Shown: positions 1-64,000 of the stretch, piece by piece
How the letters are laid out: each line of letters begins with the position of its first letter
Numbering within the stretch: the first letter of the stretch is position 1
Virus record (IMG/VR): IMGVR_UViG_3300028804_000001
Coordinates: 64,001 to 128,000 of that record
DNA length: 64,000 nt
Reading direction: 5' to 3' (one strand)
From: a virus
Taxonomy: Duplodnaviria; Caudoviricetes
The notes under the pieces: model-generated
What the model saw: only the letters and a program-made list of their open reading frames with translations
What the model was told of the DNA's origin: nothing
Databases searched by the model: none
Made by a program: the position numbers and the translations under genes

Positions 1-97
1 CTATTTTTGAGTAATTTCTGACCTATCTTTAAAAAGATGATGAACACTATTAAACCAAGAATGAAATTCATAATTATAACTCCTAAAAAAGGCCAGA

Positions 98-583
98 CTA
101 TGTCTGGCCACCTGCTACTAGTTTCAGATGTGCTTGCTGCTTCTGCAACTGTTTTCTCTGAATGTTCGCTTTAGCTTTGGCTTTAGCGCCTTCCAGTTCC
201 TGGAATACGCTACCACCAACAGAGTTATCCAATTCTGCATGCCGGCATTCGAGAGTAGTAAGATACTCTTTTACGTTCAGCATTTGTTCTTGTAGATAAA
301 GCTTTTCAGCTTCTACAATCTCAGCCCACTGGACAGGCTGCAGTTCTTCAATCTTCAATTTGGTAATTGAATACGGGTCAGTTCCATCTGAAGATGGTTT
401 ATAGTCAGATGGGAAGTCTCTCTCGAGCTTTTCCTCAATCCGACTGATTTTCTCTTCAGTTGGAGTTAATGACTTAGAACTGCGTGCAGTATTGGACAGT
501 TTATGGAGAAACGCCATAAACTCATCAGCTCCGAATCTCGGAAGTCTGACTTTATCTAACTTCTCTGCTTTCTCAACTGTCAT
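98..583 (-). CDS. hypothetical protein (coiled-coil)
   Basis: 161-aa ORF with AAGGAG SD; no recognised motif. Confidence 0.7.
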   Translation of the reverse strand: MTVEKAEKLDKVRLPRFGADEFMAFLHKLSNTARSSKSLTPTEEKISRIEEKLERDFPSDYKPSSDGTDPYSITKLKIEELQPVQWAEIVEAEKLYLQEQMLNVKEYLTTLECRHAELDNSVGGSVFQELEGAKAKAKANIQRKQLQKQQAHLKLVAGGQT

Positions 584-635
584 ATCCTTCTCCTTTTTTT
601 AGTAACGATAATAACACAAAGGGAAGGATAGACTA

Positions 636-1085
636 TTAGCTTGCCTGTTTAATTCCTTCCTTAGCCTTCTCGAGCTGTTTAAGAACAGTATCTACTTGAT
701 CATAGGCTCCGGATCCTACAGCTACTACATTCCGTACCAGCTTAACGAATCCATCAAAGTGCACTCTACTTGCCTGACATTGAGCAATAGCACTGATGAG
801 ATATCTTTCCCACTTATCAAGTTTCTCTTCGCGGGTATTGAGCTGCTCTTCTCTAAGATTTAATCTAGAGATAGCTCTATCCGCTCTTTCCTGTTCTTCT
901 TTAATTTTCTTTTCATAGCGATCATGATCTTTCTTTTTCTCATCCCGCTCTTTTTCAAGTTCTGCTTTAAAATGTGCTTCTGCTTGAGCATATCCAATAG
1001 CATAACCTTCGTTATATAGTTTATCGGCAGCTTCCATACGAAGTTGTTTCCAATTTCTATATCTTACCAACAATCCTTGAAACAT
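636..1085 (-). CDS. hypothetical coiled-coil protein
   Basis: 149-aa ORF, GGAGG SD, charged heptads. Confidence 0.7.
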   Translation of the reverse strand: MFQGLLVRYRNWKQLRMEAADKLYNEGYAIGYAQAEAHFKAELEKERDEKKKDHDRYEKKIKEEQERADRAISRLNLREEQLNTREEKLDKWERYLISAIAQCQASRVHFDGFVKLVRNVVAVGSGAYDQVDTVLKQLEKAKEGIKQAS

Positions 1086-1109
1086 GTATTCCTCCTGGTA
1101 GATGGGCCC

Positions 1110-3872
1110 TTACGGGCCCACCCTTTCCAACATACTGAACATACTTGGTTCCACTTTCTGTTCGATGTTTCCTTTCAGGAACTTACGAACAGTATCTTGT
1201 GAAGATTGATGCCTGATCATAGTGAATACTGGACTAATGTGGTCCAGAAAATCCCTTTGATTAGGAAATTCAGATTTATCTTCAAGATAGGTCCAGAACA
1301 GTTCATACAGATCTTTAAACTCTTCAGGGTTAGCTCCACCTGCTTTAATGCAGGCTGTTAACTCTGCATCTACCATTTCTCTAGATGGCAGATGTGTACC
1401 GTTATCATCTGTACGGGCAGCACGAGCAAAATCACACAATTTACGTGCATGACTTCCCCCGCCGTGCTTATTACTCAGAGAGTTTTCAGCTACGAACCTA
1501 TAGAACTGTAGTCCTCTTGAAACGCATTTCTCATTCTTCTCATTCTGATGGAAGATTAACCAACCAATGAATGATAGAGCGAGACTGCCAACAAGAGCGG
1601 TTTCCTTCTTGATATTACCCATAGCCCATCCAGCTTGAAGGCTGTTCTGATCTATGAGTTTAGTTGTCCAGAGTGTGCCACAGAAGTGATCCCAGTTTGA
1701 TTTATTTTCAAATTCCATATTCTTAAATGTGGAACTGATACCAATCATATCGGGGTGAGTAAGAGTATCAAACTCTTTCTCCCATTTCATTCTGGAAGCA
1801 CCTTCTCCTTCTTCCTGACATACTTGATCAACGATCCATTTGATATTCCAGAGTTCATCATTACTAATAACCTCATTCAAATGCATCTTCTGAAGATCTG
1901 AATATGCAGCAGGATCACTCGGAACAATACACAGCAAAGCATCTCCATCAAAGTCTCCTCTCAAGAGTGAGATGAGAACTGGATGGATGCTTACTGTATC
2001 TGTATACTTAGGAACCACTGATACTGCAAACAATTCACATTCATCATGAACTGGATGTCTGCACAGTAGAACCATTGGTTTCTCTCTGAACCATGGATAC
2101 TTTCTACTGAAAGCTCTAAATGCTCTTTCAGGTATACCGACCTGATGGATTTCAAGATCTGCATCTGCTGATGCAACACCATATACATAACTACCAGTAT
2201 ATGGACTGTTGTGTTTACTAACACAATCAGCAATAACTGATGTTAAGCATACGAGATACTTTTTACGTTCTCGATCTATTTTCCATAAGAGAGATGTATC
2301 CTTATTCTTTTCATACTGGGTTGTAAACAGTACAATGTTATTAAGATGTCTAGCCAGCTGATTTAGAACATACAGTCCCCAGTCATTTGCATAAACATCT
2401 GCAAATACAGGAGGCATGATGATGTCCATCTGGTTGCCTTTTCCATCGTATGTCTTTACATACCCATACTTCTTTCCGGAAGCAATATCTGGATCAAGAA
2501 CGGTTCCAACATATTCATCTTTCATATCTTCTGAGATACCAGTATCAAAGAAGGTCCTATAATCAGATCCACCTGGCATATACTTCCAGATTTCCACTAG
2601 CTGTTCATTTTCAAATGAACCAGTCAGCGATTTGATTACAGTATTATAGATCTTTTGAAGTCTCTCATCTTTGATAGGAAGAGATGTTGCCCACTTAAGT
2701 AGATGTTCAGCTCCTCTAATATACATCAGCAAAAGCAGAGTATAGGTTAGCTTAACACCTTCAAGAGACGGGTTAAATTTCTTATCATCGTGAGACTTCG
2801 TTGTCCACTTTAAAGTTTCGGATGGAATCTTATCACATCTATAAATTCTAATTACACCATGTGGTGCATCGAATTCAAGATTGTTCCATTGAACTTTACA
2901 AGTGTGAGAGATGTTATTGGTTTCCATCCAGGATTCAAGTTTGCTTCGGATGCTAGAAACAGAATTACCACTGCATAGTTCAAGCAGCAGCTTTTCATCT
3001 TTAGTTTCATGCCATACGAGGCTTGCCATTTCTTCCAGGAAACTTGCGGGAGTGCACCGTTTTCCAACTTCAAATGGAATCAGAATATCTGCAGAAACCC
3101 CATTAGCGGTAGGCATTTCTTCATCTGGAAGGATCTTACCAATGGTAAACTTATGGCCTGTTTGGTTCATAAGCTTATCGCCAACCATTAGCGGAGCAAT
3201 AGATTTATAAACGATCGTGTACCGTTTAGTGTGATCTCTATTTGTAGGACTCTCTGTTATTGAGACTACTACAGCTCCCCATGGTAGTTTAACCTTGGTT
3301 CGTTTATGCCTTACTGTTTTAATCTCTACACCATCTCTGCCAGCCTTTGTAATTTCAAAGGAGCAGATAAGCTGTCTAGGTCTAACAAAGTGAATTGCAG
3401 ATTCCTTAAACTTGGAGATTGCAGATATTACCTCAGGGAAATAGTGAACTAAATCATATTTCTGCAGCAGCTTATCATGAAACTGCCCCTGACTGTAATA
3501 CATCATACGAAGGTCTTCTTCAGGAGAAGTAGACTCTTCAATTTTCCAGGTTACTTTAGATTCCAGCGGAACTTCAATATCTTGAACTGTAACTTTATAA
3601 GCTTCCAGTTTCTTTGCGGCAGACTGACTTATAATACATGAATCATTTAAGGTTCCTATATCATAGAATCGAACTGCATGTAGATTCACACTATCCAGTT
3701 GAGGATTAACATCAGCTTGATAGTGAATTGGAGTATCCGGATTAAGGAGTGGAAGTGCACTGTGAGTAGATCGTAGAATCACTCTCCGTTTACCATCTAT
3801 GAATTCCGGAAAATATTTTTCCGATTTCGAGATGGAGAATGGATAACTGTTAGCTTCTGCGGTTAATTTCAT
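1110..3872 (-). CDS. two-barrel DNA-dependent RNA polymerase catalytic subunit: C-terminal beta region fused to beta' catalytic region
   Basis: Beta-like motifs ALPLLNPDTP, NDSCIISQS and VGDKLMNQTGHKFTIGKILPDEEMP...DILI are followed in the same ORF by beta'-like VLLCRHP...IHPVLISLLRGDFDGD. Confidence 0.88.
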   Translation of the reverse strand: MKLTAEANSYPFSISKSEKYFPEFIDGKRRVILRSTHSALPLLNPDTPIHYQADVNPQLDSVNLHAVRFYDIGTLNDSCIISQSAAKKLEAYKVTVQDIEVPLESKVTWKIEESTSPEEDLRMMYYSQGQFHDKLLQKYDLVHYFPEVISAISKFKESAIHFVRPRQLICSFEITKAGRDGVEIKTVRHKRTKVKLPWGAVVVSITESPTNRDHTKRYTIVYKSIAPLMVGDKLMNQTGHKFTIGKILPDEEMPTANGVSADILIPFEVGKRCTPASFLEEMASLVWHETKDEKLLLELCSGNSVSSIRSKLESWMETNNISHTCKVQWNNLEFDAPHGVIRIYRCDKIPSETLKWTTKSHDDKKFNPSLEGVKLTYTLLLLMYIRGAEHLLKWATSLPIKDERLQKIYNTVIKSLTGSFENEQLVEIWKYMPGGSDYRTFFDTGISEDMKDEYVGTVLDPDIASGKKYGYVKTYDGKGNQMDIIMPPVFADVYANDWGLYVLNQLARHLNNIVLFTTQYEKNKDTSLLWKIDRERKKYLVCLTSVIADCVSKHNSPYTGSYVYGVASADADLEIHQVGIPERAFRAFSRKYPWFREKPMVLLCRHPVHDECELFAVSVVPKYTDTVSIHPVLISLLRGDFDGDALLCIVPSDPAAYSDLQKMHLNEVISNDELWNIKWIVDQVCQEEGEGASRMKWEKEFDTLTHPDMIGISSTFKNMEFENKSNWDHFCGTLWTTKLIDQNSLQAGWAMGNIKKETALVGSLALSFIGWLIFHQNEKNEKCVSRGLQFYRFVAENSLSNKHGGGSHARKLCDFARAARTDDNGTHLPSREMVDAELTACIKAGGANPEEFKDLYELFWTYLEDKSEFPNQRDFLDHISPVFTMIRHQSSQDTVRKFLKGNIEQKVEPSMFSMLERVGP

Positions 3873-4620
3873 TCTCTAAAACTCCTTTCTTAAGTGCGAA
3901 TATATTAAATGTTGCTCCCTGACTTACATCGCTGAAATCGAGGATATCGCATTTAATAATGTTAGCATCTTCCAGAGATGTAAATATCTCAGGAATGATG
4001 ACTCGAGAAGCCATATCATTGATTTTGAATTCATCGAATTCAATGGAATGGGAAATCCAGCGGAATGCCAGAGTTCCAATACTTATTGCTCTTTTAATCA
4101 TCCAGTTGCTATATATGTTCTGCTTAACAGCAGCTCTGGCGGTATTCTCAATAGAAACAATTAATGCTTCTTCAAGAATATCAGATGCTCGTACATAGCT
4201 CCATTCATTCATGTCATAGATATTTTCACTTAAAGTGCCAATACTACTCCATGCTGCTTTCATTACTGGATTAACTAGAAGTTCAGGATCGGCAAGTCCC
4301 TCCATGTTGTTAATATATCCCAACGCCCCTAATTTCTCATGGGGTTGGACTTCACAACATAAACCATTGAGATAGCTTACATAAAACTTACTATCTGGAA
4401 TACCATACATTATATTTCCATAGATATGACCTTGATAGGTTACATATCTACGATCTATAAATCTTGGTATGAATACGCTGATTTCTTTGTTAAACTGTTG
4501 AGCTGGCAAACTCATATTTACTATGAGCTTATCTGTTCCACAATTAACTTGTTCAATATCAACGTTTACTTCAAGTCCAGAATAGTTCTTTCCACCACTG
4601 AAATATTCTAGAAGCTTCAT
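3850..4620 (-). CDS. probable RNA polymerase beta N-terminal fragment
   Basis: Overlaps the start of the 920-aa RNAP gene; VFIPRFIDRRYVTYQG weakly resembles beta IPLMT..GTFIING; supplies the region the 920-aa protein lacks. Confidence 0.5.
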   Translation of the reverse strand: MKLLEYFSGGKNYSGLEVNVDIEQVNCGTDKLIVNMSLPAQQFNKEISVFIPRFIDRRYVTYQGHIYGNIMYGIPDSKFYVSYLNGLCCEVQPHEKLGALGYINNMEGLADPELLVNPVMKAAWSSIGTLSENIYDMNEWSYVRASDILEEALIVSIENTARAAVKQNIYSNWMIKRAISIGTLAFRWISHSIEFDEFKINDMASRVIIPEIFTSLEDANIIKCDILDFSDVSQGATFNIFALKKGVLENEINRRS

Positions 4621-5261
4621 TATTCACCATCCATAAATCCAGTTCTAAAAGTCTTGGGACTTTTCTGGATTTCTTCTTCTTGATCTTCGAACTTACCAAC
4701 CCACTCCTGAAATTCTGCTGTTCCAACGATTCCATTCATAATTGTTTCAAAGAGAACCGTGGACATTTTAGCACTGAAGTTATCAGCGTTTGTTACATCA
4801 GCTTTCTCTCTTGCAATTGGCATTGCTCGATATAAAGGCTGGACGATAACACTATAATAGCCACCAGGAATGTGTGGGATTTCATCAAGATACCCGTGTT
4901 CTTTTGATACTTCATAAATATCACCGTTTACAGGATTCATCTTGAGTGGGATACGATGCGTCATTGATACTTCAGCATTGTACAGGATACCCTTCTGTTC
5001 GAAGGTTCCGCTGCCAAGGACTGAAGTTGCAAGGAGATGAAGATGTCCTCTTTTTCTGTCTACAGTAGCGGACAGTCTTAACCCAACAAACTTTTCCATT
5101 GCAGGGTTAAAGGATCCATTACAGTTTTCAGATAGGAACTTCTCAATCTTAATAACTGCCTTACCATCGGGCGTAGTATCGGTTACAGTTCCATACGCAT
5201 ATGGAACTCCGAAGTTTACACCGGCTAGATATCGGTAGTTTCTAGTTTCTTTGGTTTGCAT
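4620..5261 (-). CDS. hypothetical protein, first gene of RNAP operon
   Basis: 213 aa, GGAGG SD, stop/start overlap with next gene. Confidence 0.7.
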   Translation of the reverse strand: MQTKETRNYRYLAGVNFGVPYAYGTVTDTTPDGKAVIKIEKFLSENCNGSFNPAMEKFVGLRLSATVDRKRGHLHLLATSVLGSGTFEQKGILYNAEVSMTHRIPLKMNPVNGDIYEVSKEHGYLDEIPHIPGGYYSVIVQPLYRAMPIAREKADVTNADNFSAKMSTVLFETIMNGIVGTAEFQEWVGKFEDQEEEIQKSPKTFRTGFMDGE

Positions 5262-5384
5262 TTAAACCTCCGTGACCTGAAAAAGTAGTGGACGTGCGGT
5301 GTTTTTGAGTAATTGTTCGAGTGGCCCTTCAATAGGGTCCTCGAACTGAGGTACGATCTATCATTCAGGATTAGTTTTTTAGTA

Positions 5385-6881
5385 ATGCCAATAAGAACGA
5401 CAGCACCAGAATCAACCAGCCGCAACACTATTGGGGAGATTTACCCTGATCAAGAGAACGTTCTCTATGGATCAAGAGTATCAGATATATTAAGCTTCCT
5501 TCCAGATAACTTGAAGGATCGATATAATGATATTATTAAGAATCAGAATGTTAATGCTTTAAATTCAAGCGGCAAAGATGTAATTGTAAATATCAATAAC
5601 TTTGAAACTCGTGATGCTAATAACAATAACAAGCAGAGCGACTTTATACCAGATGCTTATTGGAAGAATCAGGATCTCGGCCGTAAGTATGAAGCTGTCC
5701 AAAGTCAGATTTTAGATAATCAGATTAAGCAGCAGCTAGCAGCTCAGAGCAGTAATCTCAGTCCCACTGAAATTGCAGATCAGCAAGCCAGGCTTAATAG
5801 ATCCCTTAGATTAGATAAGGTTTCCGAGTCATTAGTTGGCTTACCAACTCTGGATCCAGAAGCTGCCGATCAGTTTGTTATAGCAGCTGGTAATAACTCG
5901 ATGTATATGATCCAGCTCCAGAAGGCTATTGATGATTTAATGAGTGCGTACGGGAATAGAGTAAGCTTTGGAACTGTATTCAGAAATCCAACATCTAATA
6001 AGGTATCTACTATTCCTGATTTTAGAACTGGGACTGTCAGAGACCGGCTGGCTTCTTCTGCATTAATATTATATCAGCTGGTTCAGATTGGAGCCCTTAA
6101 GCCGGAAGATGAACTTAATATCCGGCCTATTAACATTAAGACTGGTGAGTTTGAAGTATCTCAATCAGAGATTGCTTATAACAAAGAAGCTCGTAAGCTC
6201 AAGCTGCCATTGAAGGGCCAGTTTAAAGTTAACTCTAGAATTACTACTGTTGGACAGAAGTATCATACATTTACTGGTGTAGATATCAAAGTAGCATATG
6301 CTATTGGATATTCAGTAGGTAATCTTGAAGGGTTAAGTATGATATCGTGGTCCATCCACCGCGGTAAGCCTGATGCTCCTCGAGGTGATGAAGTAGCTCC
6401 TACATATAGAGCTCGCGGTCGTCGAACGATCGCTGGTAGTATGATATTCACCATGTTTGATGAACATCCTATTACAGCTATCTATCCTCCAAACTTCTTC
6501 CCTCAGGATCCGGATTTTCAGATAGATTCTGCCGTAAGATCGGACTTTCTTAAGCCTGACCAATTACCTGCATTTGATTTGTTTGTTATTCTTACAAATG
6601 AATATGGCTATAAGTCCATTCTCTCTATCTTTGGAGTAGAGATTATGGATGATGGTGGTTCATTAGGTATTAATGATCTTGTTAACGAGGAAGTTATTCA
6701 ATATACTGCAAAAGATATTGATTTACTTCATCCTGTTAAAGTTGATGAAAATGGATTAATAGATCCATTCGAGTTAGCTTCATTGCAATCTGGCAAGATC
6801 TTCGAACGTAGATCAGTAATTGCTGGGTATGATACTCAGCCGGCTTTCTACGATCAATATGATGAATATAACAATGTCTAG
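5385..6881 (+). CDS. virion structural protein (tail-tube-like family of large phages)
   Basis: C-terminal motifs TFTGVDI, ISWSIHR, RGRRTIAGSMIFTMFD, DQLPAFD..TNEYG, IQYTAKDI; start uncertain (5313 or 5385). Confidence 0.65.
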   Translation: MPIRTTAPESTSRNTIGEIYPDQENVLYGSRVSDILSFLPDNLKDRYNDIIKNQNVNALNSSGKDVIVNINNFETRDANNNNKQSDFIPDAYWKNQDLGRKYEAVQSQILDNQIKQQLAAQSSNLSPTEIADQQARLNRSLRLDKVSESLVGLPTLDPEAADQFVIAAGNNSMYMIQLQKAIDDLMSAYGNRVSFGTVFRNPTSNKVSTIPDFRTGTVRDRLASSALILYQLVQIGALKPEDELNIRPINIKTGEFEVSQSEIAYNKEARKLKLPLKGQFKVNSRITTVGQKYHTFTGVDIKVAYAIGYSVGNLEGLSMISWSIHRGKPDAPRGDEVAPTYRARGRRTIAGSMIFTMFDEHPITAIYPPNFFPQDPDFQIDSAVRSDFLKPDQLPAFDLFVILTNEYGYKSILSIFGVEIMDDGGSLGINDLVNEEVIQYTAKDIDLLHPVKVDENGLIDPFELASLQSGKIFERRSVIAGYDTQPAFYDQYDEYNNV

Positions 6882-7216
6882 TATCTATTAGCTTCTATCA
6901 TTTCTTCAAAGCTATTAAATACTGGAGCATTCATATTAAGCTTATGACGATCGTATAGACCAAGTCTCTCGGCTATACGCATTATCTGTCCAGGCTTATC
7001 TACTTTCTCTAAAAGTATAAGTGCACCGGCACAATGTTGTGTATTCTTTAGATAAACACCTTCTCCATCATCATCGTGCTCTATTGTCTTATGGCATGCA
7101 AATGTTGCCCTATCCAATGATTGTAATATCTCTTCCACACGTTCTTCGTTAAGATAAGCTCTTATATCATTTCTAAACGGACAGTGAGTGCACGGTTCTT
7201 TCATCGTAAATAGCAT
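6878..7216 (-). CDS. Cys-rich protein (DUF6283-like)
   Basis: PCxxCPFR...FACHKT...QHCAGA; start moved to the ATG after the GAGG SD. Confidence 0.6.
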   Translation of the reverse strand: MLFTMKEPCTHCPFRNDIRAYLNEERVEEILQSLDRATFACHKTIEHDDDGEGVYLKNTQHCAGALILLEKVDKPGQIMRIAERLGLYDRHKLNMNAPVFNSFEEMIEANRY

Positions 7217-7228
7217 GATATAATCCTC

Positions 7229-7266
7229 AGAAAAATATCCAGGGGAATTTCTTCCCCCGGACATAT
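7229..7266 (-). terminator. intrinsic terminator
   Basis: ATGTCCGGGGGAA-gaaa-TTCCCCTGGATAT followed by T-run. Confidence 0.7.
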
Positions 7267-7271
7267 GGGAG

Positions 7272-7934
7272 TCACTTACCAGAAGCTGCTGCCTTCTCGG
7301 CTGCTTTCTGATTCTTCTCCACTTTAACGTGGTCAGCAGTGTTGCTGATAATCGTAGGATTACCAATCAGCTGCCGATAGGTTGCCTTGTTTCCGCGGGT
7401 AGTGTAATCTACTCGCAGATAGTCAACCTCTACGCGACTTCCAAGCGGAATGTTCTTGAGCATTTGGTCTCCTTCCGCTTTGAGACGATCCTTGATGGAT
7501 ACTCCCTTGGCACGAGCCAGAGGAACTTGCAAACGATTTGCAAGAGATCCACCAAATTGCCCTTCAGATGCAATCCACAATCCCAGCCCAACCTGATTCA
7601 GGTTCATCCGGCCTTGTTGATCCATCCCTTCATGACGATCGTAACCAATTACGATGCCACGAAGTTTCCCTTGATGAATTACTCCATCAATGGAATTCTT
7701 TGGACCGCGGAAATCGGGAACTTCTGCATATTCATGATAAATCCCTTCGGATTCATCATTGCCAGAAACTCCCATTTTGGTAACGTCTTCGGAGACGAGC
7801 TTTTCGTCTTTTCCGAAGAAATCGAGTTTGGCGAAGCATTCGTTGAACTTTGCTTCTACTCCCGATTTTCTCGGAGATCCCTGAGGACTCGGAGCGTCTA
7901 AGATTGTTGTAGTTGTGGTCATATTCATTCTCAT
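7272..7934 (-). CDS. hypothetical protein
   Basis: 220 aa; contains internal SIKDRL motif. Confidence 0.7.
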   Translation of the reverse strand: MRMNMTTTTTILDAPSPQGSPRKSGVEAKFNECFAKLDFFGKDEKLVSEDVTKMGVSGNDESEGIYHEYAEVPDFRGPKNSIDGVIHQGKLRGIVIGYDRHEGMDQQGRMNLNQVGLGLWIASEGQFGGSLANRLQVPLARAKGVSIKDRLKAEGDQMLKNIPLGSRVEVDYLRVDYTTRGNKATYRQLIGNPTIISNTADHVKVEKNQKAAEKAAASGK

Positions 7935-8028
7935 TCTTATTTAGTGTGGGAATTGGAAAGATCCCTTTTCCCCAATCCCTGAAAAAAAGCGTTCTAGAGT
8001 ATTCTCTAAAACGCTTATATATTTTTCG

Positions 8029-8265
8029 CTAATCTTTTTGATAATGTCGAATATCTGCAGGATCATCTTCTCCAAATGATCCAGTTTCATGATAAGAAGT
8101 TCGGCCAAAGCTTACATTCTTACGCATAACTGTATTACGTGCTAATTGATTCTTACGAATCAGATCAGCGTGATATACTGCAGCAAGGGTATCCTCATTA
8201 TCAGGAAGATTTGATAGCGAGTCAAACAAGCTATCTAGCGCATCTTCATTCGTGTCCTGGATCAT
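8029..8265 (-). CDS. hypothetical protein
   Basis: 78 aa, GGAG SD. Confidence 0.6.
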   Translation of the reverse strand: MIQDTNEDALDSLFDSLSNLPDNEDTLAAVYHADLIRKNQLARNTVMRKNVSFGRTSYHETGSFGEDDPADIRHYQKD

Positions 8266-8305
8266 AGTAGTTTTCTCCTAGTTAGTCTTATAATCCCAAC
8301 AACCC

Positions 8306-8683
8306 CTAGGCAGCTATGAGTTCCACTTCTCCTGGTTCTAGTATTAGAGGCATGCGGTGATGAAACATACTAACCGGCATAATTGACGGTCGTGTTACAA
8401 GCACTACATGACTTGCATTCCTATCAACAAGAGCAGCTACAGTAATAGGTTTACGTTCTCTTAGGAAGAACTTATGTCCACCTTCGTAGAACATATCTAT
8501 CTCTACTGTAGCATCGATCCAATCTTTCCAATAACCGAAAAGATTTTCCTGACGGGCATTATATACTAGATTAGAACCTAGCTTAATGCCCCATTCAGTG
8601 GAAGCAGGACGATTTGCTATTTTTATATCTAAGAAATCTCCTGGTTTAAACAGTTTGTTTCTTGAGCTTACTCGTCCACACAT
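8306..8683 (-). CDS. minimal SRAP (YedK/HMCES) abasic-site processing protein
   Basis: N-terminal MCGR, WG, NARxE, HHRMPLIL; start moved to MCGR after the GGAGG SD. Confidence 0.85.
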   Translation of the reverse strand: MCGRVSSRNKLFKPGDFLDIKIANRPASTEWGIKLGSNLVYNARQENLFGYWKDWIDATVEIDMFYEGGHKFFLRERKPITVAALVDRNASHVVLVTRPSIMPVSMFHHRMPLILEPGEVELIAA

Positions 8684-8710
8684 AGTAAACCTCCACAAAC
8701 TGAAAAAAGA

Positions 8711-9250
8711 TCAGTCCCACCAGATACGGATATAACTCTTACCTTCTACATCCTCGATACTAATTTCATCGGGACTACCAAGGACATTCCATGGGAATGG
8801 AGAATGCCTAAAACTTCTGGAGTTAACACACATATCAAAATAAGTATGTTCTTTAATACTAATTTTATAATTAGGATTTACTTCAAGATATACTGCGAAA
8901 TCGTCAAACTCTTCATTGGATGCATACCATCCAATAATAACAGATTTGATCCATGAAAAACTCTTTAGGTAGTTTTCAATCTGGATTACTTCAACAGCAG
9001 CCATTAATGGAGTGATTTGAATATTCTCATACTGACCTTTATCATTCTTTCTACGGTCAGTTCCAAGATCTTTTCCAAACCATTTCATGAATTCGGGGAG
9101 TCTTTTAAGGGCTTGATTATTTAACTCATCAGCTTCTCGAATTTTCTTTAAATGTTCTTGTTCTTGTTCTGATTTCTTTATCTTATCAAGTTGTTGCTGC
9201 GCTTTCTCTAATTGTTTCTGCGCTTTCAACTTCTGAGCTGATGTTGCCAT
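8711..9250 (-). CDS. hypothetical protein
   Basis: 179 aa, ends in RIWWD. Confidence 0.65.
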   Translation of the reverse strand: MATSAQKLKAQKQLEKAQQQLDKIKKSEQEQEHLKKIREADELNNQALKRLPEFMKWFGKDLGTDRRKNDKGQYENIQITPLMAAVEVIQIENYLKSFSWIKSVIIGWYASNEEFDDFAVYLEVNPNYKISIKEHTYFDMCVNSRSFRHSPFPWNVLGSPDEISIEDVEGKSYIRIWWD

Positions 9251-9529
9251 TAGACTTTCTCCTTTCTTTTTCAGTAAGATGCCATAAAATAGCTTTCCGG
9301 CGTGATTTTCCAGTGAGGTTAATTATAGCCTCAACTTCAGCTTGGTTTATTCTGACTGGCTTTGGTTCTTTCTTCTTCTTTGGTTTTGCCATCTGGTATT
9401 CCCATATAAACATGTTCTACTTCAGGATTTTTAAATTCCTGGTCTTCTACCAAAGTGTCAGAAGTAACCTCCACATCAGCTTCCTGATGCAGAGGTTTAT
9501 CTGTTTCCGGGATCATCTTGTTTATCCTT

Positions 9530-10018
9530 CTAATTTACTGACGTTGTATCCATGATCATAGTCTGTGTAGAGATTACTTTAACTACATCAGTTAACAACT
9601 GATCTGTGTAATTAATTACCCAGATATTTGATAACGCAAGTGCAAGTGAATCTGCATACTCAATACTATATTCTTCTACTGGATTAATTTCAGTAATAAT
9701 GTGTGCATAAACTGTTTGAGTTACAACCATCCTGATCATTCCGAGCAGCATAGGATCCATATCCTCTACTACAGAATGAAGGAATTCTTCGGAAAGAGTA
9801 TTCTTACCAAACATGGTAAGCAACTTCTCTCTTGTTGAACAAACCGGGCATTGCAAAACTGCTTGATTTGAAAGAGATTCGTTCATGCTTTTTGCATATG
9901 CGCCGCAAATGATTTGGACTGTTTCTTTACAGGATTTATCGAATATCTTCTTTCTCTGATCTGCAGAGAGATTATCAAATATATCCTGAGCTTTAAGTAC
10001 AAAGTTTGTATTAAACAT
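9530..10018 (-). CDS. hypothetical protein
   Basis: GGAGG SD, CxxC. Confidence 0.65.
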   Translation of the reverse strand: MFNTNFVLKAQDIFDNLSADQRKKIFDKSCKETVQIICGAYAKSMNESLSNQAVLQCPVCSTREKLLTMFGKNTLSEEFLHSVVEDMDPMLLGMIRMVVTQTVYAHIITEINPVEEYSIEYADSLALALSNIWVINYTDQLLTDVVKVISTQTMIMDTTSVN

Positions 10019-10051
10019 AACAAACCTCCACACCCTGAAAAAAAAAAAGAA

Positions 10052-10444
10052 TTAGAACGGGATTTCATTTTCTTCTAATCCAGTTTTATCTTCTATATAT
10101 GACTCATGTTCTTCTGTTAAGAACATCTTTAATGCAACTATTGGATTATAACCACTTTCATTTTCTAAAATGGATCCAATCCATTTCATTTCATGTTTCT
10201 CTTTAGTCCATACTATGTTCCTGGAATCTAATTCATGATGACTTCCATCAATTAATAATATCTTATCATCTTTAAGAGCCTGACTTAGAATTCTAGCAAT
10301 TCTATCAGAAACATATATTTCAGGATGACTTGTTCCAGCCATGGTCACTATAACCATTTCCGGAACACCATCAGGATGAGAACGATCGTCTATTGGCCGG
10401 GGGGTATTTCCTTTTAACTTTTCTTTATGACTTATCTTTTTCAT
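10052..10444 (-). CDS. hypothetical protein with SSB-like acidic tail (EEIPF-type)
   Basis: 130 aa ending EENEIPF. Confidence 0.6.
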   Translation of the reverse strand: MKKISHKEKLKGNTPRPIDDRSHPDGVPEMVIVTMAGTSHPEIYVSDRIARILSQALKDDKILLIDGSHHELDSRNIVWTKEKHEMKWIGSILENESGYNPIVALKMFLTEEHESYIEDKTGLEENEIPF

Positions 10445-10871
10445 AATTAAATTTTACTCTGGTATTTAGTTCTTCAGTAATAACCAAATCACCGATGTGT
10501 ACAAACCAATCCATAGCATTTCCACCAGTGCTGGATAAGGCTTCTATCCAGAAATTTGGTGTTCCTTTATGTTTAGCCCATTCTACCCAGGGATAAACAT
10601 CTAACTTTTCTGTAGGAAAGATAAATTGAACTTCGGTCTTATTAACTATAGAACCATCTTTCCATTTTTGTTCTGGATCTGGATCTGAAGTAAACCACAC
10701 TACGTTAGGTTCAACTATATGATATGGATTAAGGCAGGAATCTGTAGCTAGAAGGATTCCTTTTTCGTTTATGCTATTTAAATGAAATAATGAAGTGAAA
10801 TGATAAAGATACTCTGGCTTTCTATAATTAAGAGTCTGCTCAATCGTCTTCGGGATAATCAGGTTCGTCAT
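10425..10871 (-). CDS. ADP-ribosyltransferase-fold protein (putative)
   Basis: LYHFTS..HL.SI...GI and VWFT motifs typical of small H-type ART-fold phage proteins. Confidence 0.5.
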   Translation of the reverse strand: MTNLIIPKTIEQTLNYRKPEYLYHFTSLFHLNSINEKGILLATDSCLNPYHIVEPNVVWFTSDPDPEQKWKDGSIVNKTEVQFIFPTEKLDVYPWVEWAKHKGTPNFWIEALSSTGGNAMDWFVHIGDLVITEELNTRVKFNYEKDKS

Positions 10872-11124
10872 CACCATAATTCTCCATTGCATCTTCTTCT
10901 ATTTTAGTAATAGTCTTATCATCTAACTGATCTGTGATATCTTTACCAGCTTCATCAGTAATTGAATCTATTTCAATATGTGCCGGCTCATCTGGTTCAA
11001 TAGGAGGTCCCCATCTTCCATCACGAGCTCCTCTATAATAAGGATAGAAAGTATAATCTACGGTTACTTCCTGTTCTGCTTCTCCAACTTCTACAGTTGT
11101 TTTAAAGCTTCCAGTCTTTGCCAT
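10840..11124 (-). CDS. acidic hypothetical phage protein
   Basis: 94 aa, GAGG SD, PPIEPDEP. Confidence 0.65.
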   Translation of the reverse strand: MAKTGSFKTTVEVGEAEQEVTVDYTFYPYYRGARDGRWGPPIEPDEPAHIEIDSITDEAGKDITDQLDDKTITKIEEDAMENYGDDEPDYPEDD

Positions 11125-11155
11125 ATTATACCTCTAATTAATAATTATAGTAATG

Positions 11156-11237
11156 TGTTCCGGGCGAGACTTGAACTCGCACAGCTTGCGCCGAGGGATT
11201 TTAAGTCCCTTGTGTCTACCGATTCCACCACCGGAAC
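11156..11237 (-). tRNA. tRNA-Leu(TAA)
   Basis: Cloverleaf GTTCCGG/CCGGAAC, anticodon arm AGGGA-CTTAAAA-TCCCT, long variable arm. Confidence 0.93.
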
Positions 11238-11243
11238 TTAATG

Positions 11244-11317
11244 TGTCTCGAGAAGGATTCGAACCTTCGACCCTTTGCTTAGAAGGCAAATGCTCTATCC
11301 AACTGAGCTATCGAGAC
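11244..11317 (-). tRNA. tRNA-Arg(TCT)
   Basis: Canonical cloverleaf, TTTGC-CTTCTAA-GCAAA. Confidence 0.95.
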
Positions 11318-11325
11318 AATGACTA

Positions 11326-11706
11326 CTATTCTAAAATGATATTAACTTTCTCAGATACCTGAGAAATAATATCTCTTCTTAACTTCTTAAGAGTCTTTTC
11401 ATCATATGAGATATATTGTGATGTTCTATTAAAGCTACTGAGTAAACTTTCAATAGCTCTATCTAATGATAATCCACGGCCTTTTGGCCGGTAGTTCATA
11501 TCATCTGGACTACATTCTGAAGTCCCAAGCCAGATTAAATCTTGTTCATTCATATTCTGAATGGAACATACAATAGTTGAGATGGTAAGCTCTTTGATAA
11601 GAGTATGCTTTCTACCGTGTCTTTTAAGAATAACGGTTTTAATTTCTTCGATCTTTGTATCATATCTCCACCATACTCTATACTGTTTATTTTCAATTGT
11701 GAACAT
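11326..11706 (-). CDS. hypothetical phage protein
   Basis: G.SECSPDD.Y....GR.LSL.RA motif seen in small phage proteins. Confidence 0.65.
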   Translation of the reverse strand: MFTIENKQYRVWWRYDTKIEEIKTVILKRHGRKHTLIKELTISTIVCSIQNMNEQDLIWLGTSECSPDDMNYRPKGRGLSLDRAIESLLSSFNRTSQYISYDEKTLKKLRRDIISQVSEKVNIILE

Positions 11707-11738
11707 GTTGAACTCCGGTTATTATTTATGTATTATGA

Positions 11739-11890
11739 AGATCCCCAGCTCAGGAGCAAGGTGGCCGCGTTACCACTTATACAATACTCCCGAACCAGTT
11801 GCAACTTAACGGCTGCCAATCGTAAGGTTTCCTGGATAATCAGCTAAAGGACTCACAAATCCAATAGCCCTGATACCTTCAAACGGATCT
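11739..11890 (-). ncRNA. unidentified structured RNA in tRNA cluster
   Basis: Terminal pairing AGATCC/GGATCT; 12-bp G-U-rich stem GGTTCGGGAGTA/TGCTCCTGAGCT enclosing a GTGG/CCAC hairpin; no good ORF. Confidence 0.45.
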
Positions 11891-11951
11891 TAACTAACTT
11901 AGCTTGTCGCCAGTTAAGAGGATATCTACGTTACTATACGTAGATAACATG

Positions 11952-12029
11952 TGCCTCAGTAAGGAGTTGAACCTTACAGTGAGTGGCTTGCAATTCCACT
12001 CTGCCACTTTACCCTTTCAGTCATGAGGC
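11952..12029 (-). tRNA. atypical tRNA-like RNA (GCA, Cys-like anticodon)
   Basis: Acceptor GCCTCA/TGAGGC, T-arm GTAAGG-TTCAACT-CCTTAC, anticodon arm GAGTGG-AATTGCAAG-CCACTC with 9-nt loop; non-canonical D arm. Confidence 0.55.
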
Positions 12030-12045
12030 CAATGAAAACATTTTG

Positions 12046-12514
12046 CTCCCCCGCCTGGGCTCGAACCAGGGACCTAGTGAGAGATTATTTTCTTCTTAAA
12101 GTTAAACTTACCGATACATACTCTAGAACAGAAATTGTAAGGCCTTTTGAGTTTAAATGGTCTAACTCTAAATTCCTTTTTACAATATGCGCATTTTGCA
12201 TTTGCAGTAGAAATCTCTTTGTGTTCCTTATTATGCAAATCTATTTGCTTTAACTCTAAGTTATCAATTCTATTATCGGTTTTGTCATGGTTCTTATGAT
12301 GTATAACTTCCAAATTCTTTTTCGGAAGTTTTCTACCATTTTGCCACCATACTAGATGGTGTTGATAGCAATAACGCTCTCTATATTTCTTACCAGGATA
12401 ATCAGTTGGAGCTACTACTAGTATATAAGGCCCATTCTTCATGAATCTTATATTAACAGAGTTGCACTAGCAAGTCAACAACAATATATGCTCTACCGAC
12501 TGAGCTACAGGGGA
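12046..12514 (-). pseudogene. tRNA-Asn-like gene split by promoter plus HNH insertion
   Basis: 5' half TCCCCTGTAGCTCAGTCGGTAGAGCA (12489-12514) and 3' half TCACTAGGTCCCTGGTTCGAGCCCAGGCGGGGGAG (12046-12080) flank the insert. Confidence 0.8.
12074..12442 (-). CDS. HNH homing endonuclease with C-terminal Zn ribbon
   Basis: HHLVW...IHHKNHDKTDNRIDNLEL...H...H, CxxC...FCSRVC; promoter TTGACT-N17-TAATAT 7 nt before ATG (leaderless). Confidence 0.9.
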   Translation of the reverse strand: MKNGPYILVVAPTDYPGKKYRERYCYQHHLVWWQNGRKLPKKNLEVIHHKNHDKTDNRIDNLELKQIDLHNKEHKEISTANAKCAYCKKEFRVRPFKLKRPYNFCSRVCIGKFNFKKKIISH

Positions 12515-12528
12515 TTATAGAGTTGATA

Positions 12529-12948
12529 TTATACTGCTACAGGTTTACTGTCTAGTTTAATAATATCGTAGATTCTATCAAAAGCTTTACTCCATACATT
12601 GGGCATATTTTTAAACCGGGTAATAACTTCCCGTTCTATTTCAAATGACCAATGATCTCCTTTAGCTTTATAGTTATCTGGGTCTTTTTTACTTCTTTTA
12701 ATTATTCTACATTTGGTATTTGTTAATACCCAATAGCCAGCGTGCCGCTTTTTATTGTAGAATTCATATCTAACTAGAGATTTAGGATATTCTTTCTCGA
12801 TAAATTTCTTAATATCGGAAAACCATCCTTTGATTAGAATCTTTCCTTCTGGATAATACACGAAAGCTAATGCATATGGAGATGTTAATCTACCGTATTC
12901 ATCATACTCTTTCTTGTAATTAAGATTCTTAATTATCATCTGTTTCAT
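12529..12948 (-). CDS. hypothetical protein
   Basis: 139 aa, GAGG SD. Confidence 0.65.
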   Translation of the reverse strand: MKQMIIKNLNYKKEYDEYGRLTSPYALAFVYYPEGKILIKGWFSDIKKFIEKEYPKSLVRYEFYNKKRHAGYWVLTNTKCRIIKRSKKDPDNYKAKGDHWSFEIEREVITRFKNMPNVWSKAFDRIYDIIKLDSKPVAV

Positions 12949-13037
12949 TTTTTACCTCTTGGGTTATGGCATTAAACATTTAAAGTTGCCACGATTTTTT
13001 ACGGCTCATTAAACTTTTATAGGTGAACCGATTTGCG

Positions 13038-13394
13038 CTATTTCGTGCTCTTCCATTTGTTAATTGCTTCTGCTGCCTTTACATAATCTATCTCCTTTGA
13101 TGTCTTCAAATCTAGTTTTCTTAGTAAATCAAAGAACTTACGACACTTCTTTGATAAGTGAGAATTACAAAAGTAATAATAGTCACCTATCATAATAGAA
13201 TATACCAAATCATAATTTCTGATTTGTAATCCATCTTTCCTCGTTATTACAAAGCGAAGTACAGATTCCATTGTAGTAACAACGAAATAACCATTTTCAT
13301 CTTTTACCCAGTTATCAGGAGTAAAAGATTTAATTAGCTCTTTGTTAAACTCCTCTACCTGAAGAGTAGCCTGTTCTATTAATTTATTATCCAT
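13038..13394 (-). CDS. hypothetical protein
   Basis: Start moved to MDNKL because the track start overlaps the tRNA. Confidence 0.6.
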   Translation of the reverse strand: MDNKLIEQATLQVEEFNKELIKSFTPDNWVKDENGYFVVTTMESVLRFVITRKDGLQIRNYDLVYSIMIGDYYYFCNSHLSKKCRKFFDLLRKLDLKTSKEIDYVKAAEAINKWKSTK

Positions 13395-13466
13395 AACAAT
13401 AATATGATGGATGTCCCCCCTCATCTTTTGGGAGAATCGGGGGGGACCCATGCTGCTTGGTAGCTT

Positions 13467-13540
13467 TGGGCCCACCTGGACTTGAACCAGGGACCAAGAG
13501 ATTATGAGTCTCCTGCTCTAACCAACTGAGCTATAGGCCC
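13467..13540 (-). tRNA. tRNA-Ile2(CAT), lysidine type
   Basis: GGGCCTATAGCTCAGTTGGTTAGAGCAGGAGACTCATAATCTCTTGGTCCCTGGTTCAAGTCCAGGTGGGCCCA; body resembles bacterial ileX. Confidence 0.9.
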
Positions 13541-13587
13541 TTTCAATCACTGAAAAAGGTAAGTCTTAACCCATCAATCTAATTTTT

Positions 13588-13944
13588 CTATGTAAAAGTG
13601 ATATGACCTAATCTTTCTAGTTCTTCTACAGCGTCTTTTGCGTCCTTAAGACCGACTCCTATAACAGCTCTAAAACTTTTGATTTGGTCTATCTTACCAC
13701 CTGAAAAAGAAACTTTCTCAAAGTCTTCTTTTGAATATTGTGCAAGTATAGGATTATCTGCAAAAGGGTACTCGGCTCCTGAAGGATTTTGATTGAGTAT
13801 CATTTTAGCTAAAGCGACCGCTTCTTTATTATCTGGGTGTAATAATAGAACAAGTTCGGCAGCTCCATTAAGCCGGGTTAATTTATGCTCCAGATCATCC
13901 ATTGACTCTTTAACAACTGTTTTCAATTTATCCTTGAGACTCAT
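13588..13944 (-). CDS. protein with ribosomal bL12 (L7/L12) C-terminal-like domain
   Basis: KIDQIKSFRAVIGVGLKDAKDAVE matches L7/L12 KI.VIK.VR..TGLGLKEAK.LVE. Confidence 0.75.
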   Translation of the reverse strand: MSLKDKLKTVVKESMDDLEHKLTRLNGAAELVLLLHPDNKEAVALAKMILNQNPSGAEYPFADNPILAQYSKEDFEKVSFSGGKIDQIKSFRAVIGVGLKDAKDAVEELERLGHITFT

Positions 13945-14134
13945 TGAATTCCTCTTTTACTTTATTGCGGTTATGAATTGTATCAAAACAAGTTTTGCAA
14001 ACTGGTCCTCGCATTTCATCCTTAGGAAACTTCTTGTTGCATTTTACACATGAGCCTCTTGGAATATACACAGTTTTCTTCTTCTTTCTAAAGATTCGAC
14101 TAATATGTTCTTTGTTATAGCCTTTACTAGTCAT
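13928..14134 (-). CDS. small Zn-ribbon protein
   Basis: CxxC...CxxC. Confidence 0.55.
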   Translation of the reverse strand: MTSKGYNKEHISRIFRKKKKTVYIPRGSCVKCNKKFPKDEMRGPVCKTCFDTIHNRNKVKEEFNESQG

Positions 14135-14510
14135 CTTGTTCCTCTACAACATTACTGGGAAACTTTAAAATGCTAAATGGTTTTATCTGATCAAAATCCA
14201 TTTGTAGTCTTAAGGATGCATATATCAAATGCTGCTGGTCCCATTTATAAGGATCCCATTGTGCAATTCCAGTAAGTAAATCTATTAGAAATGTTAATCT
14301 TTTATTTCCAATAGTGTCGTATATAGCTTTAAAGAAGCTGTTATTAATTACTGTATTTATGTCCTGTATATCAGTTATATCTATAGATAGACCAATAACT
14401 GGATTTAAGAATTGGGTGTCTTGAACTAGTACTGAGAAGGGAACAAGTTTAATTACGCTTGATACACCGCTTTCTGGAAGGATTTCAAGAAGCTTTTCTT
14501 TTAAACTCAT
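14127..14510 (-). CDS. hypothetical protein (MSLKEKL N-terminus)
   Basis: 127 aa, GGAG SD. Confidence 0.65.
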   Translation of the reverse strand: MSLKEKLLEILPESGVSSVIKLVPFSVLVQDTQFLNPVIGLSIDITDIQDINTVINNSFFKAIYDTIGNKRLTFLIDLLTGIAQWDPYKWDQQHLIYASLRLQMDFDQIKPFSILKFPSNVVEEQDD

Positions 14511-14769
14511 TGGATCTTATATCTCCTATTGCAGGAAGTGCGGGTTCAGTATGATAACGATAAGCTCTAATAAGTTTATTTAGAACTCTATTTGATTGTT
14601 CTATATATTTCCTGTCATTGGGAGAATACTCAGATATGTCATATACTAGATTCTGAGTCCAATGCTCTTTTATATTTTTAATCTGCTTCTGTAAATAGAG
14701 AACATAGAGCCTTCTTCTTCTAGATCTTCTGATCCCTTCGTCAAGATATGATTTATTAGTTCTTGGCAT
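14485..14769 (-). CDS. hypothetical protein
   Basis: 94 aa; overlaps neighbours. Confidence 0.45.
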   Translation of the reverse strand: MPRTNKSYLDEGIRRSRRRRLYVLYLQKQIKNIKEHWTQNLVYDISEYSPNDRKYIEQSNRVLNKLIRAYRYHTEPALPAIGDIRSNEFKRKAS

Positions 14770-14915
14770 TCTTGTGCACTCTCATTTGATATTGTTACCG
14801 GAACTACTTCTAATAAGCCACTATTAGTTTTTAAAGTAACTGTTCCTTTTATTACAGGTATCTTGCTTAACTGACTGTTAAGCTTACCATCTTGCAGTCT
14901 GTTTTTAATACTCAT
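14670..14915 (-). CDS. hypothetical protein (MSIKNRL N-terminus)
   Basis: 81 aa. Confidence 0.55.
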   Translation of the reverse strand: MSIKNRLQDGKLNSQLSKIPVIKGTVTLKTNSGLLEVVPVTISNESAQECQELINHILTKGSEDLEEEGSMFSIYRSRLKI

Positions 14916-15046
14916 AACAGTCTTCTAACTCTATCTACTTTTTCTAGTAATACCAGAAATAGAATAACAAACACAATTGTTAATAGATAGAATAGAAATA
15001 GAATAAAGATTCCGATTGTTATTATGGTATCCTGAAATATCTGCAT

Positions 15047-16356
15047 TTAATCTTCTGTAATATCTCGAACGTTAATTCCTCGAGGGAATCCCTTTTTAAT
15101 TGTAGCTAACTTCACTCTTCCTCTTTTCCGGAAAGTAATGTCTCTTCTGGATTCCATAAGAGCCATACCGGATCCAGTTTCAGAGAAGCCTTTAGCTTTC
15201 ATATTAGATCTGATAAGTTGATCTATAATAGGGTGATGTCCTGTGTATGAACATTCAATTTCCATTTTGCTGCTCCTTTTTTATATTCCTTTTAATCTCT
15301 TCAATTCGTGTTTCCGCTTGAAGCATTATAGATAAGCGGGTCTGGACCTGTGCAATCTTTGGATCTTCTGAGTAACCAGGCTTTCCATCTGAAAGCTTAT
15401 TAAGAATAAGATACATATCTTCAGTTGTGAGTAGATTCGGTGCCATCTTCTTCCTCTCTTACTGGAGATATATAAGTATCACAGTCCTTACAGATTACTG
15501 CCATGCGAGCATGTGCTGCATCTGTACCCCACAGTGCTACATGAGTATCTTGATGTTTACACTCAGATCTTAAGAAATCAAGTTGACCCTGACATTCTTC
15601 AATCTTACGATATACTGCGTTAACTCTCTGACGGATGCTCATTTTTCTCTCCGGAATATGGGACTTCTCTTAATGTTAGTTTATTATCTAATAACCATTT
15701 ATCCAGTTCTGGATCGCTTACCCAGGTATTATCGAATTCTGGATCGTGCACATCAATTACTTTTTGAGTAGATATTTCTACTCGTTCAAATCTAATACCT
15801 AGAATAGCAGCTAGTGTAATTGGTATTGGACCACTAAATACACCTGCGTTATTTATTGTTACATACCAGTCTCTGCTACAGTGATAACACCATATATGAG
15901 ATTCATATTCCGACCATGTTATTTTATGATTATGTTCTAATGGGCATGCCATTCCATAACTAGATGGTTTCATTATCCAATGATGGGTTCTTAAAACTTT
16001 AGGAGCCTCTAATAATAACTTAAGATTGTCAGGAATCTTAAATTCTAGTGGAAGCTGATTATCCATTAGCGTTTGTCCATATGTTTAACACATACAGTTC
16101 CATCAGGAATGTATGGATAATAATGACTCAGTGTTGCTGCATATGTGTTGCATTTCCAGCAGCGGATAATAGTAGATTTATCTTTTACTTTAGATTTCTT
16201 TACCCGCTTCCAGGAATCTGTTCCTACTCTAACGAAACAGGTATCCTCATCAGTTCCATAATCAGCGGCTAAATGAATCCCACCGCCAATAAATCCAGAG
16301 TTTCCTTTTAAAGTTCCGCGGAACTTCTTTTCTTTCTTAACTCTTTTAATTGGCAT
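15047..16356 (-). other. run of five small overlapping hypothetical ORFs (15047-15265, 15255-15446, 15421-15642, 15620-16066, 16066-16356)
   Basis: Translationally coupled, SD-bearing, several with CxxC motifs. Confidence 0.6.
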
Positions 16357-16541
16357 GTGGGATCTCCTAGAAATAAACCGTTTTCTCTACTTCAATCATA
16401 GAGACTTTATTCCCCTTAGGGAAGTATCATGTTGGTTAATGATACGGTATAGCTATTAAGCACGGTTAACACTTAATTTGCCAGCTGGCTAGCCATGAAC
16501 TGAAAAATAAGAGAGAATATTATTCTCTCTTATTATCAGAT

Positions 16542-17189
16542 TTATTCACAAAGCTGCACTGAACCGGAATTTGATACTGTTTGTGCACTGCTGCCGGCAG
16601 GAGTATATGCTGTAAGCACATTACTTCCATTTGCAGTAGAGAACAACCAGGTTCCAGCATCAGTAACTGTTACCGATAAAGGTTTTCCAGTAATAGTGGT
16701 ATCATATGAGCCATAGGCTACAGATGCTCCATTACTAACAGTTTGAAAGTTACTATTAGAATCATAGTTACTAAACGTAACTCCATCAGATCTACTAGTA
16801 GCTCTATTTTGTGAATCATATGTTGTTGTAAGGTTCTGGGCTCCGATGACCATTTTGGACCATCCGAATGGAATATATGTTGCGGTGATATTCAACCACG
16901 CACCCCATATAGATCTCTTAAGAATAGCCACGCTTGGATATGTAATCGTTCTTGTAGTTCCTGCATTAGGAACACAAGTTAGAGTCATTCCAGAAGCGGA
17001 ACATGTCCATGTAGTCCCATTAGCTACCCAAACTGCAGGATGTGTAACACAATTGCGTTGGGAAGCCTGAACTCCAGCTCCAGCCAGTGCAAGAATAGCC
17101 GCGGTAGATGTATCATCTCCGCTTTCTTTCTTACCACAGCTGAAGACTGAAATTGCTATCAGTGCCAAGATCATAAACTTTTTATTCAT
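16542..17189 (-). CDS. lipoprotein, spirochaete (Leptospira-like) style
   Basis: MNKKFMILALIAISVFSC lipobox, followed by KKESGDDTSTAAILALAG linker; Ser/Thr-rich beta body. Confidence 0.7.
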   Translation of the reverse strand: MNKKFMILALIAISVFSCGKKESGDDTSTAAILALAGAGVQASQRNCVTHPAVWVANGTTWTCSASGMTLTCVPNAGTTRTITYPSVAILKRSIWGAWLNITATYIPFGWSKMVIGAQNLTTTYDSQNRATSRSDGVTFSNYDSNSNFQTVSNGASVAYGSYDTTITGKPLSVTVTDAGTWLFSTANGSNVLTAYTPAGSSAQTVSNSGSVQLCE

Positions 17190-17228
17190 ATTGAGAGACC
17201 TCCCTCTCGAAGACTGAAAAAAGGACCG

Positions 17229-17606
17229 TTACACTAATACTGGTTCGCCTCGCTCAAACATATCTGTGAGGCATACAATTCTATGAACTGGATGTTCTTT
17301 ATTCTCTTCTCTACGTTCCATTTTGATTCCATCCTCATGGATCCATTCGGTCTTAACGTAGTCCTTACTTTGTGTATCATTTGAGGTAGCCTGTACAATA
17401 TATGTATATTGTTGATTTTCCATCTCAGTGATAACAAATGTTAAACTGTCAGTAGGACAGTGAGCAATAGCGCATCTTTCATAGTGCCTGTGTAAATCTG
17501 GATATTTTAAATGCCGGCCTGTTTTAATATCAAAATCAGTTAATAATCTAACTATCTCCTGCATCTTTCCATTATCAGATTTAAGCAGCTTTACAGTTTT
17601 ACTCAT
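17229..17606 (-). CDS. hypothetical protein
   Basis: 125 aa, GAGGAG SD. Confidence 0.65.
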   Translation of the reverse strand: MSKTVKLLKSDNGKMQEIVRLLTDFDIKTGRHLKYPDLHRHYERCAIAHCPTDSLTFVITEMENQQYTYIVQATSNDTQSKDYVKTEWIHEDGIKMERREENKEHPVHRIVCLTDMFERGEPVLV

Positions 17607-17890
17607 TCTTTAAACTCCTCGCGGATAACAGTTCCCATTTGTATGTGTTTTATGTAATTAACTGTAGATAAGCCTGAATCAAACATAACTACCATTGATT
17701 CATCTTTAGCATTATCTACGTAATCTATGGTAAATATGGACCCGGCTCTAAATGATTGCCGGCCATTACCGCATGATTGCACTACATGTTCATATGAATC
17801 ATCAATATGTACACATTGATCATTCCATTTACGGCAATTAATTATAAATATAATATTTATAATTAAAAGTATTGTTAATAATGACTTCAT
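17603..17890 (-). CDS. putative lipoprotein
   Basis: Hydrophobic N-terminus ending in IINC. Confidence 0.55.
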   Translation of the reverse strand: MKSLLTILLIINIIFIINCRKWNDQCVHIDDSYEHVVQSCGNGRQSFRAGSIFTIDYVDNAKDESMVVMFDSGLSTVNYIKHIQMGTVIREEFKE

Positions 17891-18328
17891 AGGGTACCCC
17901 TCATAAAATGCTTCAAAAGCATGGTTTCTAGTAAGTTTACGAAGACTGAGAACAGGTTTTGTTATTAATAATTAAAGTTTTTATTTTAATTAATTAATTA
18001 TAAATTAAAGAATGTTAACAACGACTATAAGCCAGTATAAGTCAGTATAAAGCCAGTATAAAGGCAGTATAAGATGACTAGTATTATTAACATTGTTTTA
18101 TAATGTTTTATAAAACTTTATAGGATTTAATAGAACATGTGTATGTCCATAAAACCCTTTAAAACCATGGTTTCTCGAGGTTTTATGATATGGAATCTTA
18201 TTATTAACAATAACCCCTATAAACATTTATAAACATTTATAAAACATAAAACGGTTATTGTATATTGATTGTATACCAATAGTTAAACAATAGTCATCTT
18301 ATACAACCTTGTAAATGTTAATAATAGA
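17891..18328. repeat. AT-rich non-coding region with phased iterons (origin-like)
   Basis: CAGTATAA at 18033, 18043, 18054, 18065; 14-bp inverted repeat 18067-18080/18291-18304. Confidence 0.6.
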
Positions 18329-18625
18329 TTAGTAAAATACTAAGTTGCCTTTACGGACTACTAATATTCTTTCATAGCCATCTCTGCCACGGATTTCTAC
18401 TCTAGCTCCTTCTTGAATAGGTATTAAGAAGCTGATTTTATCATTTTTAATAGTATAATCTCTATCCTCAAACAATAACATTCCTTGAAGATATACCATA
18501 AAGGGACTGTTATTAGGTTTCTCTGTAACAACAGTAGTTGCTAAATCAGCTCCGATAGTTTCATATAAAGAATTAATCCGCTGGTTCTTATTCTTTATCT
18601 TTTGAAGCCGGTTTTTGATACTCAT
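18329..18625 (-). CDS. small beta-domain protein (MSIKNRL N-terminus)
   Basis: VYLQG.L...DYTI....I.F..P...G..VEI pattern seen in phage structural modules. Confidence 0.6.
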   Translation of the reverse strand: MSIKNRLQKIKNKNQRINSLYETIGADLATTVVTEKPNNSPFMVYLQGMLLFEDRDYTIKNDKISFLIPIQEGARVEIRGRDGYERILVVRKGNLVFY

Positions 18626-18926
18626 TGTTAATAATTTAAATCTTAATTATAAAACCAATAAGCCGGCCCAAATGAATAATATTAGCAACTGTTATTGCTA
18701 CAAGAATAGACTTAATACTAAAATTAAGAGCGTCTGACTTGCTCCATTTAACAGCTATAAGACCGAGAGCAATAATATTAGCTATTGTAAGATATGTGTC
18801 CATTGTTAACTCCTTAGTTTATCTTGTAATTCCCGAAATATGATAACGATTTTGTATATCTCGATGTGCAGCTAAAGCAGCAGCTTCGCTATCATATCTT
18901 CCAGTTATATTTACATTTCCATCTGA

Positions 18927-19241
18927 TTAATTAATAATAGCATTTTCCCATAATAGTGGTTTCTTCTTATTATTAAATGAATGTGGTATTCCAAGGAATA
19001 TTGTAGATATTGTTATAGGATAGATCCACCATTGATAAGTTAGATTTGTAACTAATACCTGTCTATTAAGTGGATCTTCAAACCATTTACTCCATACTAA
19101 TACATCATTTGTCTTTGTAATTATTCCAGTGAATCTATCTCTTATAAATAGATCCATCTTCATCATTTGTATTGTATTATTTAGATCTATAACTATTTGC
19201 TCAGAATGAGATAGAGCTATAAGCTTTTCTTTAAGGCTCAT
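18927..19241 (-). CDS. hypothetical protein (MSLKEKL N-terminus)
   Basis: 104 aa. Confidence 0.6.
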   Translation of the reverse strand: MSLKEKLIALSHSEQIVIDLNNTIQMMKMDLFIRDRFTGIITKTNDVLVWSKWFEDPLNRQVLVTNLTYQWWIYPITISTIFLGIPHSFNNKKKPLLWENAIIN

Positions 19242-19615
19242 GATCTATCTATTCCATCAAGGAATTGACTATAACTAATTATAGGAATTCCATATCTAAT
19301 CGCTGCCCTTCTCTTTACTGTCATTCTATTAGGATTATCGGTAATTAGATAATTGGTCCTATAATGAACTCTATTTTCAACGGTATAGCCAGCTCTATTA
19401 GCATATGCTATCATTATATGTCTTGGCTGGGGACCGGCGCCTGTAAAAACAACTGGTCCACCTGTTCTTAATAATGCTGTAGATCTTCCGGTTGATAATC
19501 TTACAGATCCAGTCTTACCATGAATATTAGTATTCTTCTTTTTTCTTACTTTAGAAGCTTCTCTCTTCTTTTTAATCTTTTGAATATTCTGAGAGAATCT
19601 ATCTTTAATAGACAT
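19238..19615 (-). CDS. BRCT-domain protein (MSIKDRF N-terminus)
   Basis: VVFTG...G..V...V...TNYLIT...K...A...GIPIISY..F, a ligase-type BRCT pattern; start moved to the SD-bearing ATG. Confidence 0.75.
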   Translation of the reverse strand: MSIKDRFSQNIQKIKKKREASKVRKKKNTNIHGKTGSVRLSTGRSTALLRTGGPVVFTGAGPQPRHIMIAYANRAGYTVENRVHYRTNYLITDNPNRMTVKRRAAIRYGIPIISYSQFLDGIDRS

Positions 19616-19616
19616 A

Positions 19617-19943
19617 TTATTCTCTCCTTCTATGGAATAATGGCGAATTATCGTATAATTTCTTGAGGGAATCTGAATCCCAGTTAACAGATATTCTATA
19701 TCCTGCTGTTTTATGAATATGAACATCTCTACAGTTAAATAACTGTAGTTCTACTATCATTCTAAAATCATCCTGGGATATATAGGAATAAGGACTCCAA
19801 TGTATTATAAATCTTTCCTTATCAGATTTACGTACCGCGGTATAGAAGATCTTTCTATTATCTTCCTCTTCCTCGATTTCTTGCTCTAAATAAAATTCCT
19901 CGGTGTTCTGAACATAATCGCGTATCGTTCTATCACCATTCAT
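19617..19943 (-). CDS. hypothetical protein
   Basis: 108 aa. Confidence 0.6.
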   Translation of the reverse strand: MNGDRTIRDYVQNTEEFYLEQEIEEEEDNRKIFYTAVRKSDKERFIIHWSPYSYISQDDFRMIVELQLFNCRDVHIHKTAGYRISVNWDSDSLKKLYDNSPLFHRRRE

Positions 19944-19955
19944 AACTATAGCTTT

Positions 19956-20072
19956 TTAGCACGCTAATGCTATTAAGTCCCAGTAACTATTAATATTATT
20001 ACGTTCTTTAAATGATATTAATCTTTCTTTAAAGCTTTTATGATTGTTATCTTCTATATAGATTAAATACAT
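19956..20072 (-). CDS. 38-aa peptide with tandem SFKER motif
   Basis: Hand-translated MYLIYIEDNNHKSFKERLISFKERNNINSYWDLIALAC; fills the gap between neighbours. Confidence 0.45.
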   Translation of the reverse strand: MYLIYIEDNNHKSFKERLISFKERNNINSYWDLIALAC

Positions 20073-20289
20073 CTACCATGCTCCATTTGGAATAACTATA
20101 TCTAATGAGTAGAATTTAAATTCTACCCAGCCTATAATAATCCAGTGAGTTAATATAGATCTAGAGAATTTCTGTTGTTTGGTAGGGAATGAATCTATTA
20201 ATATTTTAAATTCCGGATGCCATTTAAACTCACATCTATTAATAAACAGTCTTATATAGAATATTAATTTAACTTGGATAATATCAATT

Positions 20290-20517
20290 CTACCCTTTAG
20301 CTTTTTTATTCTTAGCTTTACCTTTAACATCACTGGCCTTTTTCTTAGTAATAGTTAAAGGCAAATAATGTTCACAAGTTTGATCTTCTTTAAGAGGCAC
20401 TTCTGAAAACCAGGACTGTCGATATTCATCAGGAGTTGCAGTATATCTATAGCAAGTAGATTTCATATGGCATGAACTCTTCTTTGTAACTCCAACACAC
20501 ATTGTGATGTCTGGCAT
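20290..20517 (-). CDS. small Cys-rich protein, paralog of 21624-21815
   Basis: MPDITMC.G...C....C.RY.A.PD..RQSWFSE.P. Confidence 0.7.
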   Translation of the reverse strand: MPDITMCVGVTKKSSCHMKSTCYRYTATPDEYRQSWFSEVPLKEDQTCEHYLPLTITKKKASDVKGKAKNKKAKG

Positions 20518-21044
20518 ATCATTTACCCTTGATCATTTGTCTTTGTCTTTCTTTCTCTTTATCAATCCGCTCTATGATTTTTTCCAGGTGAACCACTCCA
20601 CTAGAAAGCCCCGGCCGCTATGGACCGGGGTTATCGAATTGGTTTAAAGCGCCCAAACTGTTAAGCCGCCTTGATCGCTACGGAACGATCTGACATCCTC
20701 TACGGCTCCAAGCTCGTAAACGAGAAACGTTGCTTCGGGCTTCTTTGGCTTCTCCTGCTCTGGAGGTTTGCCGCCTTTTGCTTCGGGGTCTTCTTTTATC
20801 TCTGGTGCGTTCTTTTTTTCTTCTGCCATTTTTTTTCTCCTGATGTTTCTGCAAACATTTCTTCTACCTTCATCTTGAATCATTAGAACAAATAAGGCGG
20901 ATTTTTCCTCTGAGCAGAATGCCTGTGAGGACAGAGTCATTTGCTCTCTAATTCTTAATTCTTTAATCTCAATATCTTGTAATGATATTAGATAAAGGAG
21001 AGCTACGAATAATATTACTGCTACAACGAAGATAGTATTGCGAA

Positions 21045-21583
21045 TTACTCGCATTCAGTCTCTCCCTGTTTAATAAGTTCTGTCTCATTAAACCATCTCT
21101 TATAATAGGTCCGTTCTAACCACTTTACTTTCTTATAACCGGGACAGCTGTTTTGACTGTATTGTTCAAACTCATCTGGAGCAAATTTAAAAGTGCAGCC
21201 TGTTGCGCTCTTTCTCCAGCATTGCTGAATCTCTATAAGATCCTGTTCTTCTATCCTGATGATAGGATTATTACAGGATATAATCATAGATGCGATTATT
21301 AATGTTAGGAATGTTCTCCACCAGGTCATTTAGTCGGCTCGCAATAGCGGATTGGTTGGCATTCCACCCGGACAGTCGCTAGCCCTAAGCCAGACGAATA
21401 CTGAATCCCACGCATTCCCGCTGATTCGCACAGTTTCATTTGTGCAATGATCTCCTCGTTGGTCATTTCATGGCGGCAGGACATTCCCAGCGTAACAACT
21501 AATACTATTAAAAGCTTTCTCATTTGTTTCTCCTTTTGATTGCATCTCCGATAGAATACCCTTCGCGTCGCATTTTCGCCCAC
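21045..21583 (-). other. two small putative lipoproteins (21045-21329 and 21326 to about 21523)
   Basis: Hydrophobic signals ending IISC and GMSC. Confidence 0.55.
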
Positions 21584-21623
21584 TTTCGCTTCTCGGCGGC
21601 AGTAAGGGGTTTTGATTTCTTGG

Positions 21624-21815
21624 TCATACTTCCTCCTGATTCAATTCCCTGCGATACGGAATGTAAGAATTGCAGGGCTCATTTTTCTGTATTGGAGCCT
21701 CACTAAACCAGCTTTGCCGCCTGCTATCGGGAATGGCTATATAGCGATCGCATCCATGCTTCTCGCGGCAATCGAGTGTTTTCGTTATACCTGTACACAT
21801 TGTAAAATCAGGCAT
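21624..21815 (-). CDS. small Cys-rich protein, paralog of 20290-20517
   Basis: MPDFTMCTG...RQSWFSEAP. Confidence 0.7.
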   Translation of the reverse strand: MPDFTMCTGITKTLDCREKHGCDRYIAIPDSRRQSWFSEAPIQKNEPCNSYIPYRRELNQEEV

Positions 21816-22398
21816 CAGGATTCCTCCTTTGGGGGCTTCAGAGGGCCATAGAGATAGATATTCTTGTCCCAGTTTACCAAAAAAGTCCCGTGGCGACTGT
21901 TTGACGAGAGAGGGGCGTAAAATCCATCTAACGATTCAAATACGTTCGTCACGAGGAAATGGCCTCTGGATTTCCCACTCGGGCGCCTATCATCGACCCA
22001 ATAGGCCCCCGGCTCTGTTATCTCTGATGCGCGTTGCCAGATCATATCTCGCCACCGAACGCATAGTCTCTCTCAGTCTCGTCCGCGTGATGGAAAGACG
22101 TCTTACCATCGCGGAGGAAGAGTTTCAGCCGCTGGACTGCGTTCCGATATGCGGCATCTCCCATTCCATTATCCTTTGCGCGGCGTTCCGCCTCTTCGAT
22201 CAGAGCCAGGCATTCACGTCTCAAGGCGTCTGGCTTTTTTCCATAGATCAATTCTACCTTCGTGCCCTCCTCTATCGGCACCAGTTCATGGCGGGATAGG
22301 ATTTCGCGGATGCGTTCAGGTACCGAATACGCTAGAGGCATGTCTTTCTGTTCTCGCCTGTTATCAATCAAGTCCAGTATCTCTTCTTTCGCGTTCAT
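21815..22398 (-). other. two hypothetical ORFs in GC-richer patch (21815-22045, 22042-22398)
   Basis: SD-bearing, coupled. Confidence 0.6.
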
Positions 22399-22452
22399 TT
22401 CTCTACCTCCAATATATGATCTTCAATAGTGACTCTGAACAGCTTTTTCATA

Positions 22453-23067
22453 TTATTCCCATTTAGAAACTATAAACTTTCCAAATACTCCTCGGAAAGT
22501 TCCAAGTCCGATAGCTCTTCCACCTTCCTCAAATAGATTAAGAATCTCTTGTTCTTTAATCTCTTTGTTATCATAAATGGTTAAATTAAAGCTGAGCTCC
22601 CATGGTGTAGGCAACATAGGTCTAACTTTTGGATTTGGTATACCCTTATCTAATCTAGCAACGTGATATAATACTCTGATACCGCTCAGGTCATCTAGAT
22701 CAGGTTCAGTTGTTCCGAATTTACCAAATATGATTGGTTCACCTTCTCTTGTAAGAGGGATCCATTCTGGTCCAATTGTAGTAAATGATAGAATAGCATT
22801 ACAGATATCCTTATATTTTCTTTTATCCCTTAGCCTCTTCGGAGCTGAATTCGTGTTGTGGGCCGATAGAAACGACATGATGTTTAATGCCGGTAGACCA
22901 ATAGCCTTGGAACCCCCCGGCTGGAAGTATAATTTCTGGTATGCTTCCAACTTTGTGTTGTTGTCCCCCGCATAGCGGTCGAACAACATTGGTGTTATTC
23001 CCTGAAGTGTTACCTTTCTTACTATATTCCTTCCTGGTTCTGTTATCCTTACTGTTTCCTTTGCCAT
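22453..23067 (-). CDS. Cas7/RAMP-like protein
   Basis: N-terminal strand VTLQGITPML, RP..W.L.F.L strand, and C-terminal Gly-rich loop GGRAIGLGTFRGVFGKF. Confidence 0.7.
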   Translation of the reverse strand: MAKETVRITEPGRNIVRKVTLQGITPMLFDRYAGDNNTKLEAYQKLYFQPGGSKAIGLPALNIMSFLSAHNTNSAPKRLRDKRKYKDICNAILSFTTIGPEWIPLTREGEPIIFGKFGTTEPDLDDLSGIRVLYHVARLDKGIPNPKVRPMLPTPWELSFNLTIYDNKEIKEQEILNLFEEGGRAIGLGTFRGVFGKFIVSKWE

Positions 23068-23093
23068 TGTTATCTCCTTTTTTCATTTTAAAA

Positions 23094-23188
23094 ACCCCGC
23101 CTCGCCCTGCCTAGCCGCGCCTCGCCTCGCCCGTCCCTGCTTCGCAGTGCCACTCCCATCCAGGCGATGCCGCTCAGAGCCATTCCTC
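23094..23188 (-). repeat. 19-unit 5-nt periodic NN-GGY array, putative guide ncRNA
   Basis: Minus strand GA-GGA AT-GGC TC-TGA GC-GGC AT-CGC CT-GGA TG-GGA GT-GGC AC-TGC GA-AGC AG-GGA CG-GGC GA-GGC GA-GGC GC-GGC TA-GGC AG-GGC GA-GGC GG-GGT, then a T-run. Confidence 0.85.
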
Positions 23189-23233
23189 GTTGTTTACTAT
23201 TGGACAGTAGCTACCCTTAACTGAAAAATAACT

Positions 23234-23449
23234 TCATAGGTCTTTTTTATAAGTAATTGCAAGACCATGCTTATCCATTTCCACTAATGGGATTCTTATA
23301 GAAGTTTCTAAACGCCAAGCGGTCATATTAAGATTGGCAATCTTCTGGAATAATATCCCTAATTGGAATGCCTCATTTCTATCTTCACTGAGGATTTCTA
23401 AAACCGGTCCAGAATGATCACTATTCTTTTCTATAAGTGTTATTATCAT
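23234..23449 (-). CDS. hypothetical protein
   Basis: 71 aa. Confidence 0.55.
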   Translation of the reverse strand: MIITLIEKNSDHSGPVLEILSEDRNEAFQLGILFQKIANLNMTAWRLETSIRIPLVEMDKHGLAITYKKDL

Positions 23450-23460
23450 ATTATTTCCTT

Positions 23461-23700
23461 TTATCTTGAAATTCTGTTATTAAGGATATAATTTTTCCAG
23501 CGGATTAATTCATCACCTTCAGCCTTCTTAATTTCTAATATTCTATCAGAGCCCCATATATCGTTGGCTATTTTTCTAGCCTGTAGATGGCCATTAGCTT
23601 CTACAAACCATAGCGGATAACCAATCAACTCTACAGTATATATACCTTTAAAATCACCTATTTCAAGTATCCTTTCTATCAACCGTTCTTTAATACTCAT
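23461..23700 (-). CDS. hypothetical protein (MSIKERL N-terminus)
   Basis: 79 aa. Confidence 0.6.
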   Translation of the reverse strand: MSIKERLIERILEIGDFKGIYTVELIGYPLWFVEANGHLQARKIANDIWGSDRILEIKKAEGDELIRWKNYILNNRISR

Positions 23701-23743
23701 GGCACTGTATATAAATACCCCACTAATATATATGCAGTTCTGG

Positions 23744-24055
23744 TCATTTGGAGATCTTTCGTTTCATATATTCGTGGTTTAACAAAGATGAATAATACTC
23801 CCTGAGATCATTCATCTGTTCTTCATTAGCGGGAGCTAATTTTTCGGCGGGATATACATTACCTGCAGCCTCCAAAGCTTCAGGTAGATCCATATTCTCA
23901 TTAGCAAGCATAAGAGTAATGACCTCAAAATCATAAGCCGCTTCAGCTTCTGTTCTTTTAGGATGACCAAAGTATTCATCCTCCATACCCTGTATAAAGG
24001 CAGCTATCTGTTCCTCTGTTACAGGTAATCCACCAACATTATTATCTTTGCCCAT
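23744..24055 (-). CDS. acidic hypothetical protein
   Basis: AGGAGG SD. Confidence 0.65.
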   Translation of the reverse strand: MGKDNNVGGLPVTEEQIAAFIQGMEDEYFGHPKRTEAEAAYDFEVITLMLANENMDLPEALEAAGNVYPAEKLAPANEEQMNDLREYYSSLLNHEYMKRKISK

Positions 24056-24207
24056 ATATCCTCCTTTTAGCTATTATATTGTATATGAACCTCTATTGAA
24101 CCTTAACCCGAATCTCATTTAACAACCTCAATCTCATACCATCATACCAGGTTCGAGCTCTCTATCTTTGATAGGAGCGTCTGTGTTAGTAAGTGAGATG
24201 TGTGATA

Positions 24208-24790
24208 TTAGACAGGATGGTTGTATGATGCTACGAAGTCCTCGAGCTCATACTTAACCACTGCTTCTTGTACGGATAGCTTGGAGCCATCCGGGAAGGT
24301 TAATATAGTGTTATGATTGTTATCTTTAGCCAGTTTTAGTGCTTGTAGGCAAGTTTCTGCAGCATCTACGCCGCGGATTTTATAGTCCGATAGGTTATAG
24401 CATAAATGCCATCGGACCTTTAATAACATATCATCATCAGGATCTACTATAGGGATAGATAATAACCGCTTTAAAATTTCAAGCACGGTTAAGACTCCTT
24501 CTGAATGATAATGAATCCTGGCCTAGATGATTGTATTCATCCGGATCAACAGGAATATCTCCTGTTTTGAATACCTGCCGTGCGCTTTCATACCGCGCAC
24601 AAAACGCTGCGGTGTCTTCTAGCTCTATATGAAATAGCTCCCATAGGAGCAGCTGAAGATCGCGGGGGGTATAGCCTCTGGCTGTCTGATCGTTCCGTTG
24701 GATAGGCACCGCAAGTCGTTCCTTGAACGATACATTACCGGCTTCAATAGATACCCGATTTTCTTCGGCCGGCACCTCAGTTATCACCAT
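24208..24790 (-). other. two coupled hypothetical ORFs (24208-24486, 24479-24790)
   Basis: ORF track; the second carries an internal SFKERL. Confidence 0.6.
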
Positions 24791-24958
24791 GGATCACATC
24801 CTCTACTTTAAAGAATATCCAGCCAAGCATAAATATTCCTATAAGTAATAGTGCTGACCATGGCATAAGCAGCATAGCCGCTAAATCTTCCATATTTGCC
24901 CCCATACCCGATAATCATCGATTGTAGTTCTAGTAACGCCCAATAAAAAAGGGCCAGC

Positions 24959-25342
24959 TTATCGCTGTGCCCGATCCATCTCATTCCATTTGTTCTCTAC
25001 CTGAGTATGCGACCACCATCTCTTATCATGGTGGATTTGATCCAGTTCTTTGAAATACTGGGTATACTTACCCATTGCAAAGAAGCTGAATGCTACGCTC
25101 AGTATCATTGTGAGCATAGCTGCATTATGTTTAGTAGTGTCGAACAGTGTCCAGGTAATGATAATCCAAACGATTACCGCGGCTACCTTTGAGATGATGT
25201 TGAATCCTATTCCTCCCAGGAACAGTGAAAGAGTATGTCCTTCATATCCCATCATGTGAGGGATATATTCTTGGATTCCATAGCCTGGATACATGATCCA
25301 CGCTAGGAACAGCGTTGATAATACGTATGATGTCTTATTCAT
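24959..25342 (-). CDS. membrane protein
   Basis: Several hydrophobic segments; start moved to MNKTS. Confidence 0.6.
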   Translation of the reverse strand: MNKTSYVLSTLFLAWIMYPGYGIQEYIPHMMGYEGHTLSLFLGGIGFNIISKVAAVIVWIIITWTLFDTTKHNAAMLTMILSVAFSFFAMGKYTQYFKELDQIHHDKRWWSHTQVENKWNEMDRAQR

Positions 25343-25473
25343 AGCATCTTCTCCAGAACAAACTGGATAAGATAAGCTCCGGATGAATACACACATACAA
25401 TATTAACAGCAAGGTTGATTATGTCTACAGCGTTCATATTGAACCTCCATGGACTGAAAAAGAACCAGGCCTT

Positions 25474-26043
25474 TCACTTGGCCTGGTATTTATACTCTTT
25501 AAGAAATTCCCGTTTCGCTTTCTCTCTTTCGAAATCAATTGTCCGGGCTTTCTTGGAGTCTTCAGACTGGTTGAATTCTTTGGTGACTATAGATTCTAAT
25601 TCTGCTTCAGCTAATTCCACGCCGGCTTTCTTAGCTTTCTTGATAATATCTTTGCGGATACCATCTTTTATACGCTGCTCGGCTCCCATCAAATGATGAG
25701 TCTTTTCCCATACGTAGAATGCTTCGATCCATCTCTTCTTGAAGACTGTATATACGATCAGGCCATACAGGATATTACCGAATGCTCCGGCAATACCGGT
25801 AATCATACCACCTGCTCCCATAAAGGATGCAATCGGAATAGCCCAGAGGATATTCCATGCAAATGCAAGCGGTGTAGATGTAACCAGTCTATATCTTAAT
25901 TCTTCTTTGGATCTGAATCCAGCAATACGCATGAACAAGCGGAAAGGCTGTCTAGCGAACAGAAAATCTACGGCACTAATATCAATCCACGCCTGAATTG
26001 CTATCTGACCTGCAATGGCCAGCACTGCCATCCATAGTAACAT
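25474..26043 (-). CDS. membrane protein
   Basis: TM segments plus charged tail; GGAGG SD. Confidence 0.65.
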   Translation of the reverse strand: MLLWMAVLAIAGQIAIQAWIDISAVDFLFARQPFRLFMRIAGFRSKEELRYRLVTSTPLAFAWNILWAIPIASFMGAGGMITGIAGAFGNILYGLIVYTVFKKRWIEAFYVWEKTHHLMGAEQRIKDGIRKDIIKKAKKAGVELAEAELESIVTKEFNQSEDSKKARTIDFEREKAKREFLKEYKYQAK

Positions 26044-26111
26044 AGTATTGTCCTCCAGATCCTGAAAAAGTATCCGAACTGATATTTCTATCAATTCAGA
26101 TACTTCTGGAT

Positions 26112-26648
26112 TCAGCCTCGAGCTGCCTGGATTCCGCGTACAGTTGCAGGTTTCTTTTCAACCTGAACTGCATCTTCATCTTTGAATTTGGACTGGATCC
26201 ATTCTTTCGAACTGTTATATACGCTTTTGACAGCGTCTACATTAGAATCGAATTCATGAATGGATGCAGAACGTCCTTCATCGATGGCAGATTTGAGCCG
26301 CTCGTTTGCCGCTTCCACGGTCTTCAACAGTTTAGAAGAAGCTTGAGTTGTAAGCGGAGTTGCACTGACTACAGTTCTTGCAGCCATAGCAACACCATAT
26401 CCGGCTGTTTTAACCAGATTCTTTGCGGTGAGAGTTACCCCACCGAGCTCAGCTTTAGTTTCCTGAAGCAGGCCTTGTGCAAAGGTCTTAAACCCTTTCT
26501 TCATTTCTTCGCGTGTGATTTCCATGTTAGTTCCTCCATCTTTTTCATCGAGGATTCTAATTGCTGCTCTACCGGCTGGATATAGAACGATGTGTTCTAC
26601 GAATTCGTAGCCGATATAGCCAATTAGTCCCATTACTGCTATATGCAT
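26112..26648 (-). CDS. hypothetical protein
   Basis: 178 aa; second SD-bearing start at MEITR. Confidence 0.65.
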   Translation of the reverse strand: MHIAVMGLIGYIGYEFVEHIVLYPAGRAAIRILDEKDGGTNMEITREEMKKGFKTFAQGLLQETKAELGGVTLTAKNLVKTAGYGVAMAARTVVSATPLTTQASSKLLKTVEAANERLKSAIDEGRSASIHEFDSNVDAVKSVYNSSKEWIQSKFKDEDAVQVEKKPATVRGIQAARG

Positions 26649-26756
26649 AATTGGACCTCCTCACTCACTGAAAAAAAGAACAAGATTATCCCGATTTGCC
26701 TCTCGGGATCACAAGGTAGATGATCTGGGAGGAACAATCTATAGTATTGCTCTTCC

Positions 26757-26867
26757 CTAGTTTGTAAGTTTGCGCTCTACAAGATTAAGCGCGGTTCTTG
26801 TTACAACAACAGCTACTGTCGTTGCTACACTTACTGCTACTGCTTTAATTACTGATTCGATTAGCAT
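26757..26867 (-). CDS. 36-aa hydrophobic peptide
   Basis: Hand-translated MLIESVIKAVAVSVATTVAVVVTRTALNLVERKLTN with GGAGG SD. Confidence 0.55.
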   Translation of the reverse strand: MLIESVIKAVAVSVATTVAVVVTRTALNLVERKLTN

Positions 26868-27356
26868 TGGGTATCCTCCCAAAACCTGAAAAACAGGGTA
26901 TTTGCATGCAAAGCTTCGAATTTTCGTAAGAAATTCACACCATATTATGCAAATGAATGAAATTTTAGTAAAAATTCATGCAGTTGCGTGCAAAATCGCA
27001 ATAAAGTGTGGAAAAAGCGGTTAATCTTCGTGGTAATCTTTAGGATGATTACTCTTCCAGGATTCCAATCTTAACTTTATCAGGATGCCGGTAATCGGGA
27101 GTATAAGTAATAGAACGATGAGGACTATTGGAATAATAACCCATAGCATAACATCGTAGTAGCATGTTAATAAGGGATGTACGCTATTAAAAGAAACCAC
27201 CAGTAAATCCAAGAACTGGTGGTTATTTCTTTTAGCTGTGGGATGTCAGCTCACTCTTAAGCAGGACATTTCCATAAGCGTCGATGTAATAGATCATATA
27301 GATCCTCCACCAACTGAAAAAATAGCCCTCACTTTCATGAGAGCTATTTGCTGTAT

Positions 27357-27770
27357 TCAGAACATCATTGCGTCCGGGATAACAGCGGGAGCAGGAGCTT
27401 GTGCTTCTTGAGGTGCAGCTTCAGCAGCAGGACTTTCATCCGCGGTTGTAACTTTACCTTTTGAAGAACCGAACTCAACACGCTGTGCAAGCACATAATG
27501 CTTATAGTGTGTCTTCCCCTCATTGTCAGTCCAGCGGTCTTGTTTCAAAGAACCAATAACGCTGACTCCGGATCCCTTCTTAAGGTATTTAGCACATGCC
27601 TCACCGGAAGCATTCCATACCTTAACATCAACGAAGGTAACCTCGTGTTTGCCCTTATACTCGCTGTTAATAGCAAGTCCAAGCGTACAAACAGATTTAC
27701 CTGTTGTGGTTTTGCGGAGCTCCGGATCTCTCGAGAGAAAGCCGGAAAGTGTCAAATTGTTGAGATTCAT
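27357..27770 (-). CDS. ssb: single-stranded DNA-binding protein
   Basis: LN..L.G.L.RDPELR.T..GKSV...LA.N...W...E.C.KYL.KG..V.V.G.L.Q..W. Confidence 0.95.
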   Translation of the reverse strand: MNLNNLTLSGFLSRDPELRKTTTGKSVCTLGLAINSEYKGKHEVTFVDVKVWNASGEACAKYLKKGSGVSVIGSLKQDRWTDNEGKTHYKHYVLAQRVEFGSSKGKVTTADESPAAEAAPQEAQAPAPAVIPDAMMF

Positions 27771-27802
27771 AGTAACGGGTCTCCTTTAACCCATTACTTG
27801 AT

Positions 27803-28192
27803 AAAAAAAGACCGGGTATTGCCTTACCACTCTCCTGGTTACGTCCCTAGAGTGTGAGCCCAGTCTTTATGGATAGATTCAAAGCAAGGTTTTATCGGTG
27901 GTTTCATTCTGTTAATAGCCGCAAAGATTCCTCTATCCATTTACTGATAAAGATCACCCGTCCAATATGACAGGTGAAAGCGAGTGTTGTATCTTGGGTT
28001 CCCCGCATACTCGCGGATGCTGTTATTACCAATAACAGGGGAACTTGTAGTGCATTGTCTCCCGCAATTGCACAACAGGGTAGGGACTTACTCAATTCAG
28101 CTGGTTAAGCCGGATGCCCCACTGGAGTGTCCTATTCCGAGGCGGATATTGCCACGTTCGGAACTAGTTTGGTGATCAGCCAACACTCCAAC
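27803..28192 (-). ncRNA. large structured ncRNA A (about 390 nt)
   Basis: Nested stems TGGAGTGT/ACACTCCA, TTCCGA/TCGGAA, GTTCCCC/GGGGAAC, CACCTGTC/GACGGGTG, GGATAGA/TCTATCC, AGACTGGG/CCCGGTCT plus U-run; starts at TTTTTCAG. Confidence 0.6.
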
Positions 28193-28203
28193 TACTGAAA
28201 AAA

Positions 28204-28408
28204 TCCCCACACCTGATCAGGGTATGGGGTACAAACGTACGGCGTTTGTTGCACTACTGGCGCAAGTGCTTGGCGCTAAAACGATCGCGGTCTACCCTTA
28301 ATCCTCACTTTAGCGATCATAGAGGGGGTCCATGCGGGAGGCGTGCAGCCGCATATCTGCGCTTGGATAGTACATGGGTAAGGGCCCAAGCGCCACCTTA
28401 CCAATCAT
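28204..28408 (-). ncRNA. structured ncRNA B (about 200 nt) with pseudoknot
   Basis: The loop of GGTAAGG/CCTTACC carries GCGCTTGG, complementary to downstream CCAAGCGC; further hairpins and a terminator follow. Confidence 0.55.
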
Positions 28409-28578
28409 TGAAAAAACTCACGCGGGTTTCCCTTTAACCCTTCGTGTTACATACACTATTGGGTGAGTGGGGGGCCTGCCCCCTGAAAAAGGGGGTCCAC
28501 TCACCTGCACTGCTTGGTAATTATCCCGGCCAGATCATTACTCTCGGCGCAGCAGAGCTGCAGAGAGAGCTAACCCGT

Positions 28579-28634
28579 CACGTTTCGACCTCCATTTCGG
28601 TCCTCGTCAGTATAGGATGGTTCCTATATACGTG
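28579..28634 (-). ncRNA. type III hammerhead ribozyme
   Basis: CACGUA^UAUAGGA-ACCA-UCCUAUA-CUGACGA-G-GACC-GAAAUGGA-GGUC-GAAACGUG; loop I CCA can pair with loop II UGG; cut between 28629 and 28628. Confidence 0.88.
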
Positions 28635-28674
28635 TATAAAGACAGAATAAACTAATCTTTATATTGAGTATAAC

Positions 28675-28755
28675 AAAAAGAAAAGACCCCCATAGTGTGC
28701 CATAAGACAGAATAAAATTTAAATTATACTATCTTACAGCAACACTATAGGAGTC
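28675..28755 (-). terminator. long hairpin terminator after the polymerase gene
   Basis: GACTCCTATAGTGT...ACACTATGGGGGTC followed by TTTTCTTTTT. Confidence 0.65.
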
Positions 28756-28784
28756 ACCCAGATCATCACAGCATAAACTACAAG

Positions 28785-31190
28785 TTATGTCTTGTTGTCC
28801 ATATCTGTGTTGATGGCATAGTCCCCTGCAAGGAGAACTACGCCATCGATTACCTCAAGCAGGAACTCACGGTTGGGAAGTTTTGCTACTTCCTTGGCCA
28901 AAAGTCCATATGCGTGAAGCACGCGGAGGAGTTTACCCTCGTAAGCCATAGGATCCGCGGTCCTCATAGCTTCCTTGATGGCACCAGACAGGGTTGTTAC
29001 ACCCTCAAAGCCAAAGCTTGCAGCAAAGGCTTCTTGAACTGTCCGCATCCATCTTTTAGCACCGGCAAGGTTATTCACCTCAACGGATGCTTTGATAAGC
29101 CGCTCGAGATGGGTTACGGATACCTCACCTGTTGCAACTTCACGTATTCCTTTGGCAGGGAAACAACCAAAGTCTACGTTCCAGTGTGATTGAGCCTGAG
29201 CATTGAATACTCCGAGCTCATTATCGTCCTTAGGCTTCCCTGTTGCCAGCAAAGCCAGGAGATAATCACCATCGGCCTCAAGATTATCAGTTATGGTTTT
29301 CACCATATCCATGATCTTCCGGAGGTTAGGGAGTGCGTAGTTCTTCTTCACTCCTTGTGCAGCTATGTCCAGATAGCCACCCAGAACCTTAAGCGCACCT
29401 GGAATACGCTCAAGTTGCTCTGTCTTCTTCAGAGCGCCTATGGTTTTAGCCAAAGCGTTGAAGATTGGACCGATCATAGACTGAGCGATCCAGGGCTTAA
29501 GAGCCAGCCCTACGATATCTCCCATTGGGAGTATCTCACCTCTTCCGATAAGAGGTTCCTCATTGCCATCAAATGCCGAAACAAGTCCCGGCAAGAGAAG
29601 GCCATGATCATCACCATCACCCTGGATGAATTTTGCATCATCCGGATGCATGACGATCAGCCAATGATCATTAGGTAGTGTTGCAGAAACGCTACCAATG
29701 GTCACCTTGAGGAATGACTGATGCGAAGTAATTGGATACCTCACAAGAGTCATAGGGCAATTCCATTTGCCCATCTTAAGAAGATCATCCATGACCTTCT
29801 GATTCGCTACGGGACGACCAGGCATAACATCCACATCACCAATCTTTTCTGCAAAGATCAGCGAGGGATACATGCTTCCCCGTACACGGATCCGTTTCGC
29901 CTTCTGAACAAGGGTACTCCAGATCTTGGTTCTGTCCGATTTAGCTTCGAGGCTATAGAAGGCTTTGCAAAGTTCGGAGTTCCTTACTTTACCTTCTGTT
30001 TCATCGGACATGGCTGTAATCGTAGCCAACAGATTCTTGAAGGGATCTGCAACCCTGGAGCTTACCTTCGCCGCATTTCTCTCGAACATCCTGGTGATGG
30101 TCTTGAGGCTGCGTTCCTCCCACTTACCAATAAGCAGTGAGAGAATGTGGAGGCTGTAAGCTTCCTTCTCATCTCCTTCTTCTTTAACGGCAGCGAGCTT
30201 GGTGGTGATGATTTCACCAGGCTCAACCGTGGACCACTTCACATTGTCCGGTGTGATCCAACCGTGAACACCTTCTGGCAATTCTCCGAACTCTGAGAGA
30301 AGTCCATCAGAGGTCATTACCCGGCCTTTAATTACGCCGAGCTTACCAGATTTAGTTTTAGTCACACCTCTTACGAGGAATGACCGATCTCTCCATGATT
30401 CTGTTACTGCATTGGTAGCAATAACAAAGTTGCCATCGTGAGATTTGTTCCCTTTCGAAGATACTGGTGCAGGGACAACCAGCAGCTTCACATCAAGGAA
30501 TCTCTCGAGAGGCAGGTTCCAGATGTCCTTTCCTGCTCTCAAGAACACGCCAAGCAGCTCTTCTTTGGTAAAGCCATAGCGTGCAAAGGCTTCCCAAAGT
30601 GTTGGTGTACCCGGCTTACGAACAGTGATTACGAAACCACCGTTATCGTTAGCCCAGGCTGGATGTGCAGGAAGCAATTCCTCAGGATTTCTCCCGAGAG
30701 CCTTAAGCACATTCCGAACCAACTTGTTACGGAAATCTTCAGGCCATAGAACCGGCCACAGCAGTTCTACACCCCACTCTTTCTTACCATTTCTGGTACG
30801 AGTGGATTTCCGGAACACGGTCTTACCTTCTTCAGTGAGAAGGCATTTCTTACGACCATCGACGACCATCCATTCGACGACCGGGCAGCCCAACAACTCT
30901 GCAGCCTCTTCATTGCTGAAGAATCCAGTAGTGGAGATCTTGATGAACTCAGGTCTAAGACCATGAGCCCAGCCAATAGAATCTACTGGTTGCTCTACAG
31001 AGCTATCGAACGGGTGATATTTCTTCGCAATACGAAGATTCTCACCAGCAAAGAAAGCCGTAGCAATTACTTGCACAGCATTCTTATCACTGCCACCGCT
31101 AAGACTCAAACCGAGCACCTTAACGGCTCTTCCAAAAGCGGTTTCACTGAACCCTTCTGGTAGATTGTTTTCTTTGTTCACATCTTTCAT
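28785..31190 (-). CDS. single-subunit two-barrel RNA polymerase (YonO/QDE-1-like) with variant catalytic motif
   Basis: First barrel SHDG..VI...SFLVRG...IKG (cf. RdRP DG.G.I...FQIR..G.KG); second barrel LVRYP...MHPDDAKFIQGDGDDH (cf. LNRQP...HP...NADFDGD). Confidence 0.72.
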   Translation of the reverse strand: MKDVNKENNLPEGFSETAFGRAVKVLGLSLSGGSDKNAVQVIATAFFAGENLRIAKKYHPFDSSVEQPVDSIGWAHGLRPEFIKISTTGFFSNEEAAELLGCPVVEWMVVDGRKKCLLTEEGKTVFRKSTRTRNGKKEWGVELLWPVLWPEDFRNKLVRNVLKALGRNPEELLPAHPAWANDNGGFVITVRKPGTPTLWEAFARYGFTKEELLGVFLRAGKDIWNLPLERFLDVKLLVVPAPVSSKGNKSHDGNFVIATNAVTESWRDRSFLVRGVTKTKSGKLGVIKGRVMTSDGLLSEFGELPEGVHGWITPDNVKWSTVEPGEIITTKLAAVKEEGDEKEAYSLHILSLLIGKWEERSLKTITRMFERNAAKVSSRVADPFKNLLATITAMSDETEGKVRNSELCKAFYSLEAKSDRTKIWSTLVQKAKRIRVRGSMYPSLIFAEKIGDVDVMPGRPVANQKVMDDLLKMGKWNCPMTLVRYPITSHQSFLKVTIGSVSATLPNDHWLIVMHPDDAKFIQGDGDDHGLLLPGLVSAFDGNEEPLIGRGEILPMGDIVGLALKPWIAQSMIGPIFNALAKTIGALKKTEQLERIPGALKVLGGYLDIAAQGVKKNYALPNLRKIMDMVKTITDNLEADGDYLLALLATGKPKDDNELGVFNAQAQSHWNVDFGCFPAKGIREVATGEVSVTHLERLIKASVEVNNLAGAKRWMRTVQEAFAASFGFEGVTTLSGAIKEAMRTADPMAYEGKLLRVLHAYGLLAKEVAKLPNREFLLEVIDGVVLLAGDYAINTDMDNKT

Positions 31191-31241
31191 GTGAATCTCC
31201 CCGATTAGTATTTGGATTTACTCTTTCGAGCATACTAACCG

Positions 31242-31302
31242 TAGCTTTCGCTTACCCATAGAGGTTTCGACTGGTTGCTATCCAGTTCTCATCAGAGCGA
31301 AA
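31242..31302 (-). ncRNA. type I hammerhead ribozyme in the 5' leader of the polymerase gene
   Basis: UUUCGCU-CUGAUGA-GAACUGG-AUAGCAA-CCAGUC-GAAACCU-CUAU-GGGUA^AGCGAAA-GCUA; loop II UAGC pairs with 3' GCUA; cut between 31253 and 31252. Confidence 0.9.
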
Positions 31303-31343
31303 AAGAAAACCCCGCCCAAAGACCGTAATCTTCGAGCGGGGTT
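31300..31343 (-). terminator. intrinsic terminator
   Basis: AACCCCGCTCGAAGA-ttacgg-TCTTTGGGCGGGGTT plus T-run, abutting the hammerhead. Confidence 0.8.
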
Positions 31344-31366
31344 GATTAATCAGAAAAGAGAGAAAC

Positions 31367-32100
31367 TTAGATCAGTTCAAGTTGTCCTTGCCTTCTCTGT
31401 TTCTCTTTGCGGGTTACACCTATTTCAAAGAACCCTCCATTAGATAGATACTCATATAGATGTGTCTCATCTACCTTGACTATCCATCCCTTAATGCCAT
31501 GCTTGTACACATAGCACATACCTGATTCATAGAATCTAACAAGGATCTTCTCCTTATTAGTATTCATAAAATGTTTGGTCATAGTTGTTACCTCTCTTCT
31601 CTTAGATGATGTGAACGTAGGACTTAAGGTCCTCTGCATTCTTATCCCGGAGTGTATTTACAATCCCCTCCAGTACAGTATTCCTATGCTCCTCTACTGC
31701 CTTAGCAATGAGTGACCATACTACTGAGGCATCATCATCTATAATGCCTTGTTCTGCCATACGTATTACCGTATAGTCTGCGTGTGCTTTAGATACTGTG
31801 TTCATATTGTTCTCCCTTGTAGATATTGGTTGGTTATCCAGCTACGCTATCGTGGAAGCTATCTACATGTAGCCAACACCATGCATATACATGATGTATA
31901 TACATGGTGCATGTGAATTAGCATTTAGCGAGTGAGAGACGCATTGCTTGTCTATGCATAGCTGCTTGTCTTTCAAGCTTCTCTGCATCTTGTTGTTCTT
32001 TGCGTTTCATACAAACATGGAATTCAATATCTTTCCATGTTGCATCACTCTTGTTAAGAGCCTTAGCAAACTCTTTCCATGCTTTATCTGCTGTGTTCAT
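31367..32100 (-). other. three small ORFs (31367-31582, 31602-31805, 31918-32100), probable earliest genes
   Basis: Strong SDs; two begin MNT(V/A)xKA. Confidence 0.6.
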
Positions 32101-32325
32101 ATGTTTGTCCTCCCAGACAATTGTGTCATCGAAGTCAGGACCCCGTAGGCTCGGAGCTTTCGAGATTCTGAGATATGACTACTAGGTTGCAGTGTGGAAA
32201 GGTGTAAGGAATTAGAGAGAGGGGAGGTGATAGTGATACTTGGAGATGATTATTAGGTAGTAAGGGGGGAGTTTGTATAGTGATTTGGGGAGGTACGATT
32301 TTTTAAGGCGGTTGATGATTTCAGG

Positions 32326-33096
32326 ATGAGTAATAAGGTTAAACGTATTTATAACTGGTTCCCTTCAAGACCGGATCATAGAGATATGAAATTAAGCTAT
32401 GGCCTGGTGAAACGAAAGCTCTTGCTTCCTAAGAAGGTAGATTTGAGAGGCGGTATGCCTGAAGTATATGATCAAGGAGAATTAGGATCATGTACGGGCC
32501 AGGCTATTGGAGCCGCTTATGAATATTCTCAGATGAAGCAGAGACAGAAGGATTTTACCCCCAGCCGTCTCTTTATATACTACAATGAGAGAAAGCTTGA
32601 AGGTAATGTAATGGTAGATTCCGGAGCGGTAATTAGAACCGGAATGAAAGCAATATCAAGATTCGGCGTATGTACAGAAATTACATGGCCGTACGATATT
32701 AAAAAATTCACCCAGGATCCAGGAAGCAAAGCTTACGCGGAAGCTTCTTACCACCAGGCAATTGAATACAGGAACGTAGATCAGGACCTGGATCAATTAA
32801 GGGCGGCCTTGAATGACGGTTACCCTGTCGTATTCGGATTCACCGTATTCGAAGGTTTCGAATCGGATGAAGTAGCTAAAACCGGCCTGCTTAAGATGCC
32901 CGAAGTATCTGAAAAAAACATGGGCGGTCATGCAGTTCTTATGGTCGGCTATGATGATTCTAAGAAGCATTTCATAGTCCGCAATTCCTGGGGGAAGAAC
33001 TGGGGAGACAAAGGCTACTTCTATATGCCTTATGAGTATGCCATAGACGCCGGCCTGGCTGATGATTTCTGGACGCTCACAAAGGTAGAGCAATAA
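32326..33096 (+). CDS. papain-family (C1A) cysteine protease
   Basis: DQGELGSC, GGHAVLMVGY, RNSWG..WGDKGYF. Confidence 0.95.
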   Translation: MSNKVKRIYNWFPSRPDHRDMKLSYGLVKRKLLLPKKVDLRGGMPEVYDQGELGSCTGQAIGAAYEYSQMKQRQKDFTPSRLFIYYNERKLEGNVMVDSGAVIRTGMKAISRFGVCTEITWPYDIKKFTQDPGSKAYAEASYHQAIEYRNVDQDLDQLRAALNDGYPVVFGFTVFEGFESDEVAKTGLLKMPEVSEKNMGGHAVLMVGYDDSKKHFIVRNSWGKNWGDKGYFYMPYEYAIDAGLADDFWTLTKVEQ

Positions 33097-33104
33097 TACC
33101 GACG

Positions 33105-33461
33105 ATGAGTTTGAGGATAGTATCAGTATTAGTTGCTGTAGTTGCACTCGGCCTGAGCTGTTTAAGCATCTCGGCCGAGCCTTCTCGACCTGATATGAAC
33201 CCGGATATAGAGAATGTTCCCGCGGGGAAATTCTTTTCGGTTATACAGTTTGAGGGTATTAAGGATGGAATAGTGACAAGGGGCTTATTGATATACGGTC
33301 CTATTCCGGGTGATGAAGACGATTGCTTGAGGTTTACACAGGCTAAGACTGCTTCATTTGGGCGCCTGGGATTTCAGGTGGCTGGTAAGTGTGTGGAAGA
33401 CCGTAAACAGAAAGAAGAGAAACCGGAAGAGTTGAGAGTTAATAATTATGCACAAAAATAG
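33105..33461 (+). CDS. secreted hypothetical protein
   Basis: N-terminal signal peptide. Confidence 0.6.
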   Translation: MSLRIVSVLVAVVALGLSCLSISAEPSRPDMNPDIENVPAGKFFSVIQFEGIKDGIVTRGLLIYGPIPGDEDDCLRFTQAKTASFGRLGFQVAGKCVEDRKQKEEKPEELRVNNYAQK

Positions 33462-33566
33462 ATTTGGTAAGTTTGCCCAGAAAGTTCCCAGGCCTCAGGT
33501 AGAAGTTCCTAAGACCAGCGGACATGCTGCCACTAAGCCGGCAAAGGTTAAGAAAAAGAAGTAAGA

Positions 33567-34172
33567 CTATTTCTTATTTATGGCTGGGAGCATTCCTGGT
33601 ATTTCGAACAGAGTGATATGCTTCAGGTTTGGTAGTTCAAAATCAAACTTGAGGCATTTCTGGTCTACGGCTCTGAAGAATTCCACATCTGGAAATAGAG
33701 ATATTACTTTCTGTGTTTGACGTATCCAGTTATCGTAATGGGTGGCGGGGGAATCGGCTTTGGCATAATTGGTTGTTCCGGCGTAAACATTGTTGATCTT
33801 CCCATCGTTGCTTGAGTAATCGAAACCAATGACATATACATGAGTTGCTCCTCGAGAGCATGCAAGCCATAGTGCTGCAGGGCCTGAGCTCCATCCCTTC
33901 TCGGGCTCGATATAATTAAGCCGCTTATCTTCTCTATCTGCCGGATCCACATTGTTTTTGTATGTCCATATAGTGGGGAATCTTTTCTGCTTGGATTCTT
34001 CAGAAGCCAGGATTTCTGAAGTCATCTTGGGATTGACGCTTACAAGATGATCGGGAAGAAAGTCACGGTATATGGCATTGCAGCCAAATATCTCAGCCGG
34101 CCTTTTAAGTTGAGATAGATTTACCTTTACTCTGCTTTTGCCGTTGCCTATAACATATGCCAGCTTCATCAA
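33567..34172 (-). CDS. DUF115/MAF-like glycosyltransferase-related protein
   Basis: VIGNGKSR, GCNAIYRD..PD.L, WSSG, IGFD. Confidence 0.65.
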   Translation of the reverse strand: MMKLAYVIGNGKSRVKVNLSQLKRPAEIFGCNAIYRDFLPDHLVSVNPKMTSEILASEESKQKRFPTIWTYKNNVDPADREDKRLNYIEPEKGWSSGPAALWLACSRGATHVYVIGFDYSSNDGKINNVYAGTTNYAKADSPATHYDNWIRQTQKVISLFPDVEFFRAVDQKCLKFDFELPNLKHITLFEIPGMLPAINKK

Positions 34173-34237
34173 TAGCTTATGATTATGTCTAAGTTAGAGT
34201 AGTACCTCTGGGCAAACCTAATCAATAGTAGCCTTTC

Positions 34238-35674
34238 ATGGGAATAACCACAATGCTGGGAAAACTACTTAACCTGCTTCGAATAAGAAAAGACGATAAG
34301 CTTTTTCAGATGGCACATTTTGATCAGGTTACCGGCCTTTCTAATAGGCGAACATTCTTTAATGAGATGGAGAGATTGGTTACCAAATGTGACAGAAACA
34401 AAGGCAACTTCGTTCTTCTATTCTTTGATCTTGATAACTTTAAACCGGTTAATGATACCTACGGGCATGAAGTTGGAGATGTTGTTTTAAAACTCCTGGC
34501 AGGAAAACTTACAAAGGAGATGCGCAAGTCTGATGCCATTTACCGGTTAGCTGGAGATGAGTTTGTTCTTGTATCTGAGAATATACCAAATTCAAAAACT
34601 GCTGCTATAATTGCTGAGAAGCTTATACGTATATGCTCGGAAGATATCCACGTAGATGATAAGATCACCGTCAATGTCTCAGCCTCGGTAGGAGTATGCT
34701 TCTACCCTACTGATGCAGACTCTGTTAAAGATCTACTTCGAAAAGCAGATACTGCTATGTATCTTGCTAAGAAGAAAGGCGGTGGAACTTTCCAGATGTA
34801 TGCTGGGGAAGTTCATGAGAAAGTCATGGAGAAGATGCGGATAGAAACCAGCATCAAACAGGATCTCAAAACTAAGAACCCTGGCTTTCAGGTAATGTAT
34901 CAACCGCAGATAAATATAAAGACCGGCAAGGTGGTTGGGTTTGAAGCACTTCTCAGATGGAATAACCCTTCTATTGGAATGGTTGATACTGGTAAGCTTA
35001 TCTCTATTTGTGAGGAATCTAATCTCATAATCGATGTTGATAGATTTGTTTTAAAACAAGCATGTCAGGATATTAATAAAATTAACGCGGAACTTGGAAC
35101 AAGATTATTCGTTAGTGTAAACTTCTCTCCCAAATATCTTTATTCCAAGGAAGTTGTTAAGGATGTAATGAACATCCTGGAACAAACATATACAATACCT
35201 CAGGTTGTAGAGATTGAAATAACTGAGAGAACTGTTATGGCTGATATGGATATGGCAGCTCTTAATATCATGAATCTGTCCAAAGAGGGAATCAAAGTAG
35301 CCCTGGATGACTTTGGAATAGGTGCATCTTCTCTTAACTACCTTAAGAAATTCAAGGTCAATAAGCTTAAAATAGACCGGGCTTTCATTAGAGATATAAT
35401 GAATAATGAGGATGATAGGAAGATTGTAAATGCTATCCTGGCTATGGCCTACCATTTTGATCTTGAATGCACTGCGGAAGGGGTAGAAACTAAGACTCAG
35501 ATGCAGTTTTTAAAGGCCAATGGGTGCGATCATGTTCAGGGATATTACTATAGCAGAGCTCTTCCAGTGGACGAAATGCTAACTCTTCTTCTGAAATCTA
35601 GAGAAAGAAAGAGATTGAAGCAGGAAGAAATGATCCAGATTTTAACCAAATATCATGATGATATAATAACTTAG
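34238..35674 (+). CDS. GGDEF-EAL c-di-GMP turnover protein
   Basis: DLDNFK.VND..GH..GD, RLAGDEF, YQPQ, FEALLRW, EITE, DDFGIG, KIDR, AEGVE, QGY. Confidence 0.95.
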   Translation: MGITTMLGKLLNLLRIRKDDKLFQMAHFDQVTGLSNRRTFFNEMERLVTKCDRNKGNFVLLFFDLDNFKPVNDTYGHEVGDVVLKLLAGKLTKEMRKSDAIYRLAGDEFVLVSENIPNSKTAAIIAEKLIRICSEDIHVDDKITVNVSASVGVCFYPTDADSVKDLLRKADTAMYLAKKKGGGTFQMYAGEVHEKVMEKMRIETSIKQDLKTKNPGFQVMYQPQINIKTGKVVGFEALLRWNNPSIGMVDTGKLISICEESNLIIDVDRFVLKQACQDINKINAELGTRLFVSVNFSPKYLYSKEVVKDVMNILEQTYTIPQVVEIEITERTVMADMDMAALNIMNLSKEGIKVALDDFGIGASSLNYLKKFKVNKLKIDRAFIRDIMNNEDDRKIVNAILAMAYHFDLECTAEGVETKTQMQFLKANGCDHVQGYYYSRALPVDEMLTLLLKSRERKRLKQEEMIQILTKYHDDIIT

Positions 35675-35831
35675 GAGTTGATATGAGTAAGAAACAGAAG
35701 ATTCTTCTGGCAGTTTTGATAGTGGCTCTTGTTGGTTTGCTTGGAGAGAAGCAGATACGAAACTTTGTAAAAGAAGTTGAAATCGATTATCTGTTCTACA
35801 AAAGCTCCCGCTAACTAATAGTCTATATCGA

Positions 35832-36650
35832 CTAAAAATTAGCCGATGTAGATTTCATAAAAACATCAATTCTGTTCATAATCTTAGCAGCTACTATAGC
35901 GTAGCCTTCTGGAGTGGGGTGAATCTGCTCACCCCAGTATTTCTTTGGTATCTTTCCTCTAAGATCTACTACTTCCAGACATGGTGTTTCCTTTGCCAGC
36001 TTTAACAATTCCTTATTTGTTATATCTACAAACTCTCTGACTATCTTACTAGCCAGAGGAATAGGAACATTGTTATTATAAAAGAACTCTTTAAGCATAG
36101 CGGTAAACTTAGAATTGGGTTCTTTTTCTGGGTGGAAATAATCATATCCATGAATAATAATCTTGAAGTATTTTAAGTGCCCATACTTCTCATACTGTCT
36201 AACCAGGCTTGTTACATATCTCTTTAACTGTGGAAACATTACCGTTTTTATAAAGTTCGTAAGATGCTTTTTCTTCAGCTTGCATTTGGATCCGGATCCT
36301 GACATAAACGATGAGAAGATGTTCAGCATATCATTCCCACCAAGTGATAAAACTATAACCAGGGGTCTTCTAAGGTTTACTATTTTAAGTGCAAGATCGC
36401 AGAGTCTGTTCTTTATTTCATCTTCCAGTGTGTATCCAGGAATTGCACAGTTAATAAGTGGATACTTTTGCTTGATCCAATCAATCGTATCCCAATGTAA
36501 TGGCCCTCGATCAAACAATCTTCTGTTTAGCCAGGAATCTCCTATGGCAATAATAGAAGGAACTTTCTTGCGCAGTATTAATCTTAATAATAATAGCCGT
36601 AGTTTTTTTCTTAAAACAGCTGCGCTAAAGAGCATGCTCACTAGCTTCAT
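35832..36650 (-). CDS. SGNH/GDSL hydrolase
   Basis: GDSW, GGND, IHPT.EGY. Confidence 0.8.
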   Translation of the reverse strand: MKLVSMLFSAAVLRKKLRLLLLRLILRKKVPSIIAIGDSWLNRRLFDRGPLHWDTIDWIKQKYPLINCAIPGYTLEDEIKNRLCDLALKIVNLRRPLVIVLSLGGNDMLNIFSSFMSGSGSKCKLKKKHLTNFIKTVMFPQLKRYVTSLVRQYEKYGHLKYFKIIIHGYDYFHPEKEPNSKFTAMLKEFFYNNNVPIPLASKIVREFVDITNKELLKLAKETPCLEVVDLRGKIPKKYWGEQIHPTPEGYAIVAAKIMNRIDVFMKSTSANF

Positions 36651-36690
36651 TTAAGAGATTGTTCTCTTTTATGCAAAAATGTACCCATTT

Positions 36691-36752
36691 TCCCGTACGG
36701 GAAGATTTGATCTTGGACTGAAGGTTTTGAGGCGTTTTAATCCCGTACGGGA
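36691..36752. promoter_or_regulatory. two identical palindromes TCCCGTACGGGA, 50 bp apart, between divergent genes
   Basis: 36691-36702 and 36741-36752. Confidence 0.65.
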
Positions 36753-36802
36753 ATATATGATTTCTAATTGACTGAACCTTCGCAAGTATCATTATTGTCC
36801 GG

Positions 36803-37411
36803 ATGTCAGATCAAGAAATCCTTAGTATTGTTAAATCCTGGTGGATCATTCCAATCTTTATTCTTTGGTCAGTATTAGTAGCTATAGCAAGTAGATACAT
36901 TGGATCCATTCTCGCTAGCATCCTGGATGCTTTCGTTTTTCTAGTGGATCTAATTGGTATGATTATTTTCGATATTAGACATCGAAGAGCAAGAAATAGA
37001 TTATCCAGATCTGTTTTAAATCAATTGGATTCAATAAGAAGAAGAGAATACGAAAGAAGAGAAAGATATACTTCTGTAACTGGAACGATGGGTTCAGATG
37101 GAGTTCACCATAGAAGAGAAACTGGAGGTGGTAGATATTCTGTAATAAGTGGAACTGGTGGAACTGGTGGAAATGGATTCTTGAATGAAGATCCGTTGGA
37201 TAGAATAAGACAGCAATCCTCTGGCCGACTTCTTACTTTTGAAGAAACTATATATAGTGAAACGAATAATGGATCAAGAAATAAAAGAAGAACTAAGCCA
37301 AAGGTTGAAATCTATGATGAGATTACAGAAGATGTAGTTATAGAAAATCCATCTACGTTAAAAGAGAAACTGTTAAACACCAGAACTAAGAATACTAAGA
37401 CAATAGGATAA
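36803..37411 (+). CDS. membrane-anchored hypothetical protein
   Basis: Two N-terminal TM segments; C-terminal TLKEKL. Confidence 0.65.
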   Translation: MSDQEILSIVKSWWIIPIFILWSVLVAIASRYIGSILASILDAFVFLVDLIGMIIFDIRHRRARNRLSRSVLNQLDSIRRREYERRERYTSVTGTMGSDGVHHRRETGGGRYSVISGTGGTGGNGFLNEDPLDRIRQQSSGRLLTFEETIYSETNNGSRNKRRTKPKVEIYDEITEDVVIENPSTLKEKLLNTRTKNTKTIG

Positions 37412-37414
37412 AAT

Positions 37415-37756
37415 ATGAAAGTTGTATTCTCAAACAGAGAGCGCAAACTTCCTGGGTGGAAAAAGAAAGTAAAGGCTGCCAATGGCAATGCGGTATTTGT
37501 AGTTATAAACAGTCATCCGGATATAGATGTGTGGATAGATTGTAATTACGAGATGGAAAAAGATGTTAAGAAGGATATGCATCTTCCCTGGAATATTTCA
37601 GATCCTGTCCCAGAGGATCCGGATATTGTCCTCTATCCTGTATGGCCTATAGGATTAAATGGACTTATATATTTAATAATCCCTATTAATGAGAATATTG
37701 AGGATATCGGAAGCCAAATTCTACTTGCGGCCTCAAAGAAACCGGCTATCAATTGA
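37415..37756 (+). CDS. hypothetical protein
   Basis: 113 aa. Confidence 0.6.
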   Translation: MKVVFSNRERKLPGWKKKVKAANGNAVFVVINSHPDIDVWIDCNYEMEKDVKKDMHLPWNISDPVPEDPDIVLYPVWPIGLNGLIYLIIPINENIEDIGSQILLAASKKPAIN

Positions 37757-38146
37757 TGAATGTTAGATCCTCTTATAGCAGCAGTAATAGTATTTTGCTG
37801 CTCGGCAGAGTTTATATGGTTATGTCTCATGCTTGCAATGCTAGAAGAGAAGGCGCTGTTCATACCAAAACAGAAGAAAAAGAATGAGCAAAAGAAGCTC
37901 AAGAAGCAGAAGACCCAAAGAAAAACGGTATACAATCCCACCCGTCGTGAGCGGGGAATGGGGTCAAAGAAGTATTGAGGAGGATTTAAAACAAGATAAA
38001 AGAATCAATAGAGATTCGGATGGATCCTTTACAACAACAGATTTGGCAGTAGCTAGAGAATATGCTAGTAAGCTGAGAGGATCATCTGTAATGGGTAAGT
38101 GTTGCGATTTAATGCCAAGATGTGAACATTGGAAAGGAGATATCTG

Positions 38147-38599
38147 ATGAGTTCTGAGAAATGGGATAAGAGATTTATGGAAATGGCTAAGCTGGTAGCT
38201 AGCTGGAGCAAGGATCCATCTACTAAAGCCGGCGCTGTTATTGTAAGACCGGATAAAACTATCGTATCTGTTGGCTATAATGGATTCCCATCTAAGATGC
38301 CAGATGATCCAAAGATGTATGAAAATAGAGAGGAGAAATACTCTCGGATTGTACATGCGGAGGTCAATGCTCTTATCTTCTCGAGAGAACCGGTGGTAGG
38401 ATACACACTATACACATACCCATTCCTTTCATGTGATAGATGTTTTTCCCAGCTAGCCCAGGCAGGAATCTCAACATTTGTATCTCCCATATGTCCTCCA
38501 CATCTTCTAGAAAGATGGGGGAAATCATTTGATATGGTCAGATTACGGGCTAAGGAAATGGGAATTAATATCCAAGAGTATGAGGATATAACGCCATGA
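38147..38599 (+). CDS. dCMP deaminase
   Basis: SKDPST..GA, GYNG, HAE.NA, CxxC. Confidence 0.93.
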   Translation: MSSEKWDKRFMEMAKLVASWSKDPSTKAGAVIVRPDKTIVSVGYNGFPSKMPDDPKMYENREEKYSRIVHAEVNALIFSREPVVGYTLYTYPFLSCDRCFSQLAQAGISTFVSPICPPHLLERWGKSFDMVRLRAKEMGINIQEYEDITP

Positions 38600-39096
38600 A
38601 CAAACAAACTCCAACTGCTAAAGAATATTCCAGATCTATTAAACAATCATTGATGGAGAATATTCTAGCGTTTAACGACACCGCGTTTATCCATTGTTTG
38701 CCACATAAGGATTTGATCATAGGTAGACGGGGTCTTCAAGGAAAAGAAAAAACAGAAGGTATTGTTCTGGTCCTTGGGCCTACAAGCTATAAGGATATTG
38801 TTATAGAAGAGGATTGCATTAAAACGAGTTTGCAGTTCGGTCAGAAATGGGAAAATATTACGATACCATTGGACTCTTTGGTATCTATATGGGACAAACA
38901 TGGTTTCTTTCAAATAAGATTGGCCGTATTTGAAGATGAGCTTTTAGAAGAAGCAGATACTCCAACTATTACAGATCCAGCAATAGATAATCCAGATTCT
39001 ATGGGAAATTCTCCACCGGAAAAGAAAAAAACAACAGTAAAAAGCGAAGGTAATGTGGTTGCTGTTGATTTTATCAAAAGAAAGAAGATAAAATGA
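38596..39096 (+). CDS. sspB: SspB-like ClpXP adaptor
   Basis: IVL..GP....L.F....I.IP...I.D core and NVVAVDF..KK tail. Confidence 0.65.
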   Translation: MNKQTPTAKEYSRSIKQSLMENILAFNDTAFIHCLPHKDLIIGRRGLQGKEKTEGIVLVLGPTSYKDIVIEEDCIKTSLQFGQKWENITIPLDSLVSIWDKHGFFQIRLAVFEDELLEEADTPTITDPAIDNPDSMGNSPPEKKKTTVKSEGNVVAVDFIKRKKIK

Positions 39097-39455
39097 GCAT
39101 TAAGGATAGACTACAAAGAAAGAAAGTTATCCTAGAGAAGAGAGCAGCCCGGAAAGAATTATTTCGAGTTAAAAAGAAAATCCAGGAACTCATTGATTCT
39201 GGAAATCCATCTAAAGTAGAAATCCGAGGAACTCTAGAATTTGTAGATGGGAGAGAAGAAGTAAGAGTAATAGGCCAGTGCTATATAGATGAAAATCAAC
39301 AAATATGGGTTCTTACAGAGAGTAATGAATTGGTAAAGTTTATTGCAACTGAGTCGCAGAGGAATGCTATAGTTGAATTAATGGAACATCAACGAAGAGC
39401 TATGGAAGAGTTAGAAGATCAAGAAAGAATATACACAACTATGTTAGGAGATTAG
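39093..39455 (+). CDS. hypothetical protein (MSIKDRL N-terminus)
   Basis: 120 aa. Confidence 0.65.
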   Translation: MSIKDRLQRKKVILEKRAARKELFRVKKKIQELIDSGNPSKVEIRGTLEFVDGREEVRVIGQCYIDENQQIWVLTESNELVKFIATESQRNAIVELMEHQRRAMEELEDQERIYTTMLGD

Positions 39456-39639
39456 TAATGACCATACTCAATATCTTTTTAATCGTATTATGTATATGGC
39501 TAATATGTTCAATAATTACATTTATAGCTATAAGGCGGATGAATCCTAAGAGAAAAATACCTATTGATATTCTAGTTAGTTTAGGATTGGGTCCCTTTGG
39601 TATTATACTTTTAATGATTGCTTTAGCGCAGGGGTAATA

Positions 39640-39915
39640 ATGTCAGAACTTTGTTATTATGTTGATGATCATGGAGATATGTGCCGCAATATGGCAGAAT
39701 GGGAGATAGCTCACTATGAAAGAGCTGGAAATCTAGAAACAGAAGAAGAGATATTGGATCCAGACGATGTATGTGAATTTGTTACATGCACTTGTAATAA
39801 TCATCTACTTCAAATGTTAGAAAAGAATTATGTGAATGTTGTCCAACATATGAAGGAAAAGGTGGATATTGGAACCCATCTGAATGGGATCATGACAGCA
39901 GAATCTTTAAACTAG
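39640..39915 (+). CDS. hypothetical protein
   Basis: 91 aa. Confidence 0.55.
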   Translation: MSELCYYVDDHGDMCRNMAEWEIAHYERAGNLETEEEILDPDDVCEFVTCTCNNHLLQMLEKNYVNVVQHMKEKVDIGTHLNGIMTAESLN

Positions 39916-39925
39916 GAGAAGAGAA

Positions 39926-40849
39926 ATGAATAAAAGAATACTTGTAACCGGCGGGAATGGATTTCTCGGATCCTATGTAGTTGATCGCCTCGAACAACTA
40001 GACCATAAGGTAGATCATCCTGATAGAAAAAGATGTAATCTTCTAGATGAGAAGAATCTCTACGACTATCTATCCTGGCTATCTCCAGATATAGTAATCC
40101 ATCTAGCTGCCGTTGTTGGAGGAATTGGAGCAAATAAAGAGAATCCTGGAAAGTTCTTCTATGAGAACATGCAGATGGGCATGAATATGATTCATGCTGC
40201 ATCTAGATTAGGTGTTGGAAAATTCGTATTTGTTGGAACTACCTGTTCCTATCCAAAATTTACTCCTGTCCCATTCAAAGAAACGGATATATGGAATGGC
40301 TACCCAGAAGAGACTAATGCACCATATGGAATTGCAAAGAAAGCACTTATTTCTATGGGCAATGCTTACCGGCAGCAATATGGATTGAACTTTATATCTC
40401 TATTGCCGGCTAATCTATATGGACCAAAAGATAACTTTGATCCAAGTGCAAGCCATGTCATTCCAGCACTGGTAAGAAAGTTTCAGGAAGCCAAAGATAA
40501 TAATTCTGAAGGTGTTACATTATGGGGAACTGGTTCAGCATCGAGAGAATTTCTATTCGTGGAAGATTGTGCCCGCGGGATCTGTCTAGCCACAGAAAGG
40601 TACGATAAAGAAGAATCGGTCAACCTTGGTTCAGGTAAAGAAATATCAATAAAGGAAGTTGCTACTATTATTGCCGAAGAGATTGGGTATTCTGGTATGA
40701 TCATATGGGATAGTTCAAAACCAGATGGTCAGCCCAGAAGATGCCTTGATACTAGCAGAGCTAAAGAGTTTGGCTTTGAAGCTAGTAAGGATTTTAGAAC
40801 CGGTGTAAGAGAAGTAATAGCCTATTGGAACCAGGTTAAATCTTCATGA
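39926..40849 (+). CDS. fcl: GDP-L-fucose synthase
   Basis: TGG.GFLG, HLAAVVGGIGAN, CSYPK, YGIAK, NLYGP.DNF, KPDGQPRR. Confidence 0.95.
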   Translation: MNKRILVTGGNGFLGSYVVDRLEQLDHKVDHPDRKRCNLLDEKNLYDYLSWLSPDIVIHLAAVVGGIGANKENPGKFFYENMQMGMNMIHAASRLGVGKFVFVGTTCSYPKFTPVPFKETDIWNGYPEETNAPYGIAKKALISMGNAYRQQYGLNFISLLPANLYGPKDNFDPSASHVIPALVRKFQEAKDNNSEGVTLWGTGSASREFLFVEDCARGICLATERYDKEESVNLGSGKEISIKEVATIIAEEIGYSGMIIWDSSKPDGQPRRCLDTSRAKEFGFEASKDFRTGVREVIAYWNQVKSS

Positions 40850-41961
40850 ATGATGTTATCTACGATAGCTATAATCCTAAATTAATCCAGCTTACTAACC
40901 AGTTAGAGCAGCTAATTAAAAAGGATCCAGATCTTGTTTTTCAAGATGATCTATTAAAAGCCATTCATTACACAGTGCACAATCGCAAATGGGTTAATAA
41001 ACGACAGTATGATGAGGCTATGCTGTCCATAAAAAAGAAACTGTCATTACACGGCAAAGTCCAGGAAGCAGCGGTACGTCCGGAGTAGTGAACATGAACG
41101 TCTTACCATGTCTTCTAAAAAGAAGAGTAAGACTAATGACTCATCTATCGCTTCTATAAGTGAAGAAGTCTACGGGACAGTTATCTTTTTTCTCTATTGC
41201 CCTGCAAGGGATCTTAAAAAACATATACTAAAGAGCAAATCGATAGTAGATACTTTTGGAGATTCAAAAACTAGAGACCATGTAACTGAAACGCCTGCAC
41301 CTGATAGCCATGGAGAAACAACTACATGGGTAAACAAGTTTAAAGATAATGACAGGCTGTATATTTTAATATGGATAAACTCAGAAACAATTACTAAGTC
41401 TAGAGGTTTCGAACACTTAGCTGGAATAGTTGCACATGAATCTCTCCATGCTTCTATATTTGCTCTTAAAAGATTACAAGTAGAGGTAGATGTAGAATCG
41501 CAAGAAGCGATCTGCTATTATATACAATGGATAGTATTAAATCTTACAAAATGGATAAAGGACAAATGGTAGCATCCCGTTACAACGATGGGATGATCAG
41601 AGTCTATTGGAACCTTCATAAGAAGTGTTATTCATTATCAGTTTATAGAAAAGGAAAAGGTTGGAGTAAAGTAGAACATAAGGACCATGTTCAGTTAAAG
41701 AATGCGTTTCCTCTAGTAAGAGTTAGAGGTAGAGAACGAGTAAGAAAAGAAAAAAGAAAGAACGTGCATGCATTCCTAATAGGATATCCGGCCGATAATC
41801 TTAAAATCGGTCTTTCTAAAATTACATATAATCCTTATGAGAATGAAACATTTGTTATAAATAGCATAGCGGGAGAAAAAGAATGGGAGGGTGGATCCAT
41901 TATAATGAAAGTAGATAACTTTCCAGATGGGCCCAAACCAAGAATCCATTTAGCATTTTAA
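40846..41961 (+). other. three hypothetical ORFs (40846-41088; 41108-41572 with HExxH; 41566-41961 with VYWNLHK)
   Basis: ORF track; HESLH is a possible Zn site. Confidence 0.6.
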
Positions 41962-41962
41962 C

Positions 41963-42445
41963 ATGGAAATAGAAGGCTACTTAATAGGCGCATCTATATA
42001 TACCTGCCTGGGTCTAGTAACAGAAACTATCTTTACATCAATTTGGAACTTTTTCTCCGACCATCAGAAGAATAATATATGGTTATTTCATGGGACTGTT
42101 TCTCTTCTTATGATTCCTGTATATTTTACAGGTTACTACTTTCTATCTGCTCCACTATCGCCTTTTCTTTCTAAATCTAACATCTATCTTACCTGCGTAA
42201 TTATAACACTGATGATATATACGGTTGAGTTCTCATGGGCATCTATCTATGACTTATTCAATATCCGACCATGGAACTATGACCATTCTACTACCCTGTT
42301 TGGGGTATATATAAGATTTGATATTCAGGGTAAGATAACAATGCTGTATCTTCCCTTCTGGCTTTTATTCTCTTTTATCACCTGGAAATATCACCTTTTG
42401 TTTGTGAATATATATGAAACATACATAAGGAAATACTGCATGTAA
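41963..42445 (+). CDS. membrane protein (CmpB/TMEM229-like)
   Basis: G...E..FT, VE, PWNY, I.G.I...Y.PFW. Confidence 0.6.
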   Translation: MEIEGYLIGASIYTCLGLVTETIFTSIWNFFSDHQKNNIWLFHGTVSLLMIPVYFTGYYFLSAPLSPFLSKSNIYLTCVIITLMIYTVEFSWASIYDLFNIRPWNYDHSTTLFGVYIRFDIQGKITMLYLPFWLLFSFITWKYHLLFVNIYETYIRKYCM

Positions 42446-42488
42446 TAGAGTTGACCGCCTGAGTTTTTTAAATAGAATGTGATACTTA

Positions 42489-42915
42489 ATGAGCTTTTCT
42501 GATGAACAGGCATGGGAAGGAGATAAATATCGCCTTGTCATTAGAACGTATTCTAAAGATTCCTCTTTCTATAGAGTAATCGTAGAGAGAAGAATGGGTC
42601 CGTTCTGGCTTCCTATGGGCGAGTTAAAAGATATTCTTAAGCTGCTGAAGAATCTTGAGATATCGCCTGACGACTTTTTATCCGAATGGGTTGAAAGAAG
42701 AAAAGGTACGAAGTAAGTATACTGTCTATTATATAACAATGGATACAAACAAGATTATTGAATTAGGTAAAACCGGCGGCGGACTTGCTGGATGGATTGC
42801 TTTAATTGTAGTTGGTGCACTCTTTCACAACTATGTTATGGCAGGCGCCATCATTGGAACCGTCTTAATGGTCGGTTTACTGGCTTTTGATATATACAAA
42901 AAAAGAAAAGGCTAA
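42489..42915 (+). other. two small ORFs (42489-42716; 42739-42915 with 2 TM segments)
   Basis: ORF track. Confidence 0.55.
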
Positions 42916-42920
42916 TTTAT

Positions 42921-42954
42921 AAAAAGGAGGCTCTTAATGGGGCCTCCTTTTTTT
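42921..42954 (+). terminator. intrinsic (bidirectional) terminator
   Basis: AAAAAGGAGGCTC-ttaatg-GGGCCTCCTTTTTTT. Confidence 0.85.
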
Positions 42955-43155
42955 ATTGACCCGTCCAAATAAAGATACTTTACTGCCTTGTGCATCTGAA
43001 ATTAGCAACTCTAAGAAGATTGCTTAGATTCTCCAAAAGCATCTATCCGCGTATTATAATCTTTATCATAGCATTGATTATCGTAGATGCTATCTCTCCT
43101 GTATGCAGGATAGAATGTAATATCAAAATTCACAACCAACAAGAGGATAAGAAAG

Positions 43156-43578
43156 ATGAATATCTTATGGAACAAAATACAAGAGTGGTTAAAAAAGAAT
43201 CTCCTTCTTGTAATCCTTATTGCTAATAGTGCGATTCTCTTATATGCTCTTCTCACTCTTGAGATTAACATCAAGAATGAGAATTTCCAATTCCAGTTCC
43301 AGTCTCAGGATCAAAGACAGTGGCAGCTGCAGCAGACCGTAATAGTTAATGGTCAGATCTTCCAGCAGTTTAAGTTAGAATCAGAAGCATGGACTGCTAA
43401 AGATTGTGGTATTGAACATCACGCTTGGAATAGTTTGTTTGGTGAGAATAATGAATTCCAGCTCTATACCTGTATTGCTAAACACTGTAAGGATAAGCCT
43501 TTTGGATGTTCTAATGTAATAGTGGATAGTAAAAACTATTCATTCTTTATTCTCTATTGGAATGTAAAAGATAAATGA
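43156..43578 (+). CDS. membrane-anchored hypothetical protein
   Basis: N-terminal TM segment. Confidence 0.55.
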   Translation: MNILWNKIQEWLKKNLLLVILIANSAILLYALLTLEINIKNENFQFQFQSQDQRQWQLQQTVIVNGQIFQQFKLESEAWTAKDCGIEHHAWNSLFGENNEFQLYTCIAKHCKDKPFGCSNVIVDSKNYSFFILYWNVKDK

Positions 43579-43913
43579 AAACCTGCCCACGTTGCAAGAA
43601 ATCTAAACAGATAACAGATTTCTATAAATCCAAGCACACTAAAGATGGCCGGCACGTATACTGTGCCGATTGCTCTAAAGCTATTAAGAAGTTATCTGAT
43701 CATAAGAATATGAAGAAGAAGGGATCTAACTTTAAGATCCCAGATTCTAAAGTATGTTCCAGATGTAAGAAAGTAAAATCATCGGATAACTTTGTTAAGA
43801 ATGAAAGATCTGGAGATGGACTCTGGTGGTACTGCAAGTCGTGCGATGCAGAATATCGTAAGATAGACTATAAGAAAAAAGCAGCTAGAAGAGCTGCTAC
43901 TAAGAAGGTATAA
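43575..43913 (+). CDS. tandem Zn-finger protein (HNH-type N-terminal repeats without nuclease)
   Basis: Two copies of K.C..C...K....F......DG....C..C. Confidence 0.75.
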   Translation: MKTCPRCKKSKQITDFYKSKHTKDGRHVYCADCSKAIKKLSDHKNMKKKGSNFKIPDSKVCSRCKKVKSSDNFVKNERSGDGLWWYCKSCDAEYRKIDYKKKAARRAATKKV

Positions 43914-43914
43914 T

Positions 43915-44667
43915 ATGATGTCCATGGCTGATTATCTTGGAGATACATCATTTAGTTCCAATAATCCAAATATTGGAGTAGCATATGGTTCAACTTCTGG
44001 ACCAATTAAAGAAGCATGTACACTCAATACATCTGGTTCTTACACTGGAGATAATATTCAGAGAATATGGGATCCTAATAAAAACTATGGTATTTGGAAT
44101 CCCCTCGAACAATATCAAGAAGCTGCTCCTACTATTACATTAGATATTCATTTAACAGAAGATGATCTCTTAACACATATGGAATCCGGCAGGCATTTAT
44201 CTCATAAAACTATTCTGTTGCTAATGATAAGACAGAGAAGAATAGAAAAAATATTAGCTAAGGCTTTGAAGGACAGTAACATCCAGGATAAATAATAACT
44301 GGTACGTATCATCTAATATATTCTCACATTAGGTATGATTAATTCGCGTGACGAAGATCCTACTGATATATCTGAAGAATGGAAAGAACTTCTTGGAGCA
44401 GAAAGGGCAGAAGAAGTTGCACAGTTTGTAGATCAGCTGATGGAAAATGCCAGCCTAATGGTAGATGGAACCTTCGGTCTTATACTTAAAAATATTTCAA
44501 TCACCGCAGAGATAGACGGAAAAGATATTCAGATTAATGCTAATCTAGTAGATCCAGGATCCGAGATAGTAGTCCTAGAACCTTCAGAGTTATTTGATGA
44601 TGAAGACACTGACTATGACATCGATGATGATACAGGTGATATTATTTTTCTCGAAAGAGAAGAATAA
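43915..44667 (+). other. two hypothetical ORFs (43915-44295; 44335-44667, very acidic)
   Basis: ORF track. Confidence 0.6.
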
Positions 44668-44674
44668 TTAATAG

Positions 44675-44756
44675 GGGGCCTGGGTGGATTTGAACCACCG
44701 TTTCTTACAGATCTGGAGTACATCTCTGTAAGCGCATAACCGCTTGCATCAAGCCC
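44675..44756 (-). ncRNA. tRNA-like RNA with enlarged anticodon arm
   Basis: Acceptor GGGCTTG/CAGGCCC, T-arm GGTGG-TTCAAAT-CCACC, 8-bp stem CTTACAGA/TCTGTAAG with 13-nt loop. Confidence 0.7.
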
Positions 44757-44759
44757 ATT

Positions 44760-44810
44760 TGGTGCCCCATCTACGACTCGACGTAGACGATAGCTTAAAC
44801 TATATGGGGC
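44760..44810 (-). ncRNA. 51-nt mini-tRNA lacking an anticodon arm, CCA encoded
   Basis: GCCCCAT-ATAG(TTTAAG)CTAT-CGT-CTACG(TCGAGT)CGTAG-ATGGGGC-ACCA. Confidence 0.7.
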
Positions 44811-44816
44811 GTTCTG

Positions 44817-44888
44817 TTAGCCATCAGGGGTTCGAACCCTGGACAAAGCCTTTTAGAGGGGCCTGCTCTACCACTGAGCTAATGGCTA
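44817..44888 (-). tRNA. amber suppressor tRNA (CTA)
   Basis: TAGCCAT TA GCTC AGTGGTA GAGC A GGCCC CTCTAAA AGGCT TTGTC CAGGG TTCGAAC CCCTG ATGGCTA A. Confidence 0.9.
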
Positions 44889-44896
44889 ATATTCTT

Positions 44897-45226
44897 TTAA
44901 AGCTTCAACAGCTTGTATTCTTTAAACACTTTCCTCCTTTTCTTATTGGTAATTGGTTCACTTGCTATGGCAGTCATAGCATAGTCAAGATCCGAATCAA
45001 TAAAATAACGGTATCTAATACCATTATCATCTAGATTGCGCATTGCTTTAATCAGTTCTCGCTCGGATCCTATAGAAAGGACCACAGTGTGGAGATTGGT
45101 TACTGATTTGTAGAAGTGGTTTATAGCCTCACAGGCTGCGTGGATGGATTGAACACATTGCTGTTCCTTAGGCAGATCGCTTCGGATCAGAATGTAGATA
45201 TAAGGTTTATCTATCTAGTGTTTCAT
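44897..45226 (-). CDS. Pth2-like peptidyl-tRNA hydrolase with in-frame TAG at codon 4
   Basis: Hand translation MKH*IDKPYIYILIRSDLPKEQQCVQSIHAACEA...VVLSIGSEREL...D.D....TAIASEP carries the PTH2 R.DL/Q..HA/VVL/TA signature; track shows only the 3' part. Confidence 0.82.
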
Positions 45227-45235
45227 GATGTAACT

Positions 45236-45265
45236 ATAGTAGCACAATATCTGGCGTACCGTCAA
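45236..45265 (-). promoter_or_regulatory. sigma70-type promoter for a near-leaderless pth/tRNA transcript
   Basis: TTGACG-N18-TACTAT with extended TG, 9 nt before ATG, no SD. Confidence 0.7.
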
Positions 45266-45344
45266 CAAAAAAAATTACTATTTATGCACATACTAACCAT
45301 TTCAAAATATTGACAGATACTTGGCAACAAGAGGATATAGCCAT

Positions 45345-45728
45345 ATGGAACAAGAAACAGGAGATACTATAGAGATTAAAGAAGCCCCTTCAAAGATACG
45401 TAAGTTTAAAAACATGAAAGAAGCTGTTCAGTATTATGGAGAACAGGGCCATACCCCTGAACAAATATCCAGGTTCACTGGATTTGATGAAGGGCATGTA
45501 CGTGCAACGATGAAAGAATTATCCCTGATAGAGGGTAATCTAGTAACTCAAGCACAAACATTAAAGCTAGTTGGACTTCTTCTAGATGAAAGTCTAACAT
45601 TTGAAGAGATCGGCCGGAAGTTTGGTATTACCAGACAGGCAGTAGAATCAGTTAAGAGGAAGGGTTTGGAGTTTGGGATTCCTTTCCCAGAAAGATCCAG
45701 TTCAACTGGAAAAAGGAGATTAAGATGA
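45345..45728 (+). CDS. double HTH DNA-binding protein (sigma region-4-like)
   Basis: TPEQISRFTG and TFEEIGRKFGITRQAV. Confidence 0.75.
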   Translation: MEQETGDTIEIKEAPSKIRKFKNMKEAVQYYGEQGHTPEQISRFTGFDEGHVRATMKELSLIEGNLVTQAQTLKLVGLLLDESLTFEEIGRKFGITRQAVESVKRKGLEFGIPFPERSSSTGKRRLR

Positions 45729-46045
45729 GACTGCAGCAGGAAGAACGGATTAGGAGATCCATTAACGAAGTCTCCCATCTGTTATCCCCCCAAGACTTAA
45801 GATCTGTTCTGAACATTCCAGAAGAGATTAGAAAAGAAATAAACACCGTAAAGAAGATCAAAGGTAGAGATCTTACTGATGCCGAACTGGAGATTCTTGC
45901 GGAGTTTACAACAAGATCTATAGAGAAGCTTGCTGAAAGTGCCACTAAAGCAAAAGAGCAAGAACCAAACCTCTTCCAAAAAGCGGTTCGTTTTTTTGAT
46001 AAGTTCCGTTTATGGGTGGAGGAACAGTTTGGCAAAAATAGCTAA
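45725..46045 (+). CDS. hypothetical protein
   Basis: 106 aa, coupled. Confidence 0.6.
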   Translation: MRLQQEERIRRSINEVSHLLSPQDLRSVLNIPEEIRKEINTVKKIKGRDLTDAELEILAEFTTRSIEKLAESATKAKEQEPNLFQKAVRFFDKFRLWVEEQFGKNS

Positions 46046-46655
46046 GAATGAAGCGTGTGTTATCATAGACTTTTGGAACTTCTCTCATTCTATATATAAA
46101 TTCTTAAAACAGGATTTAAAGCCTATAAAGGGCCAAACGAATGAAAATGCGCATAAGTCTAGTAAGATTAATTGGATAGCTGTTCCAAATATAATCGTAC
46201 AAGAATACTCTAAATCTAGTGGTAAGGGTTTGGTTCTAGAGCCTGCCAATGTTCACATACATCTAGCCTATTTCCAAAAGCATAGTAATGGCTTTATGGA
46301 AAAGCTTCTATATGCGATGGATATGGCGGGGTTCTCTATACATAATCACCCAACGGTTCTTAGAGAAACTAAGTGCGATGAATGTGGTTTAGTTAAACAA
46401 GAATACAAAGAGAAAGGTGTAGATGTATCTATTGCAGTCCAGATGCTAACTTCTAAATACCATTATATCTTTCTTCTTTCAGAAGATGCAGATCTGATAC
46501 CCGCGGTAACGGAAGTGCAAAAACATAATAAGAAAGTTATAAACGTATATACCTCTGGTAGAAATACATTTGAGGATATAAGTTTTAACGCAATGGATGC
46601 TCGTAAAATAATGGGCCGGCTGATATCTACTATACCTGGTAAGAATCTGGGATAA
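46029..46655 (+). CDS. NYN (LabA/DUF88) PIN-fold ribonuclease
   Basis: IID..N, EKGVDV.IA, LLSEDADL.P; TTG start with GGAGG SD. Confidence 0.85.
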   Translation: MAKIAKNEACVIIDFWNFSHSIYKFLKQDLKPIKGQTNENAHKSSKINWIAVPNIIVQEYSKSSGKGLVLEPANVHIHLAYFQKHSNGFMEKLLYAMDMAGFSIHNHPTVLRETKCDECGLVKQEYKEKGVDVSIAVQMLTSKYHYIFLLSEDADLIPAVTEVQKHNKKVINVYTSGRNTFEDISFNAMDARKIMGRLISTIPGKNLG

Positions 46656-46656
46656 T

Positions 46657-47316
46657 TTATCTCTGATTCTGCCACCAGGTCATATCTTTTCCCTTACCTG
46701 CATAGGTTGTGGATAAAGCGTGCCTAACTGTGATATGCTTAACCTCATCTATGTAGGTAAGCTGCCTTACCTTTTTAGATAAAGAAACGCACACCATTTT
46801 ATTATAGCCTAGATCTTCTCCAAAGGTATAAGCTTCTGGCCATCGAATATCCTTAAAGGATTTATGTAGAATATAGGATCCAACCGGGTATGGATTAAAG
46901 CTAGGTGTAATTATGTTAGCTAGTTCTGTAGTAGTCCTTATTGTTCTTCCAACGGCCCACATAAAATTATCAGGAACCATGTGATGCATATCATCTTCGG
47001 ATGGTTGGAAATATCTCTCAGAAGCAAAGAATACTGCAAGGGATCCACTAGTTAAGTTCTCTATCATACGTGAGCAGAAGAAGTTGTGAAGAACAATGTC
47101 ATCATCGTCTATGAAGTAAATATAGTCCCCAGTGGATCTGGCTAGAGCTATGTTTCTCTGAGCACCTGCGGATTTCTTTTCAGATATAACTATAGGGTTC
47201 TTGACTATCTCAATACCAGATGGGACCGCCAGGTTGTTTATGGCAGTCAGGCATCTTTTTAGATAATGTTCTCTTGGGGGTATTGTTGGAATAATGAAAT
47301 CAATCTGAATCTTCAT
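46657..47316 (-). CDS. GT2 glycosyltransferase
   Basis: IIPT, RN, FIDDDD, ED. Confidence 0.85.
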   Translation of the reverse strand: MKIQIDFIIPTIPPREHYLKRCLTAINNLAVPSGIEIVKNPIVISEKKSAGAQRNIALARSTGDYIYFIDDDDIVLHNFFCSRMIENLTSGSLAVFFASERYFQPSEDDMHHMVPDNFMWAVGRTIRTTTELANIITPSFNPYPVGSYILHKSFKDIRWPEAYTFGEDLGYNKMVCVSLSKKVRQLTYIDEVKHITVRHALSTTYAGKGKDMTWWQNQR

Positions 47317-48221
47317 TTAACTGGCAGTATGTTGTTATTAATGAATTCAGTCAACTCCGTTCTCCACCCACGCCGCATACTGTTAAGCCCAGTCTCAGCA
47401 TAGAATCTTTTAGTATCCATTACTGCATCTACTGGTCTCTTTGCTGGCCTGTTGTCACTAATGTAGCTAATAGGATATACCTTAACTGCTTTATCTATCT
47501 TATACTTAATACGCAGTGTTCTAACTATATGTTCTATGAACTCATGAGAAGATGCTTTTCCATCGCAAGATAAGTGATATGTTCCACACATTCTCTGGAA
47601 TACGCCAGCACCTCTGTTCATTATAGCAGCAATGTGTTTTGCTATATATTCGGTAGAAGTTGGGCAAACGAACCTATCTAAAAACCCGATAATCTTAGTA
47701 TCGGTGGTAATAGAACGTAATGTGGATGATAGTGTAGATGATGGGGATTCATCGTATATATCTCCAATCCTTATTACAACATGATCCTTACTTCTTGATA
47801 TTACTCCAGATTCTCCTCTTAATTTAGTCATCCCATAATAAGAAAGAGGCTTGGGAGTATCTCCTTCACTGTATGCTTTTCCAGAACTACCATCGAAAAC
47901 ATGATTGGTAGAAAAATGAAGAAGCTTAGCTTTAGATGTAGAGCATACATTGGCTAGAGTTGCTGGGAACTCAGAGTTGAGTTTTCTACATAAAGATCGA
48001 TCTTCTTCTTCGGCTTTGTCTAAATTGGTATAAGCTATACAGTTGATAACGATATTAACTTCATTAGTTTTAATGACTGATCTAAGTCTTACATCATCAA
48101 AAACATTCAACGATGCATGTGGAGGTGCAAGTAATATACTAGTATTAATGCCAGATAAAGCTCTGTGTATCTTCTGTCCTAATTTACCAGTTGAGCCAAG
48201 TAGTAATATTCTGGGTTTCAT
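47313..48221 (-). CDS. rmlD: dTDP-4-dehydrorhamnose reductase
   Basis: GSTGKLG, AYTNLDKAE, ST..VFDG, YG.TK..GE. Confidence 0.92.
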   Translation of the reverse strand: MKPRILLLGSTGKLGQKIHRALSGINTSILLAPPHASLNVFDDVRLRSVIKTNEVNIVINCIAYTNLDKAEEEDRSLCRKLNSEFPATLANVCSTSKAKLLHFSTNHVFDGSSGKAYSEGDTPKPLSYYGMTKLRGESGVISRSKDHVVIRIGDIYDESPSSTLSSTLRSITTDTKIIGFLDRFVCPTSTEYIAKHIAAIMNRGAGVFQRMCGTYHLSCDGKASSHEFIEHIVRTLRIKYKIDKAVKVYPISYISDNRPAKRPVDAVMDTKRFYAETGLNSMRRGWRTELTEFINNNILPVK

Positions 48222-48775
48222 AAACTTAAAAATGGACTATTCTTATCTTTCTCAGAGAGTATAAAATCATCTAGAGGAAGATTCTTATTCCATTCCAATC
48301 CTTTAATTGCTGGATCCCTATAGTTTATATACTTAGATCCGCTGGGTGAATATGGAGCATCTACAGTATAGGAAATAATAGTATTAGGCTCTAAAGCTAG
48401 AAAACCATGCGCATGATTTTCTGGTATCCATAATGCCTCATCGTGTTCTGCAGAGAGAACACAAGAAAAGGCATGCATGAAGAACTCGCCTTCATCCAGG
48501 CATATGGCAATATCTAGTATTGCGCCATGCAATACCTTAATTAGTTTATTCTGCCTGGGCTCCTGATAGTGGAATCCTCTGAACACATTTTTATGTGAGA
48601 GGCTTACATTCTCTATAAGAGGCCTTGCCATAAAGGTATTAACGGCCAAGGAGAAGTATTCAATAGGGGATAATCCCTGTAAGAAATATCCCCTATCGTC
48701 TCTGTATTTCTTAAGCTGCACCAGAGAAAATCCAGTGGGAGATATTTGATTAGTTCCTGCAACTTGTATACTCAT
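48218..48775 (-). CDS. rmlC: dTDP-4-dehydrorhamnose 3,5-epimerase
   Basis: DDRGYF, RGFHYQ, AHGF, SEKD. Confidence 0.93.
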   Translation of the reverse strand: MSIQVAGTNQISPTGFSLVQLKKYRDDRGYFLQGLSPIEYFSLAVNTFMARPLIENVSLSHKNVFRGFHYQEPRQNKLIKVLHGAILDIAICLDEGEFFMHAFSCVLSAEHDEALWIPENHAHGFLALEPNTIISYTVDAPYSPSGSKYINYRDPAIKGLEWNKNLPLDDFILSEKDKNSPFLSL

Positions 48776-49635
48776 AATGATCGTAAGAAATCAGCGTAGT
48801 TATTTTTTACGTTGCTGTACTGCTTAGTAATATACGCTGACATAGTTTTCTTCGAGACATAATCAAGTCTGATTGCAGCCTCCTCAGGAGATCCTACACA
48901 ATTGGAATCTAATTTGCCCATTGTTATATACTTCTCAACAAGAGCTATATTTTCTACCGTTCCGCAATCCTTCCAGAAGCATTCAGTAGGAAGCTTCTCG
49001 ACGTTACATATTTTCAAACCCAAGTATATATTGATAAGATCTACGATCTCGAGTTCATTTCTTTTAGAAGGTTTTAATCCTTTGGCAAAATGAGAAACGG
49101 TAGATGGGAATCTATAAAGGCCAGTTAATGCCTGATTTGATGGTGGGATTTTGGGCTTCTCTACTAGTTTATTCTTAACAGGATCATAAACTCCAAAGGC
49201 TTGTGGCTTAGGAATATACTTAGTAAAAGCAAATGCATTGAACTTATCTCCCATGAACTTCTTTTGATAATATTCAAAGGGGAAGTTATGAAAGAAGTTA
49301 TCACCAAGAAGTAGTGTAACTGGCTGATCCCCTATAAACGGCCGGCCAAGAATAAACGCTTCTGCTATTCCACGGGGGCTATCCTGGACAGAGTAATATA
49401 TGTTTATTCCCCACTGGTGCCCAGATCCAAGCAGATCTGCCATCCTTCCAGTATCCTGGGGAGTAGAAATGATTAAAATTTCTCGGATCCCAAGCTCCAT
49501 TAAGAAACGAAGTGGATAGTAAATCATCGGCTTCCCATTTATGGGAATAAGCTGCTTAGAAATAGACATTGTTGCTGGGTAAAGTCTGGTCCCAGAACCA
49601 CCAGCTAGTATTATACCACGGTCGGAGATTTCCAC
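48772..49635 (-). CDS. rmlA: glucose-1-phosphate thymidylyltransferase
   Basis: GIILAGGSGTRLYP.T..ISKQL.P...KPMIYYPL. Confidence 0.95.
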   Translation of the reverse strand: MEISDRGIILAGGSGTRLYPATMSISKQLIPINGKPMIYYPLRFLMELGIREILIISTPQDTGRMADLLGSGHQWGINIYYSVQDSPRGIAEAFILGRPFIGDQPVTLLLGDNFFHNFPFEYYQKKFMGDKFNAFAFTKYIPKPQAFGVYDPVKNKLVEKPKIPPSNQALTGLYRFPSTVSHFAKGLKPSKRNELEIVDLINIYLGLKICNVEKLPTECFWKDCGTVENIALVEKYITMGKLDSNCVGSPEEAAIRLDYVSKKTMSAYITKQYSNVKNNYADFLRSL

Positions 49636-50654
49636 GTTCTACCCTCATTCATATACGACTGTTCTAACCATTCTTTATGATCAAGATACCAGCTAACAGT
49701 TTTATAGATGCCTTCTGAGAAACCCACTTGGAATCTCCAATCTACTGCATCTAGGGCCGAACGAGGATCTATGGAGTAAGCCATATCATGCCCAGGTCTA
49801 TCGATTATATAATCTATACCCAGGTTAGGCTTTCCCATTGCTCTTAGAATAATATCAACTACTTGATTATTAGTAATAGCTATGCCAGTTCCTATATTAA
49901 TAACAGTGCCAGGTTGCGCATTCTTTGCTACTTGATATATACATTGAACATTATCTTCAACATATAACCAATCCCTTGAATTCTTTCCATCTCCATAAAT
50001 CTGCGGCTGGATATCGTTCATTGCATATCTAATAGTTCTTGGTATCAGCTTTTCTGGATGTTGCCAAGGACCATAGTTATTGGAAGATCTAGTTACAGCT
50101 ATTGGGTACCTGTAAGTTTTGTAATAAGATCTAGCTATCAAATCTGCGGAAGTCTTACTCGCAGAATAAGGAGAGTTTGGGTAAAGAGCAGAATCTGAAG
50201 TAAATGGTTTATTGTTGTTATACTCTAAAGAGCCATAACTCTCATCAGTTCCTATTTGAATATGAAAGAAGTTCTTCTTATCTGCTTCATCTAGTGTGTT
50301 ATAATATTCTAGACCTGCTGCCATTACATTAGCAGCTCCCATGATATTAGTTTTAAAGAAACCACTCGGATCAACTATTGATCTATCTACGTGAGATTCG
50401 GCCGCACAATTAATTATACAGTTTGGCATATATTTCATTGCCTTTCTCATACTATCTAGATCATTAATATCATAGTTTAAAAATGTATACCGGTTAGGTA
50501 TAACCATGTTGTATTCGAATTCTTCTACTCCGTAGGCATCTGCGTCTTTATCGATATTGATTACATCTATACCATGTTGAATGAATTTTTTAATCAGGCT
50601 TCTACCTATAAATCCATGACCGCCAGTGATAATAACTCTTTCTATTTTTCTCAT
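49611..50654 (-). CDS. rmlB: dTDP-glucose 4,6-dehydratase
   Basis: TGG.GFIG, AAESHVDRSI, TDE.YG, PYSASK, NNYGP.Q.PEK, DRPGHD. Confidence 0.95.
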   Translation of the reverse strand: MRKIERVIITGGHGFIGRSLIKKFIQHGIDVINIDKDADAYGVEEFEYNMVIPNRYTFLNYDINDLDSMRKAMKYMPNCIINCAAESHVDRSIVDPSGFFKTNIMGAANVMAAGLEYYNTLDEADKKNFFHIQIGTDESYGSLEYNNNKPFTSDSALYPNSPYSASKTSADLIARSYYKTYRYPIAVTRSSNNYGPWQHPEKLIPRTIRYAMNDIQPQIYGDGKNSRDWLYVEDNVQCIYQVAKNAQPGTVINIGTGIAITNNQVVDIILRAMGKPNLGIDYIIDRPGHDMAYSIDPRSALDAVDWRFQVGFSEGIYKTVSWYLDHKEWLEQSYMNEGRTWKSPTVV

Positions 50655-51544
50655 CGTGCTCTTACCCTGGTAACCGCGGTTGTGTTTGGATCTATATCAA
50701 AATGAAATGTAGGATGTGGCTTATCATAGAATCTATCCATGAATGGACGCTTACATGCAAAATTCATAATGGTTTCAAATATATTGCCAACATCCATACC
50801 TATTAAATTGGCCTCTCTCTTTACCATCGTAGATAATATCTTAGCTGCTGCACCGCAACTAAAAAGAAATACTGCATCCTTATTTCTATATGAATTCCTA
50901 ACTCTCTTCTTGATTTCATCTAGATTGCTCATAGCAAAGTTAGGAATATCTGGAGTTGGGATAGTGTTAACTATGTTAATTCTTTCTAGCTTTAGATCTG
51001 GATGGAGAGATCTGAAAGCTTTGTTAGTATGGAAGTAGTTCTGGTAATATACCATCTTACCTCCAACTAGAACCACATCTCTATCCCATAGATCCTGGAA
51101 CAATCTACCAGATCCTGCATATTTATAAATGGCGTGAACTTCATATAGGGGCTTATTGCCTAATATATTATTAAGGGCCAACATATCCAGGGTCGGTCCC
51201 CAAAAGTTTGGACTTCTATTTATTCTAGGATCGTGAACACCTAAGAATGTAGCTTCTTCTACCGCAGCCATCAACTCATCAGATCTGGGTATATTATTCT
51301 TATCTATCCCGCACCACCATAGTATATTATCAACGGTAGAATCACCAATTGTCTTATTGCGTATAAGAAATCTGGCCTCAACATCTCCTATTCTGACTAA
51401 AGAAAATGGAACTCTATTCTTTAATTTATCGGATATTAGATCTATACACTTCTCACCACTCTCTATAAATTTAGAGTAGAAATCGGCAACTGAATTCTCA
51501 TTGAACTCACTGGAGAGTGTATTTTTTGAATAGTCGTAATACAT
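50651..51544 (-). CDS. GT-D-fold-like glycosyltransferase
   Basis: SLVRIGD.E ... G..AK...D.G. Confidence 0.6.
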   Translation of the reverse strand: MYYDYSKNTLSSEFNENSVADFYSKFIESGEKCIDLISDKLKNRVPFSLVRIGDVEARFLIRNKTIGDSTVDNILWWCGIDKNNIPRSDELMAAVEEATFLGVHDPRINRSPNFWGPTLDMLALNNILGNKPLYEVHAIYKYAGSGRLFQDLWDRDVVLVGGKMVYYQNYFHTNKAFRSLHPDLKLERINIVNTIPTPDIPNFAMSNLDEIKKRVRNSYRNKDAVFLFSCGAAAKILSTMVKREANLIGMDVGNIFETIMNFACKRPFMDRFYDKPHPTFHFDIDPNTTAVTRVRAR

Positions 51545-52251
51545 TAAAACCCGCGGAGTTTATATTTATCAGTTATAGAACTGTACATCAATCCTTCACT
51601 ATTGAGAAGATCATCTATCTGAGCCGATGTAAAAATACTGTTAACTGTAGAACTCACCTGGTGAAATAGGAAATGAGCATGATCTACTACAGTTCTAAAT
51701 CCTTTCTTTCTAGCCATCTGGTATATAAAGTTATCCCCGTAGAATATTCTTAACTCTGATGGGATCTGCTCGTATTGTTTAACTCTACCAAAGATATACC
51801 ATCCCAACATATGATATTCATTACCAGGTCCTAGGTTGCGAAGATCTGGCTGGCTCTTCTGCTGCTTATGCACCGATAGATATATATCAGAACTGATCTG
51901 TGTTAGCGTTCGAAAGGTTTGGATCCCGATTGTATTATCACTCATTATTCCTTCTGAAGTTTCAATACATGTATCCCATACAAGACAATCATCATTTAAC
52001 AAAAGATAGAACTCTGTTTGTGAAGATACAACTCCTAAGTTCCAGGCTTTGTTAACTCCTATATTAGTTGGGAAATACGAAATCTTTATATTTGGACTAA
52101 GTTCTGAAAAAGGTCTACATCCATTATTAGATGTGTTATCGATAATATGAATATTGCACTTCTGTTTTAAAAGTGTATCTATATTAATCCTAAGAAGCTT
52201 CGGAGCTTTTAGAAGAGTAGGTATAACAACTGTAGTCTTATTATCACTCAT
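51544..52251 (-). CDS. GT2 glycosyltransferase
   Basis: VVIPT, IDN, N.GVN.AWN.G, LLNDD. Confidence 0.85.
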   Translation of the reverse strand: MSDNKTTVVIPTLLKAPKLLRINIDTLLKQKCNIHIIDNTSNNGCRPFSELSPNIKISYFPTNIGVNKAWNLGVVSSQTEFYLLLNDDCLVWDTCIETSEGIMSDNTIGIQTFRTLTQISSDIYLSVHKQQKSQPDLRNLGPGNEYHMLGWYIFGRVKQYEQIPSELRIFYGDNFIYQMARKKGFRTVVDHAHFLFHQVSSTVNSIFTSAQIDDLLNSEGLMYSSITDKYKLRGF

Positions 52252-52997
52252 TATATTCCAATCCACCCTTCTTGGAAAAGACATGATGTATCGATATGGG
52301 ATAATGAAGGTCCAAACCAATTCTTAGGATATACCGTTTTACTTTTTGATAAATAGGCTCCCCACCATGAGAATGATGAATTGGCAATTATAGAACCTTG
52401 TGATTTCTGCAAATGAGCAAAATCTACCGCGGGGTTACTATTAGCAAAAGATACATTTGAACCAAGTTCTTTAAGGTTATCCATACACCATCTATAGTCA
52501 TCAGATATAATCAGAAACTTTTCTAATCCAAAACCTTCCATTATCTTCTTGGCTTCTTTATAATAATCTATGCCAACTACTGGATGGTGGTCTGGTAGCA
52601 TAAGGTAGTCCCCTCTACGCACATGTATGGTTCCAGTTTTATCCATAGAAAATGGAAACTCTATATCAAGAGAGAATAGTTCATGTATGAGATCTTCATA
52701 TCCTTCCCAGTATTTAGGAGATTGGAAATATCCTTTGTAGCTGCAGTTTCTTATTTCTGGTAATGGGTCATATTCCCATCTAGGAGCTTCGTAATTATAA
52801 ACCATTGCTAGTTTAGTTCTAGGTAAAAATCTAATGCCAGCTTTCTCAAATTTATCCTGGAAGACTCTTCTATATTCCCATTCAGAAGGCAATATAACTT
52901 CTTCCTTAATTCTCCTACCATGAGCTACAACTGCAGCTACTTGAAATAGAGAATTGCCTAGCCTTCCATATTCGCCTAAATCAGAAAATGTTATCAT
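52251..52997 (-). CDS. GT11 alpha-1,2-fucosyltransferase-like
   Basis: GRLGN.LFQ, GYFQS, HVRRGDY, ANSSFSWWGA. Confidence 0.92.
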   Translation of the reverse strand: MITFSDLGEYGRLGNSLFQVAAVVAHGRRIKEEVILPSEWEYRRVFQDKFEKAGIRFLPRTKLAMVYNYEAPRWEYDPLPEIRNCSYKGYFQSPKYWEGYEDLIHELFSLDIEFPFSMDKTGTIHVRRGDYLMLPDHHPVVGIDYYKEAKKIMEGFGLEKFLIISDDYRWCMDNLKELGSNVSFANSNPAVDFAHLQKSQGSIIANSSFSWWGAYLSKSKTVYPKNWFGPSLSHIDTSCLFQEGWIGI

Positions 52998-53803
52998 AGA
53001 GCTCGCTTCGCCATTCTAATTTGATCTTCCCAATAAGAGAAATTCAATGTCTTATCAATATTGAAACGATCAAAAAGAATATGCGGAGCTTGCTCTGTAA
53101 GCCATTGGGGTTGTAGATCACTCCATGACTTTATCATTAGAATTGGATATATCTTTGAGAACTCTCTGTTAGCCGGCGAATCTACTACTATAGGGATAGA
53201 CCCCATATAGAGTGCTTCCCACAGTCTATGTGTATCATGGCCATTTCCAGGAGGAGCTGCGGTATATTTTGATTCTGCTATATCTTTTAGATAGTGCCTG
53301 AATGGGATTCTCGTTCCCTGCCTTTTTACCCATGGTTTATTCTCTAGGCCGGCCAAACACTCTCCCCTCTCTAGATAGTTGGTAGATGGTGCAATATTTA
53401 GATAAACCAGGTTATTATAGCCATCTCTATCTCTAAAGACCTCAGATAGGTCCTGTATGTTGCCAGAACCCGCTATACCGGGCCTTTCCAGCCCTATGGG
53501 TATAGGGACAAGGTCAGGGGCCTGAACAAGGGCATTCTGGGCAAACCAGCGTGTAATACAGGGTGGTTTTAGGCTATAGACCTCAGGGGTAATGTTATGA
53601 TCTGAGTTATGGGTTATGAGAACAAACCTATTTGGGTCATGTCTAACTATATCAAAGAAGGTTCGAATCTGATCCGTTTTGCAGAATACCAGCTTATTGG
53701 ATTTTAGCTGCTCTGGATCAATAGGACTATCATTCTCTCGAATGATATAGTCACACAATTCTACAAACTTATCTCCATGGATATGGTTAGAAAAACGGTT
53801 CAT
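52994..53803 (-). CDS. exostosin (GT47)-like protein
   Basis: LITHNSD, WFAQN, PIG, P.GNG.DTHRLWEALY.G.IP. Confidence 0.75.
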   Translation of the reverse strand: MNRFSNHIHGDKFVELCDYIIRENDSPIDPEQLKSNKLVFCKTDQIRTFFDIVRHDPNRFVLITHNSDHNITPEVYSLKPPCITRWFAQNALVQAPDLVPIPIGLERPGIAGSGNIQDLSEVFRDRDGYNNLVYLNIAPSTNYLERGECLAGLENKPWVKRQGTRIPFRHYLKDIAESKYTAAPPGNGHDTHRLWEALYMGSIPIVVDSPANREFSKIYPILMIKSWSDLQPQWLTEQAPHILFDRFNIDKTLNFSYWEDQIRMAKRAL

Positions 53804-54702
53804 GATAGATACAGCTCCAGTTGTTTTGAATGAATGTGCAAATTAGCTAATCTGGTAGGTTCGCAGGATCCAACAACTAGGGGGACTTTTCTATTCTTTT
53901 CATCCCTGGTCCATTCAACTGTATATAAACCACTTTGTATATCTCTCCCAACATAGTGATGGGATCCAGTCCATCCTGGGATTTTATCAGTTGTTCCACC
54001 AACATATTGCCCCCAGGATGCACCATCAAATAGAAGATTCATCTTATCAAGGTTCCTATTACAGGAGTTTGTAGAACTTGGGCTAAGTGGAAGTATATCT
54101 AACATTAGATATCCATTCTTGCGCATGTAATCAAGAATGATCATCTCAGAAACCAAAGATTCATTAGTGAGTCTTTGAAGAGCTCGTTCGCCCTTTGCTA
54201 TAAAGGTGATAATTGATTTATTAACTTTCTTCAGAGTTGCTATATTATCTATATATGTAAATGCTATAGCAGAATGTTTATCCCCCACTGGGTTAATAGC
54301 AACCTTATCTTTATATAGGGATCCTAGCATATTCCATAGATTCTCTATGTCAGTATATACTAGAATATCATTCTCTATATGGATGATGCTATCATATCGA
54401 ACAACTTCCATATATTGCTGCAGATAGAATAATCTCTCATAGGTTACATGCCAGAATGCTCCCCAGTTATGCATAAAGCTTACTCTTCTAAACTCATCAA
54501 GAGTGCTGTTATGTTCTGCAAGACTTTCTAAGGATGTGGTATTAACATTGTATTTATCGAAGATGGGATTACTTCTTAATTTCTCTTCTACTAGAAATGT
54601 AATATCGCCTCCATAGAATTTTCTAAGCTGCTCCAAGCAAAATATTACGTGAGGTGGCAGCTCGGATCCTATATGAATTAATACAACTGCAGTGCTTTTC
54701 AT
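53800..54702 (-). CDS. putative glycosyltransferase
   Basis: ER.F.L, HIEND, FD.A..GQY.GG, NLHIHSK. Confidence 0.6.
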   Translation of the reverse strand: MKSTAVVLIHIGSELPPHVIFCLEQLRKFYGGDITFLVEEKLRSNPIFDKYNVNTTSLESLAEHNSTLDEFRRVSFMHNWGAFWHVTYERLFYLQQYMEVVRYDSIIHIENDILVYTDIENLWNMLGSLYKDKVAINPVGDKHSAIAFTYIDNIATLKKVNKSIITFIAKGERALQRLTNESLVSEMIILDYMRKNGYLMLDILPLSPSSTNSCNRNLDKMNLLFDGASWGQYVGGTTDKIPGWTGSHHYVGRDIQSGLYTVEWTRDEKNRKVPLVVGSCEPTRLANLHIHSKQLELYLS

Positions 54703-55673
54703 TTCGGTTCTCCGTAATTAAATACGAGGCTAGGGCATATATAAAGACGGTCAAATCCATTTGCTATCATGGACATATGAAATGGAACATGATCGCATGT
54801 AACAGGATATTGATACGTAAAAGAGTTCATTCTCCATACCAATGGATCTGCAATCCCATCCAATGGGCCGAATAAATAGAAGCCCTCTTTTTCGTAATTT
54901 GTGTATCTATTATCATAAGGTGGTTCTAATTTAATCTTATTTAGTTGGGCAAGAGATCCAATGTATTGCATAGCTCTTGGATGGCCTTCATTAAGTAGAT
55001 CCGAGATTAACTTCCTATATACCTTCTCCATATCTAGGGTTACTTCTGCAGAATATTGAAAGTTAGAAACCGCGGATCTTTTATATATTCCACATCCACC
55101 GAATGCAGAATATACTGGATACCATTCCTTATCGAGTATCAGATTCTGTTTAGGGGAGTACCATTCCGAATGTCCAATAAGTTCAGGACCTAGCGGCTCC
55201 TTCTTATCTCTGAATGCAAGCCAGTCCCAGTATCCATATGTTGGATCTAACCCATATGCAAATACTGCATCCCAATTATCTTTATTCTTAAATACTTCTT
55301 CAAAGCCTGCATAGTTGGGCTCTACTTTAAAGTCCATATCCATCCATATGATATAATCATATTCCCTAGGGACATAGGATGGCAGCATGCGCATTACAAT
55401 ATTTCTAGCCCTGGATGTTCCAGAAGACTTTAGATAATCACTATTAACATACTTCAGTTCATGGGTATCTTCACATTTTACTATGATCCTATGATCTCTA
55501 TCCTGCCAATCGAGAAGGATGGATTTTGTAGAATCCTTCGAGTTGTCCTCATACATGCATACTCTATAGGATTCGAACATAGAACCTATAGTTTCGGCAA
55601 TTTTAATAGAGTAGGGAAGTCTATCCTGGATATCTTTGCAGATACCACATATAACTACATTGTGTGGTATCAT
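54699..55673 (-). CDS. GT-A glycosyltransferase (CAP59/GT69-like)
   Basis: YE..S.D.T, ARN, DMD, V.SAFGG..IY, CDHV.FH. Confidence 0.7.
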   Translation of the reverse strand: MIPHNVVICGICKDIQDRLPYSIKIAETIGSMFESYRVCMYEDNSKDSTKSILLDWQDRDHRIIVKCEDTHELKYVNSDYLKSSGTSRARNIVMRMLPSYVPREYDYIIWMDMDFKVEPNYAGFEEVFKNKDNWDAVFAYGLDPTYGYWDWLAFRDKKEPLGPELIGHSEWYSPKQNLILDKEWYPVYSAFGGCGIYKRSAVSNFQYSAEVTLDMEKVYRKLISDLLNEGHPRAMQYIGSLAQLNKIKLEPPYDNRYTNYEKEGFYLFGPLDGIADPLVWRMNSFTYQYPVTCDHVPFHMSMIANGFDRLYICPSLVFNYGEPK

Positions 55674-56656
55674 TTATAGGGCCGTGCCTTTTCTTTTATT
55701 TTATGAATCCAATATGAATTAGAAAGCTTATCTAGATTATAGTGTTTATTATGAATATGTGTATCTAACCAGATATCTAAATTATCTCTATTCACTACAT
55801 CCCAATTATCTACTATTACAACCGGAAGATCAGAATATAATTCATCCAGTGGTGATGTTTTAACTATTACGATGCAGCCTAGAGTTAGATCTTCCCACGT
55901 TCTATGACAATCCAATCCATTACCATGAGGACTAATAGTAAAAGCATGATTTGCTTTCATCCTCCACAGATCAGATCTTTTCATGAATGGACCATGATTA
56001 ACTGCACCAGTTGCTATTAGCTTTTCGAATATGGCTCTTCTATCTTCTCCAAATTGCTCAAACCTTCTGAATCCCCCATGGGTAGTATCTGAATGTTGGA
56101 AGTCTGCCCATGCATTTCTAGATCTTCTCTCTATTGCGGGAGATTCGTTTCTTATAGTGGATACTAATCTTTCCTGATCGACTGGATTCATTTGAGGATC
56201 TTGCCATCCTCCATTTCTGTATGCAACAGTATGAAAATCGAATCCAATTGGAATCTTTGTCACCTTGTGTTTATTAATTCCCTCATAGTCACAGTTTTGT
56301 GCAAATACATGGATAATATTCTCATTACTAAGAAACATATCAGGGAAGAAGGTATCGAAGTGTACTCCTTCTTGAGATACTGCACAATCAGATGGAAATG
56401 TATTATCTCCATCCAGGATAACAAGGACAACGGGAACTTTAAGGTTTGGAAGAATCTCTCTATTGAAATGATATACAAGCTGGCAGTTTAACCAAAGAAT
56501 ATCTCCAGGCTTTAGATTAGAATATGTGTTCTTGTCCCATACTCTTTCCGCTTCTGCAAAATAATCAAAAGGAGATTTTACTTTATGAGGCCCATGATCT
56601 GCAGTCTGTCCTATTCCAATATTCCATAAATAATTAGATCCAGTCCATGTATTCAT
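55670..56656 (-). CDS. exostosin (GT47)-like protein, paralog of 52994-53803
   Basis: FAQN, IPIG, SP.GNGLDCHRTWE.L.LG. Confidence 0.75.
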   Translation of the reverse strand: MNTWTGSNYLWNIGIGQTADHGPHKVKSPFDYFAEAERVWDKNTYSNLKPGDILWLNCQLVYHFNREILPNLKVPVVLVILDGDNTFPSDCAVSQEGVHFDTFFPDMFLSNENIIHVFAQNCDYEGINKHKVTKIPIGFDFHTVAYRNGGWQDPQMNPVDQERLVSTIRNESPAIERRSRNAWADFQHSDTTHGGFRRFEQFGEDRRAIFEKLIATGAVNHGPFMKRSDLWRMKANHAFTISPHGNGLDCHRTWEDLTLGCIVIVKTSPLDELYSDLPVVIVDNWDVVNRDNLDIWLDTHIHNKHYNLDKLSNSYWIHKIKEKARPYK

Positions 56657-56657
56657 A

Positions 56658-57017
56658 TTAAACCTCCGGAGTCTTTATAAGCTCCAATCCCCAGCTAGCT
56701 CCATAGTCAATTGCGGCTTTGTGAATAGTAGTAATATAGATATAATCGTTTAATTCTGGATCTTTCAATCTAGCAAGGAAACAAGTATTTGGAATAGAAA
56801 GAGGAAGATCATCTGAGAATACTATATCGCATACGTTCTTACAAGAGTAGTCTACTAGCATATCCAGACTCTGAACACCCTTTCTAAAATAAAGAATATG
56901 TATATGACCAGTTGAATGAATTTCTCTCAGTTGTTTAAATCTATAACTATCTGGAGTTATCTCTGCATATGAGGAATATTCAAATCTCTGGAGATAGGAT
57001 CTAAAAATATCTCTCAT
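56658..57017 (-). CDS. hypothetical protein
   Basis: 119 aa within the operon. Confidence 0.55.
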   Translation of the reverse strand: MRDIFRSYLQRFEYSSYAEITPDSYRFKQLREIHSTGHIHILYFRKGVQSLDMLVDYSCKNVCDIVFSDDLPLSIPNTCFLARLKDPELNDYIYITTIHKAAIDYGASWGLELIKTPEV

Positions 57018-57661
57018 AAGAATCTCCGGTTTACATAGATATAATTATCAAAAACACCACCGTATGGATTCCCATCAACCAGTTCAAAGTTATCCTTCAG
57101 TAGAAGATCTACTTCATCTAGAAGTTTAATTCCCTTATATTCTTCTTTAAGGAATAGCTCTGCATGGATTATAGAAACATTGGTAAGATATTTACCCAGG
57201 CCACTTATAATATCATACTCAGCTCCCTGAGCATCAATCCACAGAAGATCAGGAACAGGTTCATTTCTCGTTTCTATAAATGTATCTAACCGTGTACATG
57301 GTATAGTTATAACAGAGAATGGATCTTTGTTTATACATGTAGCATCTGGAGTAGGCGCGTATATAGATCCCTGTAGGAGAGTTGTTTTCTCTCCTGCATA
57401 GAATTCCACTTCTCCATCTTTATCACATACTGCTAGCCTATAGATAGAACAATTATTAGGGATCTTACCAGCTAATGGGTTTAGAAGATTAGGTTCAAAT
57501 GCCCTGATGGATTCTGGATTAAAAATCTCCAGCATTTCATAAATATCTTCAATTCTTCCAAGACCTACATCATATATATTCTTTGGAATTTTGATGTTAA
57601 ATCTTCGAGTAAGCTCGATGATTTTATACATCTGTTTCTGTTCACTGGTAAGTTCACTCAT
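57014..57661 (-). CDS. FkbM-family methyltransferase
   Basis: D.G, AFEPN, RLD, ID.QGAE. Confidence 0.9.
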   Translation of the reverse strand: MSELTSEQKQMYKIIELTRRFNIKIPKNIYDVGLGRIEDIYEMLEIFNPESIRAFEPNLLNPLAGKIPNNCSIYRLAVCDKDGEVEFYAGEKTTLLQGSIYAPTPDATCINKDPFSVITIPCTRLDTFIETRNEPVPDLLWIDAQGAEYDIISGLGKYLTNVSIIHAELFLKEEYKGIKLLDEVDLLLKDNFELVDGNPYGGVFDNYIYVNRRFL

Positions 57662-57663
57662 AA

Positions 57664-58314
57664 TTAATCCTTCTTAAAGATCGCAAAACCATTACGCACA
57701 TGAGGGCCTTCACAAACCAAGGACCATCCAGGTGTTTTTAATAGTTCGTGATAGATTTGGCTGCACTTGTATGCACTAAAAACATCATCTAGCATAAAGC
57801 ATCTGGAACTATCTTTAAGAAGGGTAAATTCGCTATATCCCATGAACTCAGAACCATCAATAAGAACTGCATCATATTTTGGCCTGCGCATGGAAGAATT
57901 TAGAAAGCCAATATTAGTAAGTCTTGATACATCCTGCTCATACCATTGAATAACTAGATCTCTGGGATACTTCCCAACTCCCCGTTCTAAGTTATTGTAT
58001 TCCGAGTTCCAAACTTCATCAAAGGACTTCGGTAAGAATGATTCTCTATTAATAGAGCTCATATTATAAGCCAGTGCCCATGGATAGATTGCAATAGCAT
58101 TCTGAAGATCTTTAAATCTATCTGGATTAATCTCTATGCACTGAAGAAGAGCGTTGTAGCCATTAGGCTCAAGCTTCTTCATCCCATCTATAATACATTG
58201 AGTAGAGCCGGCCCCATCCCAGGAGCCAATCTCTAAGTTAATTCGATAGTTGTTATCGGAGATTACTTTGGAAATACTTCTCCCAAAGTCATCAGCTAAA
58301 GTGACTTCTGGCAT
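57664..58314 (-). CDS. class I SAM methyltransferase
   Basis: LEIGSW.G.GST, IDG.E, LDD. Confidence 0.75.
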   Translation of the reverse strand: MPEVTLADDFGRSISKVISDNNYRINLEIGSWDGAGSTQCIIDGMKKLEPNGYNALLQCIEINPDRFKDLQNAIAIYPWALAYNMSSINRESFLPKSFDEVWNSEYNNLERGVGKYPRDLVIQWYEQDVSRLTNIGFLNSSMRRPKYDAVLIDGSEFMGYSEFTLLKDSSRCFMLDDVFSAYKCSQIYHELLKTPGWSLVCEGPHVRNGFAIFKKD

Positions 58315-58329
58315 ATGAAACTCCTGTTT

Positions 58330-59604
58330 TTATTTAGAAAGAAGTGTTTGTCTACCGTAGAAGATTACCTTCCAGCCTTTTGAAACAGCATAAGGTATTA
58401 CTAATCTTCCCTTCCCAGAGATACCATCTTCGGAGAAATGTAGATGGTTATCTTTAAGAATGCAGTCAGTATCATCGATGAGAATAAGAGATTGATCGTG
58501 GAGTTTATCTTCAGCTGCCTGGAAAGCCTCGAGATGTCTCTGTGCAGATTCTGGCATATCCATATCCCAGGCATCAAGGAATAAGAGATCTATCTTCTGA
58601 TTGTGCTTTTGAAGGAATTCGATCCCATCCATTGCAAAACCAGTAATCTTTTTACCAGTAGCTTTAAGACATTCAAGCTTTGCATTATCCATATTAGTTG
58701 GATTGATGTCGATAGTAATAAAGTTATCAGTTTCTCTAGCCCAGAAAATAGAGCTATGGCCATCCATGCAGCAATCTATATTGAGCTGGTCTATAGGATG
58801 ATTGAGAGGCATTCTTGCACAACCAATCTCTACAATAGAATTCAGGTTTCTCTTTCTAAACATCTCGAGAGCTCTCTCGATATATGTTTTGGGGAATTCT
58901 CTTTTCTCTGGAACTAGTAACATCTTTGGCTCTCCTTCAATTATATTATCTAATATCAAGTGCGGAAGAAGATTAACTGCACATGCAGATTCATACATAC
59001 TCCCAATATGTATTCTAAGATAAGTTGGATCTAATCTGCAGAATGCATCAAGATATAATATAAAACCTAGCTCCCTAGTTTCTTTTGGGAGGTCATCCAT
59101 ATACAGCTTATATGTTGCATGTAATAGAGTTCTAAAAGCTGTATTCGCATCAGGCCTAAGACCTGGATTTCCAGAAGAGAAATAATTATCGATTATGTTT
59201 AATGCATCCAGAAATACCATTGAAGGATTAAGCATCACAAACTTTGGTTTGGCTAATGCTGCTATTCTTGAAAAGAATCTGCTATATACTTTATCTCTGG
59301 ACTCGGGAGTTTTATACCATTCTGGAATAGGTATCTGTCTAACCGCGGTTAGTTGAAAACATCCAACCTGATCCCAGGATTCAATTGCTGGGTTACCCTC
59401 AAAATCCCACAAGCAGGGATTCGAGAAATTGTTATGTATATAATTTAAGGCTAATACTGAGTTCTTATATTTAGAAGCATGAAAGAGATCAGGTGAGCAT
59501 AATCTTGGAGGATATACCTTTGGTAGGATCTTAGTAGCCCCAGGAGCCCACTGAGTATTATTTAAACCAATTCCATTTTCATCTGTCAGTTTATAAAGCC
59601 TCAT
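58330..59604 (-). CDS. fusion: phage-type N-terminal domain plus class I methyltransferase
   Basis: C-terminal IVEIG, TIDI, DLLFLD, LIDD; N-terminal YKLTD...TQW...LC. Confidence 0.7.
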   Translation of the reverse strand: MRLYKLTDENGIGLNNTQWAPGATKILPKVYPPRLCSPDLFHASKYKNSVLALNYIHNNFSNPCLWDFEGNPAIESWDQVGCFQLTAVRQIPIPEWYKTPESRDKVYSRFFSRIAALAKPKFVMLNPSMVFLDALNIIDNYFSSGNPGLRPDANTAFRTLLHATYKLYMDDLPKETRELGFILYLDAFCRLDPTYLRIHIGSMYESACAVNLLPHLILDNIIEGEPKMLLVPEKREFPKTYIERALEMFRKRNLNSIVEIGCARMPLNHPIDQLNIDCCMDGHSSIFWARETDNFITIDINPTNMDNAKLECLKATGKKITGFAMDGIEFLQKHNQKIDLLFLDAWDMDMPESAQRHLEAFQAAEDKLHDQSLILIDDTDCILKDNHLHFSEDGISGKGRLVIPYAVSKGWKVIFYGRQTLLSK

Positions 59605-60401
59605 GGATCCTTTGCTCCTTTCATATTAAACCATGTATGGAGAGTAAATAGATGATAATCGGTCATGGCTTTAGATGCTATCTCCGATTGAATATCACTA
59701 TCTGTCCATACAATATCTTCAAAAGATGATGCAAATCTTCCTATCGATACACTATTAGTTTCTCTAAAAGAGTACAGTCCGGGATGGAATTTATGCACAT
59801 ACTGACCATAAATTTCAGGCTCGCCAGGGAAGCAATCCTTGGTAATTATCTCTATCGATTTTTCGATAAAAGATTCAACAGTAAAACCGTATCTATCCAG
59901 CAGTTCACGGATAATTAATTTATCCATGAAGTTCATATCATTTATAAAAGTATGTGGATATACTCTAGGGAGATCAAATACCTTCTCCTGGAATTCAAAA
60001 TATGGGCGGTGGTCTTGTTCCCAACCCATCCAGAATATCCTTCTGCCATCTGTTTCAAACATAGGCATTCTTCTATTGATGATAACATCAGAGTCTACTG
60101 TTAGAAATAGATCATTCTGAGTTACATTTTGGAACATCTTTAAATATTGTTGATATATCCAATTGGGACGATATGGAAATCTAGATGTATCAATATCTAA
60201 AATCTCCCTATCATTCAGTAAATGAATAGGGTATCTGGAATCTGGTATATAGCCAGAGAATAAGTTTTTATCTGGAACAGTTATATATATGTTAGAGAAA
60301 CCACTAATGTTTCTCTCAATAGAAGGAATAAGATATTTAAGCTTATTCCTATCCTTGGGTGCAGCAGGAATTAGAATATCGTACGGAGCACTCATTAACA
60401 C
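59601..60401 (-). CDS. DUF6492-like putative glycosyltransferase
   Basis: KD, W..QQ.LK, DSD, E.YG. Confidence 0.65.
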   Translation of the reverse strand: MLMSAPYDILIPAAPKDRNKLKYLIPSIERNISGFSNIYITVPDKNLFSGYIPDSRYPIHLLNDREILDIDTSRFPYRPNWIYQQYLKMFQNVTQNDLFLTVDSDVIINRRMPMFETDGRRIFWMGWEQDHRPYFEFQEKVFDLPRVYPHTFINDMNFMDKLIIRELLDRYGFTVESFIEKSIEIITKDCFPGEPEIYGQYVHKFHPGLYSFRETNSVSIGRFASSFEDIVWTDSDIQSEIASKAMTDYHLFTLHTWFNMKGAKDP

Positions 60402-61210
60402 TTCACCAATATATGATTAGAATTTGGTATAAACATATCCTGGGCAGATCCAGCGGACCAATAAGAAGGAGCCGCGGGTTGTGGAATAAATACTCTCTCT
60501 GCATCAGATAGGAAAGAAGCCCACCAGGCATATGAACTATTTGAGCAGATGATATTGTTAAAAGCCTTTAGGAATTTAAAATCATCAATGGATGATTTAT
60601 TATCATAGTATACTGCTTTAAATGCTGTATATTTGTTCACAAAGTAATCAATGGTATCATTAGATAAACTCTTACCAACAAAATAAAGCTTCTTTATCTT
60701 ACTGGAATTTTCCTCAATGATTCTATCATAATATGAAAATGGAAGTTGGTTAGATCCAAGAAGATAATCTTCGTGCCTGATATGGAATACCCATTCATCT
60801 GGTCCAGGCATCACCAGCTTAGAACCCCAATCTGGTAGATAAAACCATTCCTTTAACTTATCTCTCCATGGTGTATAGTAGTGATATCTCTGAAAGAACC
60901 CGTGTAAAATTAATCCTCTCTGATTATTGGTTGATCCAATTATCTCTTCTACAGAATTAAAAGGATGTTCGTTTATCATTACCGGTTCTGGAAGAACCTT
61001 ACCATCTATAAAGTCGGGGCAGTTCTTGAAATAATCCTGGTTATCAAAACGAGTAGAACCATGCTCTAATGGAATACCATAAGTTTGCAATAGATCTTGA
61101 TTCTGATTAACTGTATCTAATCTATTCCCAGTAATCTCGTGGATAATTCTTCCTAGTCCATATTGAAATAGATTGTTACCCATCCGGCCTATGTAGTGGA
61201 TCCTGATCAT
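60395..61210 (-). CDS. GT11-like glycosyltransferase
   Basis: GRMGNNLFQY, GFFQ, HIR..DY, SNSSYAWWA. Confidence 0.85.
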   Translation of the reverse strand: MIRIHYIGRMGNNLFQYGLGRIIHEITGNRLDTVNQNQDLLQTYGIPLEHGSTRFDNQDYFKNCPDFIDGKVLPEPVMINEHPFNSVEEIIGSTNNQRGLILHGFFQRYHYYTPWRDKLKEWFYLPDWGSKLVMPGPDEWVFHIRHEDYLLGSNQLPFSYYDRIIEENSSKIKKLYFVGKSLSNDTIDYFVNKYTAFKAVYYDNKSSIDDFKFLKAFNNIICSNSSYAWWASFLSDAERVFIPQPAAPSYWSAGSAQDMFIPNSNHILVKC

Positions 61211-61995
61211 TTTGTTTCACCTTTCCAGCTTTGTATATATGAGCGCAAATCTTCTTCTGTCATTGCAAGAACTTTATCATACTCTTCTTTATTCTTTATG
61301 CTATGTGGAGTTCCTGGAGAGCTATTAATCCCACGTGGATGGCTAACATGATAGATAACTCCAGGACTTCTTTTAAGTCTAAGTCCTAGTCTTTGAAATC
61401 TATAAAAGAATTCGTTATCTTCCCATCCCCATGATCTAAAGTTCTCGTTGCCACCACCAACAGAATCCCAGGATTCCTTTTTTATAAAGAATGCCCCACC
61501 GGGAGAGTTATTAGATAATATACAGAAGTTCTTATCGCTAAGCATGTAGAGACTCATGTTGCTATTTCTTATTTGTTCTACATATAGCCTATCGATATCA
61601 AGGAAAGATCCATTGAATGGATAGATAACATCGGCTTTATTCTTTCTTAAATCATCAACTGCATCCATATATTGTTCTCTTCTCATGAGAACATCTGCAT
61701 CATAGATGCATACATACGGAGTCTCTGCTGCCTTAACTAGTATATTGAGAACACGGGTTTTATGAAAAAGTTCAGAAGCGGATTGAATAAAGATACATTT
61801 AATTCCAGATCCTTCGAATAGAACCGGATCTAGAAGAGGTCTTGCGCAGTGTTCACCTATTAGGATATTAGTATCAAAATGCCATAACAGATAATCACAG
61901 ATTAGATGAAGGTTTTCTTTTCTTTCAGTTGAATCTATCTTTATAGGAATAACAAACGTTACATCCTTTAGATCTACTTTCTTCCGTCCTTCCAT
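61207..61995 (-). CDS. GT2/GT7-like glycosyltransferase
   Basis: R..NL, F.K...N, DAD, GG, GG.NE.F..WGWED. Confidence 0.85.
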   Translation of the reverse strand: MEGRKKVDLKDVTFVIPIKIDSTERKENLHLICDYLLWHFDTNILIGEHCARPLLDPVLFEGSGIKCIFIQSASELFHKTRVLNILVKAAETPYVCIYDADVLMRREQYMDAVDDLRKNKADVIYPFNGSFLDIDRLYVEQIRNSNMSLYMLSDKNFCILSNNSPGGAFFIKKESWDSVGGGNENFRSWGWEDNEFFYRFQRLGLRLKRSPGVIYHVSHPRGINSSPGTPHSIKNKEEYDKVLAMTEEDLRSYIQSWKGETK

Positions 61996-62489
61996 GTGAA
62001 TGAAAAAGCTAGTATGCTTTCTTGTGTATATCCCGGTATAGTATAGTCAGGAACAAGGAACTTCTTAAGAATTTCCGACTTCGTGATATTGGTATATATT
62101 CCCTCGCCTTCGGTCAAGGTAAAAATACCTCCTGAGTAATTAATAAGGGCGTATGGTTTAAGCCGGCTTGAATCTTTAATCAGGAACGATGGATGGTATG
62201 CACTCTTACGTTTGCCTTTGCCTTCTATAACCAAACGACGATCTATTCTATCGGGTTCATCCACAGGTATGGCCACCTGTCGAAGCTTAACCAACCCATT
62301 TGTTTTTTCTTCTAGAGATTCCGCAAAAGCATGTATATTGATCAGGTGATCATTAAGACCACCTGCCCAATCATTAAGGATTTTGTGTACTGCTGCATCA
62401 ACAGCACCTTCAATAACGCTGTCTTCTATCTCTTGAGAAAACGTAGATAGTATGAACTTTGTTATTCTAAGTAACGAATTCTCTGTCAT
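61974..62489 (-). CDS. hypothetical protein
   Basis: 171 aa. Confidence 0.6.
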   Translation of the reverse strand: MTENSLLRITKFILSTFSQEIEDSVIEGAVDAAVHKILNDWAGGLNDHLINIHAFAESLEEKTNGLVKLRQVAIPVDEPDRIDRRLVIEGKGKRKSAYHPSFLIKDSSRLKPYALINYSGGIFTLTEGEGIYTNITKSEILKKFLVPDYTIPGYTQESILAFSFTWKDGRK

Positions 62490-62498
62490 AGGGAATTG

Positions 62499-62912
62499 TT
62501 AGAACAAGAACACTCCTACCAAAACACCTAGAAGAAGTGTCGTAGCGTAGCTTCCAATTGTTCCTAAAGTGTCCTGAACTTTATCAATAAACGTTTTTCT
62601 TTTCTGCACTTCATCGAATCTGATATAGAGTTTATGCTTCTGGAAGGTTTTCCTAACCCTTACCCAGTCAGCACCAACATCTACCAGGGTTTCTCTAATA
62701 AGCTTTGGTCTTGCTTTAAAAACAAGGATATAGTCCTCTACGAGTTTATCAATACACTCATCCTTTTCTCTTCCATTGAGAATTTTACACTTCTCAATAT
62801 CATTTGCAATAAGTGAATCTTCCTCTTGCTCAAGCTTAGTATCAGTAGGCTGGAGAGTCCCACATGAAACTAGCCCCGAAAATAAAATTACAATCAAGAT
62901 AAACTTTTTCAT
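62499..62912 (-). CDS. lipoprotein with C-terminal TM segment (u-spanin-like topology)
   Basis: LVSC lipobox and hydrophobic C-terminus. Confidence 0.55.
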   Translation of the reverse strand: MKKFILIVILFSGLVSCGTLQPTDTKLEQEEDSLIANDIEKCKILNGREKDECIDKLVEDYILVFKARPKLIRETLVDVGADWVRVRKTFQKHKLYIRFDEVQKRKTFIDKVQDTLGTIGSYATTLLLGVLVGVFLF

Positions 62913-63199
62913 TTCAGAACTCCTGTTTCGGGTGGGAATGCTTTATCGCATTGTTGATATACAGAGTCAGGCGTCATCTGACGCATACACTCTCTCCAAT
63001 CAGAAAATGATTTCGGATCTACTTTATTGGCTGGCGTCGATGGTTTTACACCATCTAAGGGTTTCTTTCCCCATCTATCGTATGGATCATTGAACTTAAC
63101 CCATCCACCATATCCAGCAGCACCAATTAAAAGGAACAAAGCAATGGCAAGAACCGGATGTGTTTTTGCCCATTCCCAAAAGCTTTTGATTGTTTCCAT
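62909..63199 (-). CDS. membrane-anchored small protein
   Basis: N-terminal TM segment, two Cys. Confidence 0.6.
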   Translation of the reverse strand: METIKSFWEWAKTHPVLAIALFLLIGAAGYGGWVKFNDPYDRWGKKPLDGVKPSTPANKVDPKSFSDWRECMRQMTPDSVYQQCDKAFPPETGVLK

Positions 63200-63903
63200 T
63201 ACATACCTACCGAAGTTAGATAATCATTAAAGGCTGGCATAAATCCTTTACGGTAGCCTTCCTCATTGATATGGACAGCATCTCCACAATTGTATTCTGG
63301 TCTAACCCATCCATTTGGGCCGGCCAGATATTTTCTCAGGGGGATATAATCGCAGAAAGCTGCAGCTTCCACCATAGCATTAAAGTGCGGGATCTTTTCA
63401 AAGTTTAACTTGTTCCAACTATCTGTTGGCTTATAACCAAGAGGAAGAATCTCCATCCATCCAATATGCTGTACGCCGCTAGCTTTAAGAAGGTTAACAT
63501 AATCTCTGAGATCTAGAAGAACTAGATCAAGAGGTCTATTTCCCCACATATCATTTCCACAAATGTGAGTGATAACAGTCTTAGGCTTATAGATAGCTAC
63601 AGTAGTTAAAGCTCTTTCGTACAACCATCTAGCTCTATCACCACCAATAGCAGAATCAAAGATTTTTCTATTCCCATTGGCGGTAGAATCTTCTACAATA
63701 GGTTCTCCACCATGCATGATGGAATCACCAGTGGCCACTATATCACATTGACCATTTACAATGGCATCTGCTCTTCTATAATCAGCTAACTTATTATAAA
63801 GGAACGGTCTCTTATCGCTGTAAAGATTCTTATCAAGATTATGCTTATAAGCATAAAGTTGGAACTCACTTACTTTCTTTCTATACCATTGTCCGATTGT
63901 CAT
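63199..63903 (-). CDS. SGNH/GDSL hydrolase
   Basis: GDS, G, GND, D.VH. Confidence 0.85.
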   Translation of the reverse strand: MTIGQWYRKKVSEFQLYAYKHNLDKNLYSDKRPFLYNKLADYRRADAIVNGQCDIVATGDSIMHGGEPIVEDSTANGNRKIFDSAIGGDRARWLYERALTTVAIYKPKTVITHICGNDMWGNRPLDLVLLDLRDYVNLLKASGVQHIGWMEILPLGYKPTDSWNKLNFEKIPHFNAMVEAAAFCDYIPLRKYLAGPNGWVRPEYNCGDAVHINEEGYRKGFMPAFNDYLTSVGM

Positions 63904-64000
63904 GTTATCTCCTATAACCAGTAACTTAATGTTCCACGTTCTTTAATATCTTCGTAGCTGCCCGATGTTAATACTACTTGTTCTGCAGAGCTATACGCAT

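Follow-up and report, generated by a model that had tools for sequence, protein, structure and literature searches.

A discrete N-terminal heptapeptide shared by small, unrelated proteins of one uncultured phage is a candidate recognition tag

We found that eight, perhaps nine, proteins of an uncultured phage open with one heptapeptide, Met-Ser followed by Ile or Leu, Lys, Asp/Glu/Asn, Arg or Lys, and Leu or Phe. The tag is real, discrete, N-terminal and regional, and is known from one phage population. It is probably a short linear recognition tag by which one partner handles these proteins as a group; as its reader we tentatively rank the phage's own Clp-type proteolysis gear first, itself an uncertain choice. 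Cells and viruses use short terminal address tags to sort whole groups of proteins, to package them or to destroy them, and the capsid-targeting sequence (CTS) of T4, which became a protein-delivery tool, is the classic among the few phage tags that are understood. The seven residues would give access to a group of orphan genes otherwise beyond study, and a binder of the tag, once found, would assign a shared fate to all tagged proteins together.

The phage is represented by a 225.6-kb record, about 83% complete, with 248 genes, whose starts beyond the tag set come from a simple gene caller. Coordinates refer to the window, the 64,000-nucleotide stretch at positions 64,001 to 128,000 of IMG/VR record IMGVR_UViG_3300028804_000001. 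The pattern MS[ILF][KR][DENQ][KR][LFV] opens nine ORFs (Table 1), and all nine N-termini reported by the first-pass annotation are in place (13944, 14510, 14915, 15642, 18625, 19241, 19615 and 23700 on the minus strand; 39093 on the plus strand). The ATG is the first possible start in seven of the nine, with an in-frame stop at most nine codons upstream. Eight of the tags, every one beginning at residue 2, form a discrete class with leave-one-out PSSM scores of 11.8–15.7 bits, and other N-termini score at most 7.6 bits. The ninth, MSIRQRV, had been listed as a looser copy; it is indeed an N-terminus, but its score is that of the background and its membership is insecure.

Table 1. Tagged genes, the SspB-like gene and internal tag-like copies in the window
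Feature	Coordinates	Strand	Remark
118-aa tagged gene, MSLKDKL	13588..13944	-	bL12 C-terminal domain fragment, PF00542 27.4 bits (cut-off 25.9)
127-aa tagged gene, MSLKEKL	14127..14510	-	Orphan
81-aa tagged gene, MSIKNRL	14670..14915	-	Orphan; start overlaps stop of upstream 44-aa ORF
73-aa doubtful member, MSIRQRV	15421..15642	-	Cys-rich, weak zinc-ribbon match; PSSM 4.4 bits
98-aa tagged gene, MSIKNRL	18329..18625	-	Orphan
104-aa tagged gene, MSLKEKL	18927..19241	-	TAA replaces Gln of commoner 140-aa allele
125-aa tagged gene, MSIKDRF	19238..19615	-	Basic linker of ~50 residues, then LigA-type BRCT domain (PF00533 32.1 bits)
79-aa tagged gene, MSIKERL	23461..23700	-	Orphan
120-aa tagged gene, MSIKDRL	39093..39455	+	ATG overlaps stop of SspB-like gene (ATGA)
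166-aa SspB-like adaptor gene	38596..39096	+	Candidate reader/partner; Pfam SspB 29.9 bits (cut-off 27)
Internal SIKDRL, residue 142 of 216-aa ORF 7272-7922	7482..7499	-	Top-scoring internal copy, 16.6 bits
Tandem SFKERLI-SFKERN, 38-aa ORF	19956..20072	-	Ser and Arg codons differ between copies
Internal SFKERL, residue 21 of ORF 24479-24790	24713..24730	-	
Internal SIKKKL, residue 61 of 80-aa ORF 40846-41088	41026..41043	+	

The strict hexapeptide S[IL]K[DEN][RK]L occurs eight times in the six frames of the 225.6-kb genome, and seven of these copies directly follow a start Met. Enrichment at N-termini over shuffled sequence, the check named beforehand, places the tag far above chance: the position-specific N-terminal composition predicts 0.006 (strict) or 0.026 (loose) tag-bearing genes among 248, and none of 20,000 column shuffles gave more than two. 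A reduced-alphabet unbiased search recovered the tag as the sole recurrent class at N- or C-termini. At the DNA level, a degenerate pattern matches eight times in the phage genome, whereas its reversed control matches nowhere; it has no match in genome G001 or in three other large phages (1.1 Mb together), and at most two per record among records picked for already holding one copy. A codon-specific scan of IMG/VR gave 39 matches, about the chance number and never two per locus. Single copies of the heptapeptide do stand at genuine N-termini of unrelated IMG/VR viruses. None of the head and tail proteins of our phage carries the tag.

The proteins behind the tag are unrelated, as the first-pass annotation had supposed: they share no similarity and have no paralogues. 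In all-versus-all BLASTP the first 7–15 residues align and nothing else does, and each body without its first 10 residues matches itself alone in the proteome and in six frames. Pfam also bears out the earlier bL12-like (13944) and BRCT (19615) calls, with no match to the bL12 N-terminal domain in the former. The tagged genes lie within non-structural units, together with RNA polymerase genes, and have many small membrane proteins as neighbours; the main cluster, outside which gene 39093 is the sole tagged gene, adjoins a tRNA gene.

Constraint acts on the peptide, because saturation is reached at the synonymous sites of the tag (pS 0.96, pN 0.27; immediately after it, pS 0.66 and pN 0.65), the upstream DNA of the tagged genes is unrelated and not conserved, and tagged genes resemble other genes in Shine–Dalgarno (SD) strength, A fraction and fold energy (Mann–Whitney P = 0.48, 0.37 and 0.11, respectively). 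Both the varying codons and the selection on the peptide that had been proposed from the sequence are therefore upheld. For an RNA-level translation-initiation element (a downstream box or A-rich start), we found neither nucleotide-level conservation nor a difference in SD strength, A content or folding. A DNA-level repeat or recombination cassette was rejected because of the saturated synonymous sites and the unrelated upstream DNA. Two further candidates, an arrest peptide of the macrolide type (Lys-x-Arg) and a drop-off peptide linked to Pth, have no evidence in their favour.

Tag-like sequences recur inside ORFs. Between 7 and 42 kb of the window there are eight matches of at least 10.5 bits against 0.76 expected, an enrichment of about 10-fold that is confined to the tags' own 35-kb region. 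Of the internal copies listed earlier, SIKDRL, SFKERL, the tandem SFKER and SIKKKL are present, but TLKEKL (36803 ORF) falls below the 10.5-bit threshold. A GTG start preceding SFKERL in ORF 24479 was rejected, as the codon is GTA.

In our best explanation the heptapeptide is a portable N-terminal module on eight (perhaps nine) unrelated orphans of a non-structural accessory region. Ser 2 and Asp/Glu/Asn 5 would form a helix N-cap box that opens a charged amphipathic helix. The reader would comprise the SspB-like adaptor, encoded in translational coupling with 39093, and a phage ClpC-like unfoldase, acting with host ClpX or ClpP. The tag could then be a degron or an adaptor-docking site through which the tagged proteins, or whatever is bound to them, are turned over together. 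We infer that this Clp gear would bind the tag and deliver and degrade its bearers.

The predicted SspB-like protein aligns to PDB 2NYS, basic C-terminal tail included, and its nearest clusters in the ESM Atlas are all SspB (TM 0.60). Going by what is known of SspB, we take this tail to bind ClpX. The TGA of the gene overlaps the ATG of tagged gene 39093, and a genuine SspB-like gene in this position lends some support to the idea of an SspB reader. The phage also encodes a 632-aa ClpC/ClpB-like Hsp100, whose D2 domain matches ClpC (PDB 6em9, E 2e-46) and whose VGF tripeptide aligns with the GF loop of ClpC; against the Clp reading, it has no recognisable N-domain, and no ClpP-type protease was found in the phage record, which is about 83% complete. 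Ser at position 2 should permit removal of the initiator Met, which, with the tags at residue 2, suits a terminal degron.

Like the ssrA and SspB–ClpXP degrons, the phage tag is short and lies at the extreme terminus. As in SspB-assisted delivery, there is an SspB homologue whose C-terminal tail is basic and whose gene adjoins and is coupled to a tagged gene, and as in Clp degron systems a Clp-type unfoldase is encoded. Unlike the degrons of ClpX and SspB, the tag appears to fit none of the described recognition classes. Phage-encoded components of this kind have precedents in the Clp protease modulator gp53 of SPO1 (PMC6873191) and the SspB of phage pf16 (PMC5587285), and ClpX N-terminal signals on lambda O and Dps are reported by Flynn et al. 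in 2003, as cited in PMC5415555. Two observations speak against the Clp reading: the adjacency to the SspB gene concerns one of nine tagged genes (~7% by chance), and the internal tag-like copies could not act as terminal degrons. Known SspB ligands are, moreover, extended peptides unlike this tag, and SspB tethers to ClpX rather than to ClpC-type enzymes. By eye, the tag partly resembles (polar, hydrophobic, basic, hydrophobic) the ClpX N-motif classes reportedly defined in that 2003 study, but it does not appear to fit them.

A fuller version of the Clp reading, which we hold to be doubtful, is that the label sends small accessory proteins, several of them free-standing pieces of host housekeeping proteins (the bL12 C-terminal domain and a LigA-type BRCT), to a machine of SspB-like and ClpC-like parts with host ClpP or ClpX. 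Such a machine might clear early proteins on schedule or, more boldly, the tagged proteins might serve as bridges, pulling the host factors bound to them towards the protease. No phage known to us puts a private degron on a group of its own proteins. Should the SspB-like/Clp reader prove correct, a phage would be seen for the first time labelling several of its own proteins for a protease system that it helps specify, and the tag would offer a degron or docking peptide that is both compact and portable.

The main rival, possible though on the unlikely side, needs no reader. The heptapeptide would be a favourable way to start a protein, combining a helix cap, Met removal and initiation-friendly Lys/Glu/Arg codons, kept for expression, folding or stability and spread by 5'-end capture or local gene birth among the fast-evolving small genes of one region. 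Ser-x-x-Asp/Glu caps N-terminal helices, the capping box being Ser/Thr-x-x-Glu, and the tag is a textbook instance of this pattern, with Ser 2, Asp/Glu/Asn 5 and hydrophobic residues at 3 and 7. For the two proteins modelled, single-sequence AlphaFold2 predictions place the start of a helix at residue 3, at low pLDDT (50 and 57.5). Throughout the genome, Ser at codon 2 tends to be written AGY (in 21 of the 29 other Met-Ser genes, with AGY making up 28% of all Ser codons), single N-terminal copies of the heptapeptide stand in unrelated IMG/VR viruses, and the internal copies enriched in the same region fit local sequence habits. Against this, the genome's general N-terminal preferences predict 0.006–0.03 genes where 8–9 are seen, and the tags are a discrete class rather than the tail of a continuum. 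The SD strength, A-richness and folding of the tagged genes are ordinary, recent copying is ruled out by the saturated synonymous sites, and 1.1 Mb of other large phages holds no copy. A capping box also tolerates many residues, yet Lys 4 and Arg/Lys 6 are fixed here as well; these two positions and the clustering in one genome are left unexplained by a generic capping box.

Rather unlikely, in our judgement, is docking on some other hub or surface, such as a membrane bound through a SepF-like amphipathic helix, or a site on the ribosome stalk, RNA polymerase or replisome. Amphipathicity over residues 2–15 is higher in the tagged proteins than at other N-termini (mean muH 0.38 versus 0.26, P = 0.006), many neighbours are small membrane proteins, and a groove-binding motif could work from internal copies. 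Amphipathicity past residue 7 is uneven, however (muH 0.17–0.52), position 5 conserves Asp/Glu/Asn, and net charge over residues 2–15 is zero or negative in four of nine tags. The tags do not make the strongly amphipathic, net-positive, acid-free helix of the SepF/MinD type, and their conserved acidic position sets them apart from a SepF-type membrane helix. One tagged protein contains a fragment of the bL12 C-terminal domain, and bL12 of E. coli starts MSITKDQ; mimicry of the bL12 N-terminal domain was rejected, since Pfam matches no such domain, and it stands as a resemblance.

A tag of the T4 kind seems improbable and ranks below a degradation or adaptor tag. It would dock small, diverse proteins in the prohead during assembly, to be packaged there and later injected alongside the DNA, for instance to act against host defences. 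As with the T4 CTS, a short N-terminal peptide is the sole common feature of small, diverse, fast-evolving and clustered phage proteins; the T4 CTS is found on internal proteins IPI–III, encoded by the polymorphic ip loci of T-even phages (PMC3012670). Our tagged proteins are similar in size (73–127 aa), and several have very basic N-terminal arms. Their cluster adjoins a tRNA gene, and the ip genes of T4 likewise lie beside one. Unlike the ip genes, however, the tagged genes sit inside non-structural units with RNA polymerase genes, and the head and tail proteins are untagged. The T4-type prohead protease (PF03420, gp21 family) was not found at E <= 1, a weak absence given a record about 83% complete, in which no ClpP-type protease was found either. 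Nor is there a constant cleavage residue: at the site sought at the end of the tag, [Leu/Ile]-x-Glu, the would-be P1 residue for a Glu-specific cut is Glu in three of nine tags and Asp, Asn or Gln in six. The tag sequence also presumably differs from that of the T4 CTS.

Chance, a compositional artefact of Lys-rich or A-rich starts, or hidden paralogy deserves next to no credence and is refuted for practical purposes: the motif was defined post hoc and starts outside the tag set depend on a simple gene caller, but the six-frame counts, shuffles, PSSM gap, unbiased search and empty reversed-pattern control all oppose chance, and bodies that lack mutual similarity and differ in their Pfam domains oppose paralogy.

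Searches of cultured phages, IMG/VR and GTDB genomes found no tag-bearing relatives. Against cultured phages, megablast of the cluster matched one tRNA and nothing else, and tblastn gave no match for the 920-aa RNA polymerase or the SspB-like, BRCT or bL12-like proteins. Protein homologue searches with gene 39093, the 801-aa polymerase and the BRCT protein returned the query itself only, and single-protein searches for related loci in IMG/VR and GTDB genomes returned nothing. Alignment searches with the RNA polymerase reached only distant loci (L010–L013), which are without tags, and the population variants within the 90% clusters differ so little that they are uninformative. Among cultured phages the DNA polymerase is at best ~23% identical to those of T4-like cyanophages, and the closer relatives of the RNA polymerase (P0025–P0031) show 28–50% identity.

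The N-terminal tag MS[ILF][KR][DENQ][KR][LFV] is real and discrete in this genome. All nine N-termini listed in the first-pass annotation are present where it had placed them, and the six frames of the whole genome contain eight matches to the strict core S[IL]K[DEN][RK]L, seven of them immediately after a start Met. Relaxing the pattern to S-hydrophobic-[KR]-x-[KR]-hydrophobic after ATG, GTG or TTG adds one match, a spurious 32-codon ORF. The annotation had called for a test of N-terminal enrichment against the shuffled proteome; with position-specific residue frequencies at positions 2–7 of all 248 N-termini (247 genes called by a simple codon-bias and RBS caller, plus one missed gene, 14670–14915), the expected number of matching genes is 0.006 (strict) or 0.026 (loose), with at most two in 20,000 column shuffles. 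By leave-one-out PSSM, eight tags score 11.8–15.7 bits and the top of the ~240 other N-termini reaches 7.6 (mean −4.9, s.d. 3.6); the ninth, MSIRQRV of gene 15642, scores 4.4 bits and is not a secure member. A reduced-alphabet search with no prior motif returned the tag as the sole class of N- or C-termini to recur; apart from it, one N-terminus is repeated in the genome, that of two small paralogues that begin MPDITMC and MPDFTMC. The degenerate DNA pattern of the tag has eight matches in this genome, none when read backwards, none in three further large phages totalling 1.1 Mb, and one or two per record in five IMG/VR records preselected for having one copy.

The tagged proteins (73–127 residues, all orphans) are indeed unrelated, as had been proposed. 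BLASTP alignments among them are confined to the first 7–15 residues, bodies lacking the first ten residues each match themselves alone in the proteome and six frames, and their Pfam domains differ. Pfam recovers a bL12 C-terminal fragment in 13944 and a BRCT domain in 19615, both as annotated, and in PHROGs the latter is related to the BRCT-bearing end of NAD-dependent ligases; Pfam found nothing secure in the remaining tagged proteins, and large-database searches with two of them returned the queries alone. The bL12-like and BRCT proteins are free-standing pieces of host housekeeping proteins, the former being the bL12 factor-binding helix-loop-helix and the latter the BRCT end of the ligase, and could be decoys for host partners. 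The ORF of 19241 stops at a TAA after 104 residues, and its allele on 13 other contigs (P0016) has Gln at that position and continues to 140 residues; the copy in this genome is therefore a nonsense allele.

Selection on the peptide, claimed from synonymous codon variation, is borne out. Across the nine tags, codons 2–7 have a pS of 0.96 against a pN of 0.27; codons 8–14 have 0.66 and 0.65. The 70 nt 5' of the tagged genes, often part of the preceding gene, show no relatedness, and the energy of the SD duplex, the A content at +4 to +21 and local folding are no different in tagged genes from those of other genes. Nothing sets the tags apart in their choice of AGY for Ser, as AGY stands at codon 2 in 21 of 29 (72%) other Met-Ser genes versus 28% of Ser codons genome-wide, a start-context preference independent of the tag. 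The constraint hence acts on the peptide. Since synonymous sites are this diverged, upstream DNA unrelated, AGY use non-special and initiation features ordinary, a recent DNA copy is ruled out, as are an RNA operator and a translation enhancer.

Ser at position 2, Asp/Glu/Asn at 5 and hydrophobic residues at 3 and 7 match the pattern of a helix capping box at the head of an amphipathic helix. Amphipathicity over residues 2–15 somewhat exceeds that of other N-termini (mean muH 0.38 vs 0.26, P = 0.006), unevenly among tags, and the helix begins at residue 3 in both of two single-sequence AlphaFold2 models, which are of low confidence (pLDDT 50 and 57.5). The motif is strongly, though not exclusively, N-terminal, and its enrichment is regional, because at a threshold of 10.5 bits the 9,681 residues of window 7–42 kb hold eight internal copies versus 0.76 expected from per-protein shuffles (0 of 300 reach eight), and the other 60,954 residues of the genome hold seven versus 4.2. 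Among the annotated copies that reach 10.5 bits are SIKDRL, SIKKKL, SFKERL in ORF 24479 and the first of the two repeats (SFKERL) in the 38-residue ORF. These two repeats differ in their Ser and Arg codons.

Eight of the nine tagged genes are minus-strand genes within window 13.6–23.7 kb, a stretch of ~34% G+C packed with orphan and small membrane-protein genes; an HNH_3 homing-type endonuclease gene sits at the edge of the cluster and adjoins the tRNA region. The motif TTTTTCAG-N4-9-GGAGG-ATG, often with a hairpin 5' of it, appears to mark off one class of transcription unit, whether as terminator tail, promoter or processing site, TTTTTCAG occupying 10 intergenic regions versus 0.72 expected by 8-mer count. 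The first gene after it is never a tagged one; tagged genes are unit-internal and mostly stop-start coupled with the preceding gene. RNA polymerase genes are located in the same punctuated units, from which we infer that the tagged genes are non-late.

Positions of the features discussed (window coordinates unless marked genome; L003 and L053 are extracted loci of the same record)
Feature	Position	Strand	Detail
Tagged genes (starts)	13944, 14510, 14915, 15642, 18625, 19241, 19615, 23700	-	
Tagged gene (start)	39093	+	
bL12-like tagged ORF	13588-13944	-	
Region of the truncated 19241 ORF	18804-19241	-	
BRCT tagged ORF	19238-19615	-	
MPDITMC/MPDFTMC paralogues	20290-20517, 21624-21815	-	
TTTTTCAG-N4-9-GGAGG-ATG	5284-28490 (e.g. 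5284, 8707, 10042, 17221, 26069, 26675)	-	15 intergenic sites
TTTTTCAG-N4-9-GGAGG-ATG	9267	+	single further site
HNH_3 endonuclease	12074-12442	-	
GGDEF-EAL protein	34253-35674	+	
GDSL lipase/acylhydrolase	35832-36650	-	
SspB-like gene	38596-39096	+	
Hsp100, two-domain, 632 aa	genome 51449-53347 (L003:11449-13347)	-	12.5 kb before window start; D2 vs ClpC/ClpB, E 2e-46
Cdc48/p97-like, one AAA domain, 664 aa	genome 58489-60483 (L053:2490-4484)	-	PDB 6chs, E 9e-24

The start of 39093, the lone tagged gene away from the cluster, overlaps the stop codon of a gene for a 166-residue protein that is a genuine SspB homologue: it scores 29.9 bits in Pfam (cut-off 27), aligns with the Agrobacterium SspB-like structure 2NYS including the basic C-terminal tail, and has SspB in 30 of its 30 nearest ESM Atlas clusters. 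Residues 14–19 of this protein read SIKQSL, itself tag-like. The phage also encodes an Hsp100 that lacks a recognisable N-domain, with a VGF tripeptide aligned to the ClpP-docking GF loop of ClpC, and a Cdc48/p97-like protein; no ClpP gene was found in the ~83%-complete record. SspB genes have been described in other phages (PMC5587285), as have Clp ATPase genes, and a phage adaptor-like protein for ClpCP is on record (PMC6873191). A distant relative found via its RNA polymerase (G001, 128.5 kb, polymerase 25% identical) has no tag, no SspB and no AAA_2 protein, a joint absence that agrees with a tag–Clp link but comes from a single partial genome.

Four explanations are excluded: chance, paralogy, DNA repeats and RNA signals. 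The tag is probably a shared recognition signal. Among such readings we rank first, tentatively, a putative degron or docking peptide that would be recognised by the SspB-like or Clp-type machinery. Three things put it first: one tagged gene is coupled to the SspB-like gene, the phage has an unfoldase of its own, and the tag's position is strictly terminal. The main rival has no recognising partner: a favoured helix-capped start taken up by young genes across one region. It accounts for the capping pattern and for copies inside proteins, but it leaves the discreteness of the class, the fixed basic residues and the tag's absence elsewhere unaccounted for, and we rate it unlikely overall, at about the weight of the Clp/SspB reading. 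Docking to some other target is rather improbable. A packaging tag ranks below the Clp/SspB reading and is distinctly doubtful: the T4 capsid-targeting sequence is a precedent exact in kind (PMC3012670), but no T4-type prohead protease was found in the ~83% of the genome recovered, the cleavage residue is not constant among the tags, and the tagged genes lie outside the structural module.

The window covers bases 64,001–128,000 of one IMG/VR virus record of 225,628 bp, classed linear, which encodes a T4-type terminase, portal, HK97-fold capsid protein, tail fibre genes, a family-B DNA polymerase and very large orphan proteins. No close relative was found among 50,697 cultured phage records, and collection scans returned no near relative with the tag, which is known from this phage's genome; its population variants show almost no differences. 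Also encoded are a GGDEF-EAL protein, with strong matches for both domains, and a GDSL lipase/acylhydrolase. Nitrospirota supplies most of the ESM Atlas clusters nearest the SspB-like protein, which hints weakly at the lineage that hosts this sludge phage.

Follow-up and report, generated by a model that had tools for sequence, protein, structure and literature searches.

A gene coding a single-chain two-barrel RNA polymerase, located in the genome of a large contractile-tailed phage, is flanked by two hammerhead ribozymes of the same sense as the gene; the pair has a real-looking anatomy and is not a random occurrence. The hammerheads probably trim a read-through pre-early transcript, with the polymerase mRNA and the RNA that follows it each starting with a 5′-OH end behind a terminator-like hairpin, while the polymerase itself appears to be a DNA-dependent enzyme of early transcription. 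A gene-flanking ribozyme layout has been known since 2011; what is new here is its pairing with an undescribed polymerase family, which displays a DxDD motif in the catalytic loop.

The phage genome is 225,628 bp long (225.6 kb) and its end repeats its first 100 bases; the window, i.e., the whole stretch of DNA that was analysed, comprises 64,000 nucleotides and corresponds to bases 64001-128000. Since the genome encodes a major head protein, a portal, a tail sheath, a DNA polymerase and a primase/helicase, it was assigned to a large contractile-tailed phage; no relative was found in the IMG/VR scans, the GTDB genomes or the INPHARED phages. A pre-early block begins on the minus strand near 32100, at a divergence point, and consists of three small genes followed by the polymerase gene, which is the last and the largest one. 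The features of the locus, all on the minus strand, are the following:

32148 to 32155, minus strand: leader motif TCCGAGCC heading the pre-early block, with a possible role as promoter or antitermination element
31300 to 31343, minus strand: terminator-like hairpin of 16 bp with U tract, after the upstream small gene
31242 to 31303, minus strand: type I hammerhead with GUA triplet, predicted cut 31253/31252
31191 to 31252, minus strand: 62-nt 5′ UTR left by the predicted type I cut, with a 5′-OH end
31241 to 31202, minus strand: 5′ UTR hairpin, z -2.85
31201 to 31197, minus strand: free ribosome-binding site GGGAG, after the 5′ UTR hairpin
28785 to 31190, minus strand: polymerase ORF, 801 aa, single-chain two-barrel RNA polymerase by predicted fold, coding sequence unusually folded
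29607 to 29618, minus strand: predicted catalytic loop D525-G-D527-D528, DxDD instead of DxDGD
28675 to 28755, minus strand: long terminator-like hairpin of about 30 bp with U tract, z -7.7
28635 to 28663, minus strand: short hairpin, which would be the 3′ end of a doubly cut RNA
28578 to 28634, minus strand: type III hammerhead with GUA triplet, predicted cut 28629/28628
28483 to 28490, minus strand: first of 16 same-strand TTTTTCAG motifs (series from 28490 down to 5284), candidate promoter of the 801-aa polymerase
1110 to 3872, minus strand: second RNA polymerase-like gene, 920 aa, with PF00562 and DFDGD

The type I motif is composed of an 8-bp stem I (31303-31296 with 31252-31245), a core formed by CUGAUGA (31295-31289), GAAA (31268-31265) and the GUA triplet (31255-31253), a stem II of 2 bp, a bulged A and 4 bp, and a stem III of 4 bp. 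In the type III motif, stem III has 5 bp and stem I 7 bp, the triplet is GUA (28631-28629), the core comprises CUGACGA (28610-28604) and GAAA (28586-28583), and stem II is made of 2 bp, a bulged A and 2 bp. Contacts between stems I and II can be drawn in both, as possible 4-bp pairings read from the sequence: in type I loop II UAGC (31280-31277) can pair with the tail GCUA (31245-31242) to give a pseudoknot, and in type III the partners would be CCAU (28620-28617) of loop I and AUGG (28595-28592) of loop II. Both motifs, thus described, present a CUGANGA/GAAA/NUH core, three stems in register and a stem I-II contact, and they form a same-sense pair around one gene of a phage genome. GUA is a natural active hammerhead triplet (PMC1636495), and, judging from the consensus, both motifs would be expected to self-cleave. 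The initial annotation had placed the cut of a type I hammerhead about 60 nt before the start codon and that of a type III about 155 nt after the stop, with CUGANGA/GAAA cores, GUA triplets and tertiary pairings, and with the release of 2,624 nt upon double cleavage. These claims hold: the cuts are predicted 62 nt 5′ of the ATG and 156 nt 3′ of the stop codon, the cores are intact, the triplets are present and the pairings possible in both motifs, and the same length was recomputed for the predicted double-cleavage piece.

A type I/III descriptor scan of the whole genome retrieved just these two motifs, with an expectation of 0.03 per dinucleotide-shuffled genome. A looser scan including type II, with a null of 0.03 per genome at a score of at least 15 and 0 in 100 at a score of at least 16, added one sprawling match at 73647, which has long loops, lies within an ORF and is probably due to chance. 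In the strain loci examined, the paired and core positions of the ribozymes are unchanged, one loop change being present in L016, and DNA from about 140 nt further downstream of the ribozymes varies freely and is rearranged. All three stems of the type III motif are kept in the minimum-energy fold, and the type I fold lies about 2 kcal/mol above a competing one (pseudoknots ignored). The check with covariance models, as suggested in the initial annotation, was negative: neither motif was matched by the Rfam hammerhead models, at the gathering score or even at E 10, and Rfam scans of the window and its relatives gave no hammerhead or other ribozyme class. The hammerheads of a related locus, L027, were likewise missed by Rfam; because clear hammerheads escape these models, their negative result is weak evidence, and the bulged stem II may be the cause of the miss. 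The exact ribozyme patterns had no occurrence in viral_contigs.

Each ribozyme is preceded by a hairpin and a U tract. On the upstream side, the last four U's of the tract (31303-31300) double as part of the 5′ strand of the type I stem I; on the downstream side, the long hairpin with its U tract ends 46 nt before the predicted 3′ cut, and in strain L016 a U-A pair of this hairpin is replaced by A-U, a compensatory change. The full polymerase gene was found in 10 related lineages, with the upstream DNA missing in L029 and short in L045; among these 10, a hammerhead is located upstream in one and downstream in none. In L027 (31% identity), type II and type III hammerheads bracket the neighbouring gene, which codes for 130 aa, and there is no hammerhead after the polymerase gene. 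A module made of hairpin, U tract and type III hammerhead, with the ribozyme following the U tract as in our phage, stands 78 nt before the L027 polymerase gene. The synteny that the initial annotation proposed to look for extends to the upstream hammerhead of L027 and to no downstream one in the 10 loci. The pre-early spacers of L034 and L036 are devoid of hammerheads and contain a hairpin with U tract, then a hairpin with ribosome-binding site; because these loci keep the hairpin pattern, the ribozymes appear to be an add-on to a family-wide punctuation.

Gene-flanking hammerheads of prophages, which cleave both in vitro and in E. coli, were reported by Perreault in 2011; the flanked genes vary, and circles were looked for and none was detected (PMC3088659). 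The present pair resembles them in being same-sense, of mixed type and on both sides of one gene, as well as in the pseudoknot-type tertiary pairings, the short stem II and the variable identity of the flanked gene (PMC3088659). Unlike in those prophages, the ribozymes here flank an RNA polymerase gene of 2.4 kb in a large contractile-tailed phage, each of them comes after a terminator-like hairpin, and stem II is bulged and the motifs are missed by Rfam. In this phage the known layout frames a gene with an easy read-out, and the locus, with two ribozymes, a terminator, an uncharacterised DxDD polymerase family and a candidate 8-bp promoter, represents a compact test system.

Searches of the 801-aa protein in Pfam, PHROGs, PDB sequences and ESM Atlas features returned nothing, and a full HMMER search collected 41 distant homologs, with 27-39% identity. 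AlphaFold2 with the homolog alignment gave a model with pLDDT 88, vs. 36 for single-sequence AlphaFold. The best structural match of the model is QDE-1 (Z 20.0, 493 aligned, rmsd 5.4), together with P74-26 gp62 (Z 18.1, 430 aligned, rmsd 5.0) and RDR2 (Z 17.2), all with Z scores well above those of unrelated rows; Foldseek ranked P23-45 gp64 at the top. The model contains two double-psi barrels in one chain, with a QDE-1/gp64-like arrangement, and the predicted fold confirms that the protein belongs to the single-chain two-barrel RNA polymerases, as a member of an unnamed phage family. Of the earlier designation as RdRP/YonO-like polymerase, the two-barrel fold stands; the loop is DxDD and not DxDGD, the PF05183 profile (YonO-like/cellular RdRP family), which matches in B. 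subtilis, does not match the 801-aa protein, and “RdRP” is to be taken as fold resemblance only.

The three Asp of the DxDD loop are invariant in all 39 aligned sequences; the canonical DxDxD metal-binding loop is not present, position 529 being His or variable, and the loop aligns, in a low-probability alignment, with DFDGD in the second polymerase. The residues common to two-barrel polymerases have been defined (PMC2919709) and their equivalents, assigned by motif order and not by residue-level superposition, are conserved in the family at all eight catalytic-site positions, including D252 (35/36, the MgB Asp), K288 (36/36), K318 (35/35), R484 (38/39) and P486 (39/39). In the literature on these enzymes, no published activity test or description of a DxDD loop was found. 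Catalysis by this loop, if shown, would broaden what is taken as the “universal” active site of two-barrel enzymes and would also give a new one-chain polymerase/promoter pair.

As to the closest known enzymes, the protein shares with QDE-1 and RDR2 (PDB 7Y7P, 2J7N, 7W84; PF05183) counterparts of the DG, KG, RxP and catalytic Asp motifs, and differs from them in the 10% identity, the lack of a PF05183 match, the DxDD loop and the phage context. P23-45 gp64 and P74-26 gp62 (PDB 8F72, 8F5M; PMC10770324) have the same single-chain two-barrel fold, and the gp64 gene is also contained in a small pre-early block, with a short motif marking the downstream early genes. However, identity with gp64/gp62 is 12%, the loop is DxDD rather than DxDxD and the protein has 801 residues vs. 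about 593 ordered ones; moreover, no ribozymes are reported there, and our phage has a second, β/β′-like polymerase gene. YonO from Bacillus SPbeta is another phage-encoded single-chain two-barrel polymerase of similar size, but its targets are late genes and its Asp triad is the canonical one (PMC5467207).

Genomic context points to a DNA template for the 801-aa polymerase. TTTTTCAG occurs 23 times in the genome, and 16 of these copies share the strand of the gene and fall within the 23 kb that follow it, between 28490 and 5284 (binomial P 5e-16, the interval having been chosen after seeing the data); many copies lie directly 5′ of a ribosome-binding site, none is found in the pre-early block or in the polymerase gene, and the last one precedes the operon containing the second polymerase-like gene. 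This layout fits a cascade in which the 801-aa enzyme would transcribe the early genes, with TTTTTCAG as its candidate promoter. TTTTCAG is present 12 times in the 6 kb downstream of the polymerase gene of L027 and 0 times in the 6 kb upstream, and 5 times downstream and 0 times upstream in L028, while near 7 other homologs it is rare or absent; a candidate 8-bp promoter would be conserved together with the enzyme in phages whose proteins are about 30% identical. TTTTCAG could also be a processing or termination signal, and not a promoter. CTGTCTT and GTAAGTCC were considered as promoter candidates and dropped. TCCGAGCC, present in one copy in the genome, also precedes the first block gene in L027 and L036, and in L028 it is found 1 kb before the polymerase; it may act as a promoter or as an antitermination element. 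Those phage enzymes with this architecture that have been tested depend on DNA: YonO does so strictly (PMC5467207), and P23-45 gp64, which is coded by a pre-early-block gene, uses a short motif to transcribe early genes (PMC10770324).

In the mechanism that we consider probable, the polymerase gene encodes an early DNA-dependent enzyme and the hammerheads act as punctuation. The pre-early block would be transcribed as a read-through RNA across the terminator-like hairpins; the type I ribozyme, by its consensus, would cut 62 nt before the start codon, leaving a 5′-OH end with a hairpin and a free ribosome-binding site. A 5′-OH end with a hairpin resists 5′-monophosphate-dependent decay, and cleavage may in this way favour mRNA stability. 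The polymerase mRNA would mostly end at the hairpin and U tract near 28675, and the type III ribozyme would cut the read-through RNA, providing the downstream non-coding/SSB RNA with its own 5′-OH end. The polymerase would then transcribe the TTTTTCAG-marked genes, finishing with the operon of the second polymerase. The product expected is a linear, heavily folded single-gene mRNA and not a replicon. This agrees with the more conservative of the two readings offered initially, i.e., that each hammerhead follows a terminator and gives read-through RNA a 5′-OH end, and the module of hairpin, U tract and hammerhead found also in L027 fits it.

Some of the same anatomy would suit ribozymes working mainly as insulators or regulators, whose cleavage uncouples or discards read-through RNA and tunes the polymerase dose, which we regard as rather unlikely. 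Because the terminator U tract and stem I share bases (31303-31300), termination and cleavage would be alternative outcomes at the 5′ site, and the competing fold of type I is within 2 kcal/mol; the type III core remains with the RNA that lies downstream of its cut and hence may serve this RNA rather than the polymerase mRNA. However, no ligand-sensing element was seen, and the anatomy overlaps with that of punctuation. We find it very doubtful that one or both motifs are inactive relics, or that the DxDD protein is catalytically dead. The absence of Rfam matches, the lack of hammerheads in 9 of the 10 related loci and the bulged stem II would agree with decay, as would one possible register of type III with a G inserted after A9, an insertion reported as harmful in the CChMVd hammerhead; against this, a canonical register is also possible for stem II, the core positions are all intact with the tertiary pairings present, the GUA triplet is a natural active one and the motifs are invariant across strains. 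A dead protein is at odds with the conservation of all eight catalytic-site equivalents.

Other explanations start from the excised RNA. Double cleavage followed by ligation by the host RtcB would give a stable circular polymerase mRNA, prolonging expression without replication; this is unlikely, even though a type I hammerhead upstream and a type III downstream leave 5′-OH and 2′,3′-cyclic phosphate ends with minimal scars, many bacteria have RtcB (10 of 14 control genomes) and the 2,624-nt RNA is strongly folded. Type I carries its core on the 5′ side of the cleavage site and type III on the 3′ side; the 2,624-nt RNA is therefore without a ribozyme, and a circle made from it could be stable, as it would have no catalytic core for re-cutting. 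Against a circle, a terminator-like hairpin (z -7.7) stands 46 nt before the 3′ cut, the end duplex has only -2.4 to -6.1 kcal/mol, with each end folding on itself and no ligation stem, and profile searches found no RtcB or PF09414 ligase in the phage genome (in the PF09511 search the control gave no match). Moreover, none of the 10 related loci has a downstream hammerhead, circles were not detected in similar arrangements when sought (PMC3088659), and the excess of folding sets in before the 5′ cut and is seen also where hammerheads are absent. A further version, in which near-scarless excision by the two hammerheads and host RtcB ligation produce a coding circle that is functional and long-lived and is perhaps copied by the encoded QDE-1-like enzyme, would to our knowledge be the first for a DNA phage and is decidedly unlikely. 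It is highly improbable that the protein is a true RNA-dependent RNA polymerase amplifying its own excised RNA, as a replicon nested in a DNA phage. The top structural match is indeed QDE-1, solved on RNA and DNA templates, and a folding excess of 14-57% is found in 9 of 10 homologous genes; however, the score of P74-26 gp62, which has a DNA-dependent close homolog in gp64, is almost as high, and TTTTCAG tracks the polymerase gene. No hammerhead was found on the plus strand of the locus in the descriptor scans, nor other ribozyme classes in the Rfam scan, the sensitivity of which is limited here; since the unit has a core on neither strand, replication multimers could not be processed. Furthermore, all related loci with enough context are gene-dense phage-like DNA, and in L046 the gene that follows overlaps the stop codon of the polymerase. 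In the viroids of the Avsunviroidae and in retrozymes the monomer keeps a full ribozyme, in Avsunviroidae in both polarities, and engineered Tornado circles have a ligation stem. As in these circles, the hammerhead cuts would leave ligatable ends, but the 2,624-nt unit contains neither a complete ribozyme nor an opposite-strand one, nor a ligation stem. The circular and self-templating RNA proposed initially is disfavoured on these grounds.

The folding energy of the 2,624-nt RNA is -1054 kcal/mol, vs. -860 to -883 kcal/mol for codon-shuffled versions, and its helices are mostly local. In 240-nt windows the polymerase gene has a folding excess of 23%, third of 89 genes (median 10.6%); in the homologous genes the excess ranges from 9 to 57%. 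The excess was rejected as support for a replicon, as it begins before the 5′ ribozyme, where the pre-early block starts, other genes show it too and it occurs also in hammerhead-free relatives. G-U strand asymmetry was likewise discarded as evidence of RNA-level selection, since codon-shuffled controls show it too. None of the 21 synonymous transitions among the strain SNPs breaks a confident pair, whereas 21% of the possible ones would; this pattern is just suggestive, because the fold was predicted from one allele. Strong folding was read as a property of the whole pre-early block, and it may point to a general strategy of RNA protection in early infection.

The pre-early block, the short minus-strand gene group that ends with the polymerase gene, is headed by a short motif, as it likewise is in several of the related loci (L026 and the other L numbers below), and a second motif, often followed directly by a ribosome-binding site, is confined to the downstream side and the strand of the polymerase gene in the window, L027 and L028; the second motif is a candidate promoter.

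Window 32155-32148 (-): TCCGAGCC, the sole copy in this genome
L027 4435; L036 2626; L028 319: TCCGAGCC in relatives
Window 28490-5284 (-): TTTT(T)CAG, polymerase-gene strand
L027 8687-13631; L028 4126-8443: TTTT(T)CAG, polymerase-gene strand

Local folding is very high across the pre-early block and polymerase gene (window 28600-32100; also L026, L032, L034, L045 and L046), with an excess of up to 57% over codon-shuffled controls. Discrete structures were also found.

L027 8485-8600; L028 3875-4035: structured element directly 3' of the polymerase stop, common to both loci
L027 5375-5440: type II hammerhead ahead of a 130-aa gene
Window 28480-27780 (-): non-coding, hairpin-rich DNA, about 700 nt, ahead of the SSB gene

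The post-stop element, which has no Rfam match, consists of a larger stem enclosing a hairpin with a CUUCU loop, followed by CTCTCTC and TGGCTGGATA, and is echoed more loosely at window 28569-28522. The hammerhead, which also escapes Rfam, has a 6-bp pseudoknot between loop I and the 3' tail. In the hairpin-rich stretch modules are missing or exchanged among strains, the gap to SSB being 405-1014 nt.

Variation extends into the polymerase itself, and a second polymerase-like gene is present.

Window 31062-31008: dense block of linked substitutions, polymerase codons 43-61
Window 1110-3872 (-): second polymerase-like gene, 920 aa

The block separates two strain alleles, with many non-synonymous changes, and looks like recombination. 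Some family members, among them homologs P0019-P0024 and P0047 (1157-1750 aa) and the one at L032, are far longer than the others; this length, together with matches of alignment members to RNase H, helicase/AAA, NADAR, DUF1848 and DUF4326 models, suggests that some carry fused accessory domains. The 920-aa chain combines PF00562 (beta domain 6) with DFDGD, and scans of INPHARED and IMG/VR returned no relative.

The phage also carries genes for a GGDEF-EAL protein (window 34238-35674, +) and a papain-family peptidase (32326-33096, +), one long block of apparent sugar-modification genes (46657-62000, -), and four tRNA genes (11156-11317, 13467-13540 and 44817-44888), that at 44817-44888 having the anticodon CUA (amber).

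Follow-up and report, generated by a model that had tools for sequence, protein, structure and literature searches.

Two adjoining genes on the minus strand of a virus contig, encoding tRNA-like RNAs of 51 and 82 nucleotides (nt), belong to a variable array of non-decoding tRNA mimics, which lies in a small phage operon behind a pth2-like gene and an amber-suppressor tRNA. Both RNAs are real, and both are very likely under selection. Tentatively, we regard the mimics as decoys of the top-half tRNA type in a translation counter-defence module, a function that is possible but that we would not yet call probable. The window analysed here, 64,000 nt long, spans positions 64001-128000 of one virus contig of 225,628 bp, with 38.8% GC and an estimated completeness of 83%; this contig is found in metagenomes from activated sludge, wastewater and marine samples in several studies. 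The features referred to below are as follows.

44675..44756, minus strand: 82-nt tRNA mimic; cloverleaf, discriminator C, no encoded CCA
44732-44704, minus strand: 29-nt arm at the anticodon position of the 82-nt RNA; 8 bp, predicted GA/GA loop, 2 bp and 5-nt tip
44712..44724, minus strand: length-polymorphic loop of the 82-nt RNA; 13 or 16 nt, the difference being one triplet repeat unit
44760..44810, minus strand: 51-nt mini tRNA mimic; acceptor 44810-44804/44770-44764, D-like hairpin 44803-44790, T-like arm 44786-44771
44763 and 44762-44760, minus strand: 3′ end of the mini RNA; discriminator A (A73) and encoded CCA
44817..44888, minus strand: amber-suppressor tRNA; anticodon CUA at 44856..44854, no encoded CCA, RF00005 score 59.1 bits
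44897..45226, minus strand: Pth2-fold gene; 109 codons, in-frame TAG as codon 4
45215..45217, minus strand: amber gate codon; next base A
45236..45265, minus strand: predicted sigma70-like promoter; TTGACG, 18 nt, extended -10 TACTAT

Structure of the two tRNA-like RNAs

In the mini RNA, a 7-bp acceptor stem encloses a 5-bp D-like hairpin (4-nt loop), a 3-nt linker and a T-like arm of 5 bp that closes a loop of 6 nt. The anticodon arm is absent, and the acceptor and T stems form a 12-bp stack. An earlier reading of the DNA, made from its letters alone (hereafter the sequence-only reading), had placed both RNAs behind the suppressor tRNA; these coordinates were confirmed, on the minus strand. 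It had also described the mini RNA as retaining only acceptor, D-like and T-like arms, in agreement with the predicted fold (z -4.3; 0 of 200 shuffles were equally stable). Since both G18G19 and a 7-nt T loop are missing, "D-like" and "T-like" are the correct terms. The further claim that this is the sole tRNA-type gene with an encoded CCA holds for the whole contig. The mini RNA is also the only perfect 12-bp stack with NCCA within 60 nt in the contig, while Markov genomes contained 0-2 each (mean 0.5). The Rfam tRNA model RF00005 (cut-off 29 bits) did not match it. Its sequence was invariant across 6 other aligned assemblies, and because other assemblies carry it unchanged, assembly error is excluded for both RNAs.

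The 82-nt RNA is a cloverleaf with 7 bp in the acceptor, 3 bp in the D stem, GG in the D loop, a 4-nt variable loop and a canonical T arm; G18G19 and the 7-nt T loop are present, and the 7-bp acceptor is again combined with a 5-bp T stem. Its fold had a z of -4.1, U8 is substituted, and RF00005 gave a partial match of 16.6 bits, below the 29-bit cut-off. As for its arm, the 8-bp stem of the sequence-only reading stands, but the open 13-nt loop needs correction: it is predicted (pair probability 0.97) to be partly paired, two base pairs separating a GA/GA internal loop from a tip of 5 nt, and it is 16 nt long in 7 of the 8 other assemblies covering it and also in two independent runs. The arm thus totals 29 nt here and 32 nt in the +3 variant. 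Three other assemblies have a different 3′ end. Because loop length and 3′ ends differ among assemblies, the tip and tail of this RNA are free to vary.

Neither RNA has the canonical anticodon arm, a 5-bp stem and a 7-nt loop with U33 and R37. tRNA geometry suggests that neither would bridge the A site of the ribosome, as the arm is absent in one and at least three pairs too long in the other. This would be different if the 82-nt RNA were an intron-containing tRNA-Trp that is spliced into a decoder. The loop does contain CU-CCA-GA, and relaxed ARAGORN called a Trp tRNA with a 4-7-nt intron. However, when single excisions were enumerated for both loop variants, a check that the sequence-only reading had proposed, none left a 5-bp stem and a 7-nt loop that has U33 and R37, together with a variable loop of 3-5 nt, so splicing of the long loop is unlikely. 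The Trp register has two Watson-Crick pairs only and is destroyed by the common +3 variant, and RtcB was not found in the contig, of which 83% is estimated to be present. We therefore consider a spliced tRNA-Trp barely credible. The Rfam models of tmRNA and bacterial Y RNA gave no match at E up to 10, and ARAGORN detected no tmRNA in the window; a permuted tmRNA called by relaxed ARAGORN at genome position 55823 was dismissed as noise, because it lies inside an ORF.

No ortholog of the mini RNA was found: an exact-pattern scan of viral contigs gave 0 hits, a stem scan over 1.3 Mb of fetched loci gave look-alikes only, viral-contig searches with queries P0001 or A3 gave no related loci, and in blastn against cultured phages the suppressor tRNA alone was matched among the best 20 of 122 matches. 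One look-alike, on the minus strand of L091 near 957, is a 49-nt acceptor/T element with CCA and without an anticodon arm, at a locus without a pth2 match.

Operon order and genomic setting

On the minus strand, pth2 (stop at 44897) is followed by tRNA-CUA, the 51-nt RNA and the 82-nt RNA with gaps of 8, 6 and 3 nt. This gene order agrees with the earlier placement of both RNAs in the pth transcript. Co-transcription itself is suggested by the short gaps, the promoter-like site and the lack of a terminator in between, which together point to one transcript for pth2, tRNA-CUA and both mimics. In one RNA run, contigs covered the flanks but none covered the operon, which speaks neither for nor against its expression. 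The candidate promoter matches 9 of 12 consensus positions, which by itself is not above chance; its geometry is equal in loci L128, L129 and L130. It would put the pth2 ATG at, or about 4 nt from, the start site, and no Shine-Dalgarno sequence precedes this ATG. A plus-strand ORF of 96 codons (44744-45034) was rejected as the antisense shadow of tRNA and pth2. The genetic code is standard: TAG ends 41 of 204 long ORFs, and the coding density hardly shifted in a TAG read-through test (0.911 versus 0.918), by which genome-wide TAG recoding (code 15) was ruled out. No CCA enzyme or release factor, as no RtcB, was found in the contig, with its 83% completeness.

The NYN RNase to which the sequence-only reading had drawn attention lies at about the distance given (1.1-1.2 kb), but a link to the two RNAs is not supported, as it is on the opposite strand, is transcribed away and is not a recurrent neighbour. 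The NYN-domain protein (window 45930-46655, plus strand; best PADLOC match HEC-09, E 5e-12) forms a divergent unit with an HTH gene. No NYN gene was detected beside pth2 in relatives by tblastn, an insensitive search here, and NYN was not among the families present in at least two pth2 neighbourhoods. Glycosyltransferase and nucleotide-sugar genes, including a GDP-fucose-synthase-like gene and an rmlABCD-like cluster, appear in the ORF list at window positions 39926-40849 and 46657-52320.

Pth2-fold gene, amber gate and suppressor tRNA

The frame at 45226..44897 reads M-K-H-amber and then the whole Pth2-like domain, a gate that was absent from the sequence-only reading. The domain matched PF01981 with 28.5 bits (cut-off 23), and its model (pLDDT 93) had TM scores of 0.70-0.78 to archaeal Pth2. 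R15, D17, Q26, H29, D/E77 and D79 are invariant in the family. For comparison, we take the catalytic Lys, Asp and Thr of Pth2 to be K18, D86 and T90 in S. solfataricus. The acidic catalytic position is retained in 151 of 151 sequences and the Thr position is variable, while the Lys position in the GKGK loop is occupied by Gln in 113 of 148 and by Lys in none of them. The protein has the Pth2 fold, with hydrolase activity only putative because the GKGK-loop Lys is absent.

ARAGORN labels the suppressor "Pyl", which reflects the anticodon alone; the cloverleaf is canonical, and identification as tRNA-Pyl was rejected. Suppressor acceptor stems vary freely among loci, and for this reason the identity of the inserted residue seems unimportant.

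Under a strict rule, 36 of 50 distinct loci have an early in-frame stop in pth2; inspection and the addition of two loci bring this to 44 of 52. All four closest pth2 relatives (56-66% identical) have an amber codon immediately ahead of the first strand, and downstream of each there are tRNA-CUA and/or odd tRNA-like RNAs. tRNA-CUA occurs within about 1 kb at 15 of the 34 strict TAG loci, and in addition at L138 and L147, compared with 0 among the 264 canonical tRNAs of control loci. At the TGA-gated loci L166 and L187, the adjoining tRNA is UCA. A purine after the stop codon favours suppression. Of 34 gate TAG codons, 33 have a purine as the next base, versus 46 of 83 ordinary TAG stops, a contrast inflated by relatedness, as the loci are not independent, and by coding constraint. 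The ATG upstream of the gate has a Shine-Dalgarno motif in other loci, or a leaderless start as in this phage. Ungated exceptions are the Xoo-sp13 and XacN1 fusions, RaK2, L164, L190, L193 and L195.

Several further observations were made at these loci. Another in-frame TAG follows the first helix of pth2, within a loop, in 5-6 loci (L151, L152, L165, L177, L184, L185), in several of which TAG is an ordinary stop. L176 (2340-2490) has a tandem pair of different tRNA-CUA genes behind pth2. In Salmonella phage Arash (L140:3310-3600), a tRNA labelled Phe carries a CUA anticodon; behind it lie two long-arm tRNA-like RNAs that are not annotated, and pth2 is annotated as a fragment only. The pth2-like gene is unannotated in L135 (Serratia BF), Yersinia fHe-Yen9 and Erwinia pEa_SNUABM phages, the amber codon having been read in BF. 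Long ORF-free spacers, apparently structured, lie upstream of pth2 in BF (L135:1100-1400), GAP32 (L142:1361-1660) and RaK2 (L139:1070-2000).

Pth2 neighbours at some loci fall into repair or counter-defence families: Pnk-like kinase (3), NADAR (2), an Apyc1-like gene and a PolyA_pol-family nucleotidyltransferase. The flanks of the pth2 operon in L130 and L131 hold the PolyA_pol-family nucleotidyltransferase, a second, ungated PTH2, ThiF and the Apyc1-like gene. A conserved protein of about 150 amino acids without a PHROG match is encoded, mostly directly behind pth2, at 10 loci that are mostly mimic-free (L141, L151, L152, L156, L165, L166, L173, L177, L181, L198).

A family of non-decoding mimics beside pth2

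About 26 non-decoding tRNA mimics, selected by a stem-based detector and by eye, were found beside pth2 in 14 loci. They keep the top half of tRNA and have lost the anticodon: the anticodon arm, 14-36 nt long, is deleted, capped or swollen, and in none of them is it normal. The smallest are 35-nt CCA minihelices of 12 bp (L147) and the largest reach about 145-175 nt, with up to five different mimics in one array (L153). Short arms are closed by tetraloops (L130, L153), other arms have 7-8 bp (L153, L160, L179), and an internal purine loop as in the 82-nt RNA recurs in L128, L130, L132 and L186. Discriminators, acceptor pairs and T loops differ widely, and G3-U70 is found in none. No mimic is present within about 1 kb of most gated pth2 loci, so the mimics are optional.

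Features that the detector does not score, namely the D stem and the base of the arm, were paired at 94 of 105 positions in 15 mimics curated by eye, versus 71 (maximum 81) in shuffles. The sequence-only reading had argued for selection rather than decay from perfect stems; this is borne out at the family level, where pairing of acceptor, D, T and arm base persists among unrelated sequences at 14 loci, with loss of the anticodon. Conservation in relatives, which it had proposed as a check, gave a divided answer, as the mini ortholog was missing but the non-decoding design beside pth2 recurred in the same 14 loci.

Odd long-arm tRNA-like genes are present also in pth2-free tRNA clusters of control loci. 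Ordinary phage tRNA clusters in L011, L039, L045, L052, L072, L105 and L106 contain tRNA-like genes of 105-170 nt with a swollen anticodon region, and L045 also contains a nested CCA-ended mini element.

Proposed function and alternatives

The module could constitute a new phage translation-control system, in which a stop at the start of one gene, read only by the operon's own suppressor, monitors release-factor activity as well as tRNA maturation and turns on a Pth2-fold protein, which in turn acts with anticodon-less mimics against host tRNA-targeting defences; we offer this with reserve, as plausible rather than probable. One transcript would start from the promoter at 45265, and processing by the RNase P of the host, trimming at the 3′ end and CCA addition would release its three RNAs. 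RF1 and the suppressor would compete at codon 4, and the Pth2-fold protein would be made only if the phage's own tRNA has been matured and charged; otherwise a three-codon minigene would be read. Such a gate recalls prfB autoregulation and the lambda bar minigenes. The mimics would display the 12-bp acceptor/T stack and the NCCA end, which proteins acting on tRNA ends recognise, while avoiding the ribosome; they would titrate host enzymes directed against tRNA ends or aminoacyl-tRNA, with blocked tRNA being recycled by the Pth2-fold protein. The CCA-acceptor-T domain suffices for E. coli Pth (PMC3488237), TacT acetylation of aminoacyl-tRNA is reversed by Pth (PMC9241777), and ribosome rescue has been proposed as a role of jumbo-phage PTH2 (PMC7824862). 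Decoys for anticodon nucleases, as suggested by the sequence-only reading, are a poor fit because the anticodon loop is the part that was lost.

Instead of decoys, the mimics might be dedicated ligands of the Pth2-fold protein, either an RNP partner or a competitive inhibitor that tunes its activity on real tRNAs. They usually start 5-90 nt from the pth2 stop or from the suppressor behind it, the protein has the invariants of its own listed above, and the 150-amino-acid protein takes the place behind pth2 at mostly mimic-free loci as if the partner slot were exchangeable. Such a ligand would, however, have to tolerate highly variable sequences, discriminators and T loops and be missing at most pth2 loci, and we consider this role rather unlikely. 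Lower still do we rate the idea that the mimics are aminoacyl donors for a non-ribosomal transferase, comparable to the non-proteinogenic tRNA-Gly of staphylococci. Anticodon recognition is dispensable for LeuRS, SerRS and AlaRS, and the mini RNA has its encoded CCA, G1-C72, A73 and altered D and T loops; but the donor role, also raised by the sequence-only reading, is weakened by the absence of identity elements common to the mimics (discriminator and acceptor identity are not shared, G3-U70 does not occur and a long variable arm is missing), and no recurrent transferase was found among the pth2 neighbours.

It is similarly improbable that the mimics are mere processing signals of the t-element or mascRNA type for cutting by RNase P. 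RNase P does read a 12-bp stack with NCCA, and the head-to-tail gaps are 3-6 nt, but the suppressor tRNA already supplies a cut behind pth2, no coding sequence follows on the minus strand, and the five-mimic array exceeds what punctuation requires. We are just as doubtful that the RNAs are tRNA pseudogenes in decay, of which one has suffered a deletion and the other an insertion. The lack of orthologs in the four closest pth2 relatives, the polymorphism of loop length and 3′ end, the replaced U8 of the 82-nt RNA and one stem-breaking variant in L124 (1.8x contig) would be expected of decay. The perfect 12-bp stacks, the re-formed hairpin and the 8-bp arm are nevertheless structure gained, and the non-decoding design recurs beside pth2 in unrelated sequences.

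Comparison with known systems

A literature search found no description of a module of pth2, suppressor and mimic. If the decoy and gate proposal is true, it would give a function and a test system for phage RNAs of tRNA-like shape that are lost or misnamed in annotation, a question that has stood since T4 species 1 and 2. Like those T4 RNAs, rnaC and rnaD, which are stable and of unknown role (PMC3014915, PMC9697503), the present RNAs would come from a phage tRNA operon, and rnaC also ends in a canonical T arm. The T4 RNAs are, however, 119-139 nt long, have no D-arm cloverleaf like that of the 82-nt RNA and adjoin neither suppressor nor pth2; blastn gave no match to T4 among the best 20 of 122 phage matches, and the folds differ except for the T arm.

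The allo-tRNAs of Mukai et al. (PMC5389517) are irregular tRNAs in polycistrons for which a non-translational role tied to toxin-antitoxin systems was proposed; as in the present array, such irregular RNAs stand head to tail and nonsense suppressors accompany them. They have 8/4 or 9/3 acceptor/T stems, a long variable arm and an anticodon, whereas the RNAs here have 7/5, a 4-nt variable loop in the 82-nt RNA and an anticodon arm that is deleted or swollen; an amber-interrupted pth2 lies upstream here, and PMC5389517 does not mention "peptidyl". Engineered CCA-acceptor-T minihelices (PMC3488237) likewise have the 12-bp stack and NCCA, enough for Pth binding. Unlike these, the RNA described here is encoded in a phage genome and has an extra D-like hairpin. 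If the proposal holds, natural minihelix-type RNAs would serve in conflict. The 12-bp acceptor/T stack with NCCA is found also in mascRNA and t-elements, which are eukaryotic processing modules.

The protein shares with archaeal/eukaryotic Pth2 and jumbo-phage PTH2 (PF01981; PDB 2zv3, 1wn2; PMC7824862) the fold, the Q-x-x-H helix motif and the acidic residue after the fourth strand, and differs from them in its shortened GKGK loop without Lys and its N-terminal stop-codon gate; PMC7824862 does not mention a suppressor for jumbo-phage PTH2. The gate would be a single-gene stop-codon switch in standard-code phages and is testable in the cultured phages Serratia BF, Cronobacter GAP32, Acinetobacter ME3 and Salmonella Arash, where the gene is unannotated or truncated. 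As in TAG-recoded (code 15) phages and in pyrrolysine-type decoding, an in-frame UAG would be read by a phage or operon tRNA-CUA; unlike the former, the genome is not recoded, and unlike the latter, the tRNA is not tRNA-Pyl and has a canonical cloverleaf.
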